Shown here one piece after another: positions 1-64,000 of a DNA stretch of 64,000 bases. Both the position numbers and the translations under genes were made by a program. Each line of letters opens with the position of its first letter. Within the stretch, counting starts at the first letter, position 1. This stretch comes from an uncultured Acidimicrobiaceae bacterium. Its GTDB lineage: Bacteria > Actinomycetota > Acidimicrobiia > Acidimicrobiales > Bog-793. The stretch is taken from positions 2,469-66,468 of the forward strand of contig CAVRXQ010000006.1 of NCBI GenBank assembly GCA_963725215.1, in the 5' to 3' direction. The notes under the pieces are model-generated. The model did not search any database. It saw only the letters and a program-made list of their open reading frames with translations, and was not told the DNA's origin.

Positions 1-1
1 G

Positions 2-121
2 ATCGGGGGCGCGCTGTTGCTTCGACACGACAAAGCGGCAGCGTTCGTTTTCGTGATCGCGCTCGTCGCGATCGTGCTCGCGCTCTCTGTCTACCGGGGA
101 CGGTCGCGCGAAGAACGCTGA
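2..121 (+). CDS. 3' end of a membrane protein (partial, runs off window start)
   Basis: Open frame from position 2: IGGALLLRHDKAAAFVFVIALVAIVLALSVYRGRSREER*, a hydrophobic TM segment plus basic tail; TGA at 119-121. Confidence 0.5.
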   Translation: MGGALLLRHDKAAAFVFVIALVAIVLALSVYRGRSREER

Positions 122-143
122 GTGCGGCGCGTACGCTGATCCG

Positions 144-686
144 GTGAGACAAGCTCCGATTGCGGCCGCGGCATTGACACTCGGCGTTGGAGTTTTCGCC
201 ACTTCCGTTGGCGCCGCGAGCGCGTCGTCGAGTCCTGCTCGCATCGCTTCATGCACGGCGTCCGAAGTCGCGGTCTCGTTCAACGTGGTGCGCGGAAGCC
301 AAGGCGCCGGCCAGACGTCGTACGCCCTGCGGGTGAAGAACGTCTCCGCGGCGACGTGCCGCACGGGCGGTCTGCCACAACTCGTCTTGCGCGGAGGGCG
401 CGGTGCGAAACTGCCGACGAAGGTCGAAGTCGCCTGCGGGAACTGCGCGGCGATCGTGATCAACCTGAGGCCCGGCCTCTCGGCGTGGTCCACGGCCCGC
501 TTCTCGCCCGACGTCCCTGGTCCCGGGGAGACCGGACGACAGTGCGAGCCGACCGCCTACCACGTCGTCGTGACGACCCCGGGCTCGACGAGGGGTGTCG
601 AAGGAGCAATCCATCCGCCGACCCCGGTCTGCTCGCATGGGAGGATCCTTCTCACCTACCTCGGGACCTCGAAACCGGCGGCGTAG
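144..686 (+). CDS. Secreted DUF4232-like protein
   Basis: Signal-peptide-like N-terminus; CTASEVAV...GAGQTSYALRVKNVSAATCRTGGLPQL pattern with paired cysteines typical of actinobacterial DUF4232. Confidence 0.7.
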   Translation: MRQAPIAAAALTLGVGVFATSVGAASASSSPARIASCTASEVAVSFNVVRGSQGAGQTSYALRVKNVSAATCRTGGLPQLVLRGGRGAKLPTKVEVACGNCAAIVINLRPGLSAWSTARFSPDVPGPGETGRQCEPTAYHVVVTTPGSTRGVEGAIHPPTPVCSHGRILLTYLGTSKPAA

Positions 687-790
687 CGAGCGACAGGGAC
701 GTCGAGGGAATGTCGACCTCACCGGTAGTGTTTCGCATGAATGGTGCTCCCGTTCCGCCTATTTCCTATTTCGGGAGCGTGAGGTGAGTC

Positions 791-1978
791 GTGCCGAACT
801 TCCGTGACTTGCTAGCCGAGGTGAAGGCGCAGATCCGTGAGGTGACACCGGCGGAGGTCGCCGAGCGCGGCGAGGACCTTATCCTCGTCGACGTTCGCGA
901 GTCCGACGAGTACGCGGCCGGCGCCCTCGAAGGAGCGGTCCACTTGCCGCGCGGCATGCTCGAGCTCCAAGTAGAGGGTCGCGTCCCGGACAAGAAGCGC
1001 CCGATCGTCATCTACTGCGCCGGGGGCACCCGCTCCGCGTTCGCCGCAAAGACGCTCTTCGATCTCGGTTACCGCGACGTCGCCTCGATGGCGGGTGGCT
1101 TCAACCGCTGGAAAGACGAGGGTCGCGCGTGGTCGGTACCGAAGCTCCTCGACCCTTCTCAGCGCGAGCGCTACCACCGCCACCTCTTGCTGCCCGAGAT
1201 CGGCCTCGAGGGCCAACAAAAGCTGCTCGCGTCGCGGGTCCTCGTCCTCGGCGCAGGCGGCCTCGGCTCTCCCGCCGCGATCTACCTCGCCGCGGCGGGG
1301 GTGGGGACGATCGGCATCGTCGACATGGACGTCGTCGACGCATCGAACTTGCAGCGCCAGATCCTCCACAACTCAGACCGCATCGGCGATCGCAAGGCCG
1401 ACTCGGCGAAGCGCACGCTCACAGCTCTCAATCCCGACGTGAACGTCGTCGCCCACGACGTTCGCCTCGGCGCGGACAATGTCGTCGAGCTCTTCTCGGA
1501 CTACGACCTCATCGTCGACGGCACGGACAACTTCCCGACGCGCTATCTCGTGAACGACGCGTCGTTGCTCACCCGCGTCCCCGTCGTCCACGGTTCGATC
1601 TTCCGCTTCGAGGGCCAGGCGACGGTGTTCCACCCCTATGTCGGTCCCTGCTATCGGTGCCTGTTCCCCGAGCCGCCGCCTGCGGAACTCGCGCCGTCGT
1701 GCTCGGAGGCGGGGGTCCTCGGCGTGCTGCCCGGGATCATCGGATCGATCCAAGCCGTCGAGGCGATCAAGATGATCGTCGGCATCGGCGAACCGCTCGT
1801 CGGCAGGCTGCTCTCGTACGACGCGCTCACCGAGGACATGCGGACGTTCTCGTTCCGACGCGACTCGTCCTGCCCCTCGTGCGGCGAGGACGCGGGAGAG
1901 ATCGTGATCGCCGAGTACGACGAGTTGTGCATGCCGCATCCGAAGGTCGCGCCGGGCGCGACACGATCAACGGTCTAG
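791..1978 (+). CDS. moeB: Rhodanese-MoeB/ThiF fusion (MoeZ-like sulfur-carrier adenylyltransferase/sulfurtransferase)
   Basis: N-terminal rhodanese (DVRE, YCAGGTRS); RYHRHLLLPEIG, GAGGLG, SNLQRQ, DGTDNF, PCYRC and CPSC zinc motifs; RBS GAGGTG upstream. Confidence 0.9.
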   Translation: MPNFRDLLAEVKAQIREVTPAEVAERGEDLILVDVRESDEYAAGALEGAVHLPRGMLELQVEGRVPDKKRPIVIYCAGGTRSAFAAKTLFDLGYRDVASMAGGFNRWKDEGRAWSVPKLLDPSQRERYHRHLLLPEIGLEGQQKLLASRVLVLGAGGLGSPAAIYLAAAGVGTIGIVDMDVVDASNLQRQILHNSDRIGDRKADSAKRTLTALNPDVNVVAHDVRLGADNVVELFSDYDLIVDGTDNFPTRYLVNDASLLTRVPVVHGSIFRFEGQATVFHPYVGPCYRCLFPEPPPAELAPSCSEAGVLGVLPGIIGSIQAVEAIKMIVGIGEPLVGRLLSYDALTEDMRTFSFRRDSSCPSCGEDAGEIVIAEYDELCMPHPKVAPGATRSTV

Positions 1979-2053
1979 ACGCGCTCTTTTTTCCGCATCG
2001 GGCCGGGGAGCCGCTCGAGCCTCTCGTCTCTCAAAATATGCGCCGGCGAGGTT

Positions 2054-3232
2054 TCAGCCGCGGCGAAACGCGGTCGCGGATAGACGCCGACGCTCCTCTT
2101 CGTTGGATGCGAGATCGACGATCGTCCACGCCATCGCCTTCGCGCCATCGACGAGCGCCTTGTCGGCCGTCGGGGTGACGCAATATGCCGCGAACTCCGG
2201 TTGATGGTTGACGGCGTCTTTCGCGCCCACGTCGAGTGTTGGGTGGATCGAAGGCAAGGCGAGGGAGACGTTCGCCATGTCGGTGGAGGCGACGAGCGCG
2301 TGCTCGAGGTCGGGAGCGAAGCTCCGCCCGAGCGACAGCGCGTTCAGGCGGTACCTCTCGGCGATCGCTGCATCGGTGCGGAATTCCGAATACGTCGGCC
2401 CGCCGCGCACGAACTCCACGCTCGCTCCGGTCGCGATCGCGCCACCTTCGAAGCACGCTCTCACCCTGGGCTCCCACGACTCGAGTCCCTCCAACGAGCG
2501 GGACCGCACGTAGTAGGAGGCCTCGGTGAACCCGGGGACGATGTTGGGCGCCGCTCCGCCGACCGTGACGATCCCGTGGACCTGGTCGTCACGTTTGGCG
2601 TGCTGTCGCAACAGTCCCACGCCCACCTGGGCGATCGTCAGTGCGTCGGCGGCGTTGATTCCTAGCTCTGGGAATCCCGACGCGTGCGCCTCTTTGCCGT
2701 GGAAGCGGACGACAAGGTGTGACACCGCGCGGACGGGCATCTGGATGAGCTCGGACGGCGCGGGGTGGACCATCATCGCCGCGGAGATCCCGTCGAAGAC
2801 GCCTGCTTCGAGCATCAGGATCTTTCCGCCGCCGCCTTCTTCGGCAGGCGTGCCGAGCACGCGGACGGTGAGGTCGAGGTCGTCGGCGATTTGGGCCAGC
2901 GCGACGCCCGCGCCGACTCCCGCCGCGGCGATGACGTTGTGACCGCAGGCGTGACCGACCTGGGGGAGCGCGTCGTATTCGCAGCAGATGCCGATCACGA
3001 GGTCCCCCGAGCCCACCGACGCTGAGAACGCCGTGTTAAGCCCGCCGACGCCGAAGTCCACATCGAAGCCTGCTCGGTCGAGCTCGTCGGCGCACCAGTG
3101 CGACGCCAGCTCCTCCTCGAACCCGAGCTCGGGGTGCGCGTGGATCTCGTGCGACAGCGCGACGAGGCGATCGGCCGACGCGTCGACCGCAGACGCCGCG
3201 TGTTGCTTGTTCTCGTCGGATGCCGACGTCAC
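2054..3232 (-). CDS. M20 family amidohydrolase (AbgB/PM20D2-like)
   Basis: [31 protein letters not shown] motifs. Confidence 0.85.
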
Positions 3233-4971
3233 GTCTCCTCGATCACTGCGATCAGATCGCCCGGTCCGAGCGAGTCACCACGGCCGACCCGTAAGTCCCG
3301 CACGATTCCCGCCGTCGTCGTCCGAATCGGGTTCTCCATCTTCATCGCCTCGAGCACGCAGATGACGGTGCCGGTCTCGACGGTATCGCCGACTTCGACT
3401 CGGACGTCGGTGATGATGCCTTGCATCGGGGCGGTCACCGTCCCATTTGCAGGGACCGAGGAACCGTGCGAGTGGCGGCGCCGTGCCGCCGTCGCGCGTG
3501 CGGTGCCGAGACGCTCTGGAACGAAAAGCCGGACGGAGTACCTCCGACCGTCGACTTCGGCGTCGACGGTGCGCAGGACCGTCCCATCGGGCCCGGGAGA
3601 CCCTTCCTGGAGGGCCGGTTCGATACCGGAGAGGTCGAGGCGCTCTTCGACCAAGCGCGTCGAATGTGCGCCGGCGATGAAAGTGTCGTTCAGCAAGATT
3701 GCGACGAGTGCCGGGATCGTCGTCGCGACGCCTTCAATCACCGTCTCAGACAGCGCGCGCAACATGCGACGTCTCGCATCCTCGCGATCGGTGCCCCAGG
3801 TGATGAGCTTCGCGACGAGATTGTCGTAGTCGGGACTCACCGCGTCGCCTTGTTCGTATCCTCCGTCGGTCCGCACGCCGAATCCGTCGGCTTGGCGAAA
3901 TCGCGTGATGCGGCCCGGGCTGGGCAGGAATACGCCGCCCGCTGGATCCTCGGCATTGATCCGGCATTCGATCGCGTGTCCCCGGTGCACGACGTCACCT
4001 TGGGAATAACTAAGTCGCTCACCGGCGGCGATCGCGAGCTGTGTTGCAACGAGGTCGATCCCGGTGACGAACTCAGTGACCGGATGTTCGACCTGAAGAC
4101 GGGTGTTCATCTCCAAGAAGTAGAAGCGGCCGTCTTCGTAAAGGAACTCGACTGTCCCTGCGCCCTGGTAGTCGCACGCGCGCGCGAGACGAATCGCCGC
4201 CTCGCCCATCTCTTCTCTCACCGCGTCGTCGAGTCCGACGGCCGGGGTCTCTTCGACGAGTTTTTGGTGGCGCCTCTGGCTCGAGCAATCGCGTTCGCCT
4301 AAAAAGATCGCGTTGCCGTGACGATCCGCGACGATCTGCATCTCGATGTGCCTCGGCCACGCGAGGTAGCGCTCGAGATAGACCTCGCCGCGCCCGAACG
4401 ACGACTCGGCCTCGCGCTGCGCGGACGCGAGCGTCTCTTCGATCTCATCCGGTTTCTGCACGACCTTCATGCCGCGGCCGCCGCCCCCGTACGAGGCTTT
4501 GATCGCGATGGGGAAGCCGTACTCAACGGCGAAGTCGGCAACGTCCTTCGGCGATCTCACCGCTTTGTTGCGTCCGGGCACGCCGGGAACGTCGACCTGT
4601 TCGGCCGTCGCTCGTGCGGTGATTTTCGAGCCCATCTGCTCGATCGTTTCGGGACGGGGTCCGATGAACGTCGCGCCCGCGGCTTCAACCGCGCGCGCGA
4701 AATGAGCGCTCTCGGAGAGGAATCCGTACCCGGGATGCACGGCGGCGGCACCGGAGCGGCGGATTGCGTCGACGAGCGCGGCGATGTTGAGGTACGTGTC
4801 GGCGGGGCCTCCCGGTCCTAGCGGATAAGCCTCGTCGCAGAATCGAACGTGCAGCGCATCGCGGTCGGTTTCGGAATAGACAGCCGCGGACGTGATCCCG
4901 AGCTCCCGGCACGTGCGCGCGACACGAACTGCGATCTCTGCTCTGTTCGCGATCAGCACCTTCTCGAACAC
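3229..4971 (-). CDS. accA: Acetyl/propionyl-CoA carboxylase alpha subunit (biotin carboxylase + BCCP)
   Basis: [48 protein letters not shown]-terminal EAMKM; start set at GTG 4971, 8 nt after GGAG. Confidence 0.93.
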
Positions 4972-5073
4972 GCGCCGCACTCCGTCGTATCGTTGCTACG
5001 TGCAGGCTTGCCGACACCCGACCAAGGCGTCGCGACCCGCGCAATCCCAGGCGGGCAGGCTACTTCGCGTCTC

Positions 5074-5838
5074 ATGACGTTCTCGACTGTTCTGCGCTTC
5101 GACGTCATCGACTCGACGAATCAGTACGCCGTAGAACAAGCACTTGATGGCGCGCAAGAGGGGCTCGTCGTCGTCGCCGACGAACAGCGCTCCGGCAAAG
5201 GACGACTTGGAAGGACCTGGGTCGCGAACAAGGGCGAGGCGCTGCTCTGCTCGCTGCTTTTTCGGCCACTTCTCGATCCCAGCGAGACGTTCGTCATCCC
5301 GATGCTCGTCTCACTCGCGGCATCGGATGCGGCGGGCGAACTCAGTCACGCATCGATCGGTTGCAAGTGGCCGAACGATCTTGTCTTCGCCGAACGGAAA
5401 CTCGGGGGCGTGCTTGCCGAGTTCGTCGACGCTGGCGCAGCTTTGCGACCAGCCGTCGTCGTCGGTCTCGGAGTGAACCTCGCCTGGCCGGAAGAATCAG
5501 CCGGGCGAGCGCGTCTCGAAGACGCGGCGGTCGAGCCGATCGGACTCGCCGAGATCGCTGGGCGTCCGATCGCTCGAGACGAGCTGCTCTCCGCGTTTCT
5601 GTCGCGAGTTGACGAGCGACAGCCCGCACTTGGTGACGAGATGACGCGCGCAGCGACGGTGGACGAGTACTCCCGGAGATGCGAGACAATCGGTCGCCTC
5701 GTCCAGATCACGACGTCGACAAAGTCGTTCTCCGGTCGTGCCATCGCGCTAACCGACGATGGTCGACTGGTCGTGGAGCACGACGGAAAGAGCTACCGAC
5801 TCGAAGCGGCTGACGTCATCCACCTGCGCGAAGCCTGA
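5074..5838 (+). CDS. birA: Biotin-[acetyl-CoA-carboxylase] ligase without N-terminal HTH
   Basis: DSTN, QRSGKGRLGRTW, KWPND, KLGGVL, GLGVN; start trimmed to ATG 5074; divergent from carboxylase. Confidence 0.9.
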   Translation: MTFSTVLRFDVIDSTNQYAVEQALDGAQEGLVVVADEQRSGKGRLGRTWVANKGEALLCSLLFRPLLDPSETFVIPMLVSLAASDAAGELSHASIGCKWPNDLVFAERKLGGVLAEFVDAGAALRPAVVVGLGVNLAWPEESAGRARLEDAAVEPIGLAEIAGRPIARDELLSAFLSRVDERQPALGDEMTRAATVDEYSRRCETIGRLVQITTSTKSFSGRAIALTDDGRLVVEHDGKSYRLEAADVIHLREA

Positions 5839-5884
5839 TGCGGCAGGTCGCGCGGTAGGGAGATACATCATTACCCTTGGGTTG

Positions 5885-6931
5885 ATGAGACTCCTGGTCA
5901 CCGGTGGTGCCGGCTTCATCGGCTCGAACTTCGTCCGTTACGTCACCCGGACTCGTCCGGACGATCACGTCGTCGTGCTCGACGCGCTCACGTACGCGGG
6001 AACGAGAACGAGCCTCGAGCCTCTCGAGGAGAGCGCGGGGGTCAAGTTCATCCACGGCGACATCGGGGACTCCGGACTCGTGGAGTCGATCCTTGCGAAA
6101 GAGGAGATCACAACGGTGGTCAACTTCGCTGCCGAGTCCCACAACAGCCTGGCCGTGTTGGATCCGGCTCGGTTTTTCCGAACGAACGTGCTTGGAACCC
6201 AGCAGCTGTGCGAAGCCGCGCGCCGAGTTGGAGTGGAACGCTTCCATCACATTTCCACCTGCGAGGTCTACGGCGACCTCGCGCTCGATAGCCCCGAGTC
6301 GTTCTCCGAAGAGTCGCCGTACCGACCGCGAACTCCGTACAACGCGTCGAAGGCCGGCTCTGACCACGTCGTCCGCTCGTACGGCGAGACGTTCGAACTG
6401 CCGATCACGATCACGAACTGCTGCAACAACTACGGGCCGTATCAGTTTCCGGAAAAAGTGATCCCGCTGTTCATCACCCGCGCGCTCGCCACAGAGCCGT
6501 TGCCTTTGTACAAGTCGGTCGAGAACCGTCGCGAGTGGCTGCACGTCGACGATCACTGCGCGGCGATCGACGCCGTGATCACCCGCGGCCGCGTCGGTGA
6601 GACCTACAACGTCGGGTCGGGATTCGAGGCTTCGATCGAGCAGGTCGCCGACGCCGTCCTCGCCGCTGTGGGCGCGCCGCAATCATTGAAGACGATCGTC
6701 CCCGATCGGCCCGGACACGACCGTCGATATCTGCTCGACTCGACGAAGATCCGTGACGAGCTCGGCTGGCAAGCCGCGACGCCGTTCGGGGTCGGGCTCA
6801 AAGAGACCGTCTCGTGGTACCGGGATAACAAGACGTGGTGGCGCCCGCTCATCGGACGCTCTCCGGTCGTGGAGGGAACCTGGGGCGACGCCTCGCCGGC
6901 CGCGTCGGCGGCGGGTCAAGCGCAGGTCTGA
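5885..6931 (+). CDS. rfbB: dTDP-glucose 4,6-dehydratase-like SDR with variant STCEVYG motif
   Basis: LVTGGAGFIGSNF, DALTYAG, FAAESH, YNASK, NNYGPYQFPEKVIP, REWLHVDDH, DRPGHDRRY; start trimmed to ATG 5885. Confidence 0.88.
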   Translation: MRLLVTGGAGFIGSNFVRYVTRTRPDDHVVVLDALTYAGTRTSLEPLEESAGVKFIHGDIGDSGLVESILAKEEITTVVNFAAESHNSLAVLDPARFFRTNVLGTQQLCEAARRVGVERFHHISTCEVYGDLALDSPESFSEESPYRPRTPYNASKAGSDHVVRSYGETFELPITITNCCNNYGPYQFPEKVIPLFITRALATEPLPLYKSVENRREWLHVDDHCAAIDAVITRGRVGETYNVGSGFEASIEQVADAVLAAVGAPQSLKTIVPDRPGHDRRYLLDSTKIRDELGWQAATPFGVGLKETVSWYRDNKTWWRPLIGRSPVVEGTWGDASPAASAAGQAQV

Positions 6932-6936
6932 GCGCG

Positions 6937-7806
6937 GTGCGCGTCCTCGTCACGGGGGCGAACGGCCAGGTCGGCTCCGAAGTCGTCGCGGAGATCGAAC
7001 GCCGGAACGCCGCTTCGGCCAAAGGCCCTCCGATCGAGGTCCTCGCCGCCGGTCATCGCGAGCTCGATGTCGCACGACGCGATCAAGTGATGGAGGCGTT
7101 GTTCGCGTTCTCGCCCGACGTCGTCGTTCACCTCGCGGCGTTCACCGCAGTCGACCGATGCGAAATTGAGCGCGACCTCGCGTTCGCTGTGAACGCCCTC
7201 GGCACTCGAAACGTCGTCGACGCGGCGCGCGCTTGCCAGGCACGCGTCGTCTACGTCTCGAGCGATTACGTCTTCGACGGTGAATCCGACCGCCCCTACA
7301 ACGAGTGGGACGAGACGCACCCGGTATCTGTCTACGGAGCCTCCAAGTTGGCCGGCGAGGACGAGCTCGGTTCGGGCGATCTCATCGTCCGAACGTCTTG
7401 GCTCGTGGGACGGGTCGGCGCGAACTTCGCGAAGACCGTCATTCGGATGTCCCAGGAAAAAAAGCCGCTGCGAGTCGTTGACGACCAGCACGGTTGCCCG
7501 ACGATCGCGAGCGACCTCGCGCCGGTGCTCCTCACGTTGGCATTCGAAGGTTGGCGAGGGTGTGTGCACGTGACGAACCAAGGACCGACGACGTGGTTCG
7601 AGTTCGCACGCGAAGTTGTCGGGCTCGCCGGAGGGGACCCGAGCGCCGTCGAGGCGATAACGACGGCGCAACTCGATCCGCCACGGGAAGCGGTTCGACC
7701 GATGAACTCTGTTCTTGATAACGCGGTGCTTCGCATGTCAGGGGTCGAGCTGTTGCCCGACTGGCGCGAGAGCGTGGGCAAGCTCGTCGCTGACCTCGGC
7801 GCGTGA
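6937..7806 (+). CDS. rfbD: dTDP-4-dehydrorhamnose reductase
   Basis: LVTGANGQVG, AAFTAVDRCE, SSDYVFDG, YGASKLAGE, VDDQHGCPT; start trimmed to GTG 6937. Confidence 0.92.
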   Translation: MRVLVTGANGQVGSEVVAEIERRNAASAKGPPIEVLAAGHRELDVARRDQVMEALFAFSPDVVVHLAAFTAVDRCEIERDLAFAVNALGTRNVVDAARACQARVVYVSSDYVFDGESDRPYNEWDETHPVSVYGASKLAGEDELGSGDLIVRTSWLVGRVGANFAKTVIRMSQEKKPLRVVDDQHGCPTIASDLAPVLLTLAFEGWRGCVHVTNQGPTTWFEFAREVVGLAGGDPSAVEAITTAQLDPPREAVRPMNSVLDNAVLRMSGVELLPDWRESVGKLVADLGA

Positions 7807-8705
7807 TCGAGGAGACGTCGTCGGGCGCCGAAAGCTCTCTTCCCGTCGACGCCGTCGTCGTTAACTTCAACGCCGGGCGGTCGCTCACTGACGCCGTTCG
7901 CGCGCTGAGTGAATCGCGAGTGCGCCGGGTCGTCATCGTCGACAACGCCTCCACCGACGACTCGCTCGACCGATTCGCCGCCGCTGATCTGAGAGCCGAG
8001 GTGGTCCGAGAACGCGTGAACCTCGGTTATGGAACAGCCGCGAACCGCGGGGTGGCGGCTTGCGACTCGGCGTTCGTGCTCGTCATGAATCCGGACGTCA
8101 ACGTGGCGCCGGACGCGCTCGAGATCCTCGTGTCGACGCTCGATCGATCAGACGACGTCGGTGCCGTTGGGCCGCGGATCGTCGATGTGAGCGGCGCGAC
8201 GTACCCCTCGGCGCGTCGCTTTCCGAGCTTCGGCGTCGGCGCGGCGCACGCGTTGATCGGTCTTTTTTGGCCGCATAACCAGTGGTCGCAGAGCTACCGC
8301 GCCGAGGTGCGCGGAGACGCGCAACTCGGCGAGAGAGATGCCGATTGGGTGTCGGGGGCGTGCGTGCTGATCCGCAAAGTCGCCTTCGACAGCGTCGGCG
8401 GCTTCGACGAGGGGTACTTCATGTATGTCGAAGATCTCGACTTGTGCTGGAGGATTCATCGGGCGGGATGGCGAATTCGCTACGAGCCCGAAGCGGTCGC
8501 GACCCACGTGCAAGGACTGTCGACTCGGACCGAGCCGTACAAGATGCTGATCGCCCACCACCGCTCGACGTGGCGCTTCGCGACAAAGACGATGACGGGG
8601 ACGAGGCGACCCCTCCTCGCGCTCGTCGGCGTTGGGCTTCTCGCAAGAGCTCTTGTTGCCCTCGCCAAGCTGGCGCTGGAGGAAGGTCTTCGGCGAGGTC
8701 GCTGA
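7803..8705 (+). CDS. GT2 glycosyltransferase, WbbL-like rhamnosyltransferase
   Basis: VVVNFN, VDNASTD, NLGYGTAANRG, NPD, DWVSGAC, GFDEGYFMYVEDLDLC; coupled to rfbD by GTGA overlap. Confidence 0.85.
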   Translation: MIEETSSGAESSLPVDAVVVNFNAGRSLTDAVRALSESRVRRVVIVDNASTDDSLDRFAAADLRAEVVRERVNLGYGTAANRGVAACDSAFVLVMNPDVNVAPDALEILVSTLDRSDDVGAVGPRIVDVSGATYPSARRFPSFGVGAAHALIGLFWPHNQWSQSYRAEVRGDAQLGERDADWVSGACVLIRKVAFDSVGGFDEGYFMYVEDLDLCWRIHRAGWRIRYEPEAVATHVQGLSTRTEPYKMLIAHHRSTWRFATKTMTGTRRPLLALVGVGLLARALVALAKLALEEGLRRGR

Positions 8706-8821
8706 CGCGGGGCGGGTTGGCGTCCCGAGCCGTTACCCGAGCGTGTCGATGGATTCGAGGTGTCTGCCAAGCCTCGCGACGGCGGGGACCCCAAAGAACC
8801 CATGAGTAAACTTCCGAAACC

Positions 8822-9517
8822 ATGGCGAGGGGTTCTTTTGGGCGTACCGTCGCGCGCGCGGCGTCAAGTGGCGGCAGCCGCAGCTATCGGGCCCGACCGC
8901 CGGTGCTGTGGTACCTCCTCATGGCCGTCATCATCGTCGGCGGAATCGGCCTAGTCGTGTACAGCCGTTACGAGGCTGAGCACCCCGCTTCCGCGACCGT
9001 CGGTCCCACTCGCAGCGACAACTGGCAGGCGGCGTTGGGCATCGACATTTGCGGGACGATCGAGCCCAACTTGCCGGTGAGCTCGAACCTTTCGACGTCC
9101 GGACTTCGGACCTACGGCAACGGCCTGATCGACGCGGCCCCTGCTGTGTCGTCGACGCCAAGCGCGTTCGAAGGCGCGAAGGCGACACTCGGACTGTTCG
9201 CCAAGAAATACTCGGGCTTCACGCTCACTTCGACAGAGATCGGCTACCCCGGAAAGAACGAGAAGATCTACAAAAACGGCGACACCTGCGCCGGCAAGCT
9301 GACGGGCAAGGGCACGCTCGTCGCTCGGGTTTGGTCGTCCCCGGGCGCGACGAGATCGACTCTCGTGACCGATCCGACGACGATCCACATCACGAACGGC
9401 GAGATGATCACCGTTGCGTTTGTCCCCTCGGGCGCGACGATCCCGCAGCCCGCATCGAAGTCCGCCCTCGTCTCGCAGATTGGCACCTCGAACTCAGGCA
9501 AGTCGAAGCACAAATAG
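8822..9517 (+). CDS. Membrane-anchored extracytoplasmic hypothetical protein
   Basis: Basic N-terminus, one TM helix (VLWYLLMAVIIVGGIGLVVY), S/T/G-rich domain with two Cys; lies in the gap between the GT2 and NDP-sugar synthase genes. Confidence 0.75.
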   Translation: MARGSFGRTVARAASSGGSRSYRARPPVLWYLLMAVIIVGGIGLVVYSRYEAEHPASATVGPTRSDNWQAALGIDICGTIEPNLPVSSNLSTSGLRTYGNGLIDAAPAVSSTPSAFEGAKATLGLFAKKYSGFTLTSTEIGYPGKNEKIYKNGDTCAGKLTGKGTLVARVWSSPGATRSTLVTDPTTIHITNGEMITVAFVPSGATIPQPASKSALVSQIGTSNSGKSKHK

Positions 9518-9538
9518 GAAAGGGCGAGGCGCGGGTTC

Positions 9539-10615
9539 ATGCAGGCGGTGGTGCTCGTTGGTGGAGAAGGGACCCGACTTCGCCCGCTCACCTACGACAT
9601 CCCAAAGCCGATGCTGCCGATCGTCGGCCGCCCGATCATCGCGAGGGTGGTCGAATGGCTTGCGCTCCACGACGTCACCCGCGCCGTGCTCGCCCTCGGG
9701 TACCGTCCGGATCCATTTTTGGAGGCCTTCCCCGAATCGAGTTGGGAGGGCGTCGAGCTTCTCTACTCGACCGAGCCGGCTCCGCTCGACACCGCGGGCG
9801 CGATCGCTTACGCCGCGGACTTCGCGGGGATGTCGGCCGAACGCATCGTCGTCTTGAACGGTGATGTGCTCACCGACCTCGACCTCTCCAAACTCGTCGC
9901 GTATCACGAAGAACGTGGAGGCGCGACGTCGATCGCCCTCACGCCGGTCGACGACCCGTCTCCGTATGGTGTGGTGGCGATCGATTACGACGGCCGCATC
10001 ACGAAGTTCGTCGAGAAGCCGCGGCCCGGCACCGAACCGTCGCACCTCATCAACGCGGGAACCTATGTCATGGAGCCCGAGGCGATCGCGATGATCGAAC
10101 GAGGCCGTCCGGTGTCGATAGAACGCGAGATCCTCCCCGAGCTCGCGACACGTGGCGCGCTGTACGCGCTCGACTCCGACGCCTATTGGATCGACACGGG
10201 GACCCCGGCCCGCTACATCTCGGCGCAGCTCGACGTCGTCGCCGGCATGCGACCGAATGTGATCCTGCCCGAGTCCAAAGAACGCGCTCCTGGGGTGCTC
10301 GAGGGAACGGGCGCGTCGATTTACGGCGACGTTCGTGCGAACTCGTTCGTCGGCTCGCACGCGACGATCGAGTCGGGTGCCCTCGTAGAGAATGCAATCA
10401 TCTCCGCTGCCGTGCGGGTCGCTGAGGGAGCGGTGGTGCGAAATTCTGTGCTGCTTCGCGACGCGATCGTCGAGCGCGGCGTGAAGATCGATGACACGAT
10501 CGTCGGCCCGCACAGTGTGATCGGAGCGAGCGCAACGGTCATGGGCTGTGTCGTCGGCGCGAACCACACCGTCGAGGAGGGGGCCGTGCTGATCGACGAA
10601 CGCTGTCCTGACTGA
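9539..10615 (+). CDS. NDP-sugar synthase (mannose-1-phosphate guanylyltransferase-like)
   Basis: VLVGGEGTRLRPLT, PKPML, PLDTAGA, LNGDV, FVEKP, INAGTY, WIDTGTP, C-terminal left-handed beta-helix repeats. Confidence 0.9.
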   Translation: MQAVVLVGGEGTRLRPLTYDIPKPMLPIVGRPIIARVVEWLALHDVTRAVLALGYRPDPFLEAFPESSWEGVELLYSTEPAPLDTAGAIAYAADFAGMSAERIVVLNGDVLTDLDLSKLVAYHEERGGATSIALTPVDDPSPYGVVAIDYDGRITKFVEKPRPGTEPSHLINAGTYVMEPEAIAMIERGRPVSIEREILPELATRGALYALDSDAYWIDTGTPARYISAQLDVVAGMRPNVILPESKERAPGVLEGTGASIYGDVRANSFVGSHATIESGALVENAIISAAVRVAEGAVVRNSVLLRDAIVERGVKIDDTIVGPHSVIGASATVMGCVVGANHTVEEGAVLIDERCPD

Positions 10616-10621
10616 GCGCGC

Positions 10622-11572
10622 GTGCGTGCGCTCGTCACCGGGGGGTCGGGATTCATCGGCTCGCACCTCGTCGAACGGCTGCTGAGGGAGGGCCACTCGG
10701 TCGAGGTGGTCGACGACTTTTCGTCAGGCTCGCTCGCCAACTTGGCCGAGGCGCGAGCTCTGCACAAGGACTTACGGATCCATCAAGCCGACGTGCGCGA
10801 CCTGACGGTCACCGAGCTCATCGAACGACGCCAACCCGAGGTGGTCTTTCATCTTGCTGCCCAACCGAACGTCGTGACCTCGATCGCCGATCCAGGATTC
10901 GACGCCGAGGTGAACGTGGTCGGCAGCGTGCGGGTCATCGAAGGCGCGCTGCGCGCCGGCGCGAAAAAGGTGGTCTACGCCGCGAGCGGAGGGACGCTGT
11001 ACGGCGAGGCGCGCCGTGCGGCCGAGGAAACCCAGTTGTATCGGCCGCTCTCTCCGTACGGGGTCGCGAAGAAGGTCGTTATCGACTATCTCTTCGCCTA
11101 CCGCGAGCGTTGCGATCTCGAGTTCACCGCGCTCGCGTTGGCGAACGTCTACGGACCGCGCCAGCGGCCGGACGGCGAGGCCGGCGTCGTGGCGAAGTTC
11201 GCTTCGGAGGTCGTCGCCGGCACCCCTTCGGTGATCGACGGTGACGGTTCCCAAGTCCGCGACTTCGTCTACGTCGACGACGCGATAGACGCGTTCGTGC
11301 GCGCCTCGTCGAAGGGAGGCGGGTTGGTCTGCAACGTCGGAACGGGGAAGGGGACGACGATCAAGCGGCTGTACAGCCTGATGTCGGACGTCGCCGGTTC
11401 CAAGGTTCCGCCTTTCTTCGGGCCGCCGAGGCCAGGAGATTTGCGGGCGAGCGTGCTCTCGCCGGAGCGCTCCCGCCTGCACCTCGGATGGAGTCCATTC
11501 ACCTCGCTTCGCGAGGGGATTACCGCCACGCTCGCGGATGCGGCGAAGATCTCCGAAGGCGCGAAGGCGTGA
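10622..11572 (+). CDS. NAD-dependent epimerase/dehydratase (GalE1-like)
   Basis: LVTGGSGFIGSH, HLAAQ, SPYGVAK, ANVYGPRQ, RDFVYVDD. Confidence 0.88.
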   Translation: MRALVTGGSGFIGSHLVERLLREGHSVEVVDDFSSGSLANLAEARALHKDLRIHQADVRDLTVTELIERRQPEVVFHLAAQPNVVTSIADPGFDAEVNVVGSVRVIEGALRAGAKKVVYAASGGTLYGEARRAAEETQLYRPLSPYGVAKKVVIDYLFAYRERCDLEFTALALANVYGPRQRPDGEAGVVAKFASEVVAGTPSVIDGDGSQVRDFVYVDDAIDAFVRASSKGGGLVCNVGTGKGTTIKRLYSLMSDVAGSKVPPFFGPPRPGDLRASVLSPERSRLHLGWSPFTSLREGITATLADAAKISEGAKA

Positions 11573-12501
11573 TCGCGGTCCTCGCCGGCGGAGTCGGCGC
11601 GGCGAAGTTCCTCCAGGGCCTGGTCCGCGTCGTCCCGGAGTCGGATCTGGTCGTCATCGGTAACACCGGCGACGACGCGGTCATCCACGGGCTCCACATC
11701 AGCCCAGATCTCGACACGGTCACGTATGCCTTGGCGGGAGCGTCGAACCCCGAGACCGGATGGGGAATCGCCGGTGACTCCTTCCGCACGATGGACGCGC
11801 TCGACCGCTACGGAGCGGCGACGTGGTTCCGGCTCGGCGACCTCGACATCGCGACGCACCTGTACCGAAGCGAGCGCCTCGCCTCGGGGGCGACCTTGTC
11901 TCAGGTGACCGCAGAGATCGTCCGGGCCTGGGGGGTCGGCTTTTCTCTACTTCCGATGTCCGACGATCCGGTGCGCACGGTGATCACGTTGCAATCAGGC
12001 GACGTCGTCGACTTCCAGGAGTACTTCGTCCATCGTCGCCATTCCGAGCCGGTGCGCACGGTGGACTTTTCCGGCCTGTCGAACGCGGGCGCCGCTCCCG
12101 GCGTGATCGAAGCGCTCGAAGGTGCCGAAGCGATCCTGCTCGCGCCGTCGAACCCGGTCCTGTCACTCGGTCCGATCCTCGCTGTTGCGGGCGTGGACGA
12201 GACGTTGCGCAATCGCCGGAGCGACGTCGTGGCGATCTCGCCGATCGTCGCCGGTCACGCGCTGAAGGGCCCGGCGGACCACCTGTTGGAAGAACTCGGT
12301 CACGAGGCGTCTGCACTAGGCGTCGCCCGACTTCTCGCTCCGGTCGCCGGAAACTTCGTCCTGGACGTGGAAGACGCCAGCCTCGAATCCTCGATAACGA
12401 GCCTTGATATGCACTCACTCATCACCGAGACCGTGATGGGGACCCCAAAGATCGCAACGCAACTCGCACAACGAACGCTCGAATTCGCGAGGAAGACGTG
12501 A
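11569..12501 (+). CDS. cofD: 2-phospho-L-lactate/phosphoenolpyruvate transferase (F420 biosynthesis)
   Basis: [60 protein letters not shown]; GTG 11569 overlaps upstream stop. Confidence 0.93.
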
Positions 12502-13205
12502 CGTCTGCGTCCCGCCTCACGGTCATCCCGGTCGATGGGCTCCCCGAGATCACTCCGCGCACGCGACTCGGCGACGTCGTCGCGGCGATCGATGAACTGT
12601 CTGAGGGGGACGTCGTCGTCGTCACCCAAAAGATCGTCTCGAAGGCCGAGGGCCGAATCGTCGCCGTCGATCCGGATGACAAGGAGGCGAAGCGGACCCT
12701 CGCTGAATCCGAAGCTGTGCGGATTCTCCGGCGGCGGGGAGACCTCGTCGTCACCGAAACCCGTCACGGCTTCATCTGCGCGAACTCAGGCGTCGACTTG
12801 TCGAACGTCGAGGGTAACAATGCGGTCCTGTTGCCTGTCGATCCCGACCGCTCGGCGCGCAAGATCCGCGACATCGTGCGTGCGAAACGCGGGCTCGAGA
12901 TCGGTGTGATCATTTCCGACACCTTCGGTCGTCCGTGGAGGCGCGGTCTCGTTGACGTGGCGATCGGATGCGCCGGGATTGCGGCGGTCGTCGATCTGCG
13001 CGGCGAGGTTGACGGGACAGGGCGGGAACTCGTGGCGACGGAAATGTGCGTCGCGGATGAGATCGCGGCAGCCGCCGAGCTCGTGATGGGCAAAGCCGCT
13101 CACGTTCCGATCGCCATCGTGCGCGGGATCGATTCGTCGTGGTTGCGAGAAGCGTCCGTCGCGGACGAGATCGTGCGGTCGTACGCGGAGGACCTGTTTC
13201 GGTGA
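12498..13205 (+). CDS. cofE: Coenzyme F420-0:L-glutamate ligase (stand-alone, no nitroreductase domain)
   Basis: GDVVVVTQKIVSKAEGR, ANSGVDLSN, LLPVDPDRSA, ISDTFGRPWRRG, DEIAAAAELVMGK. Confidence 0.93.
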   Translation: MTSASRLTVIPVDGLPEITPRTRLGDVVAAIDELSEGDVVVVTQKIVSKAEGRIVAVDPDDKEAKRTLAESEAVRILRRRGDLVVTETRHGFICANSGVDLSNVEGNNAVLLPVDPDRSARKIRDIVRAKRGLEIGVIISDTFGRPWRRGLVDVAIGCAGIAAVVDLRGEVDGTGRELVATEMCVADEIAAAAELVMGKAAHVPIAIVRGIDSSWLREASVADEIVRSYAEDLFR

Positions 13206-14332
13206 GCAACAAAGAGGCGGTGGAAACCGAGGGGCAGCAAGGACTTGACGTCGCGATCGTCGCCGAGCCTCTTCGTCGGCCGGTGTCCGGAGGGATCGGC
13301 ACGTATACGAGATCGCTCGTCAAAGCGCTCGCCGCGGCGCCCGGGGAGCACCAGGTGCGCTGTCGCCTCGTCGCGTCGCGCGCGCCGCGACTGCCCGATC
13401 CGTTGGAACAGATCGGTGTTCCGGTGGCGGCGATGGCGCTTCCGAGCGCACTTCTCGTTCGGGCGTGGGACCTCGGGTTCGCGCGCGTCGGGCGCGGCAG
13501 CGACGTAGTTCACGCGGTCTCGCTGATGGTTCCGCCTTCATCGGCGCCGTTATCGGTCGCGCTGCACGACATCGCGTTCAGGTCCGTCCCCGACGCGTTC
13601 CCGCCGCAAGGTCTCGCCTGGCACGAGCGCGCGTTGCGTCGCGTCGCCCGCCGAGCGCAGTTGGTGATCGTGCCCTCGCTGACGACAAAAGAGGCGCTCA
13701 TCGACGCGCGGCTCCGTCTGGAGGACCGCATCGTCGTCATTGAATACGGGGCGGACCACCTCCCTCCGCCAGACGAGGCCGCCACCGAGGCGGTCCTACG
13801 TCGGCTCGGGGTGGAAGGGGAGTACCTGCTCGCAGTGGGCACGTTGGAGCCGCGGAAGAACCTCCGCCGCCTCGTCGCGGCGTACGAAAGCGCACGGAGC
13901 GAGCTTCCCGGTCCCGCACCGCTCGTCGTCGTCGGCCCGTACGGATGGGGGCGGGGGAGGCCCGAACACTCGCCCGGCGTCGTGTTCGCCGGTGCGGTGA
14001 CCGACCCCGTGCTCGCCGGGCTGTACCGGCGCGCGCTCGCGTGCTGTTACGTGCCGCTCGTCGAGGGGTTCGGCTTCCCCGTCGTCGAAGCGATGCGGCT
14101 CGGAACGCCAGTCGTTGCCTCCGCCGTACCGAGCTCGGGAGGTGCGGCCCTCGAGGTCGACCCGCTCGACGTCGACGCGATGGGCGACGCATTGGTGCGC
14201 GTGACGAACGACCAAGGCTTGCGAGCCCGGCTCGCCGATTCCGGGTCCGCGCGGGCATCCGCGCTGACGTGGGCGGCGACCGCATCGGCCCACGCGCGCG
14301 CTTGGCGAGAGCGCTTGGGGAGGCGCCCGTGA
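13202..14332 (+). CDS. GT4 glycosyltransferase
   Basis: GGIGTYT, LHDIAF, VGTLEPRKN, EGFGFPVVEAM; start trimmed to GTG 13202. Confidence 0.88.
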   Translation: MSNKEAVETEGQQGLDVAIVAEPLRRPVSGGIGTYTRSLVKALAAAPGEHQVRCRLVASRAPRLPDPLEQIGVPVAAMALPSALLVRAWDLGFARVGRGSDVVHAVSLMVPPSSAPLSVALHDIAFRSVPDAFPPQGLAWHERALRRVARRAQLVIVPSLTTKEALIDARLRLEDRIVVIEYGADHLPPPDEAATEAVLRRLGVEGEYLLAVGTLEPRKNLRRLVAAYESARSELPGPAPLVVVGPYGWGRGRPEHSPGVVFAGAVTDPVLAGLYRRALACCYVPLVEGFGFPVVEAMRLGTPVVASAVPSSGGAALEVDPLDVDAMGDALVRVTNDQGLRARLADSGSARASALTWAATASAHARAWRERLGRRP

Positions 14333-15483
14333 ACGCACCACGGAACCCCGTCCGCTCGCCGGAGGTCGTGATCGACGTCTCGGCGATCCCAAACGAGCTC
14401 TCGGGCGCCGGGCGCTACATCTGGTACGTGACTTCTGGTCTTGCGGCGCGCGATTCGCTCGTCGTCGATCTCGTGACGCGACGCTCCGACGCAACGAGGT
14501 GGCGAAGCGCGATGCCTCGCGCTCGTTGCGCGTCGGCGGCCCCTGACGGCACGGCCGCGCGCGTCGCGTTCGGCGAATTCGGGCTCTCAACGACGATCGC
14601 GCGGAGTTTCCCGGGCGCACAGGTTTTCTTCGGGCCGCACTACACGATGCCAAAGCGACTTCGGATCCCGGCCGTCGTGACGATTCACGATCTCACGTTG
14701 ATCGAGAATCCCGAGTGGCACGAACGTGTGAAGAGCGCATATTTCCGTCACGCGATCGCGTACGCGGCGCGCCATGCCGCAGAGCTCATATGCGTGAGCG
14801 AACGCACCGCCGCGCGGTTGCGTGCGCTCACGCGCCCACGCGGCGAAGTGCGAGTCGTTCCGCACGGCGTCGACAACGCGCACTTCAGTCCGGACGAACC
14901 GACCGTCGGCTTCGATGCCGCTGTCTGCGCTCGACTTGGCATCAATTCGCCGTACCTGTTGCACGTCGGGACGCTCGAGCCGCGAAAGAACGTACCCGGA
15001 CTGATCGCGGCGTTCGACGCGATCGCGGACGAAGACAAGGAGCTCTCATTGGTGCTCGCCGGTGTCCCCGCATGGGGAGCGAAGGACGCGCGCCGCGCCG
15101 CGCAGCGCGCACGCGCTGGGTCGCGAGTCATGGTTCTCGGGTTCGTCGATTATGACGATCTCCCCCCGTTGTTGCGCCGTGCCACTGTGCTCGCGTACCC
15201 GTCGTTCTCCGAAGGCTTCGGTCTGCCGGCGCTCGAGGCACTCGCATGCGGGGTGCCGCTCGTGACCTCGAACGACACGGTGATGGCAGATCTCGCGGGC
15301 GACGCCGCGGTGCTCGTCGACCCGCACGATGTGACGTCGATTGCCAAAGGACTCGAAATCGCGACTCACGTCGACGCCGGGGCGGCCACGCGCCGGGCGC
15401 GTGGCCTCGAAGTGGCAAGCGCATTTACATGGAAACGGTCGATTGACGGCCATCTCGATGCGCTGGTCGCCGCTACTCGTTAG
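14329..15483 (+). CDS. GT4 glycosyltransferase
   Basis: SGAGRY, VTIHDL, VGTLEPRKN, EGFGLPALEALACG; start trimmed to GTG 14329. Confidence 0.88.
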   Translation: MNAPRNPVRSPEVVIDVSAIPNELSGAGRYIWYVTSGLAARDSLVVDLVTRRSDATRWRSAMPRARCASAAPDGTAARVAFGEFGLSTTIARSFPGAQVFFGPHYTMPKRLRIPAVVTIHDLTLIENPEWHERVKSAYFRHAIAYAARHAAELICVSERTAARLRALTRPRGEVRVVPHGVDNAHFSPDEPTVGFDAAVCARLGINSPYLLHVGTLEPRKNVPGLIAAFDAIADEDKELSLVLAGVPAWGAKDARRAAQRARAGSRVMVLGFVDYDDLPPLLRRATVLAYPSFSEGFGLPALEALACGVPLVTSNDTVMADLAGDAAVLVDPHDVTSIAKGLEIATHVDAGAATRRARGLEVASAFTWKRSIDGHLDALVAATR

Positions 15484-15505
15484 CTTCGGGGACAGTGGAG
15501 GTGAC

Positions 15506-16393
15506 GTGCGCGCGTTTGTGACAGGGGGGTCCGGCTTCGTCGGCACCTGGTTGATCCGCCATCTCGAGGAGATGGGGGACGAGACCGCCGCGCTCCGCGA
15601 GGGGGTCGACGTCACCGATGGCCCGGCTGTAGACCGGGAAGTCGCCGCTTTCCGCCCCGACGTCGTCTACCACCTTGCCGCGTTGACCCACGTCGGCGAT
15701 TCCTGGGTGGCCCCCGAAGCCACGTTCCGTGTCAACGCGATGGGGACGCTTTCGGTGCTTGAAGCGGCGCGCAAGGCCGAGTCCTCCCCGCGGGTCGTGC
15801 TGGTGAGCTCCGCGGAGGTCTACGGGCCGGCATCGTCGGGGCCGATCGACGAGACGATGCCGCTGTGCCCGGTCACCCCGTACGCGGCGAGCAAGGTCGC
15901 GGCGGAGTACCTCGGGCTGCAAGCACATCTCGGACGAGGGCTCGAGGTCATTCGGGCGCGGCCGTTCAATCACGTCGGTCCGGGTCAGTCACCGAACTTC
16001 GTCATCGCCGCGCTCGCGAAGCGAGTCGTCGAAGCAGAGCGCGCCGGTGCGCTCGAGGTGAGCGTCGGTGACTTGAGTCCGGCTCGTGATTTCACCGACG
16101 TGCGCGACGTCGTGCGCGCGTACCGGCTGCTCGCGGAATCAGGCGAGTCGGGCGAGGTCTACAACGTCTGCTCCGGAGAGGCGATCGCGATCTCCACGAT
16201 CTTCGAGGAGCTGGTCGCGCTCGGAGACCACCAAGTAAAAGCGGTCGTCGATCCTGCTCTTTTACGGCCGGTCGATGTCCCGCTGCTCGTCGGCGACGCG
16301 ACGAAGCTCGCCTCTTTAACGGGATGGTCGCGCACGATCCCTCTCGAGACGACGCTGAAAGACGTCCTGCTGGACGCGAGAAGTCGCTGGTAA
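15506..16393 (+). CDS. GDP-mannose dehydratase/GDP-6-deoxyhexulose reductase (Rmd-like) SDR
   Basis: FVTGGSGFVG, HLAA, SSAEVYG, PYAASK, RPFNHVGPGQ, RDFTDVRDVV; GGAGG upstream of GTG 15506. Confidence 0.8.
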   Translation: MRAFVTGGSGFVGTWLIRHLEEMGDETAALREGVDVTDGPAVDREVAAFRPDVVYHLAALTHVGDSWVAPEATFRVNAMGTLSVLEAARKAESSPRVVLVSSAEVYGPASSGPIDETMPLCPVTPYAASKVAAEYLGLQAHLGRGLEVIRARPFNHVGPGQSPNFVIAALAKRVVEAERAGALEVSVGDLSPARDFTDVRDVVRAYRLLAESGESGEVYNVCSGEAIAISTIFEELVALGDHQVKAVVDPALLRPVDVPLLVGDATKLASLTGWSRTIPLETTLKDVLLDARSRW

Positions 16394-16404
16394 GAAGATC
16401 GTTT

Positions 16405-16422
16405 TGAAAGGGGAGACCTTTC
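16405..16422. promoter_or_regulatory. Perfect inverted repeat TGAAAGG-GAGA-CCTTTCA (GNRA hairpin or operator)
   Basis: 7-bp perfect arms around GAGA in the gap before the giant GT2 gene; function unknown. Confidence 0.4.
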
Positions 16423-16470
16423 ACCTGGACCTTCAGGCGGTCTGAGCCCTCCGAGTAGCCTGTCCCGCCG

Positions 16471-19428
16471 ATGCCGGAGGATCACGCACCACCGGTCGTC
16501 GCGGTCGTCGTCGCCTCCGATTCCGGGCCATGGCTCGAGCAGACGCTCGTGTCGATCGCCCGCCAGGACTACGACAACCTGACGACGATCGTCGTCGACG
16601 CGGGGAGCGGACGCTCCCTCGCGCCGCGCGTGGCCAAGGTCACCCCGGCCTTTTATTTCGCGCGCCTCGAGGAGAACCGGGGCTATGGACCCTCCGCGAA
16701 CGCCGTCCTCGGCCTTGCCGAGGGCGCGGCGTACTACTTGTTCTGCCACGACGACGTGGTGCTCGAACCCGGTGTCACCCGACGACTGGTCGAAGAGGCT
16801 TTCCGGTCGAACGCTGGCATCGTCGGACCGAAGCTCGTCGACCCGGACGAGCCGGACAGGATCTTGCAGCTCGGGTTGGACATGGATCGCTTCGGCGCGC
16901 CGATGCGAAGGGTCGAACGGCGCGAGTTCGACCAGGCGCAACACGACGAGGCGCGCGAGGTCTTCGCCGTTCCCGGCGGATGCATGCTCGTGCGCGCCGA
17001 CTTGTTCGAGACGATCGGCGGGTTCGACGAACAGATCTCGATGTTCGGAGAGGACATCGATCTCGCCTGGCGGGCGCGCATCGCCGGCGCGCGCGTTGCG
17101 ATCACCCCGCTCGCGACGGTCGGACACCTCGAGGCGACGGCCGCACGGCGGAGACCGCTGCCAGAGGCGCGAGCGCTTCAGTGGCGTCACGAGCTGCGCG
17201 CGGTGTTGAAGAACTACTCCCCGACAAGGCGCTCACGAGTCGTCGCGCAGTTGATGATGTTGAGTCTCCTCGAGGTCGTGTATTTCGCCGCGATCGGCCG
17301 CTCGAGACGCGCCCGCGAAGTGATCGACGCGTGGCGGTGGAACTTCGCTCGCGAGCGCGACCTGCACGAGGCGCGGGCAGAGGTCGCAAAGACGAGGAGA
17401 CTGCCGGACCGGATCGTGCTCCGGCTCGCGACCCGCAGCTCGTTCCGCTTCTTGCGCGCCGCCCGATCGAGTCTCGAGGCTGCCGTCGTTCGTCACAGCG
17501 TGCGGCGCGACATGAAGCTGCATCCCGCGGGCCGCGCCACCGAAGCTGTTCCGCGTCCGCGGTCGGTGACGATCGGTGCCGTCGTCGCGGGGGCAGTGAT
17601 CCTCATCGGCTCGCGGCTGTTGATCGTCGGTCATCTCCCGTTGATCGGGACGTACCTGCCGTTGCCGGGGCCGGGCAAGCTACTCGCCGACTATCTCGGG
17701 GGATCCTCCGGGCCGGGCAACGGACCGGTCGGCCCGGTCTCGCCGGCGTACGCCTTCATGGGTCTCGTCGGATTGGTGTTGGGCGGGGCGATGGGCGCCG
17801 TCGTGAAACTGGCGATGGTCGCTGCCGTCGTCGCCGGGGCGTTCGGAGTGGCGAGGCTCGTGCGACCGCTCGGATCCCCGCTCGCGCGACTCGCCGCCGC
17901 GGTTGCCTATCTGTTCCTTCCGCTGCTCGCCGACGACTTGGGCCGAGCGTCGCTGCCGTCGCTCGCGGTCTACGGCGTGATGCCGTTCATCGTGAAGCGG
18001 CTCGCCGGCACGACCGGGCTCGAGCCGTACACAGAGGGAGAGGCGCGACTCTGGTCGCGTCCCTCGGCGCGCGATGTGCTCGTGCTCGGGATGCTCGTTG
18101 CGATCGCCGTCGCCTTCGCGCCGAGCGCGATCCTCGCAGTCGCGGCGTGCGCGGCGGGACTCTCGATCGTCTGTGCCCTGTCGGGATCGTGGCGAGCGGC
18201 CGGCAGGACGGTCGTCCTCACCGTCGCCGGCGGAGTCGTGGCGTTCGCGTTGTGCTTTCCCTGGTCGCTCACCTTCTTCCAACGCGGTGCGAGCGCCTCG
18301 GTGCTGCTCGGCACCCAGCAGACAGGCACCGGCGTCGCCGACTTGGCGGCTCTCGCCCGATTCGATCTCGGTCCGATCGGTCACAGCCCGCTCGCGTACG
18401 GGCTGCTCGTCGCGTCGGCTTTCGTGCTCTTCGTAGGCGGCGCGCGCCGCTTCGCGTGGGGGGCGCGGTTTTGGGGCGCGGGGGTTGTTTCCCTCGGCGT
18501 CGCGTGGGCCGCGGGCGAGGGATTCCTCGCTCCCGGTGGTGGCGCCACGCGCACGCTCATCACGCCGGTCGCGGTCTGCGTCGCCGCGGCGATCGGCCTC
18601 GGCGTCGCCTCTTTGGAAGGAGAGGTCACCACGGCCCGCTTCGGCTGGCGGCACACCGCGAGCGCGGCGTTCGTTGTCATCGGACTGCTGGGCGTCCTCC
18701 CCGTTCTCGGCGAGAGCCCAGGGGGGAGGTGGAAGCTTCCAGAGACCGGGTACGACGCGGTCTTCTCGGGGCTCACGAACGCGAAGGGGGGGCTTCCCCG
18801 AGGGCGGGTGCTGTGGCTCGGCGCGCCGGGCGCGGTCCCGGGGAACGGCTGGCAGCTCCGACCCGGCTTCGAGGAGATGCTCTCCTTGTCGCTCCTCCCG
18901 AGTGCGACGGCGATCTATCCGAGCGCGAACCCCGGCACGGCGAGGGAGATCGGCGGGGCCGTCGCCGACGCCGAGCTCGGCCGGACCGTCGAGCTCGGGG
19001 CGCTGCTCGCCCGTGAACGGATCGGTGCGATCGTCGTGCCGAACTCGTTCGCCCCTCAACTCGTGATCGCCACGACCCAGAACCTTGCGCCTCCCCCCGC
19101 CGACCTCGTCACCGCGCTGCAGAACCAACAGGACCTGCGCGAGCTCCCGAGCGAGGGCGGCGTGATGCTGTTCGAGAACGTGGATTTGGCGCCGAGCGGC
19201 CAGCGTCTGCGTCCACTCCTGGTTGGAGCGGTGCCAAAGGGTTCGACGCCGGCGGTGCTGAGGACGCTCGGCGTCGCCCTCGCGATCGCGATCTGGTTCG
19301 CAATCGCCGTGCTGGCGTGGGCGAGGCGTCGTCGACAGGCGCGCTCGCGCCGACGGCACCGCGTGCCGGTGCCCGCGACGCCGGTCCTCGAGCACCCGCC
19401 GGTCCTCGTCGAATCGTCGGTCGGTTGA
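16471..19428 (+). CDS. Large GT2 glycosyltransferase fused to a multi-TM membrane domain
   Basis: N-terminal GT2 (VVVDAGS, NRGYG, CHDDV, PGGCMLVR, GEDIDL) followed by many hydrophobic helices; this architecture typically precedes DUF5719 in Actinobacteria. Confidence 0.85.
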   Translation: MPEDHAPPVVAVVVASDSGPWLEQTLVSIARQDYDNLTTIVVDAGSGRSLAPRVAKVTPAFYFARLEENRGYGPSANAVLGLAEGAAYYLFCHDDVVLEPGVTRRLVEEAFRSNAGIVGPKLVDPDEPDRILQLGLDMDRFGAPMRRVERREFDQAQHDEAREVFAVPGGCMLVRADLFETIGGFDEQISMFGEDIDLAWRARIAGARVAITPLATVGHLEATAARRRPLPEARALQWRHELRAVLKNYSPTRRSRVVAQLMMLSLLEVVYFAAIGRSRRAREVIDAWRWNFARERDLHEARAEVAKTRRLPDRIVLRLATRSSFRFLRAARSSLEAAVVRHSVRRDMKLHPAGRATEAVPRPRSVTIGAVVAGAVILIGSRLLIVGHLPLIGTYLPLPGPGKLLADYLGGSSGPGNGPVGPVSPAYAFMGLVGLVLGGAMGAVVKLAMVAAVVAGAFGVARLVRPLGSPLARLAAAVAYLFLPLLADDLGRASLPSLAVYGVMPFIVKRLAGTTGLEPYTEGEARLWSRPSARDVLVLGMLVAIAVAFAPSAILAVAACAAGLSIVCALSGSWRAAGRTVVLTVAGGVVAFALCFPWSLTFFQRGASASVLLGTQQTGTGVADLAALARFDLGPIGHSPLAYGLLVASAFVLFVGGARRFAWGARFWGAGVVSLGVAWAAGEGFLAPGGGATRTLITPVAVCVAAAIGLGVASLEGEVTTARFGWRHTASAAFVVIGLLGVLPVLGESPGGRWKLPETGYDAVFSGLTNAKGGLPRGRVLWLGAPGAVPGNGWQLRPGFEEMLSLSLLPSATAIYPSANPGTAREIGGAVADAELGRTVELGALLARERIGAIVVPNSFAPQLVIATTQNLAPPPADLVTALQNQQDLRELPSEGGVMLFENVDLAPSGQRLRPLLVGAVPKGSTPAVLRTLGVALAIAIWFAIAVLAWARRRRQARSRRRHRVPVPATPVLEHPPVLVESSVG

Positions 19429-20912
19429 TGGTGCATCTCTCCGCGACGTCGCGACGAGCGGTCGTTTTGTCGACGCTTGCCGCATTGTGCGCGGCAGTGA
19501 TCGCAGCGAGCGTGACGGTCCACGCGCCGAAGGCCCGGGGCGCTCTGGCGTCGGATTCCCGCGCCGTCGCGAACATCACGGGCGCGACCTCGTCGATGTG
19601 GTCGTGCGCCGGCCCGCTGCCGGTCGGTGATGAGTCCGCGCTCTCGACGCTCGAGCTCGCGAACTCCTCGCACTCGCGGGTGCGCGCGGAGTACTCGTTC
19701 ACCACGGACGTCGACGCGTCGGCAACCGGGTGGGTCACCGTGACGCCCGGACGCGTCGTCGTCTTGCGGCCGCCTCCGGTGCCGCGCTCAGGTTTCGGTG
19801 CCGCCAACGTCGTCGCGCTCGGCAGGGGACTGAGCGTCGTCGAAGTCGTCCACGGACCAGCGGGCCCTGACGCCGCGGCGTGCGCACGCTCGACGTCGAC
19901 GACTTCGTACCTCGTCGCCGGAGACACGAGAAAGAACGACAACATCACGCTCTCGCTGTACGACCCCGGTGCAACCCCCGCGGTGGCGAGCGTGAGCGTC
20001 GCGACATCGAGCGGCGTGCAAACGCCGGCTGACCTGCAGGGGATCCCCGTCGGCGCACAACAGCTGGCGACCTACTCGATCGCGCAACGCGTCCCCTTCC
20101 AGTCGACGCTCGGGATCACCGTCCGGACCTCTGCCGGCAGCGTCGTCGTCGGCGGGCTGTCGTCTGTGACCGTCGGCCATACGGTCACAGACGCTCTCGA
20201 GCCGGCGATCGTCGATCCCTCGACGAAGTGGCTGTTCGCGTCGGCCCCGGCGGGTCCCGACGCCCAGCAGACGGTTGATCTCTTGAACCCGTCGCGGACG
20301 GTCGCGAAGGTCGCGGTCTTGGACTCGACGTCGGGAGGTACGGCGCGACTTCGCGTCTCCGTGCTCCCCGGATCCGTCGCCCGCGTCGCGCTTCCGACCG
20401 AGCCGACGACGAGGGCACTCGGCGCGGTCGAGGTCAACGCCCCGCGGGACACCCCGGTAGTCGCCGCGAGAACGACCGTCGTCGGAACGGTGATCCCCGC
20501 GGCGAACCTTGCCGAGCCGAACCCGTCTGTTCGCGCGAGGCGGGCGCTGTTCCTTGTTCCCCGCACCCCGATGGGCTACACGGTGACGAACGGCGCCGAT
20601 CAGGCCGTCAGGCGTTGGGTCGTCGGCGGGGGAGAGGAGGACAAGTCGTTCTCGACCGAGCTCGTCGTCACGAACCCGAACGCCCGTGCGGCGACCGTCG
20701 AGGTCCATCCCGCGGGCTCGAGTTCGGCCTGGATCTCGGGGCTCCTCGTGCGCGGGAACACGACGGCCGTCGTCGATTTCGCAGACCTCCACGCGGCGAC
20801 GGGCAGGTTCGCGCTCGACATCAGCGCGAGTGCGCCGGTGATCAGTACCGGGACGACCTACGCCAGCGGATCGACGGGCTTCACTTCGCCCGCGGCCATC
20901 CCCGACGACTGA
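19428..20912 (+). CDS. DUF5719-like membrane-anchored extracellular protein
   Basis: N-terminal TM, WSCAG, LELAN, LSLYDPG, DLLNP, LVVTNP beta-rich repeats; ATG overlaps the upstream TGA. Confidence 0.7.
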   Translation: MVHLSATSRRAVVLSTLAALCAAVIAASVTVHAPKARGALASDSRAVANITGATSSMWSCAGPLPVGDESALSTLELANSSHSRVRAEYSFTTDVDASATGWVTVTPGRVVVLRPPPVPRSGFGAANVVALGRGLSVVEVVHGPAGPDAAACARSTSTTSYLVAGDTRKNDNITLSLYDPGATPAVASVSVATSSGVQTPADLQGIPVGAQQLATYSIAQRVPFQSTLGITVRTSAGSVVVGGLSSVTVGHTVTDALEPAIVDPSTKWLFASAPAGPDAQQTVDLLNPSRTVAKVAVLDSTSGGTARLRVSVLPGSVARVALPTEPTTRALGAVEVNAPRDTPVVAARTTVVGTVIPAANLAEPNPSVRARRALFLVPRTPMGYTVTNGADQAVRRWVVGGGEEDKSFSTELVVTNPNARAATVEVHPAGSSSAWISGLLVRGNTTAVVDFADLHAATGRFALDISASAPVISTGTTYASGSTGFTSPAAIPDD

Positions 20913-22909
20913 GCCGCCGCCGAGCCACCGCCGTTCGACGTCGACGAGGCCCCCGCGGGGACCGGGATCGGCGCCCCGCCCTGGATTCCGCTGACGACGT
21001 GAACGGCGTCGGGTTGCTCGCCGTGGACAGGCCGCCCGTACGCGGTGTCGATGATCTTCGCCACCTCGGCACCGTCGATCGTCTCCCGCTCCAACAGCGT
21101 CTTCGCGACCGCCTCGAGCCCGGCGCGGTGCTGCTCGAGAACCTCCCTCGCACGGTGCTCTTGATCGCGCAAGATACGCGCGATCTCCTCGTCGACGACG
21201 CGGCTCGTGTCTTCGGAGTAGTCGCGGGTGTGCATCAAGTCCTCGCCCAAAAAGACCGTTCCTTGCGAGCCCCACGCCATCGGGCCGACGCGATCGGACA
21301 TGCCCCACTCGCGCACCATCTTGCGGGCGAGCTCCGTGTTGCGCTGCAGGTCGTCGCTCGCGCCGGTCGACAAATCGCCGTAGATGATGAGCTCCGCGGT
21401 GCGACCGCCCATGCGCACGCACAACGAGTCCTCGATGTACTCGCGGCGGTAGATGTGGCGCTCCTCGACCGGGAGCTGCTGGGTGACACCGAGCGCGAGC
21501 CCGGTCGGGATGATGCTGACCTTCAAGAGCGGATCGGCGTAGGGCAACACGTACGACAAGATCGCGTGGCCGGTCTCGTGGTACGCGATGCGTTCTTTCT
21601 CCGCATCAGAGAGCACGAGCGACTCGCGCTGTTGGCCCATCAGCACGCGGTCGCGCGATGCGTCGAAGTCCTTCATCTCAATCACCGCACTGCCGCGTCG
21701 CACCGCGTGCAGCGCGGCCTCGTTCACCAAGTTGGCGAGGTCCGCTCCGCTCATCCCTGGCGTTCCCCTCGCGACGAGTTCCAAGTCGACGTCCGGCCCG
21801 ATCCGCTTGTCTCTGCAGTGAACCTGGAGGATCGGTGTGCGCTCGGACAGGTCGGGCAGGGGGACGACGATCTGGCGGTCGAAACGGCCGGGGCGCAAGA
21901 GCGCCGGGTCCAAGATGTCCGGGCGGTTCGTCGCCGCCATCATGACCACGCCTTCGGCGGAGTCGAAACCGTCCATCTCCGACAGCATCTGGTTGAGCGT
22001 TTGCTCGCGCTCGTCGTGTCCGCCGCCGAGACCCGCGCCGCGCTTTCTTCCGATCGAGTCGATCTCGTCGACAAAGATGATCGCCGGCGCCTGCTTGCGC
22101 GCCGTCATGAACAGGTCGCGCACCCGGCTCGCGCCGACGCCGACGAACATCTCCATGAAGTCCGATCCGCTCACCGAGAGGAACGGCACGCCCGCCTCGC
22201 CGGCGACCGCCCGGGCGAGCAGGGTCTTTCCGGTCCCCGGCGGGCCGACGAGGAGCACGCCCTTTGGGATGCGGGCGCCGATCTCACGGAATCGCCCGGG
22301 GGACTTCAAGAACTCGACGACCTCGGAGATCTCCTGTTTCACGCCGGCGTATCCGGCGACGTCGGCGAAGGTCGTCCGCGGGCGTTCGGTCGAGTAGACC
22401 TTCGCCCGGCTGCGTCCGATCGACATGATCCCCGTCATCTGGCCCTGGGCTCTTCGCTGCAGCCAGATGAACAACACGACGATCGCCACGACTGGCAGCA
22501 GGTAGATGATGAGGTCCGGGACGATGCTCGACCCCGGCGTCTGGAACTGCACCTTGGCGCCCGAGGACTCGAGGGCGGAGATCTCGGTCTGGGTGGGGGT
22601 GATCGGACCGGTCGTCGAGTAGGCCTCGCCGCCGTTGTACTGCGTGTTGTAAAAGCCGGTGATCGCGCCGCTCGAGTTGTTGACGTTGATCGTGCTGAAC
22701 TCGTGCTGGGAGAGGTCGTGCTGGAACGTGCTCCACTTGATCGGGTGGGCGTTGGAGCGGGAGAGGAACGACGAGCCGAACAACACGAGCACGAGCACGA
22801 CGAGGAGTCCGGCGATCACCCACCGCCAGGTGTTGTCACCACCCTGGCCGGGCGTGCCGGGACCACCCTGGTTGTTCTGCTGACGGAGATCGTCAGGCCG
22901 CCTGCTCAC
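20858..22909 (-). CDS. ftsH: ATP-dependent zinc metalloprotease FtsH
   Basis: Two TMs, [41 protein letters not shown]; start at GTG 22909 after GAGG (ORF open to 22951). Confidence 0.95.
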
Positions 22910-22967
22910 CGCCTCATCGTACGCCTGGCCTGGCAGATTTCCGGTCGTCACGACCTGTGAAAAGACC

Positions 22968-23750
22968 TTGAACAGCGTCGTCTCCGCACGCGGCGGCGCG
23001 CGACCAGGCGTCGAAGGCGCGAACGCCTACGGACTCGGTTTCGCGCTCGGCGGCGCGGCGGTCGGCTTCGTGCTCGGATCGATCGGCGTCTCGGCCTACG
23101 ACCACGCCACACACACGGCTTCTTCGACGGTCAGCTTCGGCGGCGACCTCGTCAGCCTCTTCGGGCTCTGGATCGGATTCGTCGGCGCGGCGATCCTCGC
23201 CGTACGGAGCCAGCGCCGCGAGCGGCGCGCCTCGTTGTTCCACGCCCTTCGTGACGAGCTCGGGCTCTCGATCCGCGCCTGGCCCGATGTTCCCCTCGGC
23301 GCGGTCGTCGGCCTCCTCGCGCAGTTGGCGCTCGTGCCGCTTTTGGAGCTTCCCCTTCTTCCGTTCGTCCCGCACCTTTTTCACCGGCTTTCCCAGCCGG
23401 CGCGTTCGCTCACCGATCACGTGCACGGCCCCGGCCTCGTCCTGATCGGCGTGCTCGTCTGTGTCGGAAGCCCGATCGTCGAAGAGACGTTTTTCCGAGG
23501 TCTGCTCATGCGGTCGTTGATCGGAACCTTCGTCCGCCGATCTCGCAGGGGAGCGGTCGCCGCGGCCGTCGTACTCACCGGGGTCCTCTTCGGCCTCGCG
23601 CACTTCGAGGCGCTGCAGCTGATCGCATTGTGCGGATTCGGGATCGTCCTCGGACTCCTCGCGGCGACGACCGGTCGGCTGGGGCCGGGGATCGTCGCGC
23701 ACGCCGCGTTCAATGCCCTTGCCTTTTTCACGATCGCCGGCATTCACTAA
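22968..23750 (+). CDS. CPBP family intramembrane metalloprotease (CAAX/Abi)
   Basis: PIVEETFFRG, FGLAHF, AHAAFN motifs in a multi-TM protein. Confidence 0.88.
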   Translation: MNSVVSARGGARPGVEGANAYGLGFALGGAAVGFVLGSIGVSAYDHATHTASSTVSFGGDLVSLFGLWIGFVGAAILAVRSQRRERRASLFHALRDELGLSIRAWPDVPLGAVVGLLAQLALVPLLELPLLPFVPHLFHRLSQPARSLTDHVHGPGLVLIGVLVCVGSPIVEETFFRGLLMRSLIGTFVRRSRRGAVAAAVVLTGVLFGLAHFEALQLIALCGFGIVLGLLAATTGRLGPGIVAHAAFNALAFFTIAGIH

Positions 23751-23801
23751 CCGTTCTCGACGGGGGCTTCGCGCCGAGTTCAACAGGTAGCGTTCGACCC
23801 T

Positions 23802-25193
23802 GTGGCGAAACCGGACTCGCTCGATCGAATCTTCAAGGCGTACGACGTACGCGGCATCGTTCCCGACGAGCTCGACCGCCGCGTCGCGTTCGCCATCGGC
23901 GCGGCGTTCGCGCAATTCGCGAAAGAACGCGACGGCGACGGTCCGCTGATCGTCGCCCACGACATGCGGACGTCGGGCGGCGAACTCGCAGAGGCGTTCG
24001 GCGCTGGCGTCGAGGACGCGGGCGGCGAGCTCCGCGCGATCGGTCTCGCCTCGACTGACCTTTTGTACTTCGCCTCCGGACGCCTCCCTGGTGCTGCCGC
24101 CATGCTCACCGCCTCGCACAACCCGCCCGAATGGAACGGGATCAAGTTCTGCTTGTCGGGAGCGCGCCCCGTCGCGCAGGACTCGGGACTCGAAGAGATC
24201 AAGGAGCTCGCGCAAAAGCGACTCGGCGCGCTCTCCGACGATTTCGTCGTCGGCTCCCCGAAGCTCGATCAACGTGACTGGCTCGGAGAGTTCGCAGAAC
24301 ACGTGCGGAGCTTCGTCGAGGTGAAGAAGCTGAAAGGGCTGGACGTCGTCGCGGACACCGCGAATGGCATGGGGGGGCTGATCGCGCCGTCGGTGTTCGG
24401 TGGGCTCCCGTGCTCGCTCGACCTCATGTACGGGGAACTCGACGGAACCTTCCCGAATCACCCCGCGAACCCGATCGATCCGAAGAACCTCGCCGACTTG
24501 CAGGCGCGCATCCTGCACATCGGTGCCGACGTCGGTCTGGCCTTCGATGGCGACGCCGATCGCGTCTTTCTCGTCGACGAGACCGGCGAGCCGCTGTCGG
24601 GCTCGACCACGACGGCGATCGTCGCGAGTTCGATCCTCGACAAGAACCCAGGGGCGACGGTGCTCTACAACCTCATTTGTTCAAAGTCCGTCCCCGAGGT
24701 GATCGCAGAACACGGCGGAGTCGGCGAGCGCACCAGAGTCGGCCACTCGTTCATCAAGGCAGAGATGGCGCGCACCGATGCCGTGTTCGCCGGGGAGCAC
24801 TCGGGTCACTATTACTTCCGTGACAATTTCCGCGCCGACTCCGGGATCATCGCGGCGGTCGTGGTGCTGGAGGCGCTGTCCGTCGCCGACGTTCCGCTCT
24901 CGGAATTGCGCCGCCCCTTTGAGCGCTACTCGGACTCGGGAGAGATCAACACCCCGGTCCCCGACCCGAAACAAACCATCGGCTCGGTCGCCGAGCACTA
25001 CGCAAATTCGGGAGCCGAGATGGACTGGCTCGACGGCCTGACAGTCGACTTCGGCGAGTGGTGGTTCAACCTCCGCCCGTCGAACACCGAAGCCTTGCTG
25101 CGCTTGAACGTCGAGGCCGCCTATGACGACGCCCTCGAGGCTCGCGTGGCCGAGGTGCTCGAGCTCGTGCGCGGGCACGAGTACGGGGGTTGA
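23802..25193 (+). CDS. manB: Phosphomannomutase/phosphoglucomutase
   Basis: FKAYDVRG, TASHNP, DGDADR, GEHSGHYYF, RPSNTE. Confidence 0.93.
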   Translation: MAKPDSLDRIFKAYDVRGIVPDELDRRVAFAIGAAFAQFAKERDGDGPLIVAHDMRTSGGELAEAFGAGVEDAGGELRAIGLASTDLLYFASGRLPGAAAMLTASHNPPEWNGIKFCLSGARPVAQDSGLEEIKELAQKRLGALSDDFVVGSPKLDQRDWLGEFAEHVRSFVEVKKLKGLDVVADTANGMGGLIAPSVFGGLPCSLDLMYGELDGTFPNHPANPIDPKNLADLQARILHIGADVGLAFDGDADRVFLVDETGEPLSGSTTTAIVASSILDKNPGATVLYNLICSKSVPEVIAEHGGVGERTRVGHSFIKAEMARTDAVFAGEHSGHYYFRDNFRADSGIIAAVVVLEALSVADVPLSELRRPFERYSDSGEINTPVPDPKQTIGSVAEHYANSGAEMDWLDGLTVDFGEWWFNLRPSNTEALLRLNVEAAYDDALEARVAEVLELVRGHEYGG

Positions 25194-25197
25194 GGCG

Positions 25198-25458
25198 ATG
25201 ACGCTCGACCCGTTTCTGATCGAGATCCTCGTCGATCCCGAGGACAAATCCGAGCTGTGGTACTTCGCCGACGAGGACGCGCTCTACAACCCGCGACTAA
25301 AGAGGCGCTACTCCGTGAGCGACGGCATTCCGATCCTTCTCGTCGAGGAGGCAGAAACCGTCGACGAAGAAGAAGCGCGTCGCCTCGAGGCGCGCGCGAA
25401 GGACGCCGTCGTGACCGGGGCCGGTCCAACAACCGATCAGCCGGGCGCTGAAAGCTGA
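25198..25458 (+). CDS. Trm112/YcaR family protein
   Basis: LDPFLIEILVDPEDK...RYSVSDGIPILLVEEA; usual position after PMM. Confidence 0.85.
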   Translation: MTLDPFLIEILVDPEDKSELWYFADEDALYNPRLKRRYSVSDGIPILLVEEAETVDEEEARRLEARAKDAVVTGAGPTTDQPGAES

Positions 25459-25502
25459 GCACGCCCTCGCGTGGCGGCCTCACCACCGGGTCACGATCGA
25501 AG

Positions 25503-26507
25503 GTGAGCCTCGACGACATTGGCATGAACGACGCGATCGTGCGGATCCCGGAGTTCCTCGCACGCACCGACTCCCGTGCTGACGCCTTCGAAGGAGCAAT
25601 TTCCGTCGCTCCGAGCGAGGTCCTTGTGATCGGCGGCAGCATCGCCGCGCACGCGACCGAGTTCGTGAACGCGTGCCTCGGTGAGACGCTCCGGGTACCG
25701 GTCAGTGCCTTCGCCCCGTCTCTGACACCCGACCGTGTTGGACCCTCGACCGTCGTCATCGTCGTCGCCACCACGTCAGCCGACGAACAGGTGCTCGACG
25801 TCGCGCGAGTCGCGGCAGGACGCGGGGCGCCCGTTGTCGTCCTTCATCGCGACGGGACGACGCTCGATCTCACGGGATTGCCCGGAGCGCTGCGCCTCGC
25901 GTTGCCGTCTGTGCCGCGGTCGCGCCTCAGTCTGTACGCGGTCGTCGCCGAGCTCCTACGGGTGCTTGAGGTGGCGAAGGTCGCCCAGGGAACTGGCGCG
26001 ATGCTCGACGCGGCGGCCGAGCGGGCGCGGGCGCGAACCGTCGGTCCGTTCGCCTACGCGACCTTCGGAGACACCTACGCCCGCCGCCTCGGTCGCACCT
26101 TTCCCCTTCTCGTCGGCGCACCCGGGGTCGGCCTGGCGGCGGCCAGGTGGTGGCAGGCGGCGATCGCCGCCAATTCCCGCCGCTTCGCCCACGCCGAGAG
26201 CACCGCGGAGTACCACGCCGCCCTGCTCGCGGGGTTCGGCCAGTCCGGTGACGTCACGCGCCAGGTGGCGACGTTGGTCCTGTTGCGGAGCGGATTCGAT
26301 CCCCCCGAGGCGGCCTCGGTCTTCGATGCAATCGAGGAGTGGCTCTCAGAAGCGGTCGCCGACGTCCTTACGATTGACGCCGAGGGCCCTTGTTCGCTCG
26401 CCCAGCTCATCGACCTCGCGGTGCTCGGAGAACTCACCTCGATGTCGCTCGCCGCCGCGGAGGGCATCGACCCAGGTCCCGCCCCGCTTATCGACGAGGA
26501 AGAATGA
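25503..26507 (+). CDS. SIS-domain protein, bifunctional PGI/PMI-like (divergent)
   Basis: Position between Trm112 and ahcY; AARWWQAAIAANSRRFA region resembles the PGI/PMI C-terminal domain; weak motif conservation. Confidence 0.65.
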   Translation: MSLDDIGMNDAIVRIPEFLARTDSRADAFEGAISVAPSEVLVIGGSIAAHATEFVNACLGETLRVPVSAFAPSLTPDRVGPSTVVIVVATTSADEQVLDVARVAAGRGAPVVVLHRDGTTLDLTGLPGALRLALPSVPRSRLSLYAVVAELLRVLEVAKVAQGTGAMLDAAAERARARTVGPFAYATFGDTYARRLGRTFPLLVGAPGVGLAAARWWQAAIAANSRRFAHAESTAEYHAALLAGFGQSGDVTRQVATLVLLRSGFDPPEAASVFDAIEEWLSEAVADVLTIDAEGPCSLAQLIDLAVLGELTSMSLAAAEGIDPGPAPLIDEEE

Positions 26508-28846
<2,339 letters not shown>

Positions 28847-28859
28847 GTCAGGAGTGCGT

Positions 28860-29696
28860 GTGACTTCGACCCTGTACAAGTACGACGCAGCCGGGAACGA
28901 CTTCCTCGTGAGCGTCGACTGGGAACGCGAGCTTCGCTTCGACGCGGCGTACGCGACGTCGGTGTGCGATCGCCATCACGGCGTCGGCGCCGACGGACTG
29001 ATCCGGGTCTCGCAACCGAAAAAGGGCGCGTCGTTCCGCATGGACCTTTTGAACTCGGACGGGTCGACGGCGGAGACGAGTGGGAACGGACTGCGTTGCG
29101 CGCTCTTGTGTGCGCTCGAAGAAGGCGTCGTCCGACCCGGTGCCGCGCTCGTCGAAACCGCGGCAGGCGAGGTCGCGGCGTCGATCGGCGCTGGTACCCA
29201 CGGGTCCCAGCCGCTGATCCGAGTGGAGATGGGGCGGGCGCGTGTGCGGGCGCTCGAGGTGTCGCCCGTTCCAGGAACGCGCGCCTTTTCGGGTGAAATC
29301 GGCAATCCCCACCTCGTCCTGATCGGGGACAAGACCGACCAAGTCGACCTCGCCCATCTCGGATCAGAACTCGTCGACGCGGTCGCGGGCGGGCAGAACG
29401 TGATGGCGATCGCGCCGGCCGATGCGGCCGACGAGCTCGACCTCGTGGCGTACGAGCGCGGTTGTGGTTTCACCCTCGCCTGCGGGTCTGGGAGCGCGGT
29501 GGCCGCCGTGGCCGCGCATTTAGCCGGTTTCGTCGGAGAAAAAGTCGTCGTCCACAACCCAGGCGGGGACCTCTTCGTCGAACTCGGGCGTCGTGACGGC
29601 GGCTTCAGCGTCGCCGTCTCGGGTCCCGCCCGTCGCGTCGCCGTGGTGACGATCGACGAGGACGAGATCGCGTCGCGCGAGGTATTCGCGTCGTGA
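28860..29696 (+). CDS. dapF: Diaminopimelate epimerase, variant (ETSGNG in place of xxCGNG)
   Basis: KYDAAGNDF, GADG, NSDGS, SGNGLRC, GNPH, ERGCGFTLACGSG; GGAG upstream of GTG 28860. Confidence 0.9.
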   Translation: MTSTLYKYDAAGNDFLVSVDWERELRFDAAYATSVCDRHHGVGADGLIRVSQPKKGASFRMDLLNSDGSTAETSGNGLRCALLCALEEGVVRPGAALVETAAGEVAASIGAGTHGSQPLIRVEMGRARVRALEVSPVPGTRAFSGEIGNPHLVLIGDKTDQVDLAHLGSELVDAVAGGQNVMAIAPADAADELDLVAYERGCGFTLACGSGSAVAAVAAHLAGFVGEKVVVHNPGGDLFVELGRRDGGFSVAVSGPARRVAVVTIDEDEIASREVFAS

Positions 29697-30994
29697 GCCT
29701 GATCGAGCGGCAGTTCCGCGAGCGCATCGTGCTCGTCGGCGTCGTGACCTTTCCCCGCGGCCTCGCCGACGTCGAGGCGAGTCTCGACGAGCTGGCGCTG
29801 TTGATCGACACCGCCGGTGCGGACGAGGTCGGGCGGGTACTGCAGGCGCGCGATGCGCCGGATCCCGCGACCTATATCGGGCGGGGAAAGGCCGAGGAGC
29901 TCCACTCGCTGTGCGAGACCGTAGATGCCGACACCGTTGTCTTCGACGACGAGCTGACGCCGGGACAACAGCGGAACCTCGAACAGATCCTCGGGAGGAC
30001 CGCGATCGACCGAACCGCCGTGATCCTCGACATCTTCGCCCAGAACGCCCGCTCGGAAGAAGGACGGGCGCAAGTCGAGCTGGCGCTGTTGCAGTACCGG
30101 TTGCCGAGACTGCGCGGGAAAGGATCGATCCTCTCCCAACAAGCGGGTCGGATCGGAACACGTGGTCCCGGTGAGACCCAGCTCGAGGTCGACCGGCGGA
30201 GGATCATGCGGCGCATCCGCTCCCTCGCGGCCGAGCTGCGCGCGCTCGAACAAACGCGCTCCACGCAGAGACGAGCGCGAAGGCGCGGCGCGAAGCGCAC
30301 GGTCTCGCTCGTCGGCTACACGAACAGCGGCAAGTCGACCCTCCTCAACGCGCTCACCGACGCCGACGTCCTCGTCGGCAACCGGCTCTTCGCGACGCTC
30401 GATCCGCGCACTCGGCGCCTCGAGCTGCCCGGCGGTGAGACGGTTCTGTGCTCGGACACCGTCGGATTCGTCCGCAAGCTGCCGCACCAGCTCGTCACGT
30501 CGTTCCACTCGACCCTCGAGACGGTCGCCGATTCGGACCTGCTCGTCCACGTCGTCGATTCCTCGGCCGCCGACCCCGAGGGCCAGATTGCCGCGGTACG
30601 GGCCGTTCTCGTCGAGATCGAAGCGGGAAACGTTCCCGAGCTGTACTGCTTCAACAAGTCCGACCTCGCGAAGAAAGAGGCCGATCGACTGGTCGCGACA
30701 TTTCCGCTCTCCGTCGCCTGCTCGGCGAAGACCGGCGAGGGCCTCGACGTCCTGCTGACTCGGGTGGGCGACGCCCTGCGGGCGAACGACCGCACCGTCG
30801 AGCTCTCCGTCCCTTACGACCGCGGCGACGTGCTCGCCGCCCTCCACCGCAACGGCGAAGTGATCGACCAGCACGACGCCGGCGGAGCGATCGCGGTGCG
30901 CGCCCGGATCGACGAGGCGACGCGGAACCGCTACGCGGAGTTCGCCGTCCCACCGGCGCGTCGTCGCGACAACGGCGAACGTCGAGACTCGTGA
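29693..30994 (+). CDS. hflX: GTPase HflX
   Basis: YIGRGK, ILDIFA, QVELA, GPGETQLEVDRR, GYTNSGKST, LFATLD, DTVGF, NKSD. Confidence 0.96.
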   Translation: MSLIERQFRERIVLVGVVTFPRGLADVEASLDELALLIDTAGADEVGRVLQARDAPDPATYIGRGKAEELHSLCETVDADTVVFDDELTPGQQRNLEQILGRTAIDRTAVILDIFAQNARSEEGRAQVELALLQYRLPRLRGKGSILSQQAGRIGTRGPGETQLEVDRRRIMRRIRSLAAELRALEQTRSTQRRARRRGAKRTVSLVGYTNSGKSTLLNALTDADVLVGNRLFATLDPRTRRLELPGGETVLCSDTVGFVRKLPHQLVTSFHSTLETVADSDLLVHVVDSSAADPEGQIAAVRAVLVEIEAGNVPELYCFNKSDLAKKEADRLVATFPLSVACSAKTGEGLDVLLTRVGDALRANDRTVELSVPYDRGDVLAALHRNGEVIDQHDAGGAIAVRARIDEATRNRYAEFAVPPARRRDNGERRDS

Positions 30995-31063
30995 TCGCGC
31001 CGCCCCTCGCGAATCCGTCACCGGTCGGCCGGCGGGCGTCGCTGTAGCCTCGGCGGCACGCCA

Positions 31064-31894
31064 ATGGACGACCTCGAGCGGCTCGAAAAGAGCATCGACG
31101 AGCTGTGGTCGGCGAAGGACACCCTCGACCGGCGAGACGGTGACGCGCGCCGTTCGATTACCGACGCGATCCGACTGCTCGACTCTGGCGTCGCCCGGGT
31201 CGCGGAGGTCGTCGAGGACGAAGTCGTCGTCCACGCGTGGTTGCGCGAAGCGATCCTTTTGTACTTCCTCGTCTCGGAGATCGAAGTTGCCGAGCTCGGC
31301 CCGTTCGAATTCGCCGACAAGATCCCGCTCAAAAAGGGCTACGCGGAAGCCGGCGTGCGTGTCGTCCCCGGGGCCTCGGCGCGCTTCGGGTCTTTTTTGG
31401 ACCGCGGCGTCGTGATGATGCCGAGCTACGTGAACATCGGGGCGCGCGTCGGCGCGGAGTCGATGGTCGACACGTGGGCGACGGTCGGGTCGTGCGCCCA
31501 GGTCGGCGCGCGGGTGCACCTCTCGGGCGGGGTCGGTATCGGGGGCGTGCTCGAACCGCCGAACGCCGTGCCGGTCGTGATCGAGGACGAGGCGATGATC
31601 GGGAGCCGATCGATGGTGACCGAAGGGGCCCGCGTCGGACAAGGGGCGGTACTCGGCGCCGGCGCGATCCTCACCGGGTCGATGCCCGTCTACGACGCGG
31701 AGTCCGGAACGGAGCTCTCCCGCGGTCGGGTGCCGGCGTGGTCGGTAGCGGTGAGCGCGTCGCGTCGCCGCGAGTTCCCAGGTGGTGAGTTCTTCCTGCC
31801 GTGTGTGCTTGTGTTGCGCCGTCTCAGCCCGGGCGAGCGCCACGACAAGGCGCAGCTGAACGAGATCCTTCGGGACGCGGGGGTCTCAAAGTGA
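31064..31894 (+). CDS. dapD: Tetrahydrodipicolinate N-succinyltransferase (E. coli-type DapD)
   Basis: DKIPLK, PSYVNIGA, MVDTWATVGSCAQ, HLSGGVGIGGVLEP. Confidence 0.95.
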   Translation: MDDLERLEKSIDELWSAKDTLDRRDGDARRSITDAIRLLDSGVARVAEVVEDEVVVHAWLREAILLYFLVSEIEVAELGPFEFADKIPLKKGYAEAGVRVVPGASARFGSFLDRGVVMMPSYVNIGARVGAESMVDTWATVGSCAQVGARVHLSGGVGIGGVLEPPNAVPVVIEDEAMIGSRSMVTEGARVGQGAVLGAGAILTGSMPVYDAESGTELSRGRVPAWSVAVSASRRREFPGGEFFLPCVLVLRRLSPGERHDKAQLNEILRDAGVSK

Positions 31895-32970
31895 CGGCGC
31901 CACGCGCCGATCTGCTGGAGCTCACCGCCGAGCTCGTCGACACCCCCTCTGTGAGCGGCAACGAGGCGGCGATCGCCTCGTTCGTCGAGCAAGCGCTGAT
32001 CGGTGTCGAGGGGATCGAGACGACCCGCCTGGCTGACAACGTCGTCGCCCGCACGCACCTTGGACGGCCAAGTCGAATCGTCCTCGCCGGACACCTCGAC
32101 ACGGTTCCCGCGGCGGGAAACGACCACGCGCGCATCGAGGGCGACCGATGCCGGGGCGTCGGAAGCGCCGACATGAAGGGTGGCGTCGCAGTGGCGCTCG
32201 AGCTCGCTCGGCAAGTCGCGAATCCGCGCGTCGACGTGACCTTCGTCTTCTACGCCTGCGAGGAGACCGGGCGGGCGAACTCCGGGCTCGCTGCCCTCGA
32301 CGAGGCTCACCCCGAACTGCTGCTCGCCGACGCGGCGATCCTCCTCGAGCCGACGGCGGCCGTCGTCGAGGCGGGCTGCCAGGGCGTGATGCGCCTCGCC
32401 CTGCGGACCCAGGGCAGGCGGGCGCACGTCGCGCGGCCGTGGACGGGGACGAACGCGATCCACCGACTGGCGAAAGCCCTCGATCGCGTCGCTTCATTCG
32501 AAGAGCGACGCCCGGTCCTCGACGGCTGTGAGTACCGAGAGTCGCTCCAGGCGGTGAGCGTCGAAGGGGGAGTTGCGGGAAACGTCGTGCCGGACCTCGC
32601 TCTCGCGCACCTGAGCTATCGATTCGCGCCGGACAGAGACACTCCGAGCGCGTTCGCGGCTGTCGAAGAGCTCATCGGCCCGGTCCTCGACGCGTCGATC
32701 GGCGACGCGCTCGACATCGAAGAGGTCGACATTGCCGCCCCACCTTCCCTCGATCACCCGCTGCTCGCCGAGCTCGTCGAGAAGTCCGGCGCCGCTCCGC
32801 GGGCCAAACTCGGCTGGACCGACGTCGCGCACTTCTCAGAGCGCGGGATCCCGGCGGCGAATTTCGGTCCCGGGGATCCTGAGCTCGCGCACCGCCCCGA
32901 CGAGTTCGTGACGAGGGACGACTTGGAACAGACGTTCGCGACGTTGTTGTCGTTGATCCAAGCGGACTGA
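31891..32970 (+). CDS. dapE: Succinyl-diaminopimelate desuccinylase
   Basis: GHLDTVP, GSADMKGG, CEE, EAGCQG, AHVARPW, GWTDVA, NFGPGDP; coupled to dapD by GTGA. Confidence 0.92.
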   Translation: MTAPRADLLELTAELVDTPSVSGNEAAIASFVEQALIGVEGIETTRLADNVVARTHLGRPSRIVLAGHLDTVPAAGNDHARIEGDRCRGVGSADMKGGVAVALELARQVANPRVDVTFVFYACEETGRANSGLAALDEAHPELLLADAAILLEPTAAVVEAGCQGVMRLALRTQGRRAHVARPWTGTNAIHRLAKALDRVASFEERRPVLDGCEYRESLQAVSVEGGVAGNVVPDLALAHLSYRFAPDRDTPSAFAAVEELIGPVLDASIGDALDIEEVDIAAPPSLDHPLLAELVEKSGAAPRAKLGWTDVAHFSERGIPAANFGPGDPELAHRPDEFVTRDDLEQTFATLLSLIQAD

Positions 32971-33123
32971 CCTTTCGGGCCGGCGTGCTCGCCGGTCGGT
33001 ACGATCTGGTCGGCGCGCCGGGAAGCCTGGTCGGCACCGAATTGGAGGCCGACCGTATGCGCCGTGTTCGACTTGATCGACGCAATCTGAGCGCGCCCCC
33101 CGCGGCGCGGTCGCGGCACCCTC

Positions 33124-34122
33124 GTGATGACGTCATCCGCGGCGGTCTTCCTCGTCGGGGCGGCGTTCAGCCTCGCGACGAGTTGGCTGCTCGTCTCGCG
33201 CATCGAACGGATCAGCAGGCGCTTCGGGGTATCCGAAGCGATCCTCGGCTTGATCGCGGCGCTGGCCGCCGACGCCCCGGAAATCACCTCGGCGGTGAGC
33301 GCCCTCGTCCACCGGCAGCACGCGATCGGCGCCGGCGTCGTGCTCGGGTCGAACGTGTTCAACCTGGCCGCGTTGTTGGGGGTCGGGGCGCTCGTCGCGG
33401 GGAGCATCGAGCTGCACTGGCGCGTCGTCCTGCTCACCGGCGTGGTCTGCGTGTGGACGGCGGTGGTCTGCCTGGCGGTCGTGCTCGGCGCGTTCCCTCC
33501 AGATGTCGGGATCGTCCTCGCCGTGCTCGTGATCGTGCCGTACGTGGCGTTGAGCGCGACCCATGGAAGGATGCCGCGTCGATTCCCGCTCGCGACGGCA
33601 ACGAAGCGGTGGTTCGTCGACGCGATCCGCGAAGAGGAATCCGAGCTGCATAGGGCGATCCCTCCGACGAGGGCCAACCGTTTCGACTTTGCGGTCGGCG
33701 CCGCCGCACTCGTCGCCGTCGTCGTGGCGAGCGCGGCGATGGAACGCGCCGGCGCCTCCCTCGGCGGTCATTTCCATGTGCCGGGCATCGTCGTCGGGGG
33801 AATCGTCCTCGCCGCGGTGACGAGCGTCCCGAACGCGGTCGCTGGCGTCTACCTCGCCCGGAGAAAGCGCGGCGCCGCCACGCTGAGCACGACGTTCAAC
33901 TCGAACGCGTTGAACGTCACGGCGGGATTCCTCGTGCCTGCCGCGATCTTGGGGATCGGCGAAACGGGCGGCCAGGTGACGCTCGTCGCCGCGTGGTACG
34001 TCGCGATGTCGCTTTTGCTCGTGGTCGTGGCGTTCGTGCGGGCGGGTTTCAACCGCCTTGTTGGCGCGGTGATCGTCGCGAGCTACCTCGCGTACCTCGG
34101 CGTTGTCCTTGCGACGAGCTGA
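33124..34122 (+). CDS. Na+/Ca2+ exchanger-family (CaCA) membrane protein
   Basis: Two alpha-repeats: ALAADAPE...GSNVFN and AAVTSVPN...NSNALN; about 10 TMs. Confidence 0.82.
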   Translation: MMTSSAAVFLVGAAFSLATSWLLVSRIERISRRFGVSEAILGLIAALAADAPEITSAVSALVHRQHAIGAGVVLGSNVFNLAALLGVGALVAGSIELHWRVVLLTGVVCVWTAVVCLAVVLGAFPPDVGIVLAVLVIVPYVALSATHGRMPRRFPLATATKRWFVDAIREEESELHRAIPPTRANRFDFAVGAAALVAVVVASAAMERAGASLGGHFHVPGIVVGGIVLAAVTSVPNAVAGVYLARRKRGAATLSTTFNSNALNVTAGFLVPAAILGIGETGGQVTLVAAWYVAMSLLLVVVAFVRAGFNRLVGAVIVASYLAYLGVVLATS

Positions 34123-34137
34123 GGCGAGCGGTCGAGA

Positions 34138-34773
34138 TCAGTCGAGCCGACGGAGGACCGTGACGACTTTGCCGTAGATCGTTACCTCGCCGGGCGCGAG
34201 CTCGATCTCGTCGAAGTCGGGGTTCGCGGCGACAAGGACGACCTTTCCGCGGCGGCGTCGGAACGTCTTCACCGTCGCCTCGTCGTCGCCGATTCCCGCG
34301 ACGACGATGTCTCCCGGTTCGGCCTCTGGCTGTCGGCGGACGACGACGAGGTCGTTATCGAAGATGCCGGCGTTCAGCATCGAATCCCCGCGCACCCGCA
34401 GCATGAACAGCTCCCCGGGACCGGTGAGGTCCTCGGGGACGGGGAGCACCTCTTCGACGTTCTCCTCGGCGAGCACCCCGGTGCCCGCGGCGACGTTGCC
34501 GACCAACGGGACGTGCGCGACGGGTCGGACCCCGATCGCGGCTCCCGAGGAGGGCTCGAAAGAGACGACGATCGCCCGGGGCTTCGTCGGGTCGCGGCGC
34601 AAGAACCCGTGGCGCTGGAGGATCTGGAGATGGGTGTGGACGGTCGACGATGACGTGAGCCCGACGGCCTCGCCGATCTCACGCACCGACGGGGGATAGC
34701 CCCGCTCGCGGACCTGGCGTTCGATGAATTCGAGGATCTGGCGCCGCTTCCCCGAAAGCTGCGTCTCGGCCAC
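34138..34773 (-). CDS. lexA: SOS repressor LexA
   Basis: GYPPSVREIG, SSSTVH, VAAG cleavage site, VRGDSM, ATVK; start GTG 34773 after AGGGG (alternative 34809). Confidence 0.96.
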   Translation of the reverse strand: MAETQLSGKRRQILEFIERQVRERGYPPSVREIGEAVGLTSSSTVHTHLQILQRHGFLRRDPTKPRAIVVSFEPSSGAAIGVRPVAHVPLVGNVAAGTGVLAEENVEEVLPVPEDLTGPGELFMLRVRGDSMLNAGIFDNDLVVVRRQPEAEPGDIVVAGIGDDEATVKTFRRRRGKVVLVAANPDFDEIELAPGEVTIYGKVVTVLRRLD

Positions 34774-34834
34774 GGCATACCCCCTGTTCGGCGTCGTGGG
34801 TCGGGCCACCGTACAGCGGTGAGATACCCGGATG

Positions 34835-34926
34835 CAAACATCCGTTCGTGGAACACCCGTTCGATGAATCGTTGACAGCGAACAGACGTTCGTGGAACGA
34901 TGCCACGAGAAGCGAACACGTGTACG
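34835..34926. promoter_or_regulatory. Four LexA (CGAAC-N4-GTTCG type) boxes plus a TTGACA -35
   Basis: CAAACATCCGTTCG 34835-48; GGAACACCCGTTCG 34850-63; CGAACAGACGTTCG 34879-92; CGAACACGTGTACG 34913-26; TTGACA 34872-77. Confidence 0.88.
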
Positions 34927-34955
34927 AGGGGGCGGACACCGCCGGGGAGGTCCAG

Positions 34956-35375
34956 ATGGCCGCAGTGCCGAGCACGATCGGGCGTTCGGAAAGGCGCGCC
35001 CCGGTTGTCACGCGCGACCGGCTCCGCCTAGTCACGAGGGCCGACGAGACGTTCGGGCACCGAATCGACGATCGACGCGCCGCCGTCAGGCGGCGGGCGT
35101 TGGCACGGCGCCGCCTCACAACCCTCGCCGCCGTTGGCGGACTCGTCGGTCTGTGGTTCGGGACCGGCGCGCTTGCGTCGACGCAGAACGTCGCGGCGAA
35201 GCCCGCGCTGACGGTGGCTGCGGGGTCCGTGTACGTCGTGCGGGTCGGCGATTCCGTCGCCTCGATCGCCAAGGCGGTTGCACCTCGAAGAGACGTCTCG
35301 ATCGTTGTCCGCGAACTAGAGCGGGAACTCCACGATCGCTCGCTTCGGCCGGGGATGGTGCTGCGGGTCCCCTGA
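34956..35375 (+). CDS. LysM-domain membrane protein (YneA/ChiZ-like SOS division inhibitor)
   Basis: GGGGAGG RBS; one TM then YVVRVGDSVASIA...LRPGMVLRVP; divergent from lexA behind SOS boxes. Confidence 0.82.
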   Translation: MAAVPSTIGRSERRAPVVTRDRLRLVTRADETFGHRIDDRRAAVRRRALARRRLTTLAAVGGLVGLWFGTGALASTQNVAAKPALTVAAGSVYVVRVGDSVASIAKAVAPRRDVSIVVRELERELHDRSLRPGMVLRVP

Positions 35376-35475
35376 TCGCGAGCGTCGGCTTCGGAGGCGG
35401 ACGCGAATCGAGAAGTACTGTCCGATGGGTGGTGCCGAATCCGTCAGTTCGACCAAGCTTTCCCGTCGGTCGCTG

Positions 35476-35970
35476 ATGCGCTGTCCGAACTGTTCGGTCT
35501 CGGACGATCACGTCGTCGACTCTCGCGAGGTCGACCATTCCCAGGCCGTCCGTCGGCGCCGGGAATGTCGGAACTGCGGCTATCGATTCACCACCTTCGA
35601 GCGCCTCGCCGAAGCGGTCGTGTTCGTCGTGAAGCGGTCGGGCGAGCAAGAGCCGTTCCAACTTGACAAGGTTGTCGCAGGCGTGCGGGCCGCGACGAAA
35701 AATCGCCCCGTCGACGATGATCAGATCATGGCGGTGGCGAAAGCCGTCGAGGACCACATCCGTGCGCTCGGAACTTCGGTGAGCACCGAACAGATCGGGG
35801 TGTCGGTGCTCGACCAATTGAAAGAACTCGACGAGGTGGCCTACATCCGCTTCGCGAGCGTGTACAAGGGATTCGAGAACCTGAGCGACTTCGAGCGCGA
35901 AGCAGGACTGCTGACCAAATCGACGGCGCCGAAGCGCCACACGCAGCACGCGGATCAACGTGCCGATTGA
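35476..35970 (+). CDS. nrdR: Transcriptional repressor NrdR
   Basis: MRCPNC, VVDSRE, RRRRECRNCGYRFTTFE, VVKRSG, VAYIRFASVY. Confidence 0.96.
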   Translation: MRCPNCSVSDDHVVDSREVDHSQAVRRRRECRNCGYRFTTFERLAEAVVFVVKRSGEQEPFQLDKVVAGVRAATKNRPVDDDQIMAVAKAVEDHIRALGTSVSTEQIGVSVLDQLKELDEVAYIRFASVYKGFENLSDFEREAGLLTKSTAPKRHTQHADQRAD

Positions 35971-36670
35971 GCTTCTTCGACTCGTTCCGAGGCGCGCGAT
36001 GGCGATCTACGCGCATCCCGACGACGCAGACGTCGCTTGCGCCGGGACGCTCGCTCGATGGCACGACGCGGCGAGCGCCGTAGAGCTCGTTGTCTGCGCG
36101 CGCGGCGACAAGGGGACGCGTGATCCGAGCGCCAGGACCAAAGAGCTCGTCGCGCGGCGCGCTCAGGAGATCGCCCGGGCGTCCGAAATCGTGGGTATCG
36201 GGCGAGTGCATCAGCTCGGACGAAGCGACGGCGAGTTCGACAACGACCTGTCGTTGCGAGCGGAGATCGTCGCACTGATCCGGGTGTTCCAGCCGGAGGT
36301 CCTCATCTGTCCCGATCCGCTCGCCGTCTTCTTCGGGTCGCACTACTACAACCATCGCGACCACCGAGTCGTCGGTTTCGCGGCGCTGGACTCGGCTTCT
36401 CCGGCTGCGTCGTCACCCCGTTACTTTCCGGATGCCGGCAACCCGCATGCCGTCGAGTACGCGTTGTTGTCAGGGACCCTCGAGCCGGACACCGCGGTCG
36501 ACATCACCTCCACCATCGGACGAAAGACGGACGCGGTGGCGTGCCACGCGAGTCAGCTGGAAGACCGGGACGCGATCGGCCCCGTGATCGAAGATCGGGC
36601 GGCGGAAGCCGGTGCCGCCGTCGGCGTCGCGTTCGCAGAGTCGTTCCGTCGCGTCTTCCTCGCGAACTGA
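35960..36670 (+). CDS. PIG-L family deacetylase
   Basis: AHPDDA, GDKG, HRDHR, KTDAVACHASQ, AESF. Confidence 0.88.
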   Translation: MPIELLRLVPRRAMAIYAHPDDADVACAGTLARWHDAASAVELVVCARGDKGTRDPSARTKELVARRAQEIARASEIVGIGRVHQLGRSDGEFDNDLSLRAEIVALIRVFQPEVLICPDPLAVFFGSHYYNHRDHRVVGFAALDSASPAASSPRYFPDAGNPHAVEYALLSGTLEPDTAVDITSTIGRKTDAVACHASQLEDRDAIGPVIEDRAAEAGAAVGVAFAESFRRVFLAN

Positions 36671-36677
36671 CCCAGCC

Positions 36678-37982
36678 GTGGCTGAAAACTTGGGGCTCGG
36701 GTCATCGCAAATCGAGCGCCAGTTCGCAATCGACATCTTGCATCTCGACATGGACTCGTTCTTCGCGGCGGTCGAAGTGCTCGCAGATGCCTCGCTCGAG
36801 GGACGGCCGGTCGTCGTGGGCGGGACTGGTCCGCGCGCCGTCGTGGCGTCGGCGTCGTATCCAGCGAGGGTGTTCGGGATCCGATCGGCGATGCCGATGG
36901 GCCAGGCACGCCGGCTCTGCCCCGACCTCGTCGTCGTGCGGCCACGACATTCCGCGTACTCCGAGGTCGCCGAGCAGCTCTTGACGATCTGTCGCGCCGT
37001 CACCCCGTTCGTCGAGCCGCTCTCGCTCGACGAAGCCTTCTTGGACGTCTCCGGCGCGCACCAACTCTTCGGCGCGAGCGAGGCGATCGCGTGGACGCTC
37101 CACGACCGTGTGAAAGAAGAGCTTTCGCTTTCCTGCGCGATCGGCGTCGCGCGGACCAAGCTCGTCGCGAAGCTCGCCTCGAAGGCCGCCAAGCCCAAGG
37201 TGCGATTCGGTCGTGTCGAGCCGGGCGAGACCGTGAAGATCGTCGCACCCCGTGACGAGCTCGCTTTCTTGCACGCGCATCTGGTGCGTGCGCTCCCGGG
37301 CGTCGGTCCGAAGACCGCCGAGCGACTCCAACGCATGGGCGTGACGACGGTCGACGACCTGAGCATCGTCGGACGGGCTCGCCTCGTCTCGGCGTTCGGT
37401 ACCTCGCTCGGCGAACACCTCGACGACCTGGCCTCCGGCCGCGACGAGCGACCGGTGACGCCCGACAGGGAGCTGAAGTCGATCGGTCATGAGGAGACTT
37501 TCGATGTCGACGACTTCGACCAGCACTCACTCGAGCGCAAGGTGCGTGATTTCGCCGCCTCCGTCGCCGGCGACTGCCGCACCCGAGGCGTCGCCGTCCG
37601 TACCGTCTCGGTGAAGGCGCGCTTTGGCGACTTCGAGACGATCGTCCGGTCGAGGACCGAGCGACGACCCGTCTCGTCGGCCTCGGAGATCTCGGCGATT
37701 GCGACGACGCTCCTCGCCTCCATTGACATCGGCCGAGGAGTCCGGCTGCTCGGCGTGAGCGTTTCGAACCTCTTGGACGCCTCGACGCCGGTAGCCCAGC
37801 TCGGGCTGTTCGACGACGCGGAAGGCTCCGGTCCGAATGCCGAGCGAGCGCACGCGTCGCGACTGGACTCGGCCGAAGGCGTCACCGCAGAGATCCAGCG
37901 GCGTTTCGGCCGCGGCGCGATCGGGCCGGCAAACTCGATCGGCCCGAAAAGACGGGACGCGCGCAAAAAGGACCGCCGCTGA
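36678..37982 (+). CDS. dinB: DNA polymerase IV
   Basis: ILHLDMDSFFAAVE, ASYPARVFGIRSAMP, SLDEAFLD, KLVAKLAS, PGVGPKT, KSIGHEETF. Confidence 0.95.
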   Translation: MAENLGLGSSQIERQFAIDILHLDMDSFFAAVEVLADASLEGRPVVVGGTGPRAVVASASYPARVFGIRSAMPMGQARRLCPDLVVVRPRHSAYSEVAEQLLTICRAVTPFVEPLSLDEAFLDVSGAHQLFGASEAIAWTLHDRVKEELSLSCAIGVARTKLVAKLASKAAKPKVRFGRVEPGETVKIVAPRDELAFLHAHLVRALPGVGPKTAERLQRMGVTTVDDLSIVGRARLVSAFGTSLGEHLDDLASGRDERPVTPDRELKSIGHEETFDVDDFDQHSLERKVRDFAASVAGDCRTRGVAVRTVSVKARFGDFETIVRSRTERRPVSSASEISAIATTLLASIDIGRGVRLLGVSVSNLLDASTPVAQLGLFDDAEGSGPNAERAHASRLDSAEGVTAEIQRRFGRGAIGPANSIGPKRRDARKKDRR

Positions 37983-38120
37983 GGAGCGCGTTTCGTTGTT
38001 GGTCTTCTCGGACACGCGCGACAATGACGCGTACCGCCCGGGCGGAGATGGGGATTAGCGTTCGATTCACGAAACCCGTCGCAGCCTGGGCGGGTGTTGG
38101 GGGCGGAGCCGGGAGGATCA

Positions 38121-38492
38121 GTGCCGCTTTCCGAAGAAGAGCAGCGGATTCTCCATGAGATGGAGCAGAAGCTCTACGAGCACGACCCCGGGTTCCGCGG
38201 CCGGGTCGAGTCGCGGGCTCGGCATTCGATCGCCGGGCGACCGATGCGCTGGTCCGTTCTCATGTTCCTCATCGGCTTCGCCGTGTTGCTCGTCGCGTTC
38301 AGATCCTCGATCGTCATCGGGACCTTCGGATTCCTCGTGATGTTGTTCGCGGCGCTGATGTTCGAGCGCTCGGCGCGCCAGTCCTTCGGGCGTCAAGAAA
38401 GCGCCCGCCGCCCGGGGCGGCCGAGCGGTTTTGGCGAGGAGTTCGCGCTGATCGGTCGGAGGTTGCGCTCGCGATTCGGTCGCGATCGCTGA
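38121..38492 (+). CDS. DUF3040-like membrane protein
   Basis: MPLSEEEQRILHEMEQKLYEHDPGF then two TMs; GGAGG RBS. Confidence 0.85.
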   Translation: MPLSEEEQRILHEMEQKLYEHDPGFRGRVESRARHSIAGRPMRWSVLMFLIGFAVLLVAFRSSIVIGTFGFLVMLFAALMFERSARQSFGRQESARRPGRPSGFGEEFALIGRRLRSRFGRDR

Positions 38493-38520
38493 TCAGCACC
38501 TCTTTTTCCAGCTGAAAAGC

Positions 38521-38790
38521 GTGATCGCGCTCGTGCGCGCCGTGTTGTCAGTCGTGGTGCGCCAGCCGAACCTGTTGCCGATCGCGCTGGTCGTGGGGCG
38601 CGGGCTTGTGCCGACGAAATGGTGGCGGCGTTGGCCGCCGGTCCCGTTCCCCGATAGAGGATGGATCGCATTTCGCCTCGAAACCGCGTACGGCGACCCG
38701 AATGCACGCCCGTCGGTCGAAGACGTGAAGGGCTACCTCGAATGGGCGCGCGAGATGCGTTCTTTGCGCCGCGCGAGTCGCCTGCGCTGA
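38521..38790 (+). CDS. Small hypothetical protein
   Basis: 89-aa ORF (WWRRWPPVPFPDRGWIAFRLETAYG) filling the gap in the same orientation. Confidence 0.7.
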   Translation: MIALVRAVLSVVVRQPNLLPIALVVGRGLVPTKWWRRWPPVPFPDRGWIAFRLETAYGDPNARPSVEDVKGYLEWAREMRSLRRASRLR

Positions 38791-38857
38791 AGGACGACGC
38801 GATATCCTCGCCGGAGATGACGGAGGGCGGAAGTCCCGGGCGGCGATCGGACCTGTC

Positions 38858-39373
38858 GTGAACGGCCGGTCTTTGGTGCTCAACGCGACCTTCGAACCGC
38901 TTTGCGTCGTGCCCTCGCGTCGGGCGCTGATCCTCGTGATCAACGAGAAGGCCGAGTTGATCCACGAGACCGGGCGGCTGTACCGCTCGGAAAAGGTGGC
39001 ATTCTCCGAGCCTTCGGTGATCCGACTCGCGCACTTCATCCACGTCCCGCATCAGACCCGCATCGCGATCTCGCGCCGGTCGGTCTTCGCCCGTGACGGG
39101 CACCGCTGCCAATACTGCGGAAGCCAGGCGGAGAACATCGACCACGTGCGCCCGAAGAGCCGTGGCGGAAAGCACATCTGGGAGAACGTCGTCGCGGCGT
39201 GCCGGCGGTGCAATTCGCTGAAAGAGGATCGTCTCTTGGCAGAGACGTCGCTCAGCCTGCGTCGCGCTCCGAGAGCGCCCCGCTCGCGGGTGTGGCTGCT
39301 CGCCGCGAGCGGTGAATTCCGCGACGAATGGGAGCAGTACGTGACTCCGTCGCTCGGTCGCGCCGCGGTCTGA
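38858..39373 (+). CDS. HNH endonuclease (McrA-like housekeeping type)
   Basis: LVLNATFEPL, RDGHRCQYCG, IDHVRPKSRGG, WENVVAACRRCN. Confidence 0.92.
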   Translation: MNGRSLVLNATFEPLCVVPSRRALILVINEKAELIHETGRLYRSEKVAFSEPSVIRLAHFIHVPHQTRIAISRRSVFARDGHRCQYCGSQAENIDHVRPKSRGGKHIWENVVAACRRCNSLKEDRLLAETSLSLRRAPRAPRSRVWLLAASGEFRDEWEQYVTPSLGRAAV

Positions 39374-40086
39374 CCGCTCCTTCGTCGAAAGCGGACGCGC
39401 CGATCTGGCACGGCGGGTGGAGCGTCATCGAGCGCGTCGGCACGCCTGAAGAGCTCGTCACCGATCAGCCCGAACCCGCTGATCGGCGCCTGGCGTGCAT
39501 TTGTCTACCGACGAGTGGAGCCGTGGTCCTCGGTAGCACGCAGCGTCCAGACGAGATCGACGTCGCGCGACGTCGCCGAGCGGGCTACGAGCTGTCGAAG
39601 CGCCGAAGCGGGGGAGGCGCGGTCGTCGTCGCGCCGGGGGCGCAGGCCTGGGTCGATCTCTTCGTGCCCCGCGACGACCCGTTGTTCGAGACAGATGTAT
39701 CTCGCGCCGCGCATTTCGTCGCAGATCTGTGGGTTGAAGTCCTCACCTCGAGCGCGTCGGTGGTGCCGGTGATCGAGCCGATTCGGGCCCTCTCGGCGAC
39801 TCGCTGGTCGCGGAGCGTCTGTTTCTCCGGGCTCGGTCCAGGCGAGGTGACGGTGGCGGAAAAAAAGGTCGTCGGAGTCTCCCAGCGACGTGATCGGCGC
39901 GGCGCGTGGTTCTTCACGATGGCGCTGTATGAAAACCGCCAACACGTGCTCGCCGAGTTGTTGGTGCTCGAAGAGCCCGAGCGCGACGCGTTGCGCGCCG
40001 AGCTCTCGTTGCACGTGGGCTCGCTCGATGAAGCGACTGGGGTTCTCGAGGATGGTCTCCTACGTGCGCTGATCGGAGCGGATTAG
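39328..40086 (+). CDS. Lipoate-protein ligase family protein
   Basis: AVVLGSTQ, RRSGGGAVV, CFSGLGPGE, KKVVGVSQRR; start uncertain. Confidence 0.8.
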   Translation: MGAVRDSVARSRRGLTAPSSKADAPIWHGGWSVIERVGTPEELVTDQPEPADRRLACICLPTSGAVVLGSTQRPDEIDVARRRRAGYELSKRRSGGGAVVVAPGAQAWVDLFVPRDDPLFETDVSRAAHFVADLWVEVLTSSASVVPVIEPIRALSATRWSRSVCFSGLGPGEVTVAEKKVVGVSQRRDRRGAWFFTMALYENRQHVLAELLVLEEPERDALRAELSLHVGSLDEATGVLEDGLLRALIGAD

Positions 40087-40283
40087 CGGGCGAAGACGTG
40101 CCAGCCGAGCCACATCCATCCGACCGAGACGACGATTCGGCCGACAACTGTCCGGGTCGCCAGTCGTGCGACCGTTCCGGCCGGCGCCACGGGTCGGTGT
40201 GTCGTGTGCGCGAGGACCTCGAGTCCGATCGCGATCGCGGCGAGGACGACCCAAATCGCGATCGTCACTTCGCGCACCGTCAT
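40083..40283 (-). CDS. Small membrane protein, DUF6186-like
   Basis: MTVREVTIAIWVVLAAIAIGLE...GWMWLGWHVFAR; ATGA coupling with the upstream ORF. Confidence 0.72.
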   Translation of the reverse strand: MTVREVTIAIWVVLAAIAIGLEVLAHTTHRPVAPAGTVARLATRTVVGRIVVSVGWMWLGWHVFAR

Positions 40284-40669
40284 GACAACGCGATCCACGC
40301 GCCGAAGACGACCCACGCGAAGAACGACACGCCCCTCGAAATCGAATTGGTCGCCAGAACGGTGAGCGCCGCGCTCACCGTCGGATGGGAGTGTCGCGGC
40401 GTTTCGGCGTAGTTGAAGACCTCGAATCCGATCGCGCCCGCCGCGAGCGCCGTCCAGACGACGATTGAGCGTGCTGGAACTCGGATCGGCGTTGCGAGCC
40501 GCGTGCCCGGTCCGGGAATCAGTGGGATAACCCACCGACGCGCGGCGCTGAGCGTGACGAAAAGGACGAGCGCCACGGCCGTGACGATGTCCGATCCGTC
40601 GGTGAAGACCCGCGTCTGTGAAGCCGCGACAGCGAGCACGATCGCCAGAAGTCCCAACCAAAGGCGCAC
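40280..40669 (-). CDS. Hypothetical multi-TM membrane protein
   Basis: 129-aa hydrophobic ORF (…HSHPTVS…) whose stop overlaps the next start. Confidence 0.7.
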   Translation of the reverse strand: MRLWLGLLAIVLAVAASQTRVFTDGSDIVTAVALVLFVTLSAARRWVIPLIPGPGTRLATPIRVPARSIVVWTALAAGAIGFEVFNYAETPRHSHPTVSAALTVLATNSISRGVSFFAWVVFGAWIALS

Positions 40670-40786
40670 GAGAACAGTCTCGCCCGTCGGGATCGCTGCG
40701 ATCGGCTCCGCATCCGCGCTGGCGTTCGGGCTCCGGGTGTGGTGCTCTTCGGCGGAGGAGCGCTCGGATCGTCGAAGAGCGCTTGG

Positions 40787-41557
40787 TTATCCGCCCGAGG
40801 CTGACGCCGCGATTGCTGGCCCAGGTAACGAGAGCGCGTTCACGGCGTCGAGGTTTCCGATCGTGTAGCGGATGAGCCGTCGTGCCCGAACCGGGGTAAG
40901 CGTTTCGCATATCCAATCCCAGTGCACAGAGACGAGGTCCCCGACCTTGGGAGTGTCCTCACCTTCGCCCTGAGACACGAAACGGCGGACGTGAACGTCG
41001 GTCGCGCCGGTGAGTCGGAGACGGTCGTTTTCGAACGCCAGCCTCGGCGTTCGCACGACGGCCATATCCTCATCAACCGACAGCACGCGCCCCCATCGGA
41101 CGCGGCAGCGGTCAATGACGTCGAGCGCCGGTCCTCGCATGCCCGAACGCAAAAGACCGAGCCACGGGTACACGGCGAACACGTGGAAGCTGTGATGAGG
41201 CACCCCGCCTTCTGGTACTGCGTTCGCCACGTTCACGAATGCCGACCCGGCTCGGCGGGCGAAGCGCTCGTCGAGCGAGATCAACATCGCCTGTCTTGGC
41301 ACCCGTCGGATGAGGTCGTTGCCGACCCAATACGCCTCGACGACCCGCGAATCGAGAGGATCCGCGATCGCGTTCGATCCCGCTATTAGCTGCAGGTAGG
41401 GCCAGGCACCGTCGAACTCCCTCGCGAGAAGTGACAGGTCGGAAACGTCGCGCCCTGAGAGCGCCCCGGCGAGCGAGGCCGGATCGGAGGGGCCGCAGTA
41501 TCCGAGAGAGTTCGGCGGATACGCGTAGCGCGCGAACAAGAGCGCCCCGTCGATCAC
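40787..41557 (-). CDS. DUF6390-like hydrogenase-cluster protein
   Basis: GALLFARYAYPPNSLGYCGP, EAYWVGN, PHHSFHV, CRVRWG, VHWDWIC; start GTG 41557 coupled to the EamA stop. Confidence 0.8.
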   Translation of the reverse strand: MIDGALLFARYAYPPNSLGYCGPSDPASLAGALSGRDVSDLSLLAREFDGAWPYLQLIAGSNAIADPLDSRVVEAYWVGNDLIRRVPRQAMLISLDERFARRAGSAFVNVANAVPEGGVPHHSFHVFAVYPWLGLLRSGMRGPALDVIDRCRVRWGRVLSVDEDMAVVRTPRLAFENDRLRLTGATDVHVRRFVSQGEGEDTPKVGDLVSVHWDWICETLTPVRARRLIRYTIGNLDAVNALSLPGPAIAASASGG

Positions 41558-42495
41558 GCGAACGCCGACCTTTTCCTCGCCACCGCGGCGGCGATGACGG
41601 TGCCCACCGCGACGAGGGCCAGTCCCCACGCCTCTGGTGCCAAGTCTTTGTGCTGGACCACTGCCTGCAAGAGCGCCGTCACGATGGCGCTCGAAACGAG
41701 GATCGAGGTGACGTCCACCGCACACGACCGAGAGAGCGCCACCATCCAGCTCGCCACGTAGGCCCCGAGCAACACGCCCGTGATCGCGACCCAACGCAGC
41801 GCGTTGGCGTCTAGGTGGAACAGCATTCCGAGCTTCCCAGTGATCGCGAGATAGCAGACGAGCACGCCCAGCCCACCGCCCATCCGCACGACGCCCATCG
41901 AGGCGGGATCGAAAGCGGGGAACACGCGTCGGATGATCACCGTTTCGATTCCCCAAAGGACGGTCGCGCCGAGGACGAGCGCGTTGCCCGAGTTCATGAC
42001 GAGCGAACCGACGCCACCGCCGACCGCGACGGTGCCGACGACGAGGAGCGCGATCGCAATTGCGTTCCAGACCGAAAGCCGCTCCCGCAGAGCGGGCCAG
42101 GCGACGAGCGCGACCCAAATCACGAGGGTGTCGTGGAGGAACGCGGCCGGCACGGCCGAGGTGCGGGCGAGTCCGTCGAAGAACATCACGAACGCGACGC
42201 CTCCGCCGACGACCGCGACGTAGGAGAGGGCAACGACCTCCGACACTCCGCGCAGCGCTGGGCGCGACATGTCCTTCGTGGCTGGCAGTGAATAAGGCCG
42301 CCTGGTGCGCGCGACAACAGCGAACGCGAGGAGCAAGATCGCGGCGAAGAAGTTCTTTCCCGTCGTGTAGACCGCCGGACTCGTCACGGAATGGACGCCG
42401 TAGCTGTTCACGAACACGGACACTCCGCTCACCGCGGCAGTGATCCCGGCGAACGCCAGGCCCGGGATGAGTCGGGCTCGCAGCCGCGCGCTCAT
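41554..42495 (-). CDS. EamA/DMT family transporter
   Basis: About 10 hydrophobic helices in two EamA-like halves; coupled to the hypC-like gene. Confidence 0.82.
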   Translation of the reverse strand: MSARLRARLIPGLAFAGITAAVSGVSVFVNSYGVHSVTSPAVYTTGKNFFAAILLLAFAVVARTRRPYSLPATKDMSRPALRGVSEVVALSYVAVVGGGVAFVMFFDGLARTSAVPAAFLHDTLVIWVALVAWPALRERLSVWNAIAIALLVVGTVAVGGGVGSLVMNSGNALVLGATVLWGIETVIIRRVFPAFDPASMGVVRMGGGLGVLVCYLAITGKLGMLFHLDANALRWVAITGVLLGAYVASWMVALSRSCAVDVTSILVSSAIVTALLQAVVQHKDLAPEAWGLALVAVGTVIAAAVARKRSAFA

Positions 42496-42755
42496 GACAC
42501 CGTCTTCGAGTGGTTTTCGAGCTGTTCAGTTTGGTATCCGATCCGCTGCAGCTCGTCGAGCGCCAGCTGCACTTGATCCGCCGGTGAAGACGCGAGCGCG
42601 TATCCGGCGTGGGCGATCACCCACGTTCCCGCAAGAGGAGCCGGTTCTTCGAACGCGAGTAGCGAAAGTCGGTGTTCGCGACCATCGACGTCTTGTGCGA
42701 CGACGACGTCCTCACCAGCCGATCTCAGCACGCGGAAAAAACGGCTTGTGCACAT
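42492..42755 (-). CDS. hypC: HypC/HupF-like hydrogenase chaperone (divergent)
   Basis: Starts MC (Cys2), ...GTWVIAHAGYAL; TGATG coupling with the protease gene. Confidence 0.72.
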   Translation of the reverse strand: MCTSRFFRVLRSAGEDVVVAQDVDGREHRLSLLAFEEPAPLAGTWVIAHAGYALASSPADQVQLALDELQRIGYQTEQLENHSKTVS

Positions 42756-43210
42756 CAGTGATCCCCTTCCCATTGCGAGATGACGTCCTCGATCGCCGCG
42801 GCGGCGCGGGTGACGGCTCCAGCGACGGCACCACTCAGGTGATCACCATCGGAGAAGTCTTCCCCTTCGATCCCGACGACGACGACACGCCGTGGCGCGT
42901 CACCGAGGGCGGACGCGATGCGACAGACCCGACGCAATCCAAAGGCGTGCGTCGACGCGCTCGACCCGTCGTCGATCTCGTCGAGTTCGACAAAGAGAAC
43001 GGTTCCGGGTGCTGACTTCGACCTGGTCGCGTCAACGAGCACCGCGAGCGAGGCGCCTTCCCACCGACCGAGGAGGTCGAGCGGCTCGGAGATCGGTCCG
43101 ATGTCGCGCGCGCACTTCGATTGCGCGACGAGCGACGCCACGGCAACCCCGACGCCGTCGTCCCCACGGTAACGGTTGCCGATCCCCGCGACGACGACGT
43201 TTCCGATCAT
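42755..43210 (-). CDS. Hydrogenase maturation protease
   Basis: VAGIGNRYRGDDGVG, VLVDA, STHAFGL, VVGIEG; start ATG 43210. Confidence 0.92.
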   Translation of the reverse strand: MIGNVVVAGIGNRYRGDDGVGVAVASLVAQSKCARDIGPISEPLDLLGRWEGASLAVLVDATRSKSAPGTVLFVELDEIDDGSSASTHAFGLRRVCRIASALGDAPRRVVVVGIEGEDFSDGDHLSGAVAGAVTRAAAAIEDVISQWEGDH

Positions 43211-44511
43211 TTGTGCTCCACCGAGAGATCGAGGAAGTGCGCGGCACAAGAGATGCAAGGGTCGTGATTGCGGACCGCTTGTTCGCAAAGGTCGCGAAGG
43301 TCGTCGTCGCCCCATTCAAGTCGCGAGGCGATCACGCCGCGCAGGTCATCTTCGATCGCGTCTTGGTTCTGCGACGTCGGCGGCATGATCCTTGCGTCGC
43401 TGATCAAACCGTCTTCGGTGATCGCGTAGCGCTGGAGGAGCAGTCCGCGTGGCGCCTCCGTCGCGCCGGCGCCGGTGGCCGCGCGTGGGGCGAGCCGAAC
43501 CGACGGGGGATCGAAGCGCGAATAGGACTCGACGAGGCGGAGTGCTTCCTCGCACGCCGCGACGATCTCGACAGAGCGCACGACGATGCTCTTGAACGGG
43601 TTGCGGCACACCTCTCCCAACTGTGAGCGATGCGCCGCCTCGGCAGCGAGTGGCGGGAGCTTCGCCGAGCTCAGCGCGTAGCGAGCGAGGGGACCGGTGA
43701 GGTACGTGTCTTTCCCGCGTAGTTTTGCGTGTAGCGCACTCGAACGTTGCACGTGCTCTTCGGTGACGAGATCGAGGAATCCGCCGGCCGAGACCTTTAG
43801 CCCATCAGTGGTGTGGATCGTTCCCGATTCGATCGCGTATCGGGCCTCGTCGACGAGCGCCGCGAAGAGGTAGTCGTGCGAGGCGTCGGGGAATTCGAAG
43901 CCGGACACCCACTCGACCGTCTCGAGGGCGTCATCCAACGCTTGACGAAGGACGGGCGCAAGCGAGGCCATCTCCTCGGTGTCCGGCGCACGGTAGAAGC
44001 CGCCGACCCGGACGTTCACGGGGTGGATCGCGCGGCCGCCGACTCTTTCCATGATTGCGTTGCCGGCCTTTTTCAACCGTAGGCCGCGCTCAACCGCCGA
44101 TCGGTCGGCGGCAGCCAGTTCGACCGCGTCTTCGAAGCCGAAGAAGTCCGGCGCGTGCAAGAGGTAGACGTGCAGGGCGTGGCTCTGGATCCACTCCCCG
44201 CAATACAGCAACCGGCGCAGTTCTGAGATCTCGGGAGTCACCTTTACGCCACACGCGTCTTCGATCGCGTTGCACGCCGACATTTGGTATGCGACCGGGC
44301 AGATGCCACAGATCCGCGCCGTGATGTCGGGAGGTTCCTCAAATCCTCGTCCGCGAAGGAACGCTTCGAAAAAACGCGGCGGTTCGAAGATCTCGAGTTC
44401 GACCGACTCGAGCTCGCCGCCCGCGATTCGCACGTGGAGCGACCCTTCCCCCTCCACGCGGGCGAGCCCGTGGACGTCGATCGCGCGGTTCGCGAGCGTG
44501 TTATCCGACAT
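43207..44511 (-). CDS. [NiFe]-hydrogenase large subunit, group 3b
   Basis: [22 protein letters not shown] (L1), [14 protein letters not shown] (L2) plus C-terminal extension. Confidence 0.95.
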
Positions 44512-45271
44512 TCCGGCTCGCTTCCTGTTCAAAGGCCGCCGAGGCGGCGTTGAAGGTGCGGTACATCCGCGCGACGTGATCGCGCCTCACCCCGAGCTCG
44601 ATGAACCGCCTCGAGAGCGAGGTGGTGTTCGGGCTCTCGGAGGGGCCGAAGCAGCCGTAACAACCGCGGTCGACCGACGGGCAGAGCGCGCCGCAGCCGG
44701 CGCGGGTGACCGGACCGAGGCACGGCGTGCCGCTGACGACGAGGACGCAGACATTGCCCTTCGCCTTGCATTGTTCACAGACGCTGTAGGACGGGATCCG
44801 CGGTCGCCTCGCGGCGAGATACGCGGAGATCACCTCGAGGAGCTGGTGTTTGTTGATCGGACAGCCGTGGAGTTCGAATTCGACCGGAACGAGGGCCGAG
44901 ATCGGCTCCGATCGAGCGAGCGTCGAGATGTATTCGGGATGCGCGTAGATCGCCGAAACGAAATCGCCGACGTCGGCGTAGTTGCGCAGGGCCTGGATGC
45001 CTCCGGCCGTCGCGCACGCGCCGATCGTGATGAGACTCTTCGACTGGGCGCGAATGGCGATAATGCGCTCGGCGTCCTCCGGAGTCGTGATCGAACCTTC
45101 GACGAGTGAGACGTCGTAGGGCCCTGCGATCTGCGCCCGTGACATCTCGGTGAACTTTGCGATCACGAGGTGTTCGGTGACCGCAAGGAGCTCGTCCTCG
45201 CAGTCGAGCAGGCTGAGCTGACAGCCGTCGCAGGATGCGAACTTGAACACCGCCAGACGGGGACCACTCAT
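44501..45271 (-). CDS. [NiFe]-hydrogenase small (delta) subunit
   Basis: [24 protein letters not shown]...CVLV...[15 protein letters not shown]...GCYGCFGP. Confidence 0.93.
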
Positions 45272-46104
45272 CGCTCGGCCACCTTCATCTCGTACTCCGC
45301 GATCGGTGAGTAGGGGACGACCGGACCGTCGCGGCAGATGAGGAACGGCCCGAGTTGACAATGCCCGCAGAATCCGACCCCGCAGTTCATGTTGCGTTCC
45401 AAGGAGACGAAGATTCGTTCCGGGCTGACGCCGCGATCGATCAATGTGCGCGCGCTGAAGCGCATCATGATCTCCGGTCCGCAAACGAATGCCATCGCAG
45501 AGCGAGCGTCGAAGGACGCGTCGGAGATCAGTTGCGTCACGACGCCGACCGGTCCGAGCCAATCCGCGTCTGCCACGTCGACCGTGACTCTGACTCTTGC
45601 TCCCCGGGTGCGCCAGTCGTCCAGGTCGTTGGAGTAAATGATCTGATCCGGTGTGCGGGCGCCGACGAGCACGAGGACATCTCCCGTACGACCATGCTCG
45701 AGCGTCTCGACGAGCCGGATGATCGCGCCGCGAAGCGGCGCGATCCCGATTCCGCCCGCGACGACGACGACATCGTGATCGCCGATGTCGTCGATCGGCC
45801 AATCGGTTCCGTAGGGTCCACGGACACCGACGACGTCTCCGGGTGCGGTGTTCGCGAGGGAGTGGCTCACCGCACCGACGTCGCGGATCGTGTGTTCTAG
45901 GACGGGCGAACGCTTCGGATCCGAGCTCACAGAGATCGCCGCCTCACCAACGCCGAACGCGCTCAACATGTTGAACTGGCCGGGCCTCGGTGCGGTGATC
46001 GGATGGTCAAGGGGATCGAGGGTGATCGTCGCGATGTCCTCCGAGTCGAGGCGGTGGTCGACGACGCGATATCGCACCGGGACGAGAGGGTTGTCGAAGC
46101 TCAT
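45268..46104 (-). CDS. FAD/NAD(P)-binding gamma subunit (HydG/AsrB-like)
   Basis: [53 protein letters not shown]...CRDGPV. Confidence 0.92.
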
Positions 46105-46111
46105 CGCGTCT

Positions 46112-46579
46112 TCAGCCGACGAGGTCTCGGCCGTAGACGTCAAGGAGTCGGGTCCTCGTCGCTTGGAGGCGCTCGAGGAGGACCTGTGCGATGCGCTGGA
46201 GGATCGCGTAGCCGAACGCTGGCTCCTCGTCTGCCTTCTTGCGCAAACAGAGTCCGTCGATCGCGACCGCGCCGACGGGTTCGGTCGCGACGGCGTCGAA
46301 ATGCCATCGGTACGGAGGGACGAGCCACGAGAGCCCGAGGATCTTGCCGGGACCGATCGTCTCGATGACGATCGGTTTTCCCGATGGACGACGAACCTGG
46401 ATCGCGACTTGACCCCGCCGGATGAGAAAAAAGGTGTCTGCTTCCTCGCCTTCGAGTAACAGCCGCTCCCCTTCGTCGAATGCGACATTCGTCGCGCATC
46501 CCGCCGCAAGGTCGATCGCCGAAGCCCCAAGCCCCGAGAACAACGGGGTCTCAGCGATGAGCTCGTTCATCGATTCCAC
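46112..46579 (-). CDS. Stand-alone cyclic-nucleotide-binding domain protein (no HTH)
   Basis: [38 protein letters not shown]; 155 aa; GGAGG RBS. Confidence 0.85.
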
Positions 46580-46598
46580 TGTTCGTCCTCCGTCTCCT

Positions 46599-47720
46599 TC
46601 ACGTCGTCGCCGCGGGCCTAGACGTGTCTGTGCCCGCGATCGCGGCGACTTCTTCTGTCAGATCGATCCCGACAGGGCACCACGTGATGCAGCGGCCGCA
46701 GCCGACGCATCCGGATGATCCGAACTGATCGACCCAGGTCGAGAGCTTGTGGGTCAACCACTGCCGGTACCGCGAGCGCGTGGAAGCGTGCACGGAACCG
46801 CCGTGGAGGTAAGAGTGCTCGAGGGAAAAGCACGAGTCCCAACGCCGCGAGACCTCGATATCGCCCTCGAGGTTCGTTTTGTGCTCGAAGGCCGAGCAAA
46901 AACACGTCGGGCAGACGAGCGTGCAGTTGCCGCAGGCGAGACACCGCGTCGCGACGTCGTCCCACCGAGCATGTTCGAGGTTCTCGGCGAGAAGCGACGG
47001 AGCCCGACGCGCGTCGAGCGTGCGTGAGATCGTGGCGCGAGAGTTCTCGAGGATCTCGTCCCTCGTCGTGAGATCTTCTGCGGCTGCGTCGCGATGGGGG
47101 ACCGCGTCAAGAAGTGAGCGGCCGAGGTCGGATCCCACTCGGACCAAAAAACGGTGCGACGGCTCGAGCAATTCGGTGAGGGCGAGGTCGTAGCCGTCCT
47201 TTGCGTCGGGACCTGTCGACATCGAAGGACAAAAACACGTCGACGCCGGTTGTCCGCATTCGACGGCGATCACCGCCAGGTGCTCGCGTCGACGATCGTG
47301 CTCGGGGTCGTGGAATCTGCCGCCCGAGAGGACCGTCGACAGAACCCCGAGCGCCGCGACCTCGCACGGACGCACCCCGACGAACGCCTCGCGCACCTCG
47401 CCACCTTGCGGCGCGGAGAGTTCGAGGTCGCCTTCGTTCGTCCGGCGCCCCCGCCACACCACCGATTCTGAGGGGAACACCGACGCTTTGAGCGAGGTTG
47501 GACCGACCGCCCACCCGAACAATTCGCGGTCGCCGTCGTTGCGGATCCGATAGGAGCCAGGAGCCTGCTCGTCGTGCCAGCCGGCGGGGAGGTCGTCGCA
47601 CGACCGCACGTCGCGATGGACGATCGCGCCGTCGCGAACCGTCGGACCGAGCACGCGATAGCCCCGCGAGCGGAGTTCTCCAATCAGGGTATCGAAGTGA
47701 TCGCGATCGATCACCGCCAT
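46599..47720 (-). CDS. 4Fe-4S beta subunit (HydB/AsrA-like)
   Basis: [54 protein letters not shown]; start ATG 47720. Confidence 0.92.
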
Positions 47721-47768
47721 TGGCCGGCTCACGTGGGTCACCGTAAGGACTGGGGAGCGTGCCGACAA

Positions 47769-47834
47769 GGGTCCGACGTCCCAGCAGACACGGTCAGCCC
47801 ACTTCGCTGGGACGGTCGGTAGGACCATCGGCCC
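47769..47834. promoter_or_regulatory. Cluster of DosR/DevR-like boxes (GGGAC-N4-G(T/G)CCC) in the divergent hydrogenase/POR promoter
   Basis: GGGTCCGACGTCCC 47769-82; GACACGGTCAGCCC 47787-800 (weak); GGGACGGTCGGTAG 47809-22; AGGACCATCGGCCC 47821-34. Confidence 0.62.
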
Positions 47835-47918
47835 TGGTCGAAGCGGCGACGCGACGCAACCATGGGTTCGATCGAGTCGGCGCGCGCGACACCGCGCACA
47901 AGACGCCGAAGGGGGAAC

Positions 47919-48524
47919 ATGTTCCAAGTTCGATTCCACGGGCGAGGCGGTCAGGGTGTGGTCACCGCCGCCGAGCTCCTTGCGGTCGCGGCGTTCGACG
48001 ACGGCCGGTATTCACAAGCGTTTCCGACCTTCGGTTCCGAACGCACCGGCGCGCCGATCGTCTCGTTCTGTCGCATCGACGACAAGGAGATCAGGACCCG
48101 CTCGCCGATCAGCGAGCCCGACGCGCTGATCATCCAGGACCCGACGCTGCTCGGACTGCCCGGGCTGTTCACGGGGTTGCGACCGGAGGGCTACCTCGTG
48201 CTCAACACCTCGAAACCGATCGCCGAACTCGGACTTGGCACGCTCGCGTTGAGCTTGCCGCCTGGGCACCTGCTCGCGATCGGTGCGACAGAGCTCGCGC
48301 TGGAGCACCTCGGTCGTCCGCTGCCCAACGCGGTGCTGCTCGGCGGTCTCGCCGCAATCACCGGCGTGGTCTCGCTTGGCGCCGTGGTCGCGGCAATCGA
48401 AGAGCGATTTACGGGTGCCGCGGGATCGGGAAATGTCGCCGCGGCACAAGCGGCCTACGAGATCGGTCGCGCCGCGTTCGGTGCGCAAGAGAACAACAGG
48501 GGGGTGGCTCTTCGTGCTTCGTGA
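47919..48524 (+). CDS. porC: 2-oxoacid:acceptor oxidoreductase gamma subunit
   Basis: MFQVRFHGRGGQGVVT, QAFPTFGSERTGAP, PDALIIQDPTL, PNAVLLG. Confidence 0.92.
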   Translation: MFQVRFHGRGGQGVVTAAELLAVAAFDDGRYSQAFPTFGSERTGAPIVSFCRIDDKEIRTRSPISEPDALIIQDPTLLGLPGLFTGLRPEGYLVLNTSKPIAELGLGTLALSLPPGHLLAIGATELALEHLGRPLPNAVLLGGLAAITGVVSLGAVVAAIEERFTGAAGSGNVAAAQAAYEIGRAAFGAQENNRGVALRAS

Positions 48525-49767
48525 GATCGAAGGATCACGGGCGATCGCTGAAACCGTCGCGCTCTGTCGTCCGCAGGTCGTCTGCGCATACCCAATCTCG
48601 CCCCAGACCCACATCATCGAAGGGGTCGGCGTACTCGTGAAACAGGGCCGGCTCGCTCCGTGCGAATTCATCAATGTCGAATCCGAGTTCGCCGCGATGT
48701 CCGTTTCGATCGGCGCGTCCGCGACAGGGGCTCGCGCCTACACCGCGACGGCGAGCCAGGGCCTGCTCTTCATGACCGAGGCCGTCTACAACGCGTCGGG
48801 GCTCGGCTTGCCGATCGTGATGACCGTCGCCAACCGAGCGATCGGAGCCCCCATCAATATCTGGAACGATCACGGCGACGCGATGGCGCTACGCGACTCG
48901 GGATGGATTCAGCTCTTCGCGGAAGACAACCAGCACGCGGTCGACCTCCACGTCCAGGCGTTCCGCGTCGCGGAGGAGCTGTCGGTCCCGGTGATGGTGT
49001 GCATGGACGGATTCATCCTCACCCACGCCGTCGAGCGCGTCGACGTTCCCGATCAGGACCAAGTCGATCGCTTCCTTCCCTCGTTCACGCCGCACGAAGA
49101 GCTCGACTGGGCGCGTCCTGCGTCGATCGGCTCGATGGTCGGTCCTGAAGCATTCACGGAGGTGCGCTTCCTCGCGCACGCTCGTCAGCTCGAAGCTCTG
49201 GAGCGCATTCCGGAGCTCGCGAAAGAGTACGGAGCGATCGTCGGTCGTAGACGAGGCGGCCTGTTCGACGTGTACCGCTGCGACGATGCCGAGACGATCG
49301 TCGTCGCGCTGGGATCAGTCGTGGGGACGATCAAAGACGTCGTCGACGCGATGCGCGCCGACGGGTTGTCGATCGGCGTCTTGTCGCTCACCACTTTTCG
49401 CCCCTTCCCCGGGGACGCGCTGGCGACCGCACTGTCCGCCGCGTCGCGTGTCGTCGTCGTCGAGAAGTCATTCGCGATCGGCTCGAAGGGAATCCTCGGC
49501 GCAGAGGTCGGCGCCCTGCTCCACGACGACCGCACCGCCGTCCACACCATCGTCGCAGGCCTCGGCGGTCGGGCGATCGGCGAGTTCTCCCTGCGGTGCG
49601 CGTTCGAAGAGGCGATTCGGGGCGAGCTCGCAGAGATGAGCTTTCTCGACCTCGACCGAGCGGTCGTCGATAGGGAGCTCGAGCGGATGTCGCTCGATCC
49701 TCGCCTTCCACCGAGCGCGCATCGCGTGCTAGCAGACGTGCGCCGCCAGGCGAGTCAAGCGGTCTAG
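48514..49767 (+). CDS. porA: 2-oxoacid:acceptor oxidoreductase alpha subunit
   Basis: AYPISPQT, ESEFAAMS, TATASQGL, NRAIGAPINIWNDH, MDGFILTH, FRPFP, GLGGR. Confidence 0.93.
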   Translation: MLREIEGSRAIAETVALCRPQVVCAYPISPQTHIIEGVGVLVKQGRLAPCEFINVESEFAAMSVSIGASATGARAYTATASQGLLFMTEAVYNASGLGLPIVMTVANRAIGAPINIWNDHGDAMALRDSGWIQLFAEDNQHAVDLHVQAFRVAEELSVPVMVCMDGFILTHAVERVDVPDQDQVDRFLPSFTPHEELDWARPASIGSMVGPEAFTEVRFLAHARQLEALERIPELAKEYGAIVGRRRGGLFDVYRCDDAETIVVALGSVVGTIKDVVDAMRADGLSIGVLSLTTFRPFPGDALATALSAASRVVVVEKSFAIGSKGILGAEVGALLHDDRTAVHTIVAGLGGRAIGEFSLRCAFEEAIRGELAEMSFLDLDRAVVDRELERMSLDPRLPPSAHRVLADVRRQASQAV

Positions 49768-49775
49768 GAGGAGCG

Positions 49776-50789
49776 ATGAGCGAGGCCGGGGTGAAGTTCT
49801 ACCAAGTGGGCAGCTTCGCGGTCGGAAACCGGTTGGTTGAGCCGCACCTTCGAACGGTGCAGTCCGAGCGCCGTCGCCCGAACGCGCTGACCTCGGGACA
49901 CCGCGCCTGTCAGGGATGCGGTGAGGCCCTTGGCGCGCGATACGTGTTGGATGCAGCCCTCGACGCGGCGGACGGCAAGCTGCTTGTCGTCAACGCGACG
50001 GGCTGCCTCGAGGTCTTCACGACCCCATACCCGGAAACCTCGTGGCAGGTCGCATGGCTGCACTCGTTATTCGGAAACGCAGCGGCCGTCGCAACAGGCG
50101 TCGCCGCGGCATTGAAGGCGCGGGGAGACGACGAGACGCGCGTCGTCGCCCAAGCGGGCGACGGGGGAGCGGTCGACATCGGCTTCGGCTGCCTTTCAGG
50201 GATGTTCGAGCGCAACGACGACGTGCTGTTCGTTTGTTACGACAACGAGGCGTACATGAACACCGGCGTCCAGCGCTCGGGCGCGACTCCGCCCGCCGCT
50301 CGCACAGCGACGACGGAGGCCGTCGGAGCCGAACCTGGCAACGCCTTCGGACAAGGAAAGGATCTCCCGCGGCTCGCCGTCGCGCACGGGATTCCGTACG
50401 TCGCGACCGCGACCGTCGCGGACTTGCACGATCTCGAAGCCAAGGTGCACCGCGCGATGGCGATTCGCGGTGCGCGCTATCTGCACGTGCTCGTGCCCTG
50501 CCCGCTCGGATGGGGATCGGCGTCGTCAGACACGATCAAGATCGCGCGGCTCGCGCACGAGACCGGACTGTTCCCGGTCTACGAGGCGGCCTACGGCGAG
50601 GTCCTCGAGACGACGCCGATCCGGAAAAAGGCACCGGTTGAGGACTACCTGCGCTTGCAACGGCGCTTCCGGCATCTCTTCGAGCCTGAAAAGCGACCCG
50701 ACGCGATCGCGAGGCTCCAAGAGATCGCCGATCGCAACGTCGAGCAGTTCGATCTCGTGCGTGCTGGATCCGCGGAGGTGAGTCGATGA
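49776..50789 (+). CDS. porB: 2-oxoacid:acceptor oxidoreductase beta (TPP-binding) subunit
   Basis: GHRACQGCG, TGCLEV, GDGG, YDNEAYMNTGVQRS, PCPLGW. Confidence 0.93.
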   Translation: MSEAGVKFYQVGSFAVGNRLVEPHLRTVQSERRRPNALTSGHRACQGCGEALGARYVLDAALDAADGKLLVVNATGCLEVFTTPYPETSWQVAWLHSLFGNAAAVATGVAAALKARGDDETRVVAQAGDGGAVDIGFGCLSGMFERNDDVLFVCYDNEAYMNTGVQRSGATPPAARTATTEAVGAEPGNAFGQGKDLPRLAVAHGIPYVATATVADLHDLEAKVHRAMAIRGARYLHVLVPCPLGWGSASSDTIKIARLAHETGLFPVYEAAYGEVLETTPIRKKAPVEDYLRLQRRFRHLFEPEKRPDAIARLQEIADRNVEQFDLVRAGSAEVSR

Positions 50790-52414
50790 GCGAGCACGAA
50801 TTCGCGATCACTTTGGACGTCGGCTCGAGCAGGGCGAACAAGACGGGATCCTGGCGCGTCGAGCGGCCGATCTACGTCGATCGGATGCCACCCTGCAACG
50901 ATGCCTGCCCGGCGGGGGAGAACGTCCAGGGTTGGCTGTATCTCGCCGAGGAGGCGAAGTACGAGTCGGCGTGGCGCGCCCTAGTCGAGCAGAACCCCCT
51001 CCCCGCCGTATCGGGTCGGATCTGCTTCCACCCGTGCGAGAGCGCGTGCAATCGCGGGCAGCTCGACGAAGCAGTCGGCATCCACGCGGTCGAGCGCTTC
51101 CTCGGTGACGCCGCAATCGATGGCGGATGGTCATTCGACCCACCGTCTCGGAAATCAGAAAAGCGCGTGCTTGTCGTTGGGTCGGGACCGTCCGGACTGT
51201 CGGCCGCGTATCACCTCGCGCGTCTCGGACACGAAGTCGAAATCTTCGAGTCGTCGCCCGCGCCGGGCGGGATGTTGCGATACGCCATTCCCCGCTACCG
51301 GTTGCCGCGTGAAGTTCTCGACGCTGAGATCGCTCGTATCGAAGCGCTCGGGGTCTCGATCACGTGCAATCGCCGTGTAGACGACGTGGAAGACGAGATG
51401 GCTAGAGCGGGTTTCGACGCGGCGTTCCTTGGCTTTGGCGCACAGCTGTCGCACAAGACGGCGATCCCCGCCGCGGACACTTCACACATCATCGACGCGC
51501 TCGACCTGTTGCGAAGTGCAGAGGACTCAGAGCCAATCGAGATCGGGCGGCGCGTCGTCGTCTACGGTGGCGGCGACACGGCGATGGACGCGGCGCGCAC
51601 CGCGAAGCGGCTCGGAGCGACGGACGCGGTGATCGTCTACCGGCGCAACCGCGACAAGATGCCTGCCCACTTGGTGGAATTCGAAGAGGCGCTGTCTGAA
51701 GGGGTGACGGTGCGCTGGCTCTCGACGATCACCGAATTCGCGCCAGGAAAGGTCGTCGTCGAAAAGATGGAGCTCGACGAGAGCGGATTTCCGCAACCGA
51801 CGGGCGAGCTGAGCGAGCTCGGCGCCGATTCGGTGGTGCTCGCATTGGGCCAGGACACGGATTTGTCGGGCGTCTCGCATCTCGACGGAGTCGAGATCAC
51901 AGGCGGCACGGTGAAAGTCGACACCGAGATGATGACCGGGCGTCCAGGCGTCTTCGCCGGCGGGGACATGGTCCCTTCCGAGCGGACCGCCACGGTCGCC
52001 ATCGGCCACGGCAAGAAGGCCGCCCGTGCGATCGATCGGTGGCTGAATGGCGCCGAGACCGTCGAGCGCCTGCGACCCGAGCTCGCGAGCTTTGAGCGGC
52101 TGAACACCTGGTACTACGCCGACGCGCCGAAAAGTGTCCAGCCTGAACTGGAGCTCGCCCGCCGACAAACCGGCTTCGAGGAGGTCGTCTTCGGTCTCGA
52201 CGAGTCGAACGCGCTCTTCGAGGCGCGCCGGTGCATGTCGTGCGGCAACTGCTTCGAGTGCGACAACTGTTACGGCGTTTGCCCTGACAACGCCGTGTCT
52301 AAGCTCGGCCCGGGCAATCGGTACGAGATCAATTACGACTATTGCAAGGGATGCGGGATCTGCGTCGCGGAGTGCCCGTGCGGCGCGATCGAGATGGTGC
52401 CCGAACTGATCTGA
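50786..52414 (+). CDS. GltD/SudA-like FAD/NAD(P) FeS flavoprotein with PorD-like ends
   Basis: N-terminal KTGSWRVERP; PCNDACP, GRICFHPCESACNR, GSGPSG, YGGGDTAMD, FAGGD; C-terminal CMSCGNCFECDNC...CP and DYCKGCGICVAECP. Confidence 0.88.
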   Translation: MSEHEFAITLDVGSSRANKTGSWRVERPIYVDRMPPCNDACPAGENVQGWLYLAEEAKYESAWRALVEQNPLPAVSGRICFHPCESACNRGQLDEAVGIHAVERFLGDAAIDGGWSFDPPSRKSEKRVLVVGSGPSGLSAAYHLARLGHEVEIFESSPAPGGMLRYAIPRYRLPREVLDAEIARIEALGVSITCNRRVDDVEDEMARAGFDAAFLGFGAQLSHKTAIPAADTSHIIDALDLLRSAEDSEPIEIGRRVVVYGGGDTAMDAARTAKRLGATDAVIVYRRNRDKMPAHLVEFEEALSEGVTVRWLSTITEFAPGKVVVEKMELDESGFPQPTGELSELGADSVVLALGQDTDLSGVSHLDGVEITGGTVKVDTEMMTGRPGVFAGGDMVPSERTATVAIGHGKKAARAIDRWLNGAETVERLRPELASFERLNTWYYADAPKSVQPELELARRQTGFEEVVFGLDESNALFEARRCMSCGNCFECDNCYGVCPDNAVSKLGPGNRYEINYDYCKGCGICVAECPCGAIEMVPELI

Positions 52415-52516
52415 CCATCCCGGGTTCGCAGAGCCCGGCGGGAAATGTGGTGTACCGACCGGGTCTCGGTGGCGCGATCGAGCGTGCCGAGAGCCTGGGA
52501 GGTGGGGAGGCAGTAG

Positions 52517-53767
52517 ATGTCCGAGCAGTCGGCACCGTCGAAAGGTGAGGAGGCACCCGAAGAGGGGCCAATTCACCCGTCTGTTCGCGCGACGTTGACC
52601 GCGGGCGTCTTACGCGAGCAATCTCGGGACGAGCGCAGGGTCGCGCTGGTGCCGGATGACGTTGCGAAGCTGGACGGAATCTCTATCGACGTCGTGGTCG
52701 AGTCCGGAGCGGGCGAGGCGTCTTTCTTCCCCGACCTGGCCTACGAAAAGGCGGGCGCGACGATCGTCGATCGATCCGAGTGCCTTTCGCGCTCGAACGT
52801 CATCCTTTGCGTGTCGCGACCAGAAGAGAGCGATGTGCAGTCGTTCGGCGCCGGCCAGGCCGTTGTCGGAATGCTCGAGCCCCTCGTCGATCCTGAGTAC
52901 GCGAAGGCGATCGCCGCTCGCGGCGCGACGGGTATCAGCCTCGATTTGTTGCCGCGCACGCTTTCGCGCGCGCAGACCATGGACGCCTTGAGCTCGCAGG
53001 CAAGCATCGCTGGCTACAAGGCGGCGCTGTTGGGGGCGAGCACGTTCACGAGGTATTTCCCATTACTGATGACGGCCGCAGGCACCGCTCGGCCCGCGGA
53101 GGTCCTCGTCCTCGGCGCCGGCGTCGCCGGTCTCCAAGCAATCGCAACGGCGCATCGCCTCGGTGCCGTCGTCCGCGGCTACGACGTGCGGCCAGACGCG
53201 AAAGAGCAGGTGGAATCGCTCGGCGGTCGCTTCATCGAGTTGACCTCGGTAAGCGATGCCGCCGGCGAGGGCGGCTACGCGCGGACCTTGACTGCGGACG
53301 AGACCAAGGCCCTCCAAGAGGAGCTGAACGCGCACATCGCCACCCACGACGTCGTGATCACGACGGCGCAGGTTCCCGGACAACGGCCACCGGTGCTCGT
53401 CACGAACGAGGCGATCGATGCGATGAAGCCAGGATCCGTGATTGTCGACATGGGATCGAGTGCCCTCGGTGGCAACGTCGAAACGTCGCGGCCCGGAGAG
53501 ACCTTCGTCACCGACGGCGGGGTGACGATCGTCGGCGCGCAAAACCTCGCCTCGACGATGGGTGCCGGCGCATCGATGGCGTATTCGCACAACATCTGCG
53601 CGCTCGTCGCGCACTTCGTGGTTGAGGGGAAGTTCGTCGTCGATCTCGAAGACGAGATCCAAAAAGGCGTCGTCGTCACCCACGACGGAGCCATCGTCAA
53701 CGAGGCCACTCGGGCGCGGCTTGGAAATTCCGCCGCCGCGCCCACGAGTGAGGATGCCGAGCGATGA
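52517..53767 (+). CDS. pntA: NAD(P) transhydrogenase alpha subunit, part 1 (domain I)
   Basis: ERRVAL, RAQTMDALSSQA, GAGVAGLQA, DVVITTAQVPG, GGNVE. Confidence 0.93.
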   Translation: MSEQSAPSKGEEAPEEGPIHPSVRATLTAGVLREQSRDERRVALVPDDVAKLDGISIDVVVESGAGEASFFPDLAYEKAGATIVDRSECLSRSNVILCVSRPEESDVQSFGAGQAVVGMLEPLVDPEYAKAIAARGATGISLDLLPRTLSRAQTMDALSSQASIAGYKAALLGASTFTRYFPLLMTAAGTARPAEVLVLGAGVAGLQAIATAHRLGAVVRGYDVRPDAKEQVESLGGRFIELTSVSDAAGEGGYARTLTADETKALQEELNAHIATHDVVITTAQVPGQRPPVLVTNEAIDAMKPGSVIVDMGSSALGGNVETSRPGETFVTDGGVTIVGAQNLASTMGAGASMAYSHNICALVAHFVVEGKFVVDLEDEIQKGVVVTHDGAIVNEATRARLGNSAAAPTSEDAER

Positions 53768-54090
53768 GCACCAGCCTGATCACCGATATCACGATTTTCG
53801 TTCTCAGCTTGCTCGTCGGCTTCGAGGTCATCTCGAAGGTTCCCCAGACGTTGCACACCCCGCTGATGTCGGCCGCGAACTCGATCCACGGTGTCGTGAT
53901 CGTCGGGGCGTTTCTCATCGCGTCGACGGCGCACAACACAGTCGGCTACGTTCTCGCCTTCATCGCCGCGGTGTTCGCGGGGATGAACGTCGTGGGTGGC
54001 TACGCGGTCACCGGCAGGATGCTGCAGATGTTCCAACGGCGCCCGGCGAATCCCGGGCAACAATCGGACAAGGACGAGAAGGTCGCGTGA
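53764..54090 (+). CDS. NAD(P) transhydrogenase alpha subunit, part 2 (membrane)
   Basis: VPQTLHTPLMSAANSIHG, NVVGGYAVTGRMLQMF. Confidence 0.93.
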   Translation: MSTSLITDITIFVLSLLVGFEVISKVPQTLHTPLMSAANSIHGVVIVGAFLIASTAHNTVGYVLAFIAAVFAGMNVVGGYAVTGRMLQMFQRRPANPGQQSDKDEKVA

Positions 54091-55517
54091 TGGGCGCGTT
54101 CACCGACGCGATCACGCTGATTTACCTGCTGGCCGCAACGTGCTTCGTCATCGGATTGCACCTGATGAACGCCCCTCCGACAGCCAATCGCGGCAACCAG
54201 GTCTCGGCGGGGGGAATGGTGATCGCCGTTGGGGCGACGCTCGCCCTGATCGCGCACGACAACACCGTTTCCACGATCGGGTGGCTAATGCTCACGCTCG
54301 GGGGCGTGCTCGGTTCGGGAGTGGGCCTTTATCTCGCGCGCTCTGTGGAGATGACCGCAATTCCACAACTCGTGAGCGCGTTCAACGCGGTGGGCGGCGG
54401 CGCCGCCGCGCTCGTCGCGATCGCGGAATTCGTCCGGCTCGCAGGACTCGTTAACGCGCCTGCGATCCCGGCGAGGATCTCTGTCTTCACTGTCCTCGAC
54501 ATCGTCATTGGCGCCGTCACCTTCTCAGGATCGGTGATCGCGGCTGGGAAGTTGCAAGGCATCGTCCCCTCCCAACCCGTCGTCGTTCCGGGCGGCAGGT
54601 TCGCGAACCTCGCCTTGTTTGCGGCGATCTGCGCGGGAGCGGGATACATCTTCTCGGGCGCCAATAGCGACTTGACCCTGATCGGCATCACGATCGCGTC
54701 GTTGATCATCGGCGTGGTCATGGTGATGCCAATTGGCGGGGCCGACATGCCAGTCGTGATCTCGCTCTTGAACGCGTTCACCGGAACCGCGGTCGCGATG
54801 GCGGGGTTCGTCATCGACAACGTTTCGCTGATCATCGCCGGAGCCCTCGTCGGGGCTTCTGGGAGCATCCTTACGAAGCTGATGGCCGACGCGATGAATC
54901 GCTCGATCCTCAACATCGTGGCGGGGGGCTTTGGGACCGGCGACGCGGTCTCGGTGATCGGCGCCGGCGCGAGCGGGCAGGTCCGCTCGGTCTCCGCCGA
55001 CGACGTCGCGATCCAGCTCGCCTACGCGAACCAAGTGATCATCGTCCCTGGCTACGGTCTTGCGGCGGCCCACGCCCAGCACGCCGTGCGAGAACTCGAA
55101 GTCCTGCTCGAACAGCGCGGCGTCGACGTGCTCTATGCAATCCACCCGGTCGCCGGTCGGATGCCAGGTCATATGAACGTCCTTCTCGCCGAGGCGGAAG
55201 TCCCGTACCAGAAGCTTCGGACGATGGAGGAGATCAACCCGGACTTTCCCCGCGCCGACGTAGCGCTCGTGATCGGAGCGAACGACGTCACAAATCCCGC
55301 CGCTCGCCGCCCGGGCAACGCGATCTCGGGGATGCCAATCCTCGATGTCGACAAGGCGAAGAGCATCATCGTCATCAAGCGCTCGATGGGTCACGGGTAC
55401 GCCGGGATCGACAACGAGCTCTACACCGATCCGAAGACCGGCATGTACTTCGCCGACGCGCTCGCCGGGTTGCGGGCGATCACCGCGGCCGTCAAGACAC
55501 TCGTCGGCGCCGGATAA
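54090..55517 (+). CDS. pntB: NAD(P) transhydrogenase beta subunit
   Basis: PQLVSAFNAVGG, IGGADMPVVISLLN, VPGYG, HPVAGRMPGHMNVLLAEA, GANDVTNP, GYAGIDN. Confidence 0.95.
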   Translation: MGAFTDAITLIYLLAATCFVIGLHLMNAPPTANRGNQVSAGGMVIAVGATLALIAHDNTVSTIGWLMLTLGGVLGSGVGLYLARSVEMTAIPQLVSAFNAVGGGAAALVAIAEFVRLAGLVNAPAIPARISVFTVLDIVIGAVTFSGSVIAAGKLQGIVPSQPVVVPGGRFANLALFAAICAGAGYIFSGANSDLTLIGITIASLIIGVVMVMPIGGADMPVVISLLNAFTGTAVAMAGFVIDNVSLIIAGALVGASGSILTKLMADAMNRSILNIVAGGFGTGDAVSVIGAGASGQVRSVSADDVAIQLAYANQVIIVPGYGLAAAHAQHAVRELEVLLEQRGVDVLYAIHPVAGRMPGHMNVLLAEAEVPYQKLRTMEEINPDFPRADVALVIGANDVTNPAARRPGNAISGMPILDVDKAKSIIVIKRSMGHGYAGIDNELYTDPKTGMYFADALAGLRAITAAVKTLVGAG

Positions 55518-55540
55518 ACTCGGCTCGACTGCGCAGTGCT

Positions 55541-55564
55541 GATGCCCGGCCTCGGCCGGGCATC
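55541..55564 (+). terminator. Hairpin after pntB (probable terminator, no U-tract)
   Basis: GATGCCCGGC-CTCG-GCCGGGCATC, perfect 10-bp stem. Confidence 0.7.
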
Positions 55565-55618
55565 GTCGCGTCCGGAGCCACTTTGTTCGAACCGGCGACC
55601 GGCACCGCGAAGTCCCAG

Positions 55619-55683
55619 GTGGTTGACGGTGGTGAGCTCAAGTCATAGAGTGGCGCGAAGTGGAGGATTAGGGAGAGGGGCGG
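55619..55683 (+). promoter_or_regulatory. dcw promoter with MraZ-type direct repeats
   Basis: -35 TTGACG 55623-28, 17-nt spacer, -10 TAGAGT 55646-51; GTGG/AGGG/GCGG at 10-nt period (55650, 55660, 55670, 55680) and GTGG at 55619, 55629. Confidence 0.75.
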
Positions 55684-55725
55684 CTCGTCCGGCCGCCGTG
55701 GTGCCCTCCAGAAGGGATCTTCGCT

Positions 55726-56148
55726 TTGGGCCCCGAGTCCACGTTCTTCGGGAGGTACGACCACTCCCTCGACGCCAAGGGTCGGCTCATCCTTCCCTCG
55801 CGCCTGCGGACGCGACTCGGTGCGCGCTGCTTTCTCACCGCGCACCTCGAGGGCTGCCTCGCGCTGTGGCCAGGCGAAACCTTCCTGTCGGAGATCGAGA
55901 GCCGCGAATCCGAAGCCACCGACACGTGGTCGCGCAACGCCGTCCGGGAGTGGTTTGCAAAGGTCGCCGAGGTCGAGCAGGACAACCAGGGACGGATCCT
56001 GATCAGTTCCGAGCTGCGGGAATATGGCGGGCTCGAGCGCGAGGTGATCGTGATCGGCGTCCACACGCACGTCGAGCTGTGGTCACCCGGGCGCTGGGCG
56101 AGTAAGGAGCTCGCGCCGGCGGGCGTCGAACACGTCATCGGGCCGTGA
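55726..56148 (+). CDS. mraZ: Division/cell wall cluster repressor MraZ
   Basis: GRYDHSLDAKGRL, EGCLALW, QDNQGRILI, VELWS. Confidence 0.93.
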   Translation: MGPESTFFGRYDHSLDAKGRLILPSRLRTRLGARCFLTAHLEGCLALWPGETFLSEIESRESEATDTWSRNAVREWFAKVAEVEQDNQGRILISSELREYGGLEREVIVIGVHTHVELWSPGRWASKELAPAGVEHVIGP

Positions 56149-56239
56149 CCGAGTCGATCAGCGATGTCCGCGCGGCCGTTCTGTCCGGGATTCGTAACGA
56201 CGCAGCGCCACGACATTCACCCCCGGGGGTTCCCTGGTC

Positions 56240-56354
56240 CATCCGCAGCTCCTCGGCTGCGCTTGCTGATGGTCAGCATCCACCCCTCTCCGCTCATCTC
56301 CATCCGCTTGACGGGGTTCCCTCCACCCCGGACGCGGTCGGGGAGCTGCGGATG
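56240..56354 (+). ncRNA. Structured rsmH 5' leader, candidate mraW-motif-like RNA
   Basis: 18-bp helix 56240-57 with 56337-54 (two G-U pairs) enclosing hairpins at 56264-78 and 56312-30 (loop TCCCTCC). Confidence 0.55.
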
Positions 56355-57322
56355 AGCCAGGGAACCTTCCACGTCCCGGTGATGGTGGAGGAGGTCCTCG
56401 ACCTCGTGCGCCCTTGCCCTCCCGGCGTGATCGTGGACGCGACGGTTGGAGGCGGCGGTCACGCCGCCGCGATCCTCGACGATCGTCGCGACGTCGTCGT
56501 GGTCGGGATCGACCAGGACGACGAGGCGATCTCGGCCGCCACAGAGCGTCTGGCTGCTTTCGGGGGCGCGCGATCGTTCGCCGGGGACGCTTTGACGAAC
56601 TTGACGCGATCGTCGCAGCGATGCCGGGATCGGGTTTTGCCGAGGACGGCGGGATATCGGCGGTCCTGTTCGATCTCGGAGTGAGCTCCCGACAGCTCGA
56701 CGCGCCGGGACGCGGCTTCAGTTATCGACTCGATGGTCCGATCGACATGCGAATGGACCAGCGATCCCCGACATCGGCGGCCGACCTCGTCAACACGGCC
56801 GGCGCGCAGGAATTGGCAGACCTGTTCCGTCTGCACGGCGAGGAACGTTTCGCGAAGCGCATCGCCGACTCGATCGTGCGCCGCCGCCCGATCGCGACGA
56901 CGACGGAACTCGCCGACGCGGTTTCGGCGGCCATCCCCCACGCGCATCGCCGCCGGGGACACCCGGCGCGGCGGGTCTTCCAGGCCCTGCGTGTCGCGGT
57001 GAACGATGAACTGAAAACGCTCGAGACGGCGCTCGATAAGAGCATCGACTTGGTCGCGCCCGGTGGACGCATCGTCGTCATCTCGTACCACTCGGGTGAG
57101 GACCGCATTGTGAAGCGCCGCTTTCGCGAATGGTCGTCGTCGCAGTGCTCGTGCCCACCGGGTGTCCCATGTGCATGCGAAACAGCCCCAATGGCCCGTC
57201 TGCTCACAAAAGGAGCGGAACGTCCGAGCGCCGACGAGATCGATCGCAATCCGAGAGCACGCGAGGCGCGACTGCGCGCAATCGAGCGCGCCGACGCTCC
57301 AAAAGACGAGGCCGCGCCCTGA
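56352..57322 (+). pseudogene. rsmH: 16S rRNA m4C1402 methyltransferase, split by a 1-nt frameshift (error or real)
   Basis: HVPVMVEE, DATVGGGGH, GIDQD in one frame; DLGVSSRQLD, RGFSY, LDMRM-like IDMRMD, FQALRVAVNDE, ISYHSGEDR, NPRAR in another; junction at G5 run 56562-66. Confidence 0.85.
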
Positions 57323-57816
57323 TGGCCGCGGCACGGCCGCTTCCCGCGACCGCACGCCCGCGCCGGCGCGCGACCGCCGGCTCTGGCGGCCGACGGGCCG
57401 GCGCCTCGTCGCGCACGAACCGTCGGGTCGACACCTCATCGCGTAAGCGCCCTTCGCACCACACGAAGGTCGTCGATCACCGCGCGGCCGATCGCAGGAA
57501 GATGCGCCGGCGGACTCGACTGCTGCTCGTCGTGGCGGTCGTCCTCGTCGCTGGGACGTTGTTCGCTGTCGCGGGTGGGCAGGCTCTCGTTGCTGCTCAT
57601 CAAGTAGAACTCGACCAGGCTCAGCAGTCGCTAACGACCGCCGTCGCGCGCGATCAGAATCTCGAATTCACGCTTTCGAAGCTTGAATCGCCTGCTCGCA
57701 TCGTAGAGATCGCTGAGGGGCGCTACGGGATGATCGTGCCTCAAAGCGTCGTGTACCTCGCGCCGGTCAACCCTGGCCCCACCGTCATCACCGCGGCCAA
57801 GAGGTCGAACCGGTGA
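57322..57816 (+). CDS. ftsL: Cell division protein FtsL-like
   Basis: Basic N-terminus, one TM, coiled coil then LESPARIVEIA...GMIVP; between rsmH and ftsI. Confidence 0.75.
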   Translation: MAAARPLPATARPRRRATAGSGGRRAGASSRTNRRVDTSSRKRPSHHTKVVDHRAADRRKMRRRTRLLLVVAVVLVAGTLFAVAGGQALVAAHQVELDQAQQSLTTAVARDQNLEFTLSKLESPARIVEIAEGRYGMIVPQSVVYLAPVNPGPTVITAAKRSNR

Positions 57817-59546
57817 GTTCGAAGGGCCGCCGCCGACCGTCGGCAACGACGATTCGGCTTCGACGCATCTCAGCGGTTGCGGTCCTTCTCATCGCCGGGC
57901 TCAGCATTCGGCTCGTGCTCGTGCAGGTGTTCGACGGCTCGCGCTACGCGTCGTACCTCAGCGGAGAGGTCGAACAGAAGGTCTCTCTTCCTGCCACCCG
58001 TGGGGCGATCTACGACAGCACGGGCAACGTGCTCGCCGTATCGGTCGAGCGCACGAACGTCATCGCTGACGATTTCCAGATCACCCATCCCGACAAAGAG
58101 GCGTCCGCGCTTGGGGCATTGCTCGACGAGCGCGCCTCGAAGCTCGCGCGAGAACTCTCCCAAAAGAACGGGTACGTCGTGATCTCCCGGGCACTCACGA
58201 ACAAAGTCGTCGATCCGATCGAATCGGGCGGCTTCGCGGGGCTGTCGTTTTCGACGGTGCAAGAACGCGTGACCTCAGGCGACGGCGTGTTCCAGCCCGT
58301 CCTCGGGGACGTAAACACGTCAAACCTCGGATACTCGGGCATCGAATACGCGTTCGACGGCGCGCTCTCTGGTCGCGCTGGGAGCGAGGTCGCCACCGTC
58401 GCTCCAGGAGGGATCACCCTTCCAACCAAACCCCGTGACGTAGTGGCGCCGCACGCGGGAACGGGGATCGTGCTCACGATCGACGAGCCGTTGCAGGTCG
58501 AGACCGAGCGCGACGTCGCCGCGCAAATGCGCGCCACGCACGCCAACAGCGGGATCGCGGTGATCATGAACGTCCACTCCGGTGCGATCCTCGCGATGGT
58601 CGATCTCGTGCGAAATCACCGTGGGTCGATCGTCCCTGCGGAGCAAAACCTCGCCGCGACGAACGTCTATCAGCCAGGTTCTGTGATGAAGCTCGCGACG
58701 GTTTCGTTCGCGCTCCAAGATGGGCTGATCACCCCGTCGAGCTTGTTCACCGTTCCGTATTCGATCAACGTCGGGGGCTATCAATTCCAAGACGCCGACT
58801 TCCACCCGACCGAAGCGATGCCCGTGTCTCAGATCCTCGCCCAGTCGTCGAACGTCGGAACGATCGAAATCGCGCAGCGCCTTGGCTTAGAGCGGCTTTC
58901 CCGGGCGCTCTCCTCCTACGGCTTCGGACGCCCCTCGGGGCTCGGCTGGCCGGGGGAGTCGCCTGGGATCGTCGGGTCACCCGCGACGTGGTACGGCTCG
59001 TCCGCCGCCTCCGTGCCGATCGGCACCGGGGTCGCGGTGACCCCGCTCCAGATCCTCGATGCCTACAACTCCGTCGCCAACGGCGGCGTCTTCGTCACCC
59101 CCCACCTCGTCGAAGGACTCGTGAACGACAAGGGCGTTGAGCACCTCGTGGCGCCCCGGATCGGAAGGCGGGTGATCGACGAGTCGACGGTCGCGCAGCT
59201 CGTGCCGATGCTCGAAGGCGTCGTACAAGACGGAACCGCCGTGCTGGCGCACATCCCCGGTTACACGGTGGCCGGGAAGACGGGAACCGCTCAAGTTCCC
59301 GATGCGACAGGTCTTGGATATGTTCCAGGTGACTGGAATGCAACGTTCGTCGGTTTCGTACCGGCGCAGTCGCCGCAGCTCTCGGGCATCGTTGTCTTGA
59401 ACCACCCGACACCGATCTACGGTGGTTCGGTGTCTGCACCGGTCTTTTCGAAGATCATGCAGTACGCACTCAGGCGATTTGACATCGCCCCGCCGACTGC
59501 TTCGACGACGTTGACATCGACGTTGCGACGCGGCAGTTCGAAGTGA
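57813..59546 (+). CDS. ftsI: Penicillin-binding protein (FtsI/PBP3)
   Basis: RGAIYD, YQPGSVMK (SxxK), SSN, GKTGT. Confidence 0.93.
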   Translation: MSSKGRRRPSATTIRLRRISAVAVLLIAGLSIRLVLVQVFDGSRYASYLSGEVEQKVSLPATRGAIYDSTGNVLAVSVERTNVIADDFQITHPDKEASALGALLDERASKLARELSQKNGYVVISRALTNKVVDPIESGGFAGLSFSTVQERVTSGDGVFQPVLGDVNTSNLGYSGIEYAFDGALSGRAGSEVATVAPGGITLPTKPRDVVAPHAGTGIVLTIDEPLQVETERDVAAQMRATHANSGIAVIMNVHSGAILAMVDLVRNHRGSIVPAEQNLAATNVYQPGSVMKLATVSFALQDGLITPSSLFTVPYSINVGGYQFQDADFHPTEAMPVSQILAQSSNVGTIEIAQRLGLERLSRALSSYGFGRPSGLGWPGESPGIVGSPATWYGSSAASVPIGTGVAVTPLQILDAYNSVANGGVFVTPHLVEGLVNDKGVEHLVAPRIGRRVIDESTVAQLVPMLEGVVQDGTAVLAHIPGYTVAGKTGTAQVPDATGLGYVPGDWNATFVGFVPAQSPQLSGIVVLNHPTPIYGGSVSAPVFSKIMQYALRRFDIAPPTASTTLTSTLRRGSSK

Positions 59547-61060
59547 CGAGTTTGGCTGTGGTGGACGAAACGATCGCCGTGACTATCGACAAGATCGTGG
59601 AGCGCGTTCAGCCGCTCGCGGTCGTCGGCCAGACGGCGGGTGTTGCCGTTACCCACGTCGCCTTCGACCACAGGAGCGTCACACCCGGCTCGATGTTTTG
59701 TTGTCTCGTCGGAGCGCAAGCAGACGGTCACGATTTCGCGTCTCTCGCCTATCGACGTGGCGCCGTGGCGTTCATCTGTGAGCATTCCTTGGGCAAAGAA
59801 GTCGGTTCCACCGCCCAGCTCGTCGTCGGGCCAGGGATGGCTCGACAAGCGATGGCCCTCGCGGCCTGCGCGCTCTACGACGATCCCGCACAAAAGATGC
59901 GCATGGTCGGCGTGACAGGAACGAACGGCAAGACGACGACGACGCAACTCCTCCGCGACATCTTCGAGGTCGAACACTGGTCGACGGGCGTTGTCGGCAC
60001 CCTGGGCGGGGTGAGGACGACGCCGGAATCACCGCGCCTGCAGCGACTGCTGTCCGAAATCCACAACAAGGGCGCGGTCGCGTGCGCGATGGAGGTGACA
60101 TCACACGCCCTGGCGCAGCATCGCGTCGACGGAATTCGATTTGACGTCGCGGTATTCACAAACCTGTCGCAAGATCATCTCGACTTCCATCATTCGATGG
60201 AGTCGTACTTCGCCGCGAAGGCGGAGTTGTTCACCCCGGATCGGGCGCGATTCGCGGTGATCTGCCGGGACGACGAGTTCGGGCGGCGGCTACTCGGAAA
60301 GAGTCAGATCCCGGCCGTCTCTTACTCGCTCGAGGACGCGCACGATCTCGAGGTCGGACTGTCGGCGTCGCGTTTCCGACTCGGAAAGCGCGACGTCGTG
60401 CTTCAAATGGGTGGGGAATTCAACGTGAAGAACGCTCTCGCCGCGGCGTTCACGGCGCGCGCGCTCGGGGTTGAGCCGGATGCGATCGTCGAAGGCCTCG
60501 CCCGAGCACAGCACGTTCCCGGTCGATTCGAGACGATCGAGGGAGACAACGGGGTCGTGGCGATCGTCGACTACGCGCATACCCCCGCAGGGATCGAAGA
60601 GGTCTTGCGTGCCGTTCGACGCGATCGGAAAGAGCATGAGGTGACCGATCGGTCGAAAGTGATCCTCGTGTTCGGCGCGGGCGGCGATCGGGATCGAGGC
60701 AAGCGCCCGGCAATGGGAGCGATCGCGTCACAGCTGGCGGACGTCGTCGTGTTGACGAACGACAACCCGAGAAGCGAGGACCCGGGACAGATCGTGGAGG
60801 ACATCAAAGCGGGGATGTCCGGGGAAGCCCAGGTCGTCGTGGAACTCGACAGGCGCAGGGCGATCCTCGAGGCGCTCACGAGCGCCCGCCCGGGGGACGT
60901 GGTGGTTGTCGCGGGAAAGGGTCACGAAACTACCCAGGAGTTCGCCGACCGGTCGGTCCCATTCGACGATCGCCAAGTCGTTCGCGACGAGCTCGCGCGC
61001 CTCGGTTGGCGCATGAAGCGCCAGCGCGCGGGGATCGAAGGCCAAGCGGGCACGCAGTGA
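59543..61060 (+). CDS. murE: UDP-MurNAc-Ala-Glu:meso-DAP ligase
   Basis: GTNGKTTT, MEVTSH, FTNLSQDHLDFH, VDYAHTP, GAGGDRD, DNPR (meso-DAP motif), AGKGHE. Confidence 0.96.
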   Translation: MTSLAVVDETIAVTIDKIVERVQPLAVVGQTAGVAVTHVAFDHRSVTPGSMFCCLVGAQADGHDFASLAYRRGAVAFICEHSLGKEVGSTAQLVVGPGMARQAMALAACALYDDPAQKMRMVGVTGTNGKTTTTQLLRDIFEVEHWSTGVVGTLGGVRTTPESPRLQRLLSEIHNKGAVACAMEVTSHALAQHRVDGIRFDVAVFTNLSQDHLDFHHSMESYFAAKAELFTPDRARFAVICRDDEFGRRLLGKSQIPAVSYSLEDAHDLEVGLSASRFRLGKRDVVLQMGGEFNVKNALAAAFTARALGVEPDAIVEGLARAQHVPGRFETIEGDNGVVAIVDYAHTPAGIEEVLRAVRRDRKEHEVTDRSKVILVFGAGGDRDRGKRPAMGAIASQLADVVVLTNDNPRSEDPGQIVEDIKAGMSGEAQVVVELDRRRAILEALTSARPGDVVVVAGKGHETTQEFADRSVPFDDRQVVRDELARLGWRMKRQRAGIEGQAGTQ

Positions 61061-62091
61061 TCTCCATCTTCGAGGCGGGCGCGGTCGCCATGCTCGTGGC
61101 CGCATTCGGGACTCCGCTTTTGATGCGTACGCTCGTCACCCGTCGCATCGGCCAACAGATCCGCGAAGACGGGCCCGCGTACCACGTGATGAAGGCGGGG
61201 ACCCCGACGATGGGCGGTGTGGCGCTGATTGTCGCGGCGACGATCGGTTATCTCTTCGGTCACGTCGGCACCAGTGCTCGCTTCACACTGGGCGGCGCGT
61301 TCGCCATGGGCGCGATCGTGCTCGCCGGGTGCATCGGAGTGGCCGACGATTGGCTGAAGGTGAGCCGACGTCGCAGCCTCGGTCTGAACAAGCGCGGGAA
61401 GCTCGCGCTGCAGGTGCTCCTCGGCGTGGTGTTCGCGTTCTTGGCGGAGCATTTCGCCCACGTGAGCACGACGCTTTCGTTCACCCGAGCGAACATCCCC
61501 GGTGTCGCGTTCGGAGCCGTCGGCTGGTTGATCTGGGCGACTTTCATCATGACCGCGGAAGCAAACGCGGTGAACCTCACCGACGGGCTCGACGGTCTCG
61601 CCGCGGGCGCTGCGGCGTTCAACTTCGTCGGCTTCACGCTGATCGGCTACTGGGAGTACCGCCACGTGCGCATCTACCACGTGCACCCTTCGCTCGATCT
61701 CGCGCTGGTTGCAGTCGCGATGGGAGGTGCGTGCGTCGGCTTTTTATGGTGGAACGCAGCGCCGGCACGCATCTTCATGGGCGACACCGGGTCGCTCGCT
61801 ATCGGGACCGCGCTCGCGTGTCTCGCACTGGAGATGAATCTCCAACTTCTGTTGCCGATCATTGGAGGCCTATTCCTCGTCGTCACCTTGTCGGTCATCG
61901 TGCAGATCGTGAGCTATCGCGTATTCCACACCCGGATCTTCCGCATGGCGCCGATCCATCATCACTTCGAGCTCGCAGGCTGGCCCGAGACGACGGTGAT
62001 CGTCCGGTTCTGGATCTTCTCCGGGCTGTGCACCGCGCTCGGCCTCGGGGTTTTCTACGCGGACTTCTTGGGCGTGAGGTCATTGCTGTGA
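61057..62091 (+). CDS. mraY: Phospho-MurNAc-pentapeptide transferase
   Basis: KAGTPTMGG, ADDWLK, NAVNLTDGLDGL, FMGDTGS, MAPIHHHFEL. Confidence 0.96.
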   Translation: MISIFEAGAVAMLVAAFGTPLLMRTLVTRRIGQQIREDGPAYHVMKAGTPTMGGVALIVAATIGYLFGHVGTSARFTLGGAFAMGAIVLAGCIGVADDWLKVSRRRSLGLNKRGKLALQVLLGVVFAFLAEHFAHVSTTLSFTRANIPGVAFGAVGWLIWATFIMTAEANAVNLTDGLDGLAAGAAAFNFVGFTLIGYWEYRHVRIYHVHPSLDLALVAVAMGGACVGFLWWNAAPARIFMGDTGSLAIGTALACLALEMNLQLLLPIIGGLFLVVTLSVIVQIVSYRVFHTRIFRMAPIHHHFELAGWPETTVIVRFWIFSGLCTALGLGVFYADFLGVRSLL

Positions 62092-63452
62092 CGCCCGTCG
62101 CGACTAGCCTCCTCGACCTTCGCCGCGTCGTTGTCGTCGGTTTCGCGACGACAGGGCGCGCCGTTGTCTCCGCGCTCAAAGATCGTGGCGTCTCGGTCGT
62201 CGTGATCGACGACTCACCATTGGTCGTCGATAGGGCGCGAATTTCGGCCGGTACGCCGGTCCGCGAGACTCCGGATCGGGACGCGCTCCGTTCGCTCGCC
62301 AAAATCGCCGACCTCGTTGTCGTGAGCCCCGGCGTCCCCCCGAGCCACCCGATCTTCGGGGTGACGGGAGCCGGCAAGCTCGTCTCGGAGATCGAGCTCG
62401 CGTCGCGGATGACGCGTCTTCCGATCGTCGCCGTCACCGGGACGAACGGCAAGACGTCGGTGGTCAACTTGGTGAACGCGATGCTGCGGGCATCCGGGCA
62501 GCGGTCGGTCGCGACAGGAAACATCGGCCTCCCGTTGATCTCAGCGGCGAGGCGAAGCGACCTCGACGTGTTGGTCGCCGAGGTCTCGTCATTCCAGCTC
62601 GCACTGTCGCCGACTTTCCGGCCGAGCGTCGGGACATGGCTGAACTTTGCGCCGAACCATCTCGACTGGCACGCCTCGGCGGGGGAGTACTTGCAGGCGA
62701 AGGCGCAGATCTGGGCGCATCAGCGCGAGCGCGACGTCGCCGTGGCGAACGCCGACGATGAGGCCGTCGCATCGGCAGCCGCGCGCGCGCCGGGCCGTGT
62801 CGTCACCTTTGGTCTCGCAAAGGGCGATTACCGGGTGCAAGGAGACGACATGGTGGCGGCGGACGGAACCGTCGTCGCGCGCGCGAACGACCTCGTGCGC
62901 AACATGCCTCACGACCGGTTGAACGCGCTCGCGGCCTTGGCGACGGCATTCGAGGCCGGGGCCACTCGCGCGGGCGTCCTCGAGGCTCTGCACTCCACCG
63001 CCGCTCCTCCGCACCGTCTGGAATTCGTCGGCACGATCGACGGCGTCTCGTACTACGACGACTCCAAGGCAACGACGCCGGCGGCGGTCGCGGCCGCGCT
63101 CGCGGCGTTCTCTTCGGTAGTCGTGATCCTCGGCGGGAAGAACAAAGGACTCGACCTCGACGAGATCAAGTCCGCGGCGCAAAGGGCCGACTCAGCAGAG
63201 ATCCGCGGCATCGTCGCGATCGGAGAGTCCGCGGAGGAGATCGGTGCGATCTTCTCAGCCGATTACCCGGTCCGCCTCGCCGCATCGATGGGCGATGCGG
63301 TCCGCTCCGCAGACTCTCTCGCCCGCGACGGAGACGCGGTCTTGCTGTCGCCGGGTTGTGCGTCCTTCGACTGGTACTCGTCGTACGAGGCGCGTGGAGA
63401 GGACTTCAAGAGCGAGGTGCACCTTCTCGCCGAGGAGAAGATCCGACGATGA
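62088..63452 (+). CDS. murD: UDP-MurNAc-Ala:D-Glu ligase
   Basis: VSPGVP, SEIE, TGTNGKT, GNIG, EVSSFQL, NHLDWH, HRLE, DDSKAT, LLSPGCASFD. Confidence 0.95.
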   Translation: MTPVATSLLDLRRVVVVGFATTGRAVVSALKDRGVSVVVIDDSPLVVDRARISAGTPVRETPDRDALRSLAKIADLVVVSPGVPPSHPIFGVTGAGKLVSEIELASRMTRLPIVAVTGTNGKTSVVNLVNAMLRASGQRSVATGNIGLPLISAARRSDLDVLVAEVSSFQLALSPTFRPSVGTWLNFAPNHLDWHASAGEYLQAKAQIWAHQRERDVAVANADDEAVASAAARAPGRVVTFGLAKGDYRVQGDDMVAADGTVVARANDLVRNMPHDRLNALAALATAFEAGATRAGVLEALHSTAAPPHRLEFVGTIDGVSYYDDSKATTPAAVAAALAAFSSVVVILGGKNKGLDLDEIKSAAQRADSAEIRGIVAIGESAEEIGAIFSADYPVRLAASMGDAVRSADSLARDGDAVLLSPGCASFDWYSSYEARGEDFKSEVHLLAEEKIRR

Positions 63453-64000
63453 CGGTGACCACGGGAACGCTCGAGCGCCGCGGGCGCCCAGCGCTACGCC
63501 GGGAGCGCGCGGCGCGCCTTCGCGTCGTCCCCGACGGCCAACGGGTACGCGCTGCGGCGGTGCGCGGCGCTCCGAGTAGGGACGCGGTTGCTCTCAGCGG
63601 GCTCGTCGCCGCGTTCTGCGTCTTCGGCTTGGTGATGGTCCTTTCTTCCTCGTCGGTCTCTTCGATCGCCACCTACGGATCTCCGTGGTCGATCGTCGAA
63701 CGCCAGGGACTTTGGAGCGTCGTCGGCGCGATCGCCTTCGTCGTGACGGCGAGGATGGGTCTTCAGTTCTGGCGACGCGTCGCGGTGCCGTTGCTCGTCA
63801 CGACCGGGGTGATGCTGCTGGCGGTGCTCGTTCGCGGGGTCGGATCGGTTGCCGGTGGCTCCTCGCGCTGGATCGGCTTTGGGATGCTTCGGGTCCAACC
63901 GTCCGAGATCGCGAAGCTGGCGGCGGTGATCTTTGTCTCGGACCTCATCGGAAGACGTTCGAAAGGGACCGGAGAGCCGGTCGACGTCGTGCGACCCGTC
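63449..64000 (+). CDS. ftsW: Cell division SEDS protein FtsW (partial, runs off window end)
   Basis: From ATG 63449: ...GLVMVLSSS...RQ...GGSSRWIGFGMLRVQPSEIAKLA. Confidence 0.92.
   Translation, partial: MTVTTGTLERRGRPALRRERAARLRVVPDGQRVRAAAVRGAPSRDAVALSGLVAAFCVFGLVMVLSSSSVSSIATYGSPWSIVERQGLWSVVGAIAFVVTARMGLQFWRRVAVPLLVTTGVMLLAVLVRGVGSVAGGSSRWIGFGMLRVQPSEIAKLAAVIFVSDLIGRRSKGTGEPVDVVRPV

Follow-up and report, generated by a model that had tools for sequence, protein, structure and literature searches.

Group 3b [NiFe]-hydrogenases are bidirectional enzymes, and their archaeal representatives, the sulfhydrogenases (HydBGDA) P. furiosus SHI and the cytosolic enzyme of T. kodakarensis, are composed of alpha, beta, gamma and delta subunits and are matured by Hyp proteins. 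Among 2-oxoacid oxidoreductases (OFORs), Azoarcus evansii PadEFGHI is a phenylglyoxylate:NAD+ oxidoreductase, and the same organism also has a 2-oxoglutarate:NADP+ oxidoreductase; both join an OFOR core to an FAD/NAD-binding module and reduce pyridine nucleotide, not ferredoxin. The transhydrogenase Pnt of Rhodospirillum rubrum and of mycobacteria is of the three-polypeptide form. Mycobacterium smegmatis has Hyp maturation genes and two hydrogenases besides its group 3b enzyme, Hyh. In this soil actinobacterium Hyh is a four-subunit, cytosolic, NAD(P)-linked enzyme, proposed to dispose of reductant as H2 in hypoxia, and its fermentative H2 production is controlled by DosR (bioRxiv 10.1101/2023.09.11.557286). 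The group 3b synton of Frankia, hyhGB-hupSLD, has no genes of its own for inserting Fe(CN)2CO or Ni; it always occurs together with other hydrogenase syntons, whose Hyp proteins can act on it (PMC11879354). Group 3b hydrogenases are also common in Acidimicrobiia (PMC11697166).

The window analysed here, a stretch of 64,000 nucleotides from a soil Acidimicrobiales genome, contains an island of ~15 kb (40083-55517) in which a hydrogenase, a 2-oxoacid oxidoreductase and a transhydrogenase are brought together. All three enzyme systems are of known types and all use NAD(P)H. Gene identities along the block were assigned by Pfam and NCBIfam scans, which recovered every gene named in the original prediction in the order and at the coordinates given there.

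The island and its insertion site

The island is lineage-specific and lies between an LplA-like gene and mraZ; its modules are independently distributed elsewhere. The flanking genes and the two membrane ORFs at its left edge are:

36612-37982, dinB, left flank
38094-38492, DUF3040/SCO2097-family gene, left flank
39328-40086, LplA-like gene, left border, its last 4 nt overlapped by the DUF6186 ORF
40083-40286, minus strand, DUF6186 small membrane protein (Pfam PF19684, 37 bits), left edge of the inserted block
40280-40669, minus strand, hydrophobic 129-aa ORF, the second membrane ORF (from ORF and translation)
55726-56148, mraZ, right flank

Synteny with relatives bears out the proposal that the dinB-DUF3040-LplA...mraZ neighbourhood received the block as an insertion: from dinB to mraZ the distance is 17.7-18.8 kb in this genome (G000), in its congeners G002-G004 and in G021, whereas most family members measure 2.4-5 kb there. 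The island is present in each of the five genomes of the genus and in one other genus, and is missing from most of the family. Empty sites with the order dinB-DUF3040-LplA-mraZ were observed in G007 and G019, and in G024 the gap is filled by ~6.5 kb of other DNA. The same gene order is found in the independent assemblies G002, G003, G004 and G021 and again in the MAGs L023-L025, and because of this repetition the block is not a product of chance or of assembly. DUF6186 orthologues occupy the equivalent position in G002-G004 and G021, and the empty sites L018 and L019 yielded none; in G003 the 129-aa ORF has a 154-aa orthologue with an opposite-strand SDR gene inserted beside it. The congener G001 has lost por at the island site, where a scar remains, and has a por copy on another contig. 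The relatives are MAGs from bog, fen, palsa and peat. Within the genus, dN/dS of every gene lies between 0.06 and 0.25.

The hydrogenase operon

Nine genes on the minus strand form the hydrogenase operon. The hyd matches to NCBIfam models, the best ShyA/HydA matches included, all fall far below the equivalog cutoffs:

46599-47720, minus strand, HydB, beta subunit, AsrA-like Fe-S protein (PF17179, 103.7 bits; best NCBIfam sulfhyd_HydB/ShyB and AsrA)
46112-46579, minus strand, stand-alone cNMP-binding-domain protein of 155 aa, between hydB and hydG (PF00027, 47.9 bits)
45268-46104, minus strand, HydG, gamma subunit, FAD/NAD(P)-binding and Fe-S domain, AsrB-like (PF00175, PF10418; NCBIfam AsrB, ShyC, HydG)
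44501-45271, minus strand, HydD, small (delta) subunit (PF01058; best NCBIfam sulfhyd_HydD 156 bits, ShyD 151 bits)
43207-44511, minus strand, HydA, [NiFe]-hydrogenase large subunit, group 3b type (PF00374; best NCBIfam ShyA/HydA)
42755-43210, minus strand, hydrogenase maturation endopeptidase (TIGR00072, 100.9 bits, above cutoff; PF01750)
42492-42755, minus strand, HypC/HupF-like chaperone (PF01455, 20.9 bits, under the 28.5 cutoff; HybG model, E 7e-6)
41554-42495, minus strand, EamA-family (drug/metabolite transporter) membrane protein (PF00892, 76.5 bits, two repeats)
40787-41557, minus strand, DUF6390 protein, last gene of the operon (PF19927, 283 bits)

As had been proposed, the predicted hydrogenase fits group 3b: all four subunits are encoded, the CxxC motifs are intact, and the best-matching solved structures are group 3b enzymes. 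In phmmer searches of the PDB, HydA matched the alpha subunit of P. furiosus SHI (9nez_D, 203 bits) and the T. kodakarensis enzyme (5yxy, 198 bits) over the full length, ahead of MvhA (167), HoxH (130), Frh (129) and group 1 enzymes (<86 bits). HydA has a ten-residue motif and the motif DPCISCAAH, the latter followed by a 9-residue C-terminal tail; these motifs are invariant across 14 orthologues, with the N- and C-terminal CxxC ligands intact. Likewise invariant, and the same as in Hyp-adjacent operons, are the four cysteines of the active site, the tail and a dedicated protease, whose gene is present in all 69 loci with hydA. Two of the most constrained hyd genes are hydA (dN/dS 0.137) and hydD (0.11).

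Compared with the P. furiosus and T. kodakarensis enzymes, the operon belongs to a bacterial, mesophilic host and has an additional cNMP-binding gene between those for the beta and gamma subunits. This gene (dN/dS 0.108) encodes a protein without a DNA-binding domain, is present in 63/63 loci having hydB and hydG, and is also found in Hyp-adjacent operons. Relative to M. smegmatis Hyh, four genes are additional (those for the cNMP-binding, HypC-like, EamA and DUF6390 proteins), as is the linkage to por-GltD and pnt. The EamA gene is found in 65 of 69 DUF6390-type hyd loci. A hypC gene had been predicted, and a gene is indeed present, although its Pfam score below the cutoff only justifies the name HypC-like; its start is likely the ATG at 42755, which would give an N-terminal Met-Cys, and an N-terminal MC(x)SRL is kept in most orthologues examined.

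The por-GltD and pnt genes

Both the oxidoreductase and the transhydrogenase are encoded on the plus strand:

47919-48524, plus strand, PorC, gamma subunit of 2-oxoacid oxidoreductase (PF01558, 127 bits; TIGR02175, 190.8 bits, above cutoff)
48514-49767, plus strand, PorA, alpha subunit (PF01855, 222.6 bits, PF17147; best PorA_Arch, 429 bits, under equivalog cutoff)
49776-50789, plus strand, PorB, TPP-binding beta subunit (PF02775; best NF008819 PorB, 324 bits, under equivalog cutoff)
50786-52414, plus strand, PorD interrupted by a GltD/SudA-type Fe-S/FAD/NAD(P) module (NF009410/PRK12771, full length)
52517-53767, plus strand, PntAa, alpha-1, NAD(H)-binding domain I (PF05222, PF01262; NF006942, 370 bits)
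53764-54090, plus strand, PntAb, alpha-2, 4 TM (PF12769, 111 bits)
54087-55517, plus strand, PntB, beta subunit, domains II and III (PF02233, 557 bits)
55541-55564, plus strand, G+C-rich hairpin, 10-bp stem and 4-nt loop, 24 nt past the pntB stop, without a U tract

The fourth por gene had been described as a GltD/PorD fusion, and both parts are present; they are not arranged end to end, since the GltD module sits inside PorD. The protein matches NF009410 with 741.6 bits (cutoff 516; residues 3-540 on profile positions 16-565) and contains Fer4_20, Pyr_redox_2 and a C-terminal 2x[4Fe-4S] domain. When residues 1-33 were joined to 479-542, the PorD_Arch model scored 85.5 bits over positions 6-84 of 85, against 60.8 for the C-terminal part alone, and TIGR02179 scored 79.1 bits (cutoff 60) over 5-77 of 78. 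The insertion splitting PorD measures ~450 residues. A PorD split by a GltD-type flavoprotein suggests an OFOR that would reduce NAD(P)+ directly. PorC, PorA, PorB and the PorD part match the NCBIfam models PadE, PadG, PadI and PadF, respectively, which recalls the A. evansii enzymes; unlike in those, the flavoprotein is inserted in the delta subunit as one polypeptide (PRK12771), and the core appears closest to pyruvate/2-ketoisovalerate enzymes. The substrate is probably pyruvate, although the PorA, VorA and PadG matches are all under the equivalog cutoffs and Vor, Pad and oxalate models match as well.

All polypeptides and domains of the R. rubrum and mycobacterial Pnt are matched in the island, whose Pnt proteins are ordinary; the one special feature is that their genes follow those of por. 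The hairpin after pntB is likely the predicted terminator: its stem is strong, and an 83-nt stretch containing it folds at -39.8 kcal/mol (z -2.25).

The divergent spacer

The two operons diverge from a spacer of 198 nt, in line with the ~200 nt expected, which contains the following elements:

47721-47918, divergent hydB/porC spacer
47768-47763 and 47745-47740, minus strand, predicted hydB promoter, -35 TTGTCG and -10 TACGGT, 17 nt apart
47835-47840 and 47858-47863, plus strand, predicted weak por promoter, TGGTCG and AACCAT, 17 nt apart
47769-47782, conserved box A (six-genome alignment)
47821-47839, conserved box B (six-genome alignment)

Both promoters are predictions only, because a simple sigma-70 scan detected none in the spacer. 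The six-genome alignment contains invariant blocks, and from the common spacer we infer that the operons may be co-regulated. Among six divergent-type spacers from other species, five have box B, but where the two operons lie apart it was found in front of neither hydB nor porC, so that a regulator shared by both operons would be putative. By manual reading, 14-mers of this spacer match the DosR consensus at ~10/14 positions, the consensus being mycobacterial and the boxes varying among congeners.

Maturation genes and DUF6390

The block had been called self-contained and complete, which does not hold for hydrogenase maturation: the HypC-like gene is the only member of the Hyp set, and neither the block nor the genome has HypA, D, E or F. 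HypD (PF01924) gave zero matches in all five genomes of the genus (G000-G004), HypF (TIGR00143) gave none in the three congeners searched (G002-G004), and tblastn with HypA/D/E/F queries from G025, G021 and G008 found nothing in this genome. As maturation is currently understood, HydA could not be supplied with Fe(CN)2CO in such a genome. The Frankia synton is similar in lacking its own insertion genes; here, in contrast, the genome has one hydrogenase, and HypD is absent across the genus and HypF from every genome tested. Even so, purifying selection acts on the hyd genes.

Among 76 hyd-positive genomes of the class, 47 have DUF6390 without HypD, 27 have HypD without DUF6390 and none has both. 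Of the 80 species loci, 69 have DUF6390 next to the hyd genes; its dN/dS is 0.19. An AF2 model (pLDDT 73.7) predicts an N-terminal helical domain and a C-terminal OB barrel resembling HypC, and in a structure search with this model HypC (2z1c_B) ranked sixth (TM 0.62 on target, E 0.028). The residues C21, H122, H125, C151, H212 and C217 are invariant.

Linkage of the modules across genomes

In 21 of 80 species loci, no more than 10 kb separates por-GltD from a DUF6390-type hyd operon, with 6 divergent, 13 convergent and 2 tandem arrangements. The divergent layout is that of four genomes of the genus, this one counted, and of G021; in G023 the two operons are in tandem. In two further genera, por-GltD adjoins a group 3d-type HoxFUYH hydrogenase (G035, divergent with a 175-nt spacer, and G008). 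Within the family, por-GltD is present in 14/16 hyd-positive genomes (Fisher p 0.007, uncorrected for phylogeny); many genomes have hyd without por-GltD, and por-GltD without hyd was also seen. This repeated, independently arranged adjacency supports a putative functional coupling of hyd and por. Adjacency of pnt is found only in this lineage, and the three modules occur independently in most relatives. Of the originally predicted oxoacid to NAD(P)H to H2 circuit, the hyd-por link is supported and the link to pnt is not.

Physiological interpretation

The modules might serve the NAD(P)H pool independently, the LplA/mraZ junction being a permissive spot. We regard this as unlikely, even though the modules are separate in most relatives, G001 moved por and kept hyd and pnt, the G024 gap contains other sequence, and the dinB-LplA neighbourhood of G008 has pnt on one side and a different hydrogenase with other energy genes on the other. 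Against it, hyd and por are repeatedly found side by side, in at least four different arrangements and involving two hydrogenase groups, and in a ~3 Mb genome two operons would rarely come to lie within 10 kb of each other by chance. Somewhat less probable still is a Hyp-less "hydrogenase" that does not cycle H2 and works as an NAD(P)H-dependent reductase of sulfur, polysulfide or another acceptor through its AsrAB-like beta and gamma subunits, or with a different metal site. HydB and HydG do score comparably on the AsrA/AsrB (anaerobic sulfite reductase) and sulfhydrogenase models, HypDEF are absent, and P. furiosus SHI has sulfur reductase activity (cited in PMC12008989); this reading is hard to reconcile with active-site cysteines, tail and protease that are identical to those of Hyp-adjacent operons, and with the strong constraint on hydA (0.14) and hydD (0.11).

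The same genes could also run reductively, with H2 uptake yielding NAD(P)H, Pnt raising NADPH by means of the proton gradient, and POR-GltD acting as pyruvate synthase for CO2 assimilation in a roTCA-type autotrophy or mixotrophy. Group 3b enzymes work in both directions, and the recovered genome encodes no PorCAB-type enzyme other than this one. In Acidimicrobiia, POR and OGOR are reported to be nearly universal and highly transcribed in roTCA autotrophy, with hydrogenases proposed as electron suppliers (PMC11697166). We nonetheless consider this direction improbable. According to textbook values, NAD(P)H (~-320 mV) is too weak a reductant for the reductive carboxylation of acetyl-CoA (~-500 mV) unless bifurcation or some other source of energy assists, and the block has no ferredoxin or bifurcating partner; moreover, the G008 por-GltD genes stand among PFOR, GAPDH and a PEP synthase/PPDK-type gene, a setting that looks catabolic or hypoxia-type.

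We favor, with a probability of about 0.5, a lineage-specific island whose three modules of the NAD(P)H pool would give a fermentative H2 output under hypoxia. Against this proposal count the absence of HypA, D, E and F, the separability of the modules, the restriction of the pnt adjacency to this lineage, and the energetics of H2 release from NAD(P)H, a reaction that is thermodynamically unfavourable except at low H2; the substrate, the cofactor preference, the direction of H2 flux and the supply of the metal cofactor without HypDEF are what we infer. Once oxygen is exhausted in soil or peat, oxidation of oxoacids would give acyl-CoA and NAD(P)H, POR-GltD serving as a 2-oxoacid (probably pyruvate):NAD(P)+ oxidoreductase in which electrons would pass from TPP through Fe-S clusters to FAD and on to NAD(P)+, with no need for free ferredoxin. 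The proton-translocating Pnt would balance NADH against NADPH, and the hydrogenase would re-oxidise NAD(P)H with release of H2, as Hyh does in M. smegmatis.

Gene content and genomic setting of the block

The window, whose DNA has a G+C content of about 66%, lies on contig C6 of a 2.73-Mb genome (7 contigs, 90% complete) that originates from a soil metagenome, and the relatives compared here are metagenome-assembled genomes (MAGs) labelled Acidimicrobiales or Acidimicrobiaceae. Using Pfam and NCBIfam scans of the window we recovered all the gene names, and their order, that the original prediction had assigned to the block at 40083-55517:

40083-40286, minus strand: DUF6186
40280-40669, minus strand: membrane ORF, 129 aa
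Up to 47720 (hydB), minus strand: DUF6390, EamA, HypC-like, maturation protease, hydA, hydD, hydG, cNMP-binding protein (155 aa), hydB
47721-47918: divergent hydB/porC spacer, 198 nt
47919 (porC) to 55517 (pntB), plus strand: porC, porA, porB, GltD/PorD (542 aa), pntAa, pntAb, pntB
55541-55564: G+C hairpin, 10 bp

In order to measure the gap between dinB and mraZ, both genes were located in 60 relatives. The gap is 2.4-5 kb in most of the family and 17.7-18.8 kb in the window's genome, in its congeners G002, G003 and G004, and in G021, a member of a different genus. Among the fetched loci, those of the relatives G007 and G019 display the empty site dinB-DUF3040-LplA-mraZ, whereas those of G002, G003, G004 and G021 carry the whole block gene for gene. 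The comparison of empty and filled sites therefore shows the block to be accessory, in agreement with the predicted insertion, and rules out universal core synteny. A foreign origin judged by composition was dropped, since the G+C content and skew of the block (0.645-0.66) are the same as those of its flanks and give no compositional sign of recent transfer. In G001, the fifth congener, hydB directly faces pntAa and por is absent from the site; between them, ~100 nt from the 5' end of porC are fused to ~130 nt from the 3' end of the GltD/PorD gene (contig C11, locus L001, 7174-7716), a remnant that is a deletion scar. The same genome has an intact porCAB-GltD operon on contig C160, with both hyd and pnt absent within 8 kb.

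Two further features of these loci were observed. Compared with the window, G002, G003 and G004 contain ~0.8 kb of extra DNA between DUF6390 and the membrane ORFs, which in G003 (locus L004, 15753-16553) holds an opposite-strand ORF of 266 aa that reads like a short-chain dehydrogenase. In the window, the coding of rsmH (MraW methylase, 56145-57322) is split across two frames, with ORF 56145-56684 matching positions 3-81 of the Methyltransf_5 profile and ORF 56414-57322 matching positions 70-308. This implies a frameshift near 56570-56600, which may reflect a genuine pseudogene, a programmed event or an indel introduced in assembly.

The oxoacid oxidoreductase

Three subunits, PorC, PorA and PorB, are of the standard type; their nearest models are pyruvate and 2-ketoisovalerate enzymes, every score lying below the equivalog cutoff. 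The fourth protein of the operon (542 aa) is a full-length member of the PRK12771 family (742 bits). A second scan, run on residues 1-33 of this GltD/PorD protein joined to its final 64, gave a match to PorD models nearly end to end (85.5 bits, versus 60.8 with only the C-terminal part) and a score above the TIGR02179 cutoff. The protein is thus a PorD into which a GltD-type Fe-S/FAD/NAD(P) module is inserted, an architecture suggesting that electrons pass directly to NAD(P)+. For an oxidoreductase of this class (OFOR) that is linked to NAD there is a precedent in kind, the phenylglyoxylate enzyme PadEFGHI, and Pad models match the por proteins of the block. A genome search found no second PorCAB in the window's genome, which contains one other OFOR and one pnt.

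Type and conservation of the hydrogenase

HydA carries both CxxC motifs and the C-terminal tail. In full-length alignment its best solved relatives are the P. furiosus SHI alpha subunit and the T. kodakarensis cytosolic hydrogenase, with lower scores against groups 3c, 3d and 3a, and sulfhydrogenase and AsrAB models match the genes for the beta, gamma and delta subunits. The enzyme thus fits group 3b, as originally assigned. Hydrogenases of this group are reported to be common and non-monophyletic in Acidimicrobiia (PMC11697166). HydA and HydD queries detected no second hydrogenase in the window's genome.

The operon hydB-cNMP-hydG-hydD-hydA-protease is kept across the order. In 80 loci from further species, the cNMP gene stands between hydB and hydG wherever both are present (63/63), and this stand-alone cNMP-binding protein (46112-46579 in the window) is constant in these actinobacterial group 3b operons, both those adjacent to Hyp genes and those ending in DUF6390 (DUF6390-type). 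Within the genus, the hyd structural genes, cNMP and DUF6390 have dN/dS values of 0.11-0.22, corresponding to purifying selection (hydA 0.14, hydD 0.11, cNMP 0.108, DUF6390 0.19; dinB 0.23 for comparison), the cNMP-binding protein being constrained as much as HydD.

Absence of Hyp proteins and presence of DUF6390

The block had been described as self-contained, which does not hold: HypA, HypD, HypE and HypF are missing from the block and from the genome. Searches by tblastn with relatives' HypA, HypD, HypE and HypF proteins found none in the window's genome, and HypD has no match there or in any of the four congeners (5/5 genomes of the genus); G021 has HypD. DUF6390 and HypD were then scored in the 76 hydA-positive genomes of a class sample of 401, and most of these genomes have one of the two and none has both (Fisher's exact p = 1.4e-18).

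Table. DUF6390 and HypD in hydA-positive genomes of the class sample (n = 76)
DUF6390 present, HypD absent: 47
HypD present, DUF6390 absent: 27
Neither DUF6390 nor HypD: 2
Both DUF6390 and HypD: 0

Moreover, no Hyp genes lie within 10 kb of any of 80 DUF6390 loci. That the absence is an artefact of MAGs is ruled out by the five genomes of the genus, all devoid of HypD, and by 14/14 high-quality DUF6390-type genomes (94-100% complete, several in 2-9 contigs and some in 2-3), which are devoid of both HypD and HypF, whereas both proteins are present in 14/14 HypD-positive controls. Closed chromosomes carrying the DUF6390-type operon also exist (OY969907.1, OY970152.1 and OY969694.1). Exceptions to the complementarity are G021, G023 and G031, relatives that have DUF6390 together with Hyp genes, in G021 and G031 with a HypDEF cluster. 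The hyp genes of G023 (locus L103, G023:C4:900001-920000), a genome that also carries a DUF6390-type group 3b operon, flank a second [NiFe]-hydrogenase, of uptake type (its large subunit has 605 aa and its small subunit a NiFe_hyd_SSU_C domain), and hypF is in three pieces. No hydrogenase was found within ~8 kb on either side of the HypFED cluster of G021. The closest published parallel comes from Frankia, in which a group 3b synton devoid of hyp genes always occurs alongside other syntons that have them and thereby supply Hyp (PMC11879354); apart from it, our literature search found no description of Hyp-less group 3b hydrogenases.

DUF6390 itself, for which we found no mention in the literature, was modelled with a pLDDT of 74 as a helical N-terminal domain followed by a C-terminal OB barrel and helix. 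A fold search of the PDB gave no match for the N-terminal domain and weak OB-fold matches for the C-terminal one, HypC being among the top ones. The protein has invariant Cys and His residues, and the adjoining HypC-like gene keeps the N-terminal Met-Cys. Loci L084, L089, L093-L096, L099 and L100 show that DUF6390, usually together with the same hyd operon, is present too in MAGs bearing the labels Pseudonocardiaceae, Mycobacteriales, Micrococcales, Demequinaceae and Gaiellaceae, and in bins labelled Dormiibacterota or Acidobacteriota that may be mis-binned.

The missing HypDEF either undermines H2 activity or points to a new maturation route. A decaying relic is ruled out by the dN/dS values and the intact motifs. 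The metal-binding motifs of HydA are identical in Hyp-adjacent and DUF6390-type operons, and on the HydA tree the two accessory sets are intermingled; together with the purifying selection, this makes the hydrogenase look functional despite the missing Hyp proteins. We give a probability of roughly 0.4 to the reading that it belongs to a large group 3b-type set working without HypD, HypE and HypF, whose metal centre would be assembled or obtained through the HypC-like protein (Cys2), EamA and DUF6390 (in which a helical domain rich in Cys and His is joined to an OB fold resembling HypC), as a second [NiFe] maturation route or with a variant active site.

Association of the hydrogenase with the por and pnt genes

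Among 37 genomes of the family, the hydrogenase is present in 16, the porCAB and GltD/PorD genes (por-GltD) in 23, and both in 14 (p 0.007, a value that ignores phylogeny). Class-wide (401 genomes), hydA is frequent (76) and por-GltD rare (7, which may be an undercount given that only 3 first-look candidates were scored per genome), and neither depends on the other. Physical proximity says more than these co-occurrence counts. Within 10 kb of the DUF6390 locus, por-GltD occurs in 21 of 80 loci from different species, where it is convergent after DUF6390 in 13, divergent from hydB in 6 and tandem in 2; the two operons are tandem in G023. In G035 and G008, relatives from two other genera, por-GltD adjoins another hydrogenase, HoxFUYH, of the group 3d type. 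The hoxHYUF genes of G035 (locus L010, G035:C2) diverge from GAPDH-porCAB-GltD across a 175-nt spacer, and both systems form part of an energy-gene cluster in G008 (loci L008/L009, G008:C4:48001-88000), together with pnt, dinB-DUF3040-LplA, a Ser/Thr kinase, a protease, HypA, a 1227-aa monomeric PFOR, a cNMP-like gene, GAPDH and a PEP synthase/PPDK-type gene. That por-GltD has come to lie beside a hydrogenase several times independently, and beside NAD(P)-type enzymes of two groups, speaks for a functional partnership. The original interpretation is partly supported. Of the three-module circuit it proposed, the link between hyd and por is hence better supported than could be known from the window, by recurrent adjacency in several arrangements, and the link to pnt is local, pnt being adjacent to hyd/por in the window's lineage only and lying on the far side of dinB in G008. 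Every family genome with a pntB match has exactly one copy, belonging to one of two lineages, 63-89% or ~52% identical to the window's PntB.

The spacer, aligned across six genomes, contains invariant blocks. Immediately before hydB, the minus strand carries a conserved TTGTCG-17 nt-TACGGT, which is, from this conservation, a putative hydB promoter; a simple sigma-70 scan gave no match in the spacer, and terminator-like matches are at chance level. Two further boxes, A (47769-47782) and B (47821-47839), are conserved, and their likeness to DosR boxes is partial, the 14-mers of the window's genome matching the mycobacterial consensus at ~10/14 positions as read by eye. Searches for both box patterns upstream of hydB and porC in 80 loci found box B in 5/6 divergent-type spacers of other species and at neither gene when the two operons lie apart. 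This restriction to divergent-type spacers led us to drop box B as evidence of a common operator or shared regulon. No RNA run contains the sequence, its matches being in soil-metagenome DNA runs only. Co-regulation of hyd and por is at most plausible.

Implications

All three modules are known enzyme kinds, and the island overall would be a new arrangement serving a known strategy, the disposal of reductant as H2 at low oxygen. Under oxygen shortage, reductant would be discarded as H2, fed by an OFOR giving NAD(P)H directly rather than via ferredoxin. The Hyp-less, DUF6390-linked hydrogenase, conserved and selected for across many genomes devoid of HypD and HypF and always accompanied there by DUF6390, is the larger point of the block and the element most worth experiment: if active, it would be an exception to the accepted rule that HypCDEF is indispensable for [NiFe] cofactor assembly. 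The recurrence of por-GltD beside two NAD(P)-type hydrogenases offers a testable pairing for the abundant uncultured Acidimicrobiales of soil and peat, and bears on soil H2 cycling.

Follow-up and report, generated by a model that had tools for sequence, protein, structure and literature searches.

DUF6390, a transporter-linked protein of [NiFe]-hydrogenase gene clusters, carries a HypC-type domain and is enriched in genomes without HypD and HypF

How is the metal centre of a [NiFe]-hydrogenase completed in a bacterium that encodes the enzyme, its maturation endopeptidase and a HypC-like protein, and no HypA, HypB, HypD, HypE or HypF? This question is raised by a stretch of 64,000 nucleotides from an uncultured Acidimicrobiaceae bacterium, analysed as a whole and referred to here as the window. 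On its minus strand, the genes of a group 3b [NiFe]-hydrogenase are followed by those of the hydrogenase maturation endopeptidase (positions 42755-43210, 151 aa; PF01750 HycI, and TIGR00072 at 101.9 bits, over its cut-off), a divergent stand-alone HypC that we term HypC* (42492-42755, 87 aa, starting with MCTSRFFRV), an EamA/DMT-family permease (41554-42495, 313 aa; PF00892, 76.5 bits) and DUF6390 (40787-41557, 256 aa). The ATG of hypC* overlaps the stop codon of the protease gene (TGATG), the ATG of the EamA gene overlaps that of hypC* (ATGA) and the GTG start of the DUF6390 gene overlaps that of the EamA gene (GTGA); the four genes are thus translationally coupled, in agreement with the preliminary description of this DNA, which had placed hypC-like, EamA and DUF6390 genes in coupled order behind the protease. 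The features named in that description were all found where it had put them, including the Cys151 codon of DUF6390 (41105-41107), Cys2 of HypC*, the DUF6390 strings CRVRWGRVLSVDEDMAVV and KVGDLVSVHWDWIC, and the potential ligands YCGP and PHHSFH in the N-terminal part of DUF6390. Two small membrane ORFs downstream were ruled out as members of the module, being conserved in the four closest relatives only.

The large subunit of the hydrogenase (43207-44532, minus strand) contains the motifs RICGIC and DPCISCAAH and a C-terminal tail of 9 aa, matches NF040828 and NF040832, and aligns over its full length with the sulfhydrogenase I alpha subunit 9nez_D, its best match in the PDB (E = 8e-59). The rest of the structural operon spans 44501-47939 on the same strand and comprises, according to Pfam, the small subunit (44501-45271), the gamma subunit (45268-46104), a cNMP-binding protein (46112-46579) and a Fer4_22 beta subunit (46599-47939), in a gene order shared by more than 50 related loci. 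Assignment to group 3b was based on the CxxC pairs at both ends of the large subunit, the cleavable tail, the sulfhydrogenase relatives and the alpha/delta/beta/gamma genes recognized by Pfam. In the related loci every readable large-subunit motif was intact, with both motifs (RxCGxC, and DPCxxCxxH plus tail) readable in most of them, and the Arthrobacter enzyme matched the solved group 1h hydrogenase 5aa5 with 1068 bits; judged by these motifs and this match, the hydrogenases in DUF6390 loci look functional.

The genes hypA, hypB, hypD, hypE and hypF, reported in the preliminary description as absent from the window, were absent from the whole 2.73-Mb assembly (90.4% complete) as well. In this genome the HypD HMM (PF01924) gave no match, the HypF HMM detected acylphosphatase-like and TsaD-like fragments only, the HypE HMM returned a single PurM-like match of 44.8 bits, and phmmer searches with E. 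coli HypA-F found nothing.

DUF6390 was recognized well above the Pfam gathering threshold: PF19927 aligned to it over model positions 3-239 (of 244) with 285.5 bits, the cut-off being 25. In its AlphaFold2 model (pLDDT 91, pTM 0.89), helices at residues 4-151 precede a beta-barrel and helix at residues 154-240 (strands 154-220, C-terminal helix 222-240). The latter part was the one proposed earlier to parallel HypC, and the resemblance proved to be more than chance: hhalign aligned DUF6390 with HypC profiles from C151/Cys2 through the C-terminal helix with 94% probability (P about 1e-7; 0.2-0.3% for reversed profiles and 0.1% for the DUF6390 N-terminal domain as controls), and the DUF6390 family profile matched only three entries in the PDB, all of them HypC (2z1c, 3vyr and 3d3r). 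OB-fold similarity to HypC, on which the proposal had been made to depend, was also present in the model, since Foldseek superposed it on HypC 2z1c_B with TM 0.68 (normalized to HypC length) and prob 0.99. Ribosomal uS17 OB folds dominated the Foldseek list of the full model at E-values similar to those of HypC, and therefore it is the sequence profiles, and not the fold alone, that point specifically to HypC. This similarity is detectable only between profiles, as DUF6390 gave no match to PF01455 or TIGR00074 at E 0.01 or better; a single-sequence phmmer search against the PDB was discarded, having returned chance FKBP matches only. We conclude that residues 151-240 of DUF6390 (40838-41107, minus strand) are a genuine HypC-type OB domain that is homologous to HypC.

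HypC* is itself divergent, scoring below the curated cut-offs of PF01455 (20.9 against 28.5 bits) and TIGR00074 (24.8 against 48), and the profile of its family, built from 53 operon homologues, nevertheless matched canonical HypC with 99.4% probability (E = 2.8e-21). It keeps the Met-Cys start, Cys2 and GTWVIAHAGYA, and has C(T/L/V)SR(L/F) in place of the canonical CLxIPG. A word-indexed homologue search with the HypC* sequence returned only HypC* itself, and one with E. coli HypC returned near-identical enterobacterial sequences that were unusable for a diverse profile; because these searches gave no diverse HypC set, the HypC profiles were built from the related loci that we fetched.

In E. 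coli HypC, Cys2 and His51 are the residues of the iron site, and both bind iron. In our alignment C151 of DUF6390 corresponds to this Cys2 and H212 to this His51, the histidine of GDWVLVHxGFA. Both were highly conserved among 60 diverse DUF6390 members (C151 in 59, H212 in 60), as were C217 (58), C21 (59), H122 (59) and H125 (55), so that six Cys/His residues are kept across a large family, with no fewer than 1166 clusters (50% identity) and with members in no fewer than 595 species genomes. The near-invariant C21 lies in the motif GYCGP, and H122 and H125 lie in PHHxFHV, both in the N-terminal domain (residues 1-150; 41108-41557, minus strand), which was all-helical in two AlphaFold2 models, full-length and isolated. 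Foldseek found no structural relative of the isolated domain in the PDB (best E 3.8, TM 0.22 or less), and on this negative result we rejected the view that it derives from HypD or adopts an enzyme fold already described. In the full-length model the C21 loop and residues 131-150 had pLDDT values of 91-96 and 82-93, respectively, which fell to 73-78 and 59-60 when the N-terminal domain was modelled alone; confidence that depends on the full-length chain hints at an interface between the two domains.

Related loci were collected with a 12-sequence DUF6390 alignment, and hydrogenase genes within 10 kb were counted in the 80 loci examined. Such genes were found at 72 loci; 52 were group 3b operons ending in hypC*-EamA-DUF6390, 18 were group 1h clusters with an adjoining hypC, and the EamA-DUF6390 gene pair occurred in 52 of the 80. 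A [NiFe] large subunit was likewise encoded in all 14 DUF6390 genomes of a 301-genome sample of the phylum, so frequent occurrence of DUF6390 without hydrogenases, which would have told against the preliminary description, was not what we observed. The EamA protein of the window matched PF00892 over two stretches, as expected of a permease with two EamA repeats; its membrane core has no conserved His or Cys, which speaks against transport of a soft metal as the bare ion. EamA and DUF6390 also exist as single-chain fusions, one of which adjoins genes for NiFe large and small subunits. At several other loci DUF6390 adjoins an Fbp-like ABC system whose nearest solved relatives are Fe(III) binding proteins, and in Arthrobacter globiformis DUF6390 and an ABC operon of the Peripla_BP_2/FecCD type are arranged divergently (the ABC genes beside Arthrobacter DUF6390 were rejected as an Fbp-like system on this Pfam assignment). 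DUF6390 thus resides almost obligately in hydrogenase clusters beside hypC, and is linked or fused to a transporter.

All six NiFe-positive genomes of the 301-genome sample that truly have no HypD, HypE and HypF carry DUF6390 (Fisher tests in this sample, p = 1.7e-4 to 1.8e-7); two further genomes, clearly NiFe-positive but with no HypD, had HypE/HypF pieces at contig ends, and here the gap was one of assembly. Among 50 further DUF6390 genomes, mostly from Acidimicrobiia and Micrococcales, 46 had neither HypD nor HypF, although these genomes are relatives of one another, so that the counts do not represent independent events. The same four genomes were positive in both searches, and in these and in control genomes HypD and HypF were matched at about E 1e-155 to 1e-230. 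Among the negative carriers are 17 strains in culture (from Arthrobacter and its relatives, Pedococcus and Fodinibacter) and three closed MAG chromosomes. HypE was checked in six DUF6390 genomes and was absent in all six. A full HypCDEF set coexists with DUF6390 in 8 of the 14 sampled genomes, and in the genome G178 DUF6390 directly follows hypD; DUF6390 thus cannot be read as a plain substitute for that set. These results show that DUF6390 is strongly enriched in genomes without HypD and HypF, the six that were checked also being without HypE, and together with the EamA-DUF6390 fusions they strengthen the earlier suggestion of an alternative maturation or metal-delivery module.

The reading that we favour, with a confidence that is about evenly balanced, is that DUF6390 is an iron-handling accessory protein of [NiFe]-hydrogenase maturation that reproduces the site formed by HypC and HypD and acts together with an importer dedicated to it. 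Its helical domain would take the position from which HypD clamps the cysteine at the N-terminus of HypC, so that both domains may form one Cys/His pocket, imitating within a single chain the iron site shared by HypC and HypD. This pocket would take an iron species from the importer (EamA here; an Fbp-like or FecBCD-like ABC system elsewhere), and the cargo would then be handed on, to the separately encoded HypC and to the precursor of the large subunit, whose maturation the operon endopeptidase would complete. In fusions with helix-turn-helix (HTH) domains, the same module may sense the cargo and regulate the transporter genes. It is the conserved residues and the gene neighbours that suggest metal binding and the kind of cargo.

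DUF6390 shares with HypC, HybG and HupF an OB barrel with a C-terminal helix, a cysteine at the head of the domain, an invariant histidine within a GDxVxxH motif and residence in maturation operons. It differs from these small proteins of about 75-110 aa in the 150-residue helical Cys/His domain that precedes the barrel, and from HypC in an extra beta-hairpin insertion, the additional conserved Cys217 (HWDWVC) and the fact that most carriers have no HypD partner. Moreover, the cysteine of canonical HypC must be the free N-terminal residue, whereas that of DUF6390 is internal (residue 151 of 256, with a helix before it), so its chemistry cannot be identical to that of HypC. The principle proposed here is the one of the HypC-HypD scaffold, in which a HypC-type cysteine and a cysteine of the partner module hold one iron at their interface, and the place behind hypC, normally that of hypD, is often taken by DUF6390. 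HypD is characterized by the motifs CGxHxH and GPGCPVC and by [4Fe-4S] cysteines; GYCGP and PHHxFHV of DUF6390 are only loosely reminiscent of these motifs, and the N-terminal domain shows neither sequence nor fold similarity to HypD and is devoid of Rossmann-like domains and of a [4Fe-4S] motif. Unlike HypC-HypD, DUF6390 has no HypE/HypF partners and is linked to membrane transporters. In this last respect it resembles the Ni/Fe supply systems of hydrogenase clusters, HypA/HypB/SlyD with NikABCDE or HupE, in which the maturation genes have a metal importer gene as neighbour and a Cys/His protein of the cytoplasm is placed to receive the metal; here the receiver is HypC-derived and the transporters are of the EamA/DMT or iron-type ABC class. 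We know of no direct fusion of receiver and permease, or of receiver and HTH domain, for HypA or HypB.

Such fusions raise the alternative that DUF6390 is mainly a sensor and gatekeeper for a metal or ligand rather than a scaffold, with its Cys/His residues as a reversible binding site for Ni, Fe or a chelate. Control of the adjacent transporter would then be allosteric for the free protein and the EamA fusion, and transcriptional for the HTH fusions, the HypC fold being nothing but a re-used binding module. DUF6390 is indeed fused to DNA-binding domains of four unrelated kinds (GntR, XRE, PadR and MarR) and to cNMP-binding domains; the GntR and PadR fusions are encoded directly upstream of ABC transporter operons, that of the PadR fusion being an SBP_bac_5 (NikA/Opp-type) system. 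C21, H122, C151, H212 and C217 are retained in all eight fusion or extended proteins, only H125 being replaced in two of the eight. These HTH fusions suit a reversible sensor better than a scaffold, and the coexistence of DUF6390 with complete HypCDEF sets would also be explained. On the other hand, a sensor leaves unexplained why DUF6390 is found in every truly HypDEF-less hydrogenase genome of the sample and why so few of the 50 further carriers have HypD or HypF; stand-alone DUF6390 is usually encoded right after hypC or hypD with translational coupling, which is typical of stoichiometric assembly partners, and the residues retained are exactly the iron ligands of HypC. We consider a primarily sensory role rather unlikely.

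Less probable still is that DUF6390 serves as a nickel metallochaperone in place of HypA and HypB, passing Ni from the EamA or ABC importer to the large subunit and docking through its HypC-like domain. The genome of the window has neither HypA nor HypB, hypA or hypB occurred within 10 kb in none of the hypC*-EamA-DUF6390 group 3b operons, the PadR fusion precedes a NikA-family system and the Cys/His-rich sites would suit Ni. However, group 1h clusters keep DUF6390 despite having hypA and hypB, the ABC systems that adjoin DUF6390 are mostly of iron type (Fbp-like or Peripla_BP_2/FecCD), the retained residues bind iron in HypC, and a nickel chaperone leaves the missing HypDEF unaddressed. That the absence of HypD, HypE and HypF is an artefact of incomplete assemblies or divergent homologues, and DUF6390 a dispensable passenger whose OB fold is fortuitous, is highly improbable, since the incompleteness of the window's genome, the two assembly gaps and the uS17 matches are outweighed by the joint absence of HypD and HypF from 46 carriers that include isolates and closed chromosomes, the strong matches in positive genomes, a HypDEF-less carrier (G067) assembled as a single 3.17-Mb contig, the specific profile evidence for HypC homology and the conservation of six Cys/His residues across the family.

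Returning to the maturation accessory role of DUF6390, bacteria with NiFe-hydrogenases and without HypD and HypF may build the metal centre by an undescribed route, because it is in such bacteria that the HypC-like DUF6390 and its transporter are found. In its boldest form, which we put forward only tentatively and regard as somewhat doubtful, many bacteria (cultured Arthrobacter, Pseudarthrobacter, Pedococcus and Fodinibacter, and many Acidimicrobiia) would equip genuine hydrogenases of groups 1h and 3b with their NiFe(CN)2CO centre without HypD, HypE and HypF, using DUF6390 as a one-chain iron site of HypC plus partner, the stand-alone HypC and the dedicated importer, with diatomic ligands derived from new chemistry of the helical domain or from an imported precursor. 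A protein of 256 aa cannot obviously replace both the [4Fe-4S] redox cascade of HypD and the cyanide synthesis by HypE and HypF, and the origin of the CN and CO ligands without HypE/HypF is accounted for by no gene identified here.

According to current reviews (e.g. PMC12130793), the cofactor of every [NiFe]-hydrogenase is the work of six Hyp proteins. Our literature searches on DUF6390, on HypD-less hydrogenase organisms and on Arthrobacter hydrogenase maturation returned nothing relevant and no mention of DUF6390. Dozens of genomes combine intact group 1h or 3b enzymes, the protease and HypC with the absence of HypD and HypF (and of HypE in the six checked), and all of them carry DUF6390 beside a transporter; this offers a clue to the function of a large DUF family in Pfam. 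It also makes the source of the cofactor iron and the universality of the HypCDEF route testable in tractable strains, as the carriers without HypD and HypF include easily grown soil isolates. Oxidizers of atmospheric H2 of this type are ecologically important, so that a different maturation route, if true, would change how the potential for hydrogenases is scored in genome surveys.

The hydrogenase operon of the window is a translationally coupled chain of nine minus-strand genes, running from a Fer4_22 beta subunit (46599–47939) through a stand-alone cNMP-binding protein (46112–46579), an NAD-binding gamma subunit (45268–46104), the small (44501–45271) and large (43207–44532) subunits, a maturation endopeptidase (42755–43210), an 87-aa HypC-like protein (HypC*, 42492–42755) and an EamA permease (41554–42495) to DUF6390 (40787–41557), with the junctions ATGA (large subunit/protease), TGATG (protease/hypC), ATGA (hypC/EamA) and GTGA (EamA/DUF6390). 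The large subunit carries a ten-residue first motif (letters not shown) and, ahead of a 9-residue tail, DPCISCAAH; it was assigned to group 3b because its nearest solved relative, in a full-length match (E = 8e-59), was sulfhydrogenase I alpha. The first motif (L1, ~44400–44430) recurred in every 3b-type large subunit read, all except one sharing a single ten-letter form; it has Tyr at the position occupied by His in the group 1h enzymes of this set (RICGICGDNH). The position of the cNMP-binding gene between beta and gamma was kept in essentially all such 3b operons; a DUF6390 family member, P0241, has the DUF6390 N-terminal part fused to HEAT repeats and a cNMP-binding domain. Downstream of DUF6390 lie two small membrane ORFs similar to each other (40083–40669, minus strand) without Pfam match, which were ruled out as general members of the module, their conservation being limited to the four nearest relatives (L038, L040–L042).

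The preliminary description had proposed a HypC-like domain in the C-terminal part of DUF6390, quoting residue strings and a Cys codon (41105–41107) that are exact in the sequence, and similarity to the HypC OB fold was indeed found. The AF2 model built from an alignment of 60 diverse family members (pairwise identity down to about 31%; pLDDT 91, pTM 0.89) consists of helices (4–151), a five-stranded barrel (154–220) and a final helix (222–240). Three independent lines tie this barrel to HypC. Firstly, the family profile gave only three matches among all PDB sequences, all of them HypC (2z1c, 3vyr, 3d3r), in which C151 pairs with Cys2 and GDxVxxHWDWVC with GDWVIVHTGFA. Secondly, in profile–profile comparison against HypC profiles made from the loci fetched here, residues 146–256 matched operon-type HypC at 94.5% (P = 7.6e-8, 66 columns) and all HypC at 94.1%, versus 0.2–0.3% for reversed templates and 0.1% for the N-domain. 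Thirdly, Foldseek aligned the model to HypC 2z1c_B (TM 0.68 normalised to HypC, prob 0.99); ribosomal uS17 OB folds reached similar E-values, so the fold alone is not specific for HypC. Unlike canonical HypC, a small single-domain protein with a free N-terminal Cys, DUF6390 has neither property. Its first 150 residues, modelled in isolation (pLDDT 85), had no structural relative in the PDB (best match E = 3.8, TM ≤0.22).

Six Cys/His residues were close to invariant across the 60 members: C21 in GYCGP (59/60), H122 and H125 in PHHxFHV (59/60 and 55/60), C151 (59/60), H212 (60/60) and C217 (58/60). The C21 loop and residues 131–150 were modelled confidently in the full-length protein and not in the isolated N-domain, which suggests that they pack against the HypC-like domain. 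In DUF6390, a domain derived from HypC that retains the metal residues is joined to a new helical Cys/His domain. As for the neighbouring HypC*, its family profile matched canonical HypC at 99.4%; the single sequence of the window scores under the Pfam and TIGRFAM cut-offs and has lost the CLxIPG motif. Judged by its family profile, the 87-aa product appears to be a true but divergent HypC. The conserved His, equivalent to the invariant H212 of DUF6390, was lost in 5 of ~53 operon-type HypC* (L024, L057, L059, L065 and L117; for instance VLSGYV, VQSGIA and LASAGMAV).

This large family falls into 1166 clusters (50% identity), and at least 595 species genomes encode a member; its hydrogenase context is near-obligate. 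Among the 80 best loci, 52 were group 3b operons ending in protease–hypC*–EamA–DUF6390 exactly as in the window; 18 had hypA–hypB–large subunit–HhyE-like–protease–hypC with DUF6390 adjoining hypC (the Arthrobacter globiformis large subunit of this type matched the solved group 1h hydrogenase 5aa5 with 1068 bits), two were 3b operons lacking EamA, and eight, roughly half of them short contigs, showed no hydrogenase gene. Occurrence without hydrogenases was not frequent: all 14 carriers among 301 sampled genomes of the phylum had [NiFe] large subunits. Wherever readable in the fetched loci the large-subunit motifs were intact, with both Ni-binding Cys pairs and a cleavable tail in most, and therefore these hydrogenases appear to be under selection. 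In L045, L061, L062, L084 and L117, loci of several long-read MAGs, the large-subunit gene was split into 2–3 overlapping ORFs, probably assembly frameshift errors rather than pseudogenes; many large-subunit genes of small-genome phylum members had a single in-frame TGA and probably encode selenocysteine [NiFeSe] enzymes. In a related Acidimicrobiia MAG (L031, 1–3115), Prismane-family (CODH/HCP-like), Fer4 and CbiA/CooC-like genes precede the same 3b operon on the opposite strand.

The absence of hypA/B/D/E/F, reported earlier for the window, extends to its genome assembly (2.73 Mb, 90.4% complete), in which phmmer with E. coli HypA–F gave no match, HypD and HypF were not found and HypE was not found above noise. 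Across the 301 genomes, 161 had NiFe large subunits and 152 had HypD; eight were clearly NiFe-positive without HypD. Two of these are assembly gaps, since HypE/HypF fragments lay at contig ends. The other six, from six different families and including a single 3.17-Mb contig, also lacked HypE and HypF, and all carried DUF6390 (Fisher's exact test, p = 1.7e-4 counting all, 1.8e-7 without gaps and weak matches). In 50 further DUF6390 genomes from a few related lineages (17 cultured isolates, 3 closed MAG chromosomes and 30 long-contig MAGs), HypD and HypF were found in the same four and in none of the isolates. DUF6390 thus shows a strong association with genomes that lack HypD and HypF; in the first six HypDEF-less genomes, to which the HypE check was confined, HypE is lacking too. 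A full HypCDEF set accompanied DUF6390 in 8 of the 14 sampled carriers, and therefore it is not merely a substitute; in genomes that carry hyp genes it directly follows hypD or hypC. In G243, a closed genome with full hypABCDEF, a short remnant matching residues 11–51 directly follows hypD (L030, G243:C1, ~9305–10132), which resembles decay of the gene in the presence of the classical route and suggests that DUF6390 may be dispensable alongside HypCDEF.

DUF6390 is also coupled physically and regulatorily to transporters. Besides the 52 EamA–DUF6390 gene pairs in the 80 best loci, single-chain fusions of the two exist, one of them in a MAG, next to the genes for the NiFe large and small subunits; operon-type EamA conserves Lys, Arg, Glu and Asp residues and no His or Cys. 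At least eight loci have DUF6390 next to an Fbp-like ABC system made up of a binding protein, a double permease and an ATPase; the nearest solved relatives of that binding protein are Fe(III)-binding proteins. In A. globiformis, DUF6390 and a Peripla_BP_2/FecCD/ATPase operon are arranged divergently. Fusions to HTH domains were of GntR, XRE, PadR and MarR types, the GntR and PadR ones sitting immediately before ABC operons; all fusion proteins examined, whatever the partner, keep the conserved Cys/His, save H125, replaced in two. These HTH fusions favour the main rival explanation, in which DUF6390 is a sensor or gatekeeper. For a role in maturation, we propose that the two domains would form one Cys/His site mimicking the shared HypC–HypD iron site, that a dedicated importer would supply an iron species to it, and that DUF6390 would in turn transfer this to HypC and to the large subunit, a scheme that leaves the CN/CO source aside. 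Three observations favour iron over nickel as the cargo: the associated ABC systems are of iron type, HypA and HypB are already encoded in the group 1h clusters, and the residues that DUF6390 keeps are those that ligate iron in HypC.

In the literature searched, we found no paper containing the name DUF6390 and none on [NiFe]-hydrogenase organisms without HypD; a CPR survey (PMC7304191) mentioned families resembling hypC, and 'unknown genes', in the vicinity of minimal hydrogenases and does not name this family. In the boldest reading, DUF6390 carriers may possess a HypDEF-independent route of [NiFe]-hydrogenase maturation.

Follow-up and report, generated by a model that had tools for sequence, protein, structure and literature searches.

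A four-gene operon in the window analysed here, a 64,000-nucleotide stretch of the genome of an uncultured Acidimicrobiaceae bacterium, probably encodes a pyruvate-type 2-oxoacid oxidoreductase whose delta subunit has been rebuilt with a permuted NfnB/GltD-type module and wired to NADP+, a reading to which we give a chance of roughly two in three. The operon lies on the plus strand and consists of porG for the gamma subunit (47919..48524; Pfam POR, E 1e-36), porA for the alpha subunit (48514..49767; Pfam POR_N and PFOR_II), porB for the beta subunit with TPP (thiamine pyrophosphate) and one [4Fe-4S] cluster (49776..50789; TPP_enzyme_C), and a fusion gene (50786..52414) encoding a protein of 542 aa in which a PorD arm, the permuted module and a PorD core follow one another. 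The porG reading frame is open from 47862, with a likely start at ATG 47919, after GAAGGGGGAAC; it matches TIGR02175 PorC_KorC from ORF residue 20 with 190.8 bits (cut-off 81). The start of porA is likely the GTG at 48514. In the sequence ATGA, the start codon (ATG) of the fusion gene overlaps the stop codon of porB; upstream of this start lies a ribosome-binding site, GGAGGTGA. Two features of the 542-aa protein were absent from the preliminary description of this DNA: its flavoprotein module is itself circularly permuted, and the protein is a member of an already catalogued family, PRK12771 (NCBIfam NF009410), which it matches over its full length with 741.6 bits (cut-off 516), profile positions 16-565 of 566 aligning with residues 3-540. 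All motifs quoted in that description can be found in the translation, namely KTGSWRVERP (residues 19-28) and NYDYCKGCGICVAECP (residues 516-531) as well as, on the plus strand in the FAD/NAD(P)H region, GSGPSG (residues 132-137; 51179-51196), GGGDTA (residues 261-266; 51566-51583) and YRRNR (residues 285-289; 51638-51652).

The same description had proposed a PorD split by a GltD/SudA-type flavoprotein, and this is fully supported by profile searches and by a match of the spliced ends. The domain HMM scan it had named detects PorD, Fer4_20 and Pyr_redox_2 in the 542-aa protein, and both termini, on whose alignment with PorD the proposal had been staked, do align. The PorD-type N-terminal arm, residues 6-33 (FAITLDVGSSRANKTGSWRVERPIYVDR; 50801..50884, plus strand), is recognised through PDB, NCBIfam and profile-profile matches. 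When residues 1-45 were compared with 177,635 PDB sequences, the single match was a PorD subunit, 9bt4_G, of which residues 7-36 align with residues 9-37 of the fusion protein at E 1.3e-3; the arm also matches positions 6-31 of NCBIfam PorD_Arch (E 2e-5) and, in a profile-profile comparison (hhalign), stand-alone actinobacterial PorDs with 96% probability and E 4e-9. Judged by sequence, the N terminus is PorD-like beyond chance. Across 51 homologues, no variation is seen in the arm at F6, A7, T9, L10, G13, S15, N18, T20, G21, W23, R24, Y30 and D32. At the other end, profile and PDB matches place a PorD-type 2x[4Fe-4S] core at residues 489-540 (52250..52405, plus strand), with cysteines C489, C492, C495, C499, C520, C523, C526 and C530; residues 488-540 match 9bt4_G 32-83 at E 5e-14. 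Splicing residues 1-33 to 481-542 gives a sequence that covers positions 6-84 of the 85 in PorD_Arch, shares 43% identity with a free PorD (E 2e-21) and scores 78.2 bits against TIGR02179 (cut-off 60.05), compared with 66.5 bits for the whole 542-aa protein. By these matches, both ends are true PorD parts, an arm and a two-cluster core, set 455 residues apart in the fusion protein, unlike the contiguous PorD of about 80-105 aa.

Between these ends lies the NfnB/GltD-type module, and its order is unusual. Pfam finds Fer4_20 at residues 34-112, corresponding to the second part of this Fe-S domain (profile positions 30-110; 50888..51121, plus strand) with C37, C41, C80, C84, C88 and E103, and then the FAD and NAD(P)H domains (Pyr_redox_2, residues 127-409; 51164..52012, plus strand). 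The first 28 positions of Fer4_20, with two cluster cysteines, are found downstream of the flavin domains: this displaced first part (profile positions 2-29) occupies residues 461-488 (52166..52249, plus strand) and carries C483 and C486. Joining residues 452-488 to 35-118 yields one Fer4_20 match over positions 2-110 with 95.7 bits; on its own, the N-terminal part reaches 63.4 bits. Once joined, the sequence can be aligned with T. maritima NfnB 15-125 with no gap at the join, and continuously with A. brasilense GltD 23-137, and the join restores the canonical C-x2-C-x4-C-x3-CP spacing. The inserted NfnB/GltD module is circularly permuted. Such a module has its termini side by side and so fits seamlessly into a junction in another protein; for protein evolution, the fusion gene offers one case of a permuted module inserted into another protein. 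Among solved proteins, the module comes closest to the NfnL-like domains found in StnC and NfnABC-NfnA (320, 306 and 293 bits), and a Foldseek fold search confirmed that it belongs to the same family. An AlphaFold2 monomer of the 542-aa protein has a mean pLDDT of 72.5, with values below 50 in the arm (1-22) and the Fe-S loops (81-93 and 485-502). Variants of the same module fused to PorG or inserted in IorA also occur, and the genome has a separate GltD-like gene elsewhere (C2:408532).

The arrangement of the operon is conserved. Across 80 related loci, drawn from at least five phyla, the order is porG-porA-porB-fusion with no porD wherever enough upstream DNA is available, and the delta-bearing gene follows porB instead of standing between porG and porA. 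Cultured carriers include Rhodoblastus acidophilus, Sulfurisoma sediminicola, Aquabacterium humicola and Thiocapsa bogorovii. The earlier statement that there is no stand-alone porD holds: porA comes directly after porG, and a TIGR02179 search of the genome, which is 90% complete, found no free PorD. A stand-alone PorD elsewhere in the genome was rejected, the only other TIGR02179 match being NuoI, inside the nuoH-K cluster.

With an NADPH-flavoprotein inside the small Fe-S subunit, electrons would probably go straight to NADP+ and not to free ferredoxin. In the proposed enzyme, the permuted module is inserted exactly at the junction of PorD arm and core, these two would dock on PorA/PorB as in ordinary PorD, and an internal wire of five clusters would lead to FAD. 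Electrons would pass from TPP to the PorB [4Fe-4S] cluster, then to the two PorD-core clusters (C489/492/495/530 and C499/520/523/526), the distal flavoprotein cluster (C483, C486, C37 and C88), the proximal cluster (C41, C80, C84 and E103), FAD and finally NADP+, with cluster assignments made by homology. The net reaction would be pyruvate + CoA + NADP+ to acetyl-CoA + CO2 + NADPH; it would need no soluble ferredoxin and conserve no energy. All 17 Fe-S ligand positions, together with Y285-R286-R287, are invariant in the 51 homologues, and the ligand set for four [4Fe-4S] clusters is complete and invariant. This set, the strict conservation of a four-gene operon without porD, the distance of only two residues between the distal-cluster ligand C486 and C489, the first core ligand, and a YRR motif common to NADPH-binding relatives (PMC12221290) make direct transfer from the POR to NADP+ the most economical reading. 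That the module may be capable of this chemistry is indicated by stand-alone NfnB-like proteins, which catalyse NADP+ reduction by reduced ferredoxin (PMC12221290). In the case of NADP+, the preference is suggested by motif homology alone; substrate, direction and independence from ferredoxin are what we infer for the enzyme.

Several other readings can be weighed against this one. In ordinary PFORs (pyruvate:ferredoxin oxidoreductases), ferredoxin is reduced at the PorD core, and the core found here is fully canonical. It could thus still serve soluble ferredoxin, so that electrons would be shared among pyruvate, ferredoxin and NADP(H) in a three-way hub and the fused flavoprotein would add an NADPH:ferredoxin oxidoreductase activity, in keeping with the ferredoxin:NADP+ oxidoreductase role of NfnB-like modules (PMC12221290). 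The closeness of C486 to C489 instead favours the internal route, and, as a weaker point, no conserved ferredoxin gene adjoins the 80 loci, for which the probes were the window's own genes only; we consider such a hub unlikely.

A second possibility keeps architecture and mechanism and changes the substrate, to 2-oxobutyrate, a branched-chain 2-oxoacid or glyoxylate. PorA (429 bits against 550) and PorB, with its GDG...NEAYMNTG sequence and cysteines C45, C48, C77 and C242 (324 bits against 405 for the PRK11865 PorB model), both fall under the NCBIfam equivalog cut-offs, which leaves the substrate uncertain, and VorB-type models also score well. The closest solved relative of PorA is nevertheless the alpha subunit of a true PFOR, that of Methanosarcina acetivorans (9bt4_B, E 5.5e-108), and in the substrate region the window's PorA has motifs, YPISPQT and VANRAIGAPINIWNDHGD, that are almost the same as in that enzyme (YPI(T/S)PQT and VANRA(I/V)xAPINIWNDH) and unlike those of oxalate oxidoreductase. 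We consider a substrate other than pyruvate decidedly improbable.

Still less can be said for FAD-based bifurcation or confurcation as in NfnB, in which oxidation of pyruvate or NADPH would be coupled to a second donor or acceptor. The proximal cluster does keep an NfnB-type Glu, E103 (aligned with Glu126 of P. furiosus NfnI-B and K170 of StnC), and not the Lys of StnC/NfnA (PMC12221290; PMC10482914), and R172 takes the position of Arg201 in P. furiosus NfnI-B. However, the operon has no NfnA-like partner or second nucleotide site, His295 stands at the position of NfnB Arg333, a residue proposed as a marker of bifurcating NfnB (PMC12221290), and in the closest structural relatives the module serves simply as a wire, without bifurcation (PMC10482914; PMC12018979), all of which makes this coupling very improbable.

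The reverse direction, an NADPH-driven pyruvate synthase for carbon assimilation, might be suggested by the many autotrophs and phototrophs among the hosts (e.g., Gallionella, Sulfurisoma, Rhodoblastus and Lamprocystis) and is the least credible of all. With the acetyl-CoA + CO2/pyruvate couple near -500 mV and NADPH near -320 mV, it would be uphill by roughly 35 kJ/mol without bifurcation, and in this genome the operon lies beside a group 3b hydrogenase. The genome also encodes a PDH complex, in keeping with a conditional, oxidative role of the operon.

In the preliminary description, electrons passed to NADP+ were taken to feed HydG and Pnt. In this genome the hydrogenase and Pnt genes do adjoin the operon: the group 3b [NiFe] hydrogenase genes hydB, hydG, hydD and hydA (43207..47939, minus strand) form a divergent neighbour, all four matching the NCBIfam sulfhydrogenase HydB/G/D/A models at scores under the cut-offs, and pntAA (52517-53767), pntAB (53764-54090) and pntB (54090-55517), all on the plus strand, encode a proton-translocating transhydrogenase. 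That NADPH might feed them is suggested by this gene neighbourhood. As a general feature, hydrogenase and Pnt were rejected as integral parts of the system, since the adjacency occurs in few, actinobacterial loci only and is lineage-specific, the operon being adjoined by a group 3b hydrogenase in about 5 of the 80 loci and by pnt in 2. In 10 short loci of relatives, pnt adjoins the fusion gene in four, not counting that of the window: these come from three of the four same-genus genomes and from one other genus. For this genome, the operon suggests a hypoxia pathway in which pyruvate would yield NADPH, to be used for H2 by the group 3b hydrogenase or converted to NADH by Pnt.

The PorD-flavoprotein design is widespread and catalogued, with PRK12771 named only "NAD(P)-binding protein". 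A full-text search of the literature returned no paper on a PorD-flavoprotein fusion and no biochemical study, a search for 'PRK12771' gave only an unrelated preprint, and the fusion is absent from reviews on Nfn and on Fe-S flavoenzymes. We hold it at slightly under even odds that these operons represent an unrecognised, widespread bacterial class of ferredoxin-independent pyruvate:NADP+ oxidoreductases, wired to hydrogenase and PntAB in this lineage and extended through the IorA and PorG variants to a general NAD(P)+-linked family. If so, the class would be built by reciprocal interleaving, with a permuted NfnB-type module threaded into PorD, and would provide bacteria that are mostly aerobic or microaerobic with an O2-independent route from pyruvate to acetyl-CoA that yields NADPH. 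In the present lineage, the route would be coupled to the NADPH-linked group 3b hydrogenase, with H2 released fermentatively, and PntAB might run in reverse, transferring electrons from NADPH to NAD+ and building proton-motive force; with the IorA-inserted and PorG-fused modules, NAD(P)+-linked 2-oxoacid oxidoreductases would form a general family that has been overlooked. In metabolic reconstructions, such operons are now scored as PFOR that depends on ferredoxin, and their fourth gene is passed over; the genome paper on Thiocapsa bogorovii, for instance, names gamma, alpha and beta only (PMC10892978). Should NADP+ be reduced directly, the redox balances of hundreds of soil, freshwater and iron- or sulfur-oxidising bacteria would change, with NADPH gained in place of low-potential ferredoxin and no ferredoxin sink needed. 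The enzyme could also supply engineering with a compact part for NADPH-yielding pyruvate oxidation.

Several known systems resemble the operon in part. The gamma, alpha and beta subunits of the four-subunit PFOR PorABGD, of which the M. acetivorans enzyme (PDB 9bt4) is a solved example, are homologous to the window's PorG, PorA and PorB, and its delta shares the KTGxWR arm and 2x[4Fe-4S] core, aligning end to end once the fusion is spliced. In PorABGD, however, a free delta of 85-105 aa is encoded between porG and porA; here this is absent and delta is the last gene, holding at the arm/core junction a module of about 455 residues for FAD, NADPH and two [4Fe-4S] clusters, and NADP+ takes the place of ferredoxin as the predicted acceptor. 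The pyruvate:NADP+ oxidoreductase (PNO) of Euglena and Cryptosporidium follows the same principle of a PFOR with a flavoprotein physically attached that reduces NADP+; it is a single-chain PFOR with a C-terminal FMN/FAD cytochrome-P450-reductase module. The predicted net reaction is identical, whereas the reductase here is unrelated and inserted inside delta. PadEFGHI, the phenylglyoxylate:NAD+ oxidoreductase of Azoarcus evansii (NF045762-NF045766), likewise has POR-type alpha, beta, gamma and delta subunits, reduces a pyridine nucleotide via an additional flavoprotein and has PadE, PadG and PadI models that the window's PorG, PorA and PorB match; its delta (PadF) and flavoprotein (PadH) are separate, unlike the fusion. 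The PadH model gave no match to the fusion gene at E <= 0.001, so homology of the inserted module to PadH was rejected and the two flavoproteins are analogous, not homologous.

NfnB, the GltD small subunit and Cac_0764-type enzymes share with the fusion protein Fer4_20 and Pyr_redox_2 with seven Cys and one Glu, the FAD loop, the GGGxTA loop and the YRR motif, and for the Cac_0764 type transfer from reduced Fe-S to NADP+ has been demonstrated (PMC12221290). Compared with NfnB/GltD, the domain order here is permuted, the CxxC segment is not N-terminal and the protein does not stand alone; the ORFs of the window, where the neighbours are porG, porA, porB and pnt, include neither an NfnA nor a GltB partner. 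The best sequence and fold matches of the module, StnC (PDB 8oh5) and NfnABC NfnA (PDB 9bov and 9n5u), have the same circular permutation, with an EA-RC-x2-C segment after the flavin domains, and in them the NADPH-binding module is likewise inserted in a host Fe-S protein, its FAD and two clusters forming a non-bifurcating NADPH wire (PMC10482914; PMC12018979). Their host is a NuoG/Fdh-like subunit and their proximal non-cysteine ligand a Lys (PMC10482914), whereas here the host is PorD and the ligand Glu (E103), as in NfnB. The fusion protein lacks HydBC-like bifurcating partners and N-terminal [2Fe-2S] or NuoG/Fdh-like domains; it ends with a PorD core, and its electron flow is expected to run towards NADP+.

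A PorD split around a GltD-type flavoprotein, as proposed in the preliminary description, is encoded by the fusion gene (50786-52414, forward strand, 542 aa), and all of the motifs quoted there are found in the protein. A domain scan with Pfam places Fer4_20 at residues 34-112, Pyr_redox_2 at 127-409 and a 4Fe-4S dicluster domain at 488-534. Over its full length the protein matches NF009410 (PRK12771), the NCBIfam model "NAD(P)-binding protein" (741.6 bits; cut-off 516), and the NCBIfam PorD models also match its C-terminus. Both termini align to PorD in PDB, profile and spliced-end searches. The PorD-like N-terminus, as the weakest part of the claim, was tested separately. Of 177,635 distinct PDB sequences, residues 1-45 match a single one, Methanosarcina PFOR delta (9bt4_G, E 1.3e-3; TLDVGSSRANKTGSWRVERPIYV aligned with TCEPGSTLANKTGGWRNFRPVYI), and they also match positions 6-31 of the PorD_Arch model (E 2e-5). 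Profile-profile comparison of 12 family N-termini with six stand-alone actinobacterial PorDs gives a probability of 96% (E 4e-9). When residues 1-33 and 481-542 are spliced, they cover positions 6-84 of the 85 in PorD_Arch, score 78 bits against the TIGR02179 cut-off of 60 and show 43% identity to a free PorD (E 2e-21). The absence of a stand-alone porD also held up: porG is followed directly by porA, and a TIGR02179 search of the organism's own genome (90% complete) finds no free porD, the only other match being NuoI.

The flavoprotein module is circularly permuted, which makes a second split in the fusion protein. Canonical NfnB and GltD start with "R-x-x-N-F-x-E-V ... EA-x-RC-x2-C-x4-C-x3-CP", whereas the domain in the fusion protein starts with "PPC37-x3-C41P"; a six-cysteine run (C483-x2-C486-x2-C489-x2-C492-x2-C495-x3-C499P) lies at the C-terminus. 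The sole match of segment 461-488 (QTGFEEVVFGLDESNALFEARRCMSCGN) is Fer4_20, profile positions 2-29 (E 1e-3). Placing this segment artificially before residue 35 gives a single Fer4_20 match (2-110 of 113) at 95.7 bits, and the N-terminal Fer4_20 piece alone scores 63.4 bits. The joined sequence aligns gap-free across the join with T. maritima NfnB (15-125) and continuously with A. brasilense GltD (23-137). Residues 452-488 alone (37 residues, including 461-488) have only three PDB matches, namely the NfnB N-terminus and, at the equivalent place after the flavin domains, NfnA (9n5u) and 9bov_A. The join and the PDB alignments thus give the order PorD arm, Fer4_20 (30-110), FAD/NADPH domains, Fer4_20 (2-29), PorD core. 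The new termini of the module correspond to the Cb-Cc loop, and because the termini of a permuted module must adjoin in space, insertion at the junction of PorD arm and core is possible. The best PDB matches in both sequence and fold, StnC (8oh5_C) and NfnABC (9bov_A and 9n5u_A), contain the same permuted module. There it is inserted in a NuoG-like subunit and serves as a non-bifurcating wire from NADPH to FAD to two clusters (PMC10482914; PMC12018979).

The AlphaFold monomer is unreliable near the Fe-S sites, and putative ligands for four clusters were assigned by homology. The proximal flavoprotein cluster would be held by C41, C80, C84 and E103, the distal one by C483, C486, C37 and C88, and the two PorD-core clusters by C489/492/495/530 and C499/520/523/526; none of these residues varies among 51 homologues. 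In the alignment E103 falls on Glu126 of P. furiosus NfnI-B, the non-cysteine ligand of the FAD-proximal cluster (PMC12221290), a position occupied in StnC by Lys170 (PMC10482914). C483 and C486 are the counterparts of NfnI-B Cys42 and Cys45, its "first two ligating cysteines". C486 and C489, ligands of neighbouring clusters, are just two residues apart, and such closeness speaks for tight electronic coupling of the module to the PorD core. The nucleotide is likely NADP+, since NADPH is the nucleotide bound by every close solved relative; Y285-R286-R287 corresponds in the alignment to Y323-R324-R325 of NfnI-B, whose Arg325 is listed as an NADP(H)-contacting residue (PMC12221290). Electron bifurcation can also be considered, for which NfnB Arg333 is a proposed marker (PMC12221290). 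His295 occupies that position in the fusion protein and no NfnA-like partner is encoded with the gene, so that simple non-bifurcating transfer appears the better reading. Pyruvate is a likely but not certain substrate: PorA is closest to the alpha subunit of M. acetivorans PFOR (E 5.5e-108) and its motifs YPISPQT and VANRAIGAPINIWNDHGD are near copies of those in that enzyme, unlike those of oxalate oxidoreductase, and PorA and PorB score under the NCBIfam equivalog cut-offs. Under the proposed mechanism, pyruvate would be decarboxylated on TPP, and electrons would pass from the PorB cluster to the pair of PorD-core clusters, then to both flavoprotein clusters and on to FAD, the reductant of NADP+. 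From the acetyl-CoA + CO2/pyruvate couple to NADP+ the drop is about 180 mV, making this reaction effectively irreversible and without energy conservation.

The window has a G+C content of about 65%, and the names of homologues indicate Acidimicrobiales. On the forward strand porG (47919-48524), porA (about 48514-49767) and porB (49776-50789) precede the fusion gene; PorB retains GDG...NEAYMNTG as well as four cysteines that may bind its cluster. A GTG at 48514 is the likely porA start, giving an 11-nt overlap with the end of porG (48514-48524); a start at 48283, as in the listed ORF, would share about 240 nt with porG and is almost certainly unused. The ATG of the fusion gene shares ATGA with the porB stop codon, and with this overlap and GGAGGTGA upstream the two genes are translationally coupled. 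Downstream lie pntAA, pntAB and pntB (52517-55517, forward) after a 102-nt spacer containing a short GC hairpin (about 52419-52437) without a T tract. A division and cell-wall cluster (56400-64000, forward: rsmH, a small ftsL-like gene, ftsI, murE, mraY, murD, ftsW) follows this redox block. Divergent from porG is a group 3b (sulfhydrogenase-like) [NiFe] hydrogenase operon, hydB, hydG, hydD and hydA (47939-43207, reverse). All four subunits score well under NCBIfam equivalog cut-offs, and the listed hydB, hydG and hydD ORFs carry long N-terminal extensions, which are probably artefactual, as high-GC DNA offers in-frame starts further upstream. Judging from gene context, NADPH may in this lineage be reoxidised by the hydrogenase or exchanged via Pnt; if Pnt worked in the reverse direction, proton-motive force could be generated from the NADPH that the oxidoreductase supplies. 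The own genome (G000) also encodes an AceE-type PDH E1 (C5:134190-136883, above the cut-off at 1284 bits) and an E2 acyltransferase (C5:142345-143028), so both aerobic PDH and POR-type routes from pyruvate to acetyl-CoA are present. Two more OFOR alpha-type genes (C2:171935-172591 and C6:163904-164413; POR_N, 167 and 165 bits) have no PorD-like partner detected with TIGR02179. Given these genes, the porGAB-fusion operon is probably a conditional route.

The family is widespread. The fusion protein has matches in more than 8,000 database clusters, with full-length homologues (63-86% identity) in Acidimicrobiia, Thermoleophilia, Streptomyces, Frankiaceae, Alpha-, Beta- and Gammaproteobacteria, Acidobacteria and Chloroflexota. 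A relative is encoded in at least 595 stretches from a collection of species-representative genomes, and a full-length orthologue in about half of 41 relatives; no family member above the cut-off was found in 14 model genomes. The order porG-porA-porB-fusion is kept in all 80 loci, wherever upstream DNA is present, and their porG-porA gaps are too short to leave room for porD. Among representatives clustered at 50% identity (500-640 aa), 91 of 99 carry the six-cysteine run, most of these with a TGxWR-type arm. The hydrogenase adjoins the operon in about five of the 80 loci, all actinobacterial, and pnt in two. Of 10 short relative loci, four in addition to that of the window have pnt next to the fusion gene, three from the four genomes of the same genus and one from another genus. 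Only close relatives keep this adjacency. The module can also be found after a PorG domain (P0149 and P0163, about 755 aa), inserted into IorA, the alpha subunit of indolepyruvate oxidoreductase, ahead of its ferredoxin part (P0181 and P0234, about 990-1,130 aa), and joined to a PreA/dihydroorotate-dehydrogenase-like domain (P0245, 914 aa). These arrangements suggest that NAD(P)-linked oxidoreductases containing an insertable PRK12771-type module form a general family.

The fusion family is already catalogued as PRK12771, and JGI sometimes gives it a delta-subunit name. No description or assay of a PorD-flavoprotein fusion came up in literature searches; the Thiocapsa bogorovii genome paper gives only three subunits for such an operon (PMC10892978). 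The flavoprotein module was also considered as a homologue of PadH, but the PadH model has no match to the fusion gene, and the two flavoproteins are thus not detectably related. The Azoarcus PadEFGHI system follows the same principle as that proposed here, combining a POR-type enzyme with a flavoprotein that reduces NAD+. In the PNO of Euglena and Cryptosporidium, PFOR is fused to a P450-reductase-type module, and the net chemistry is the one proposed for the fusion operon.
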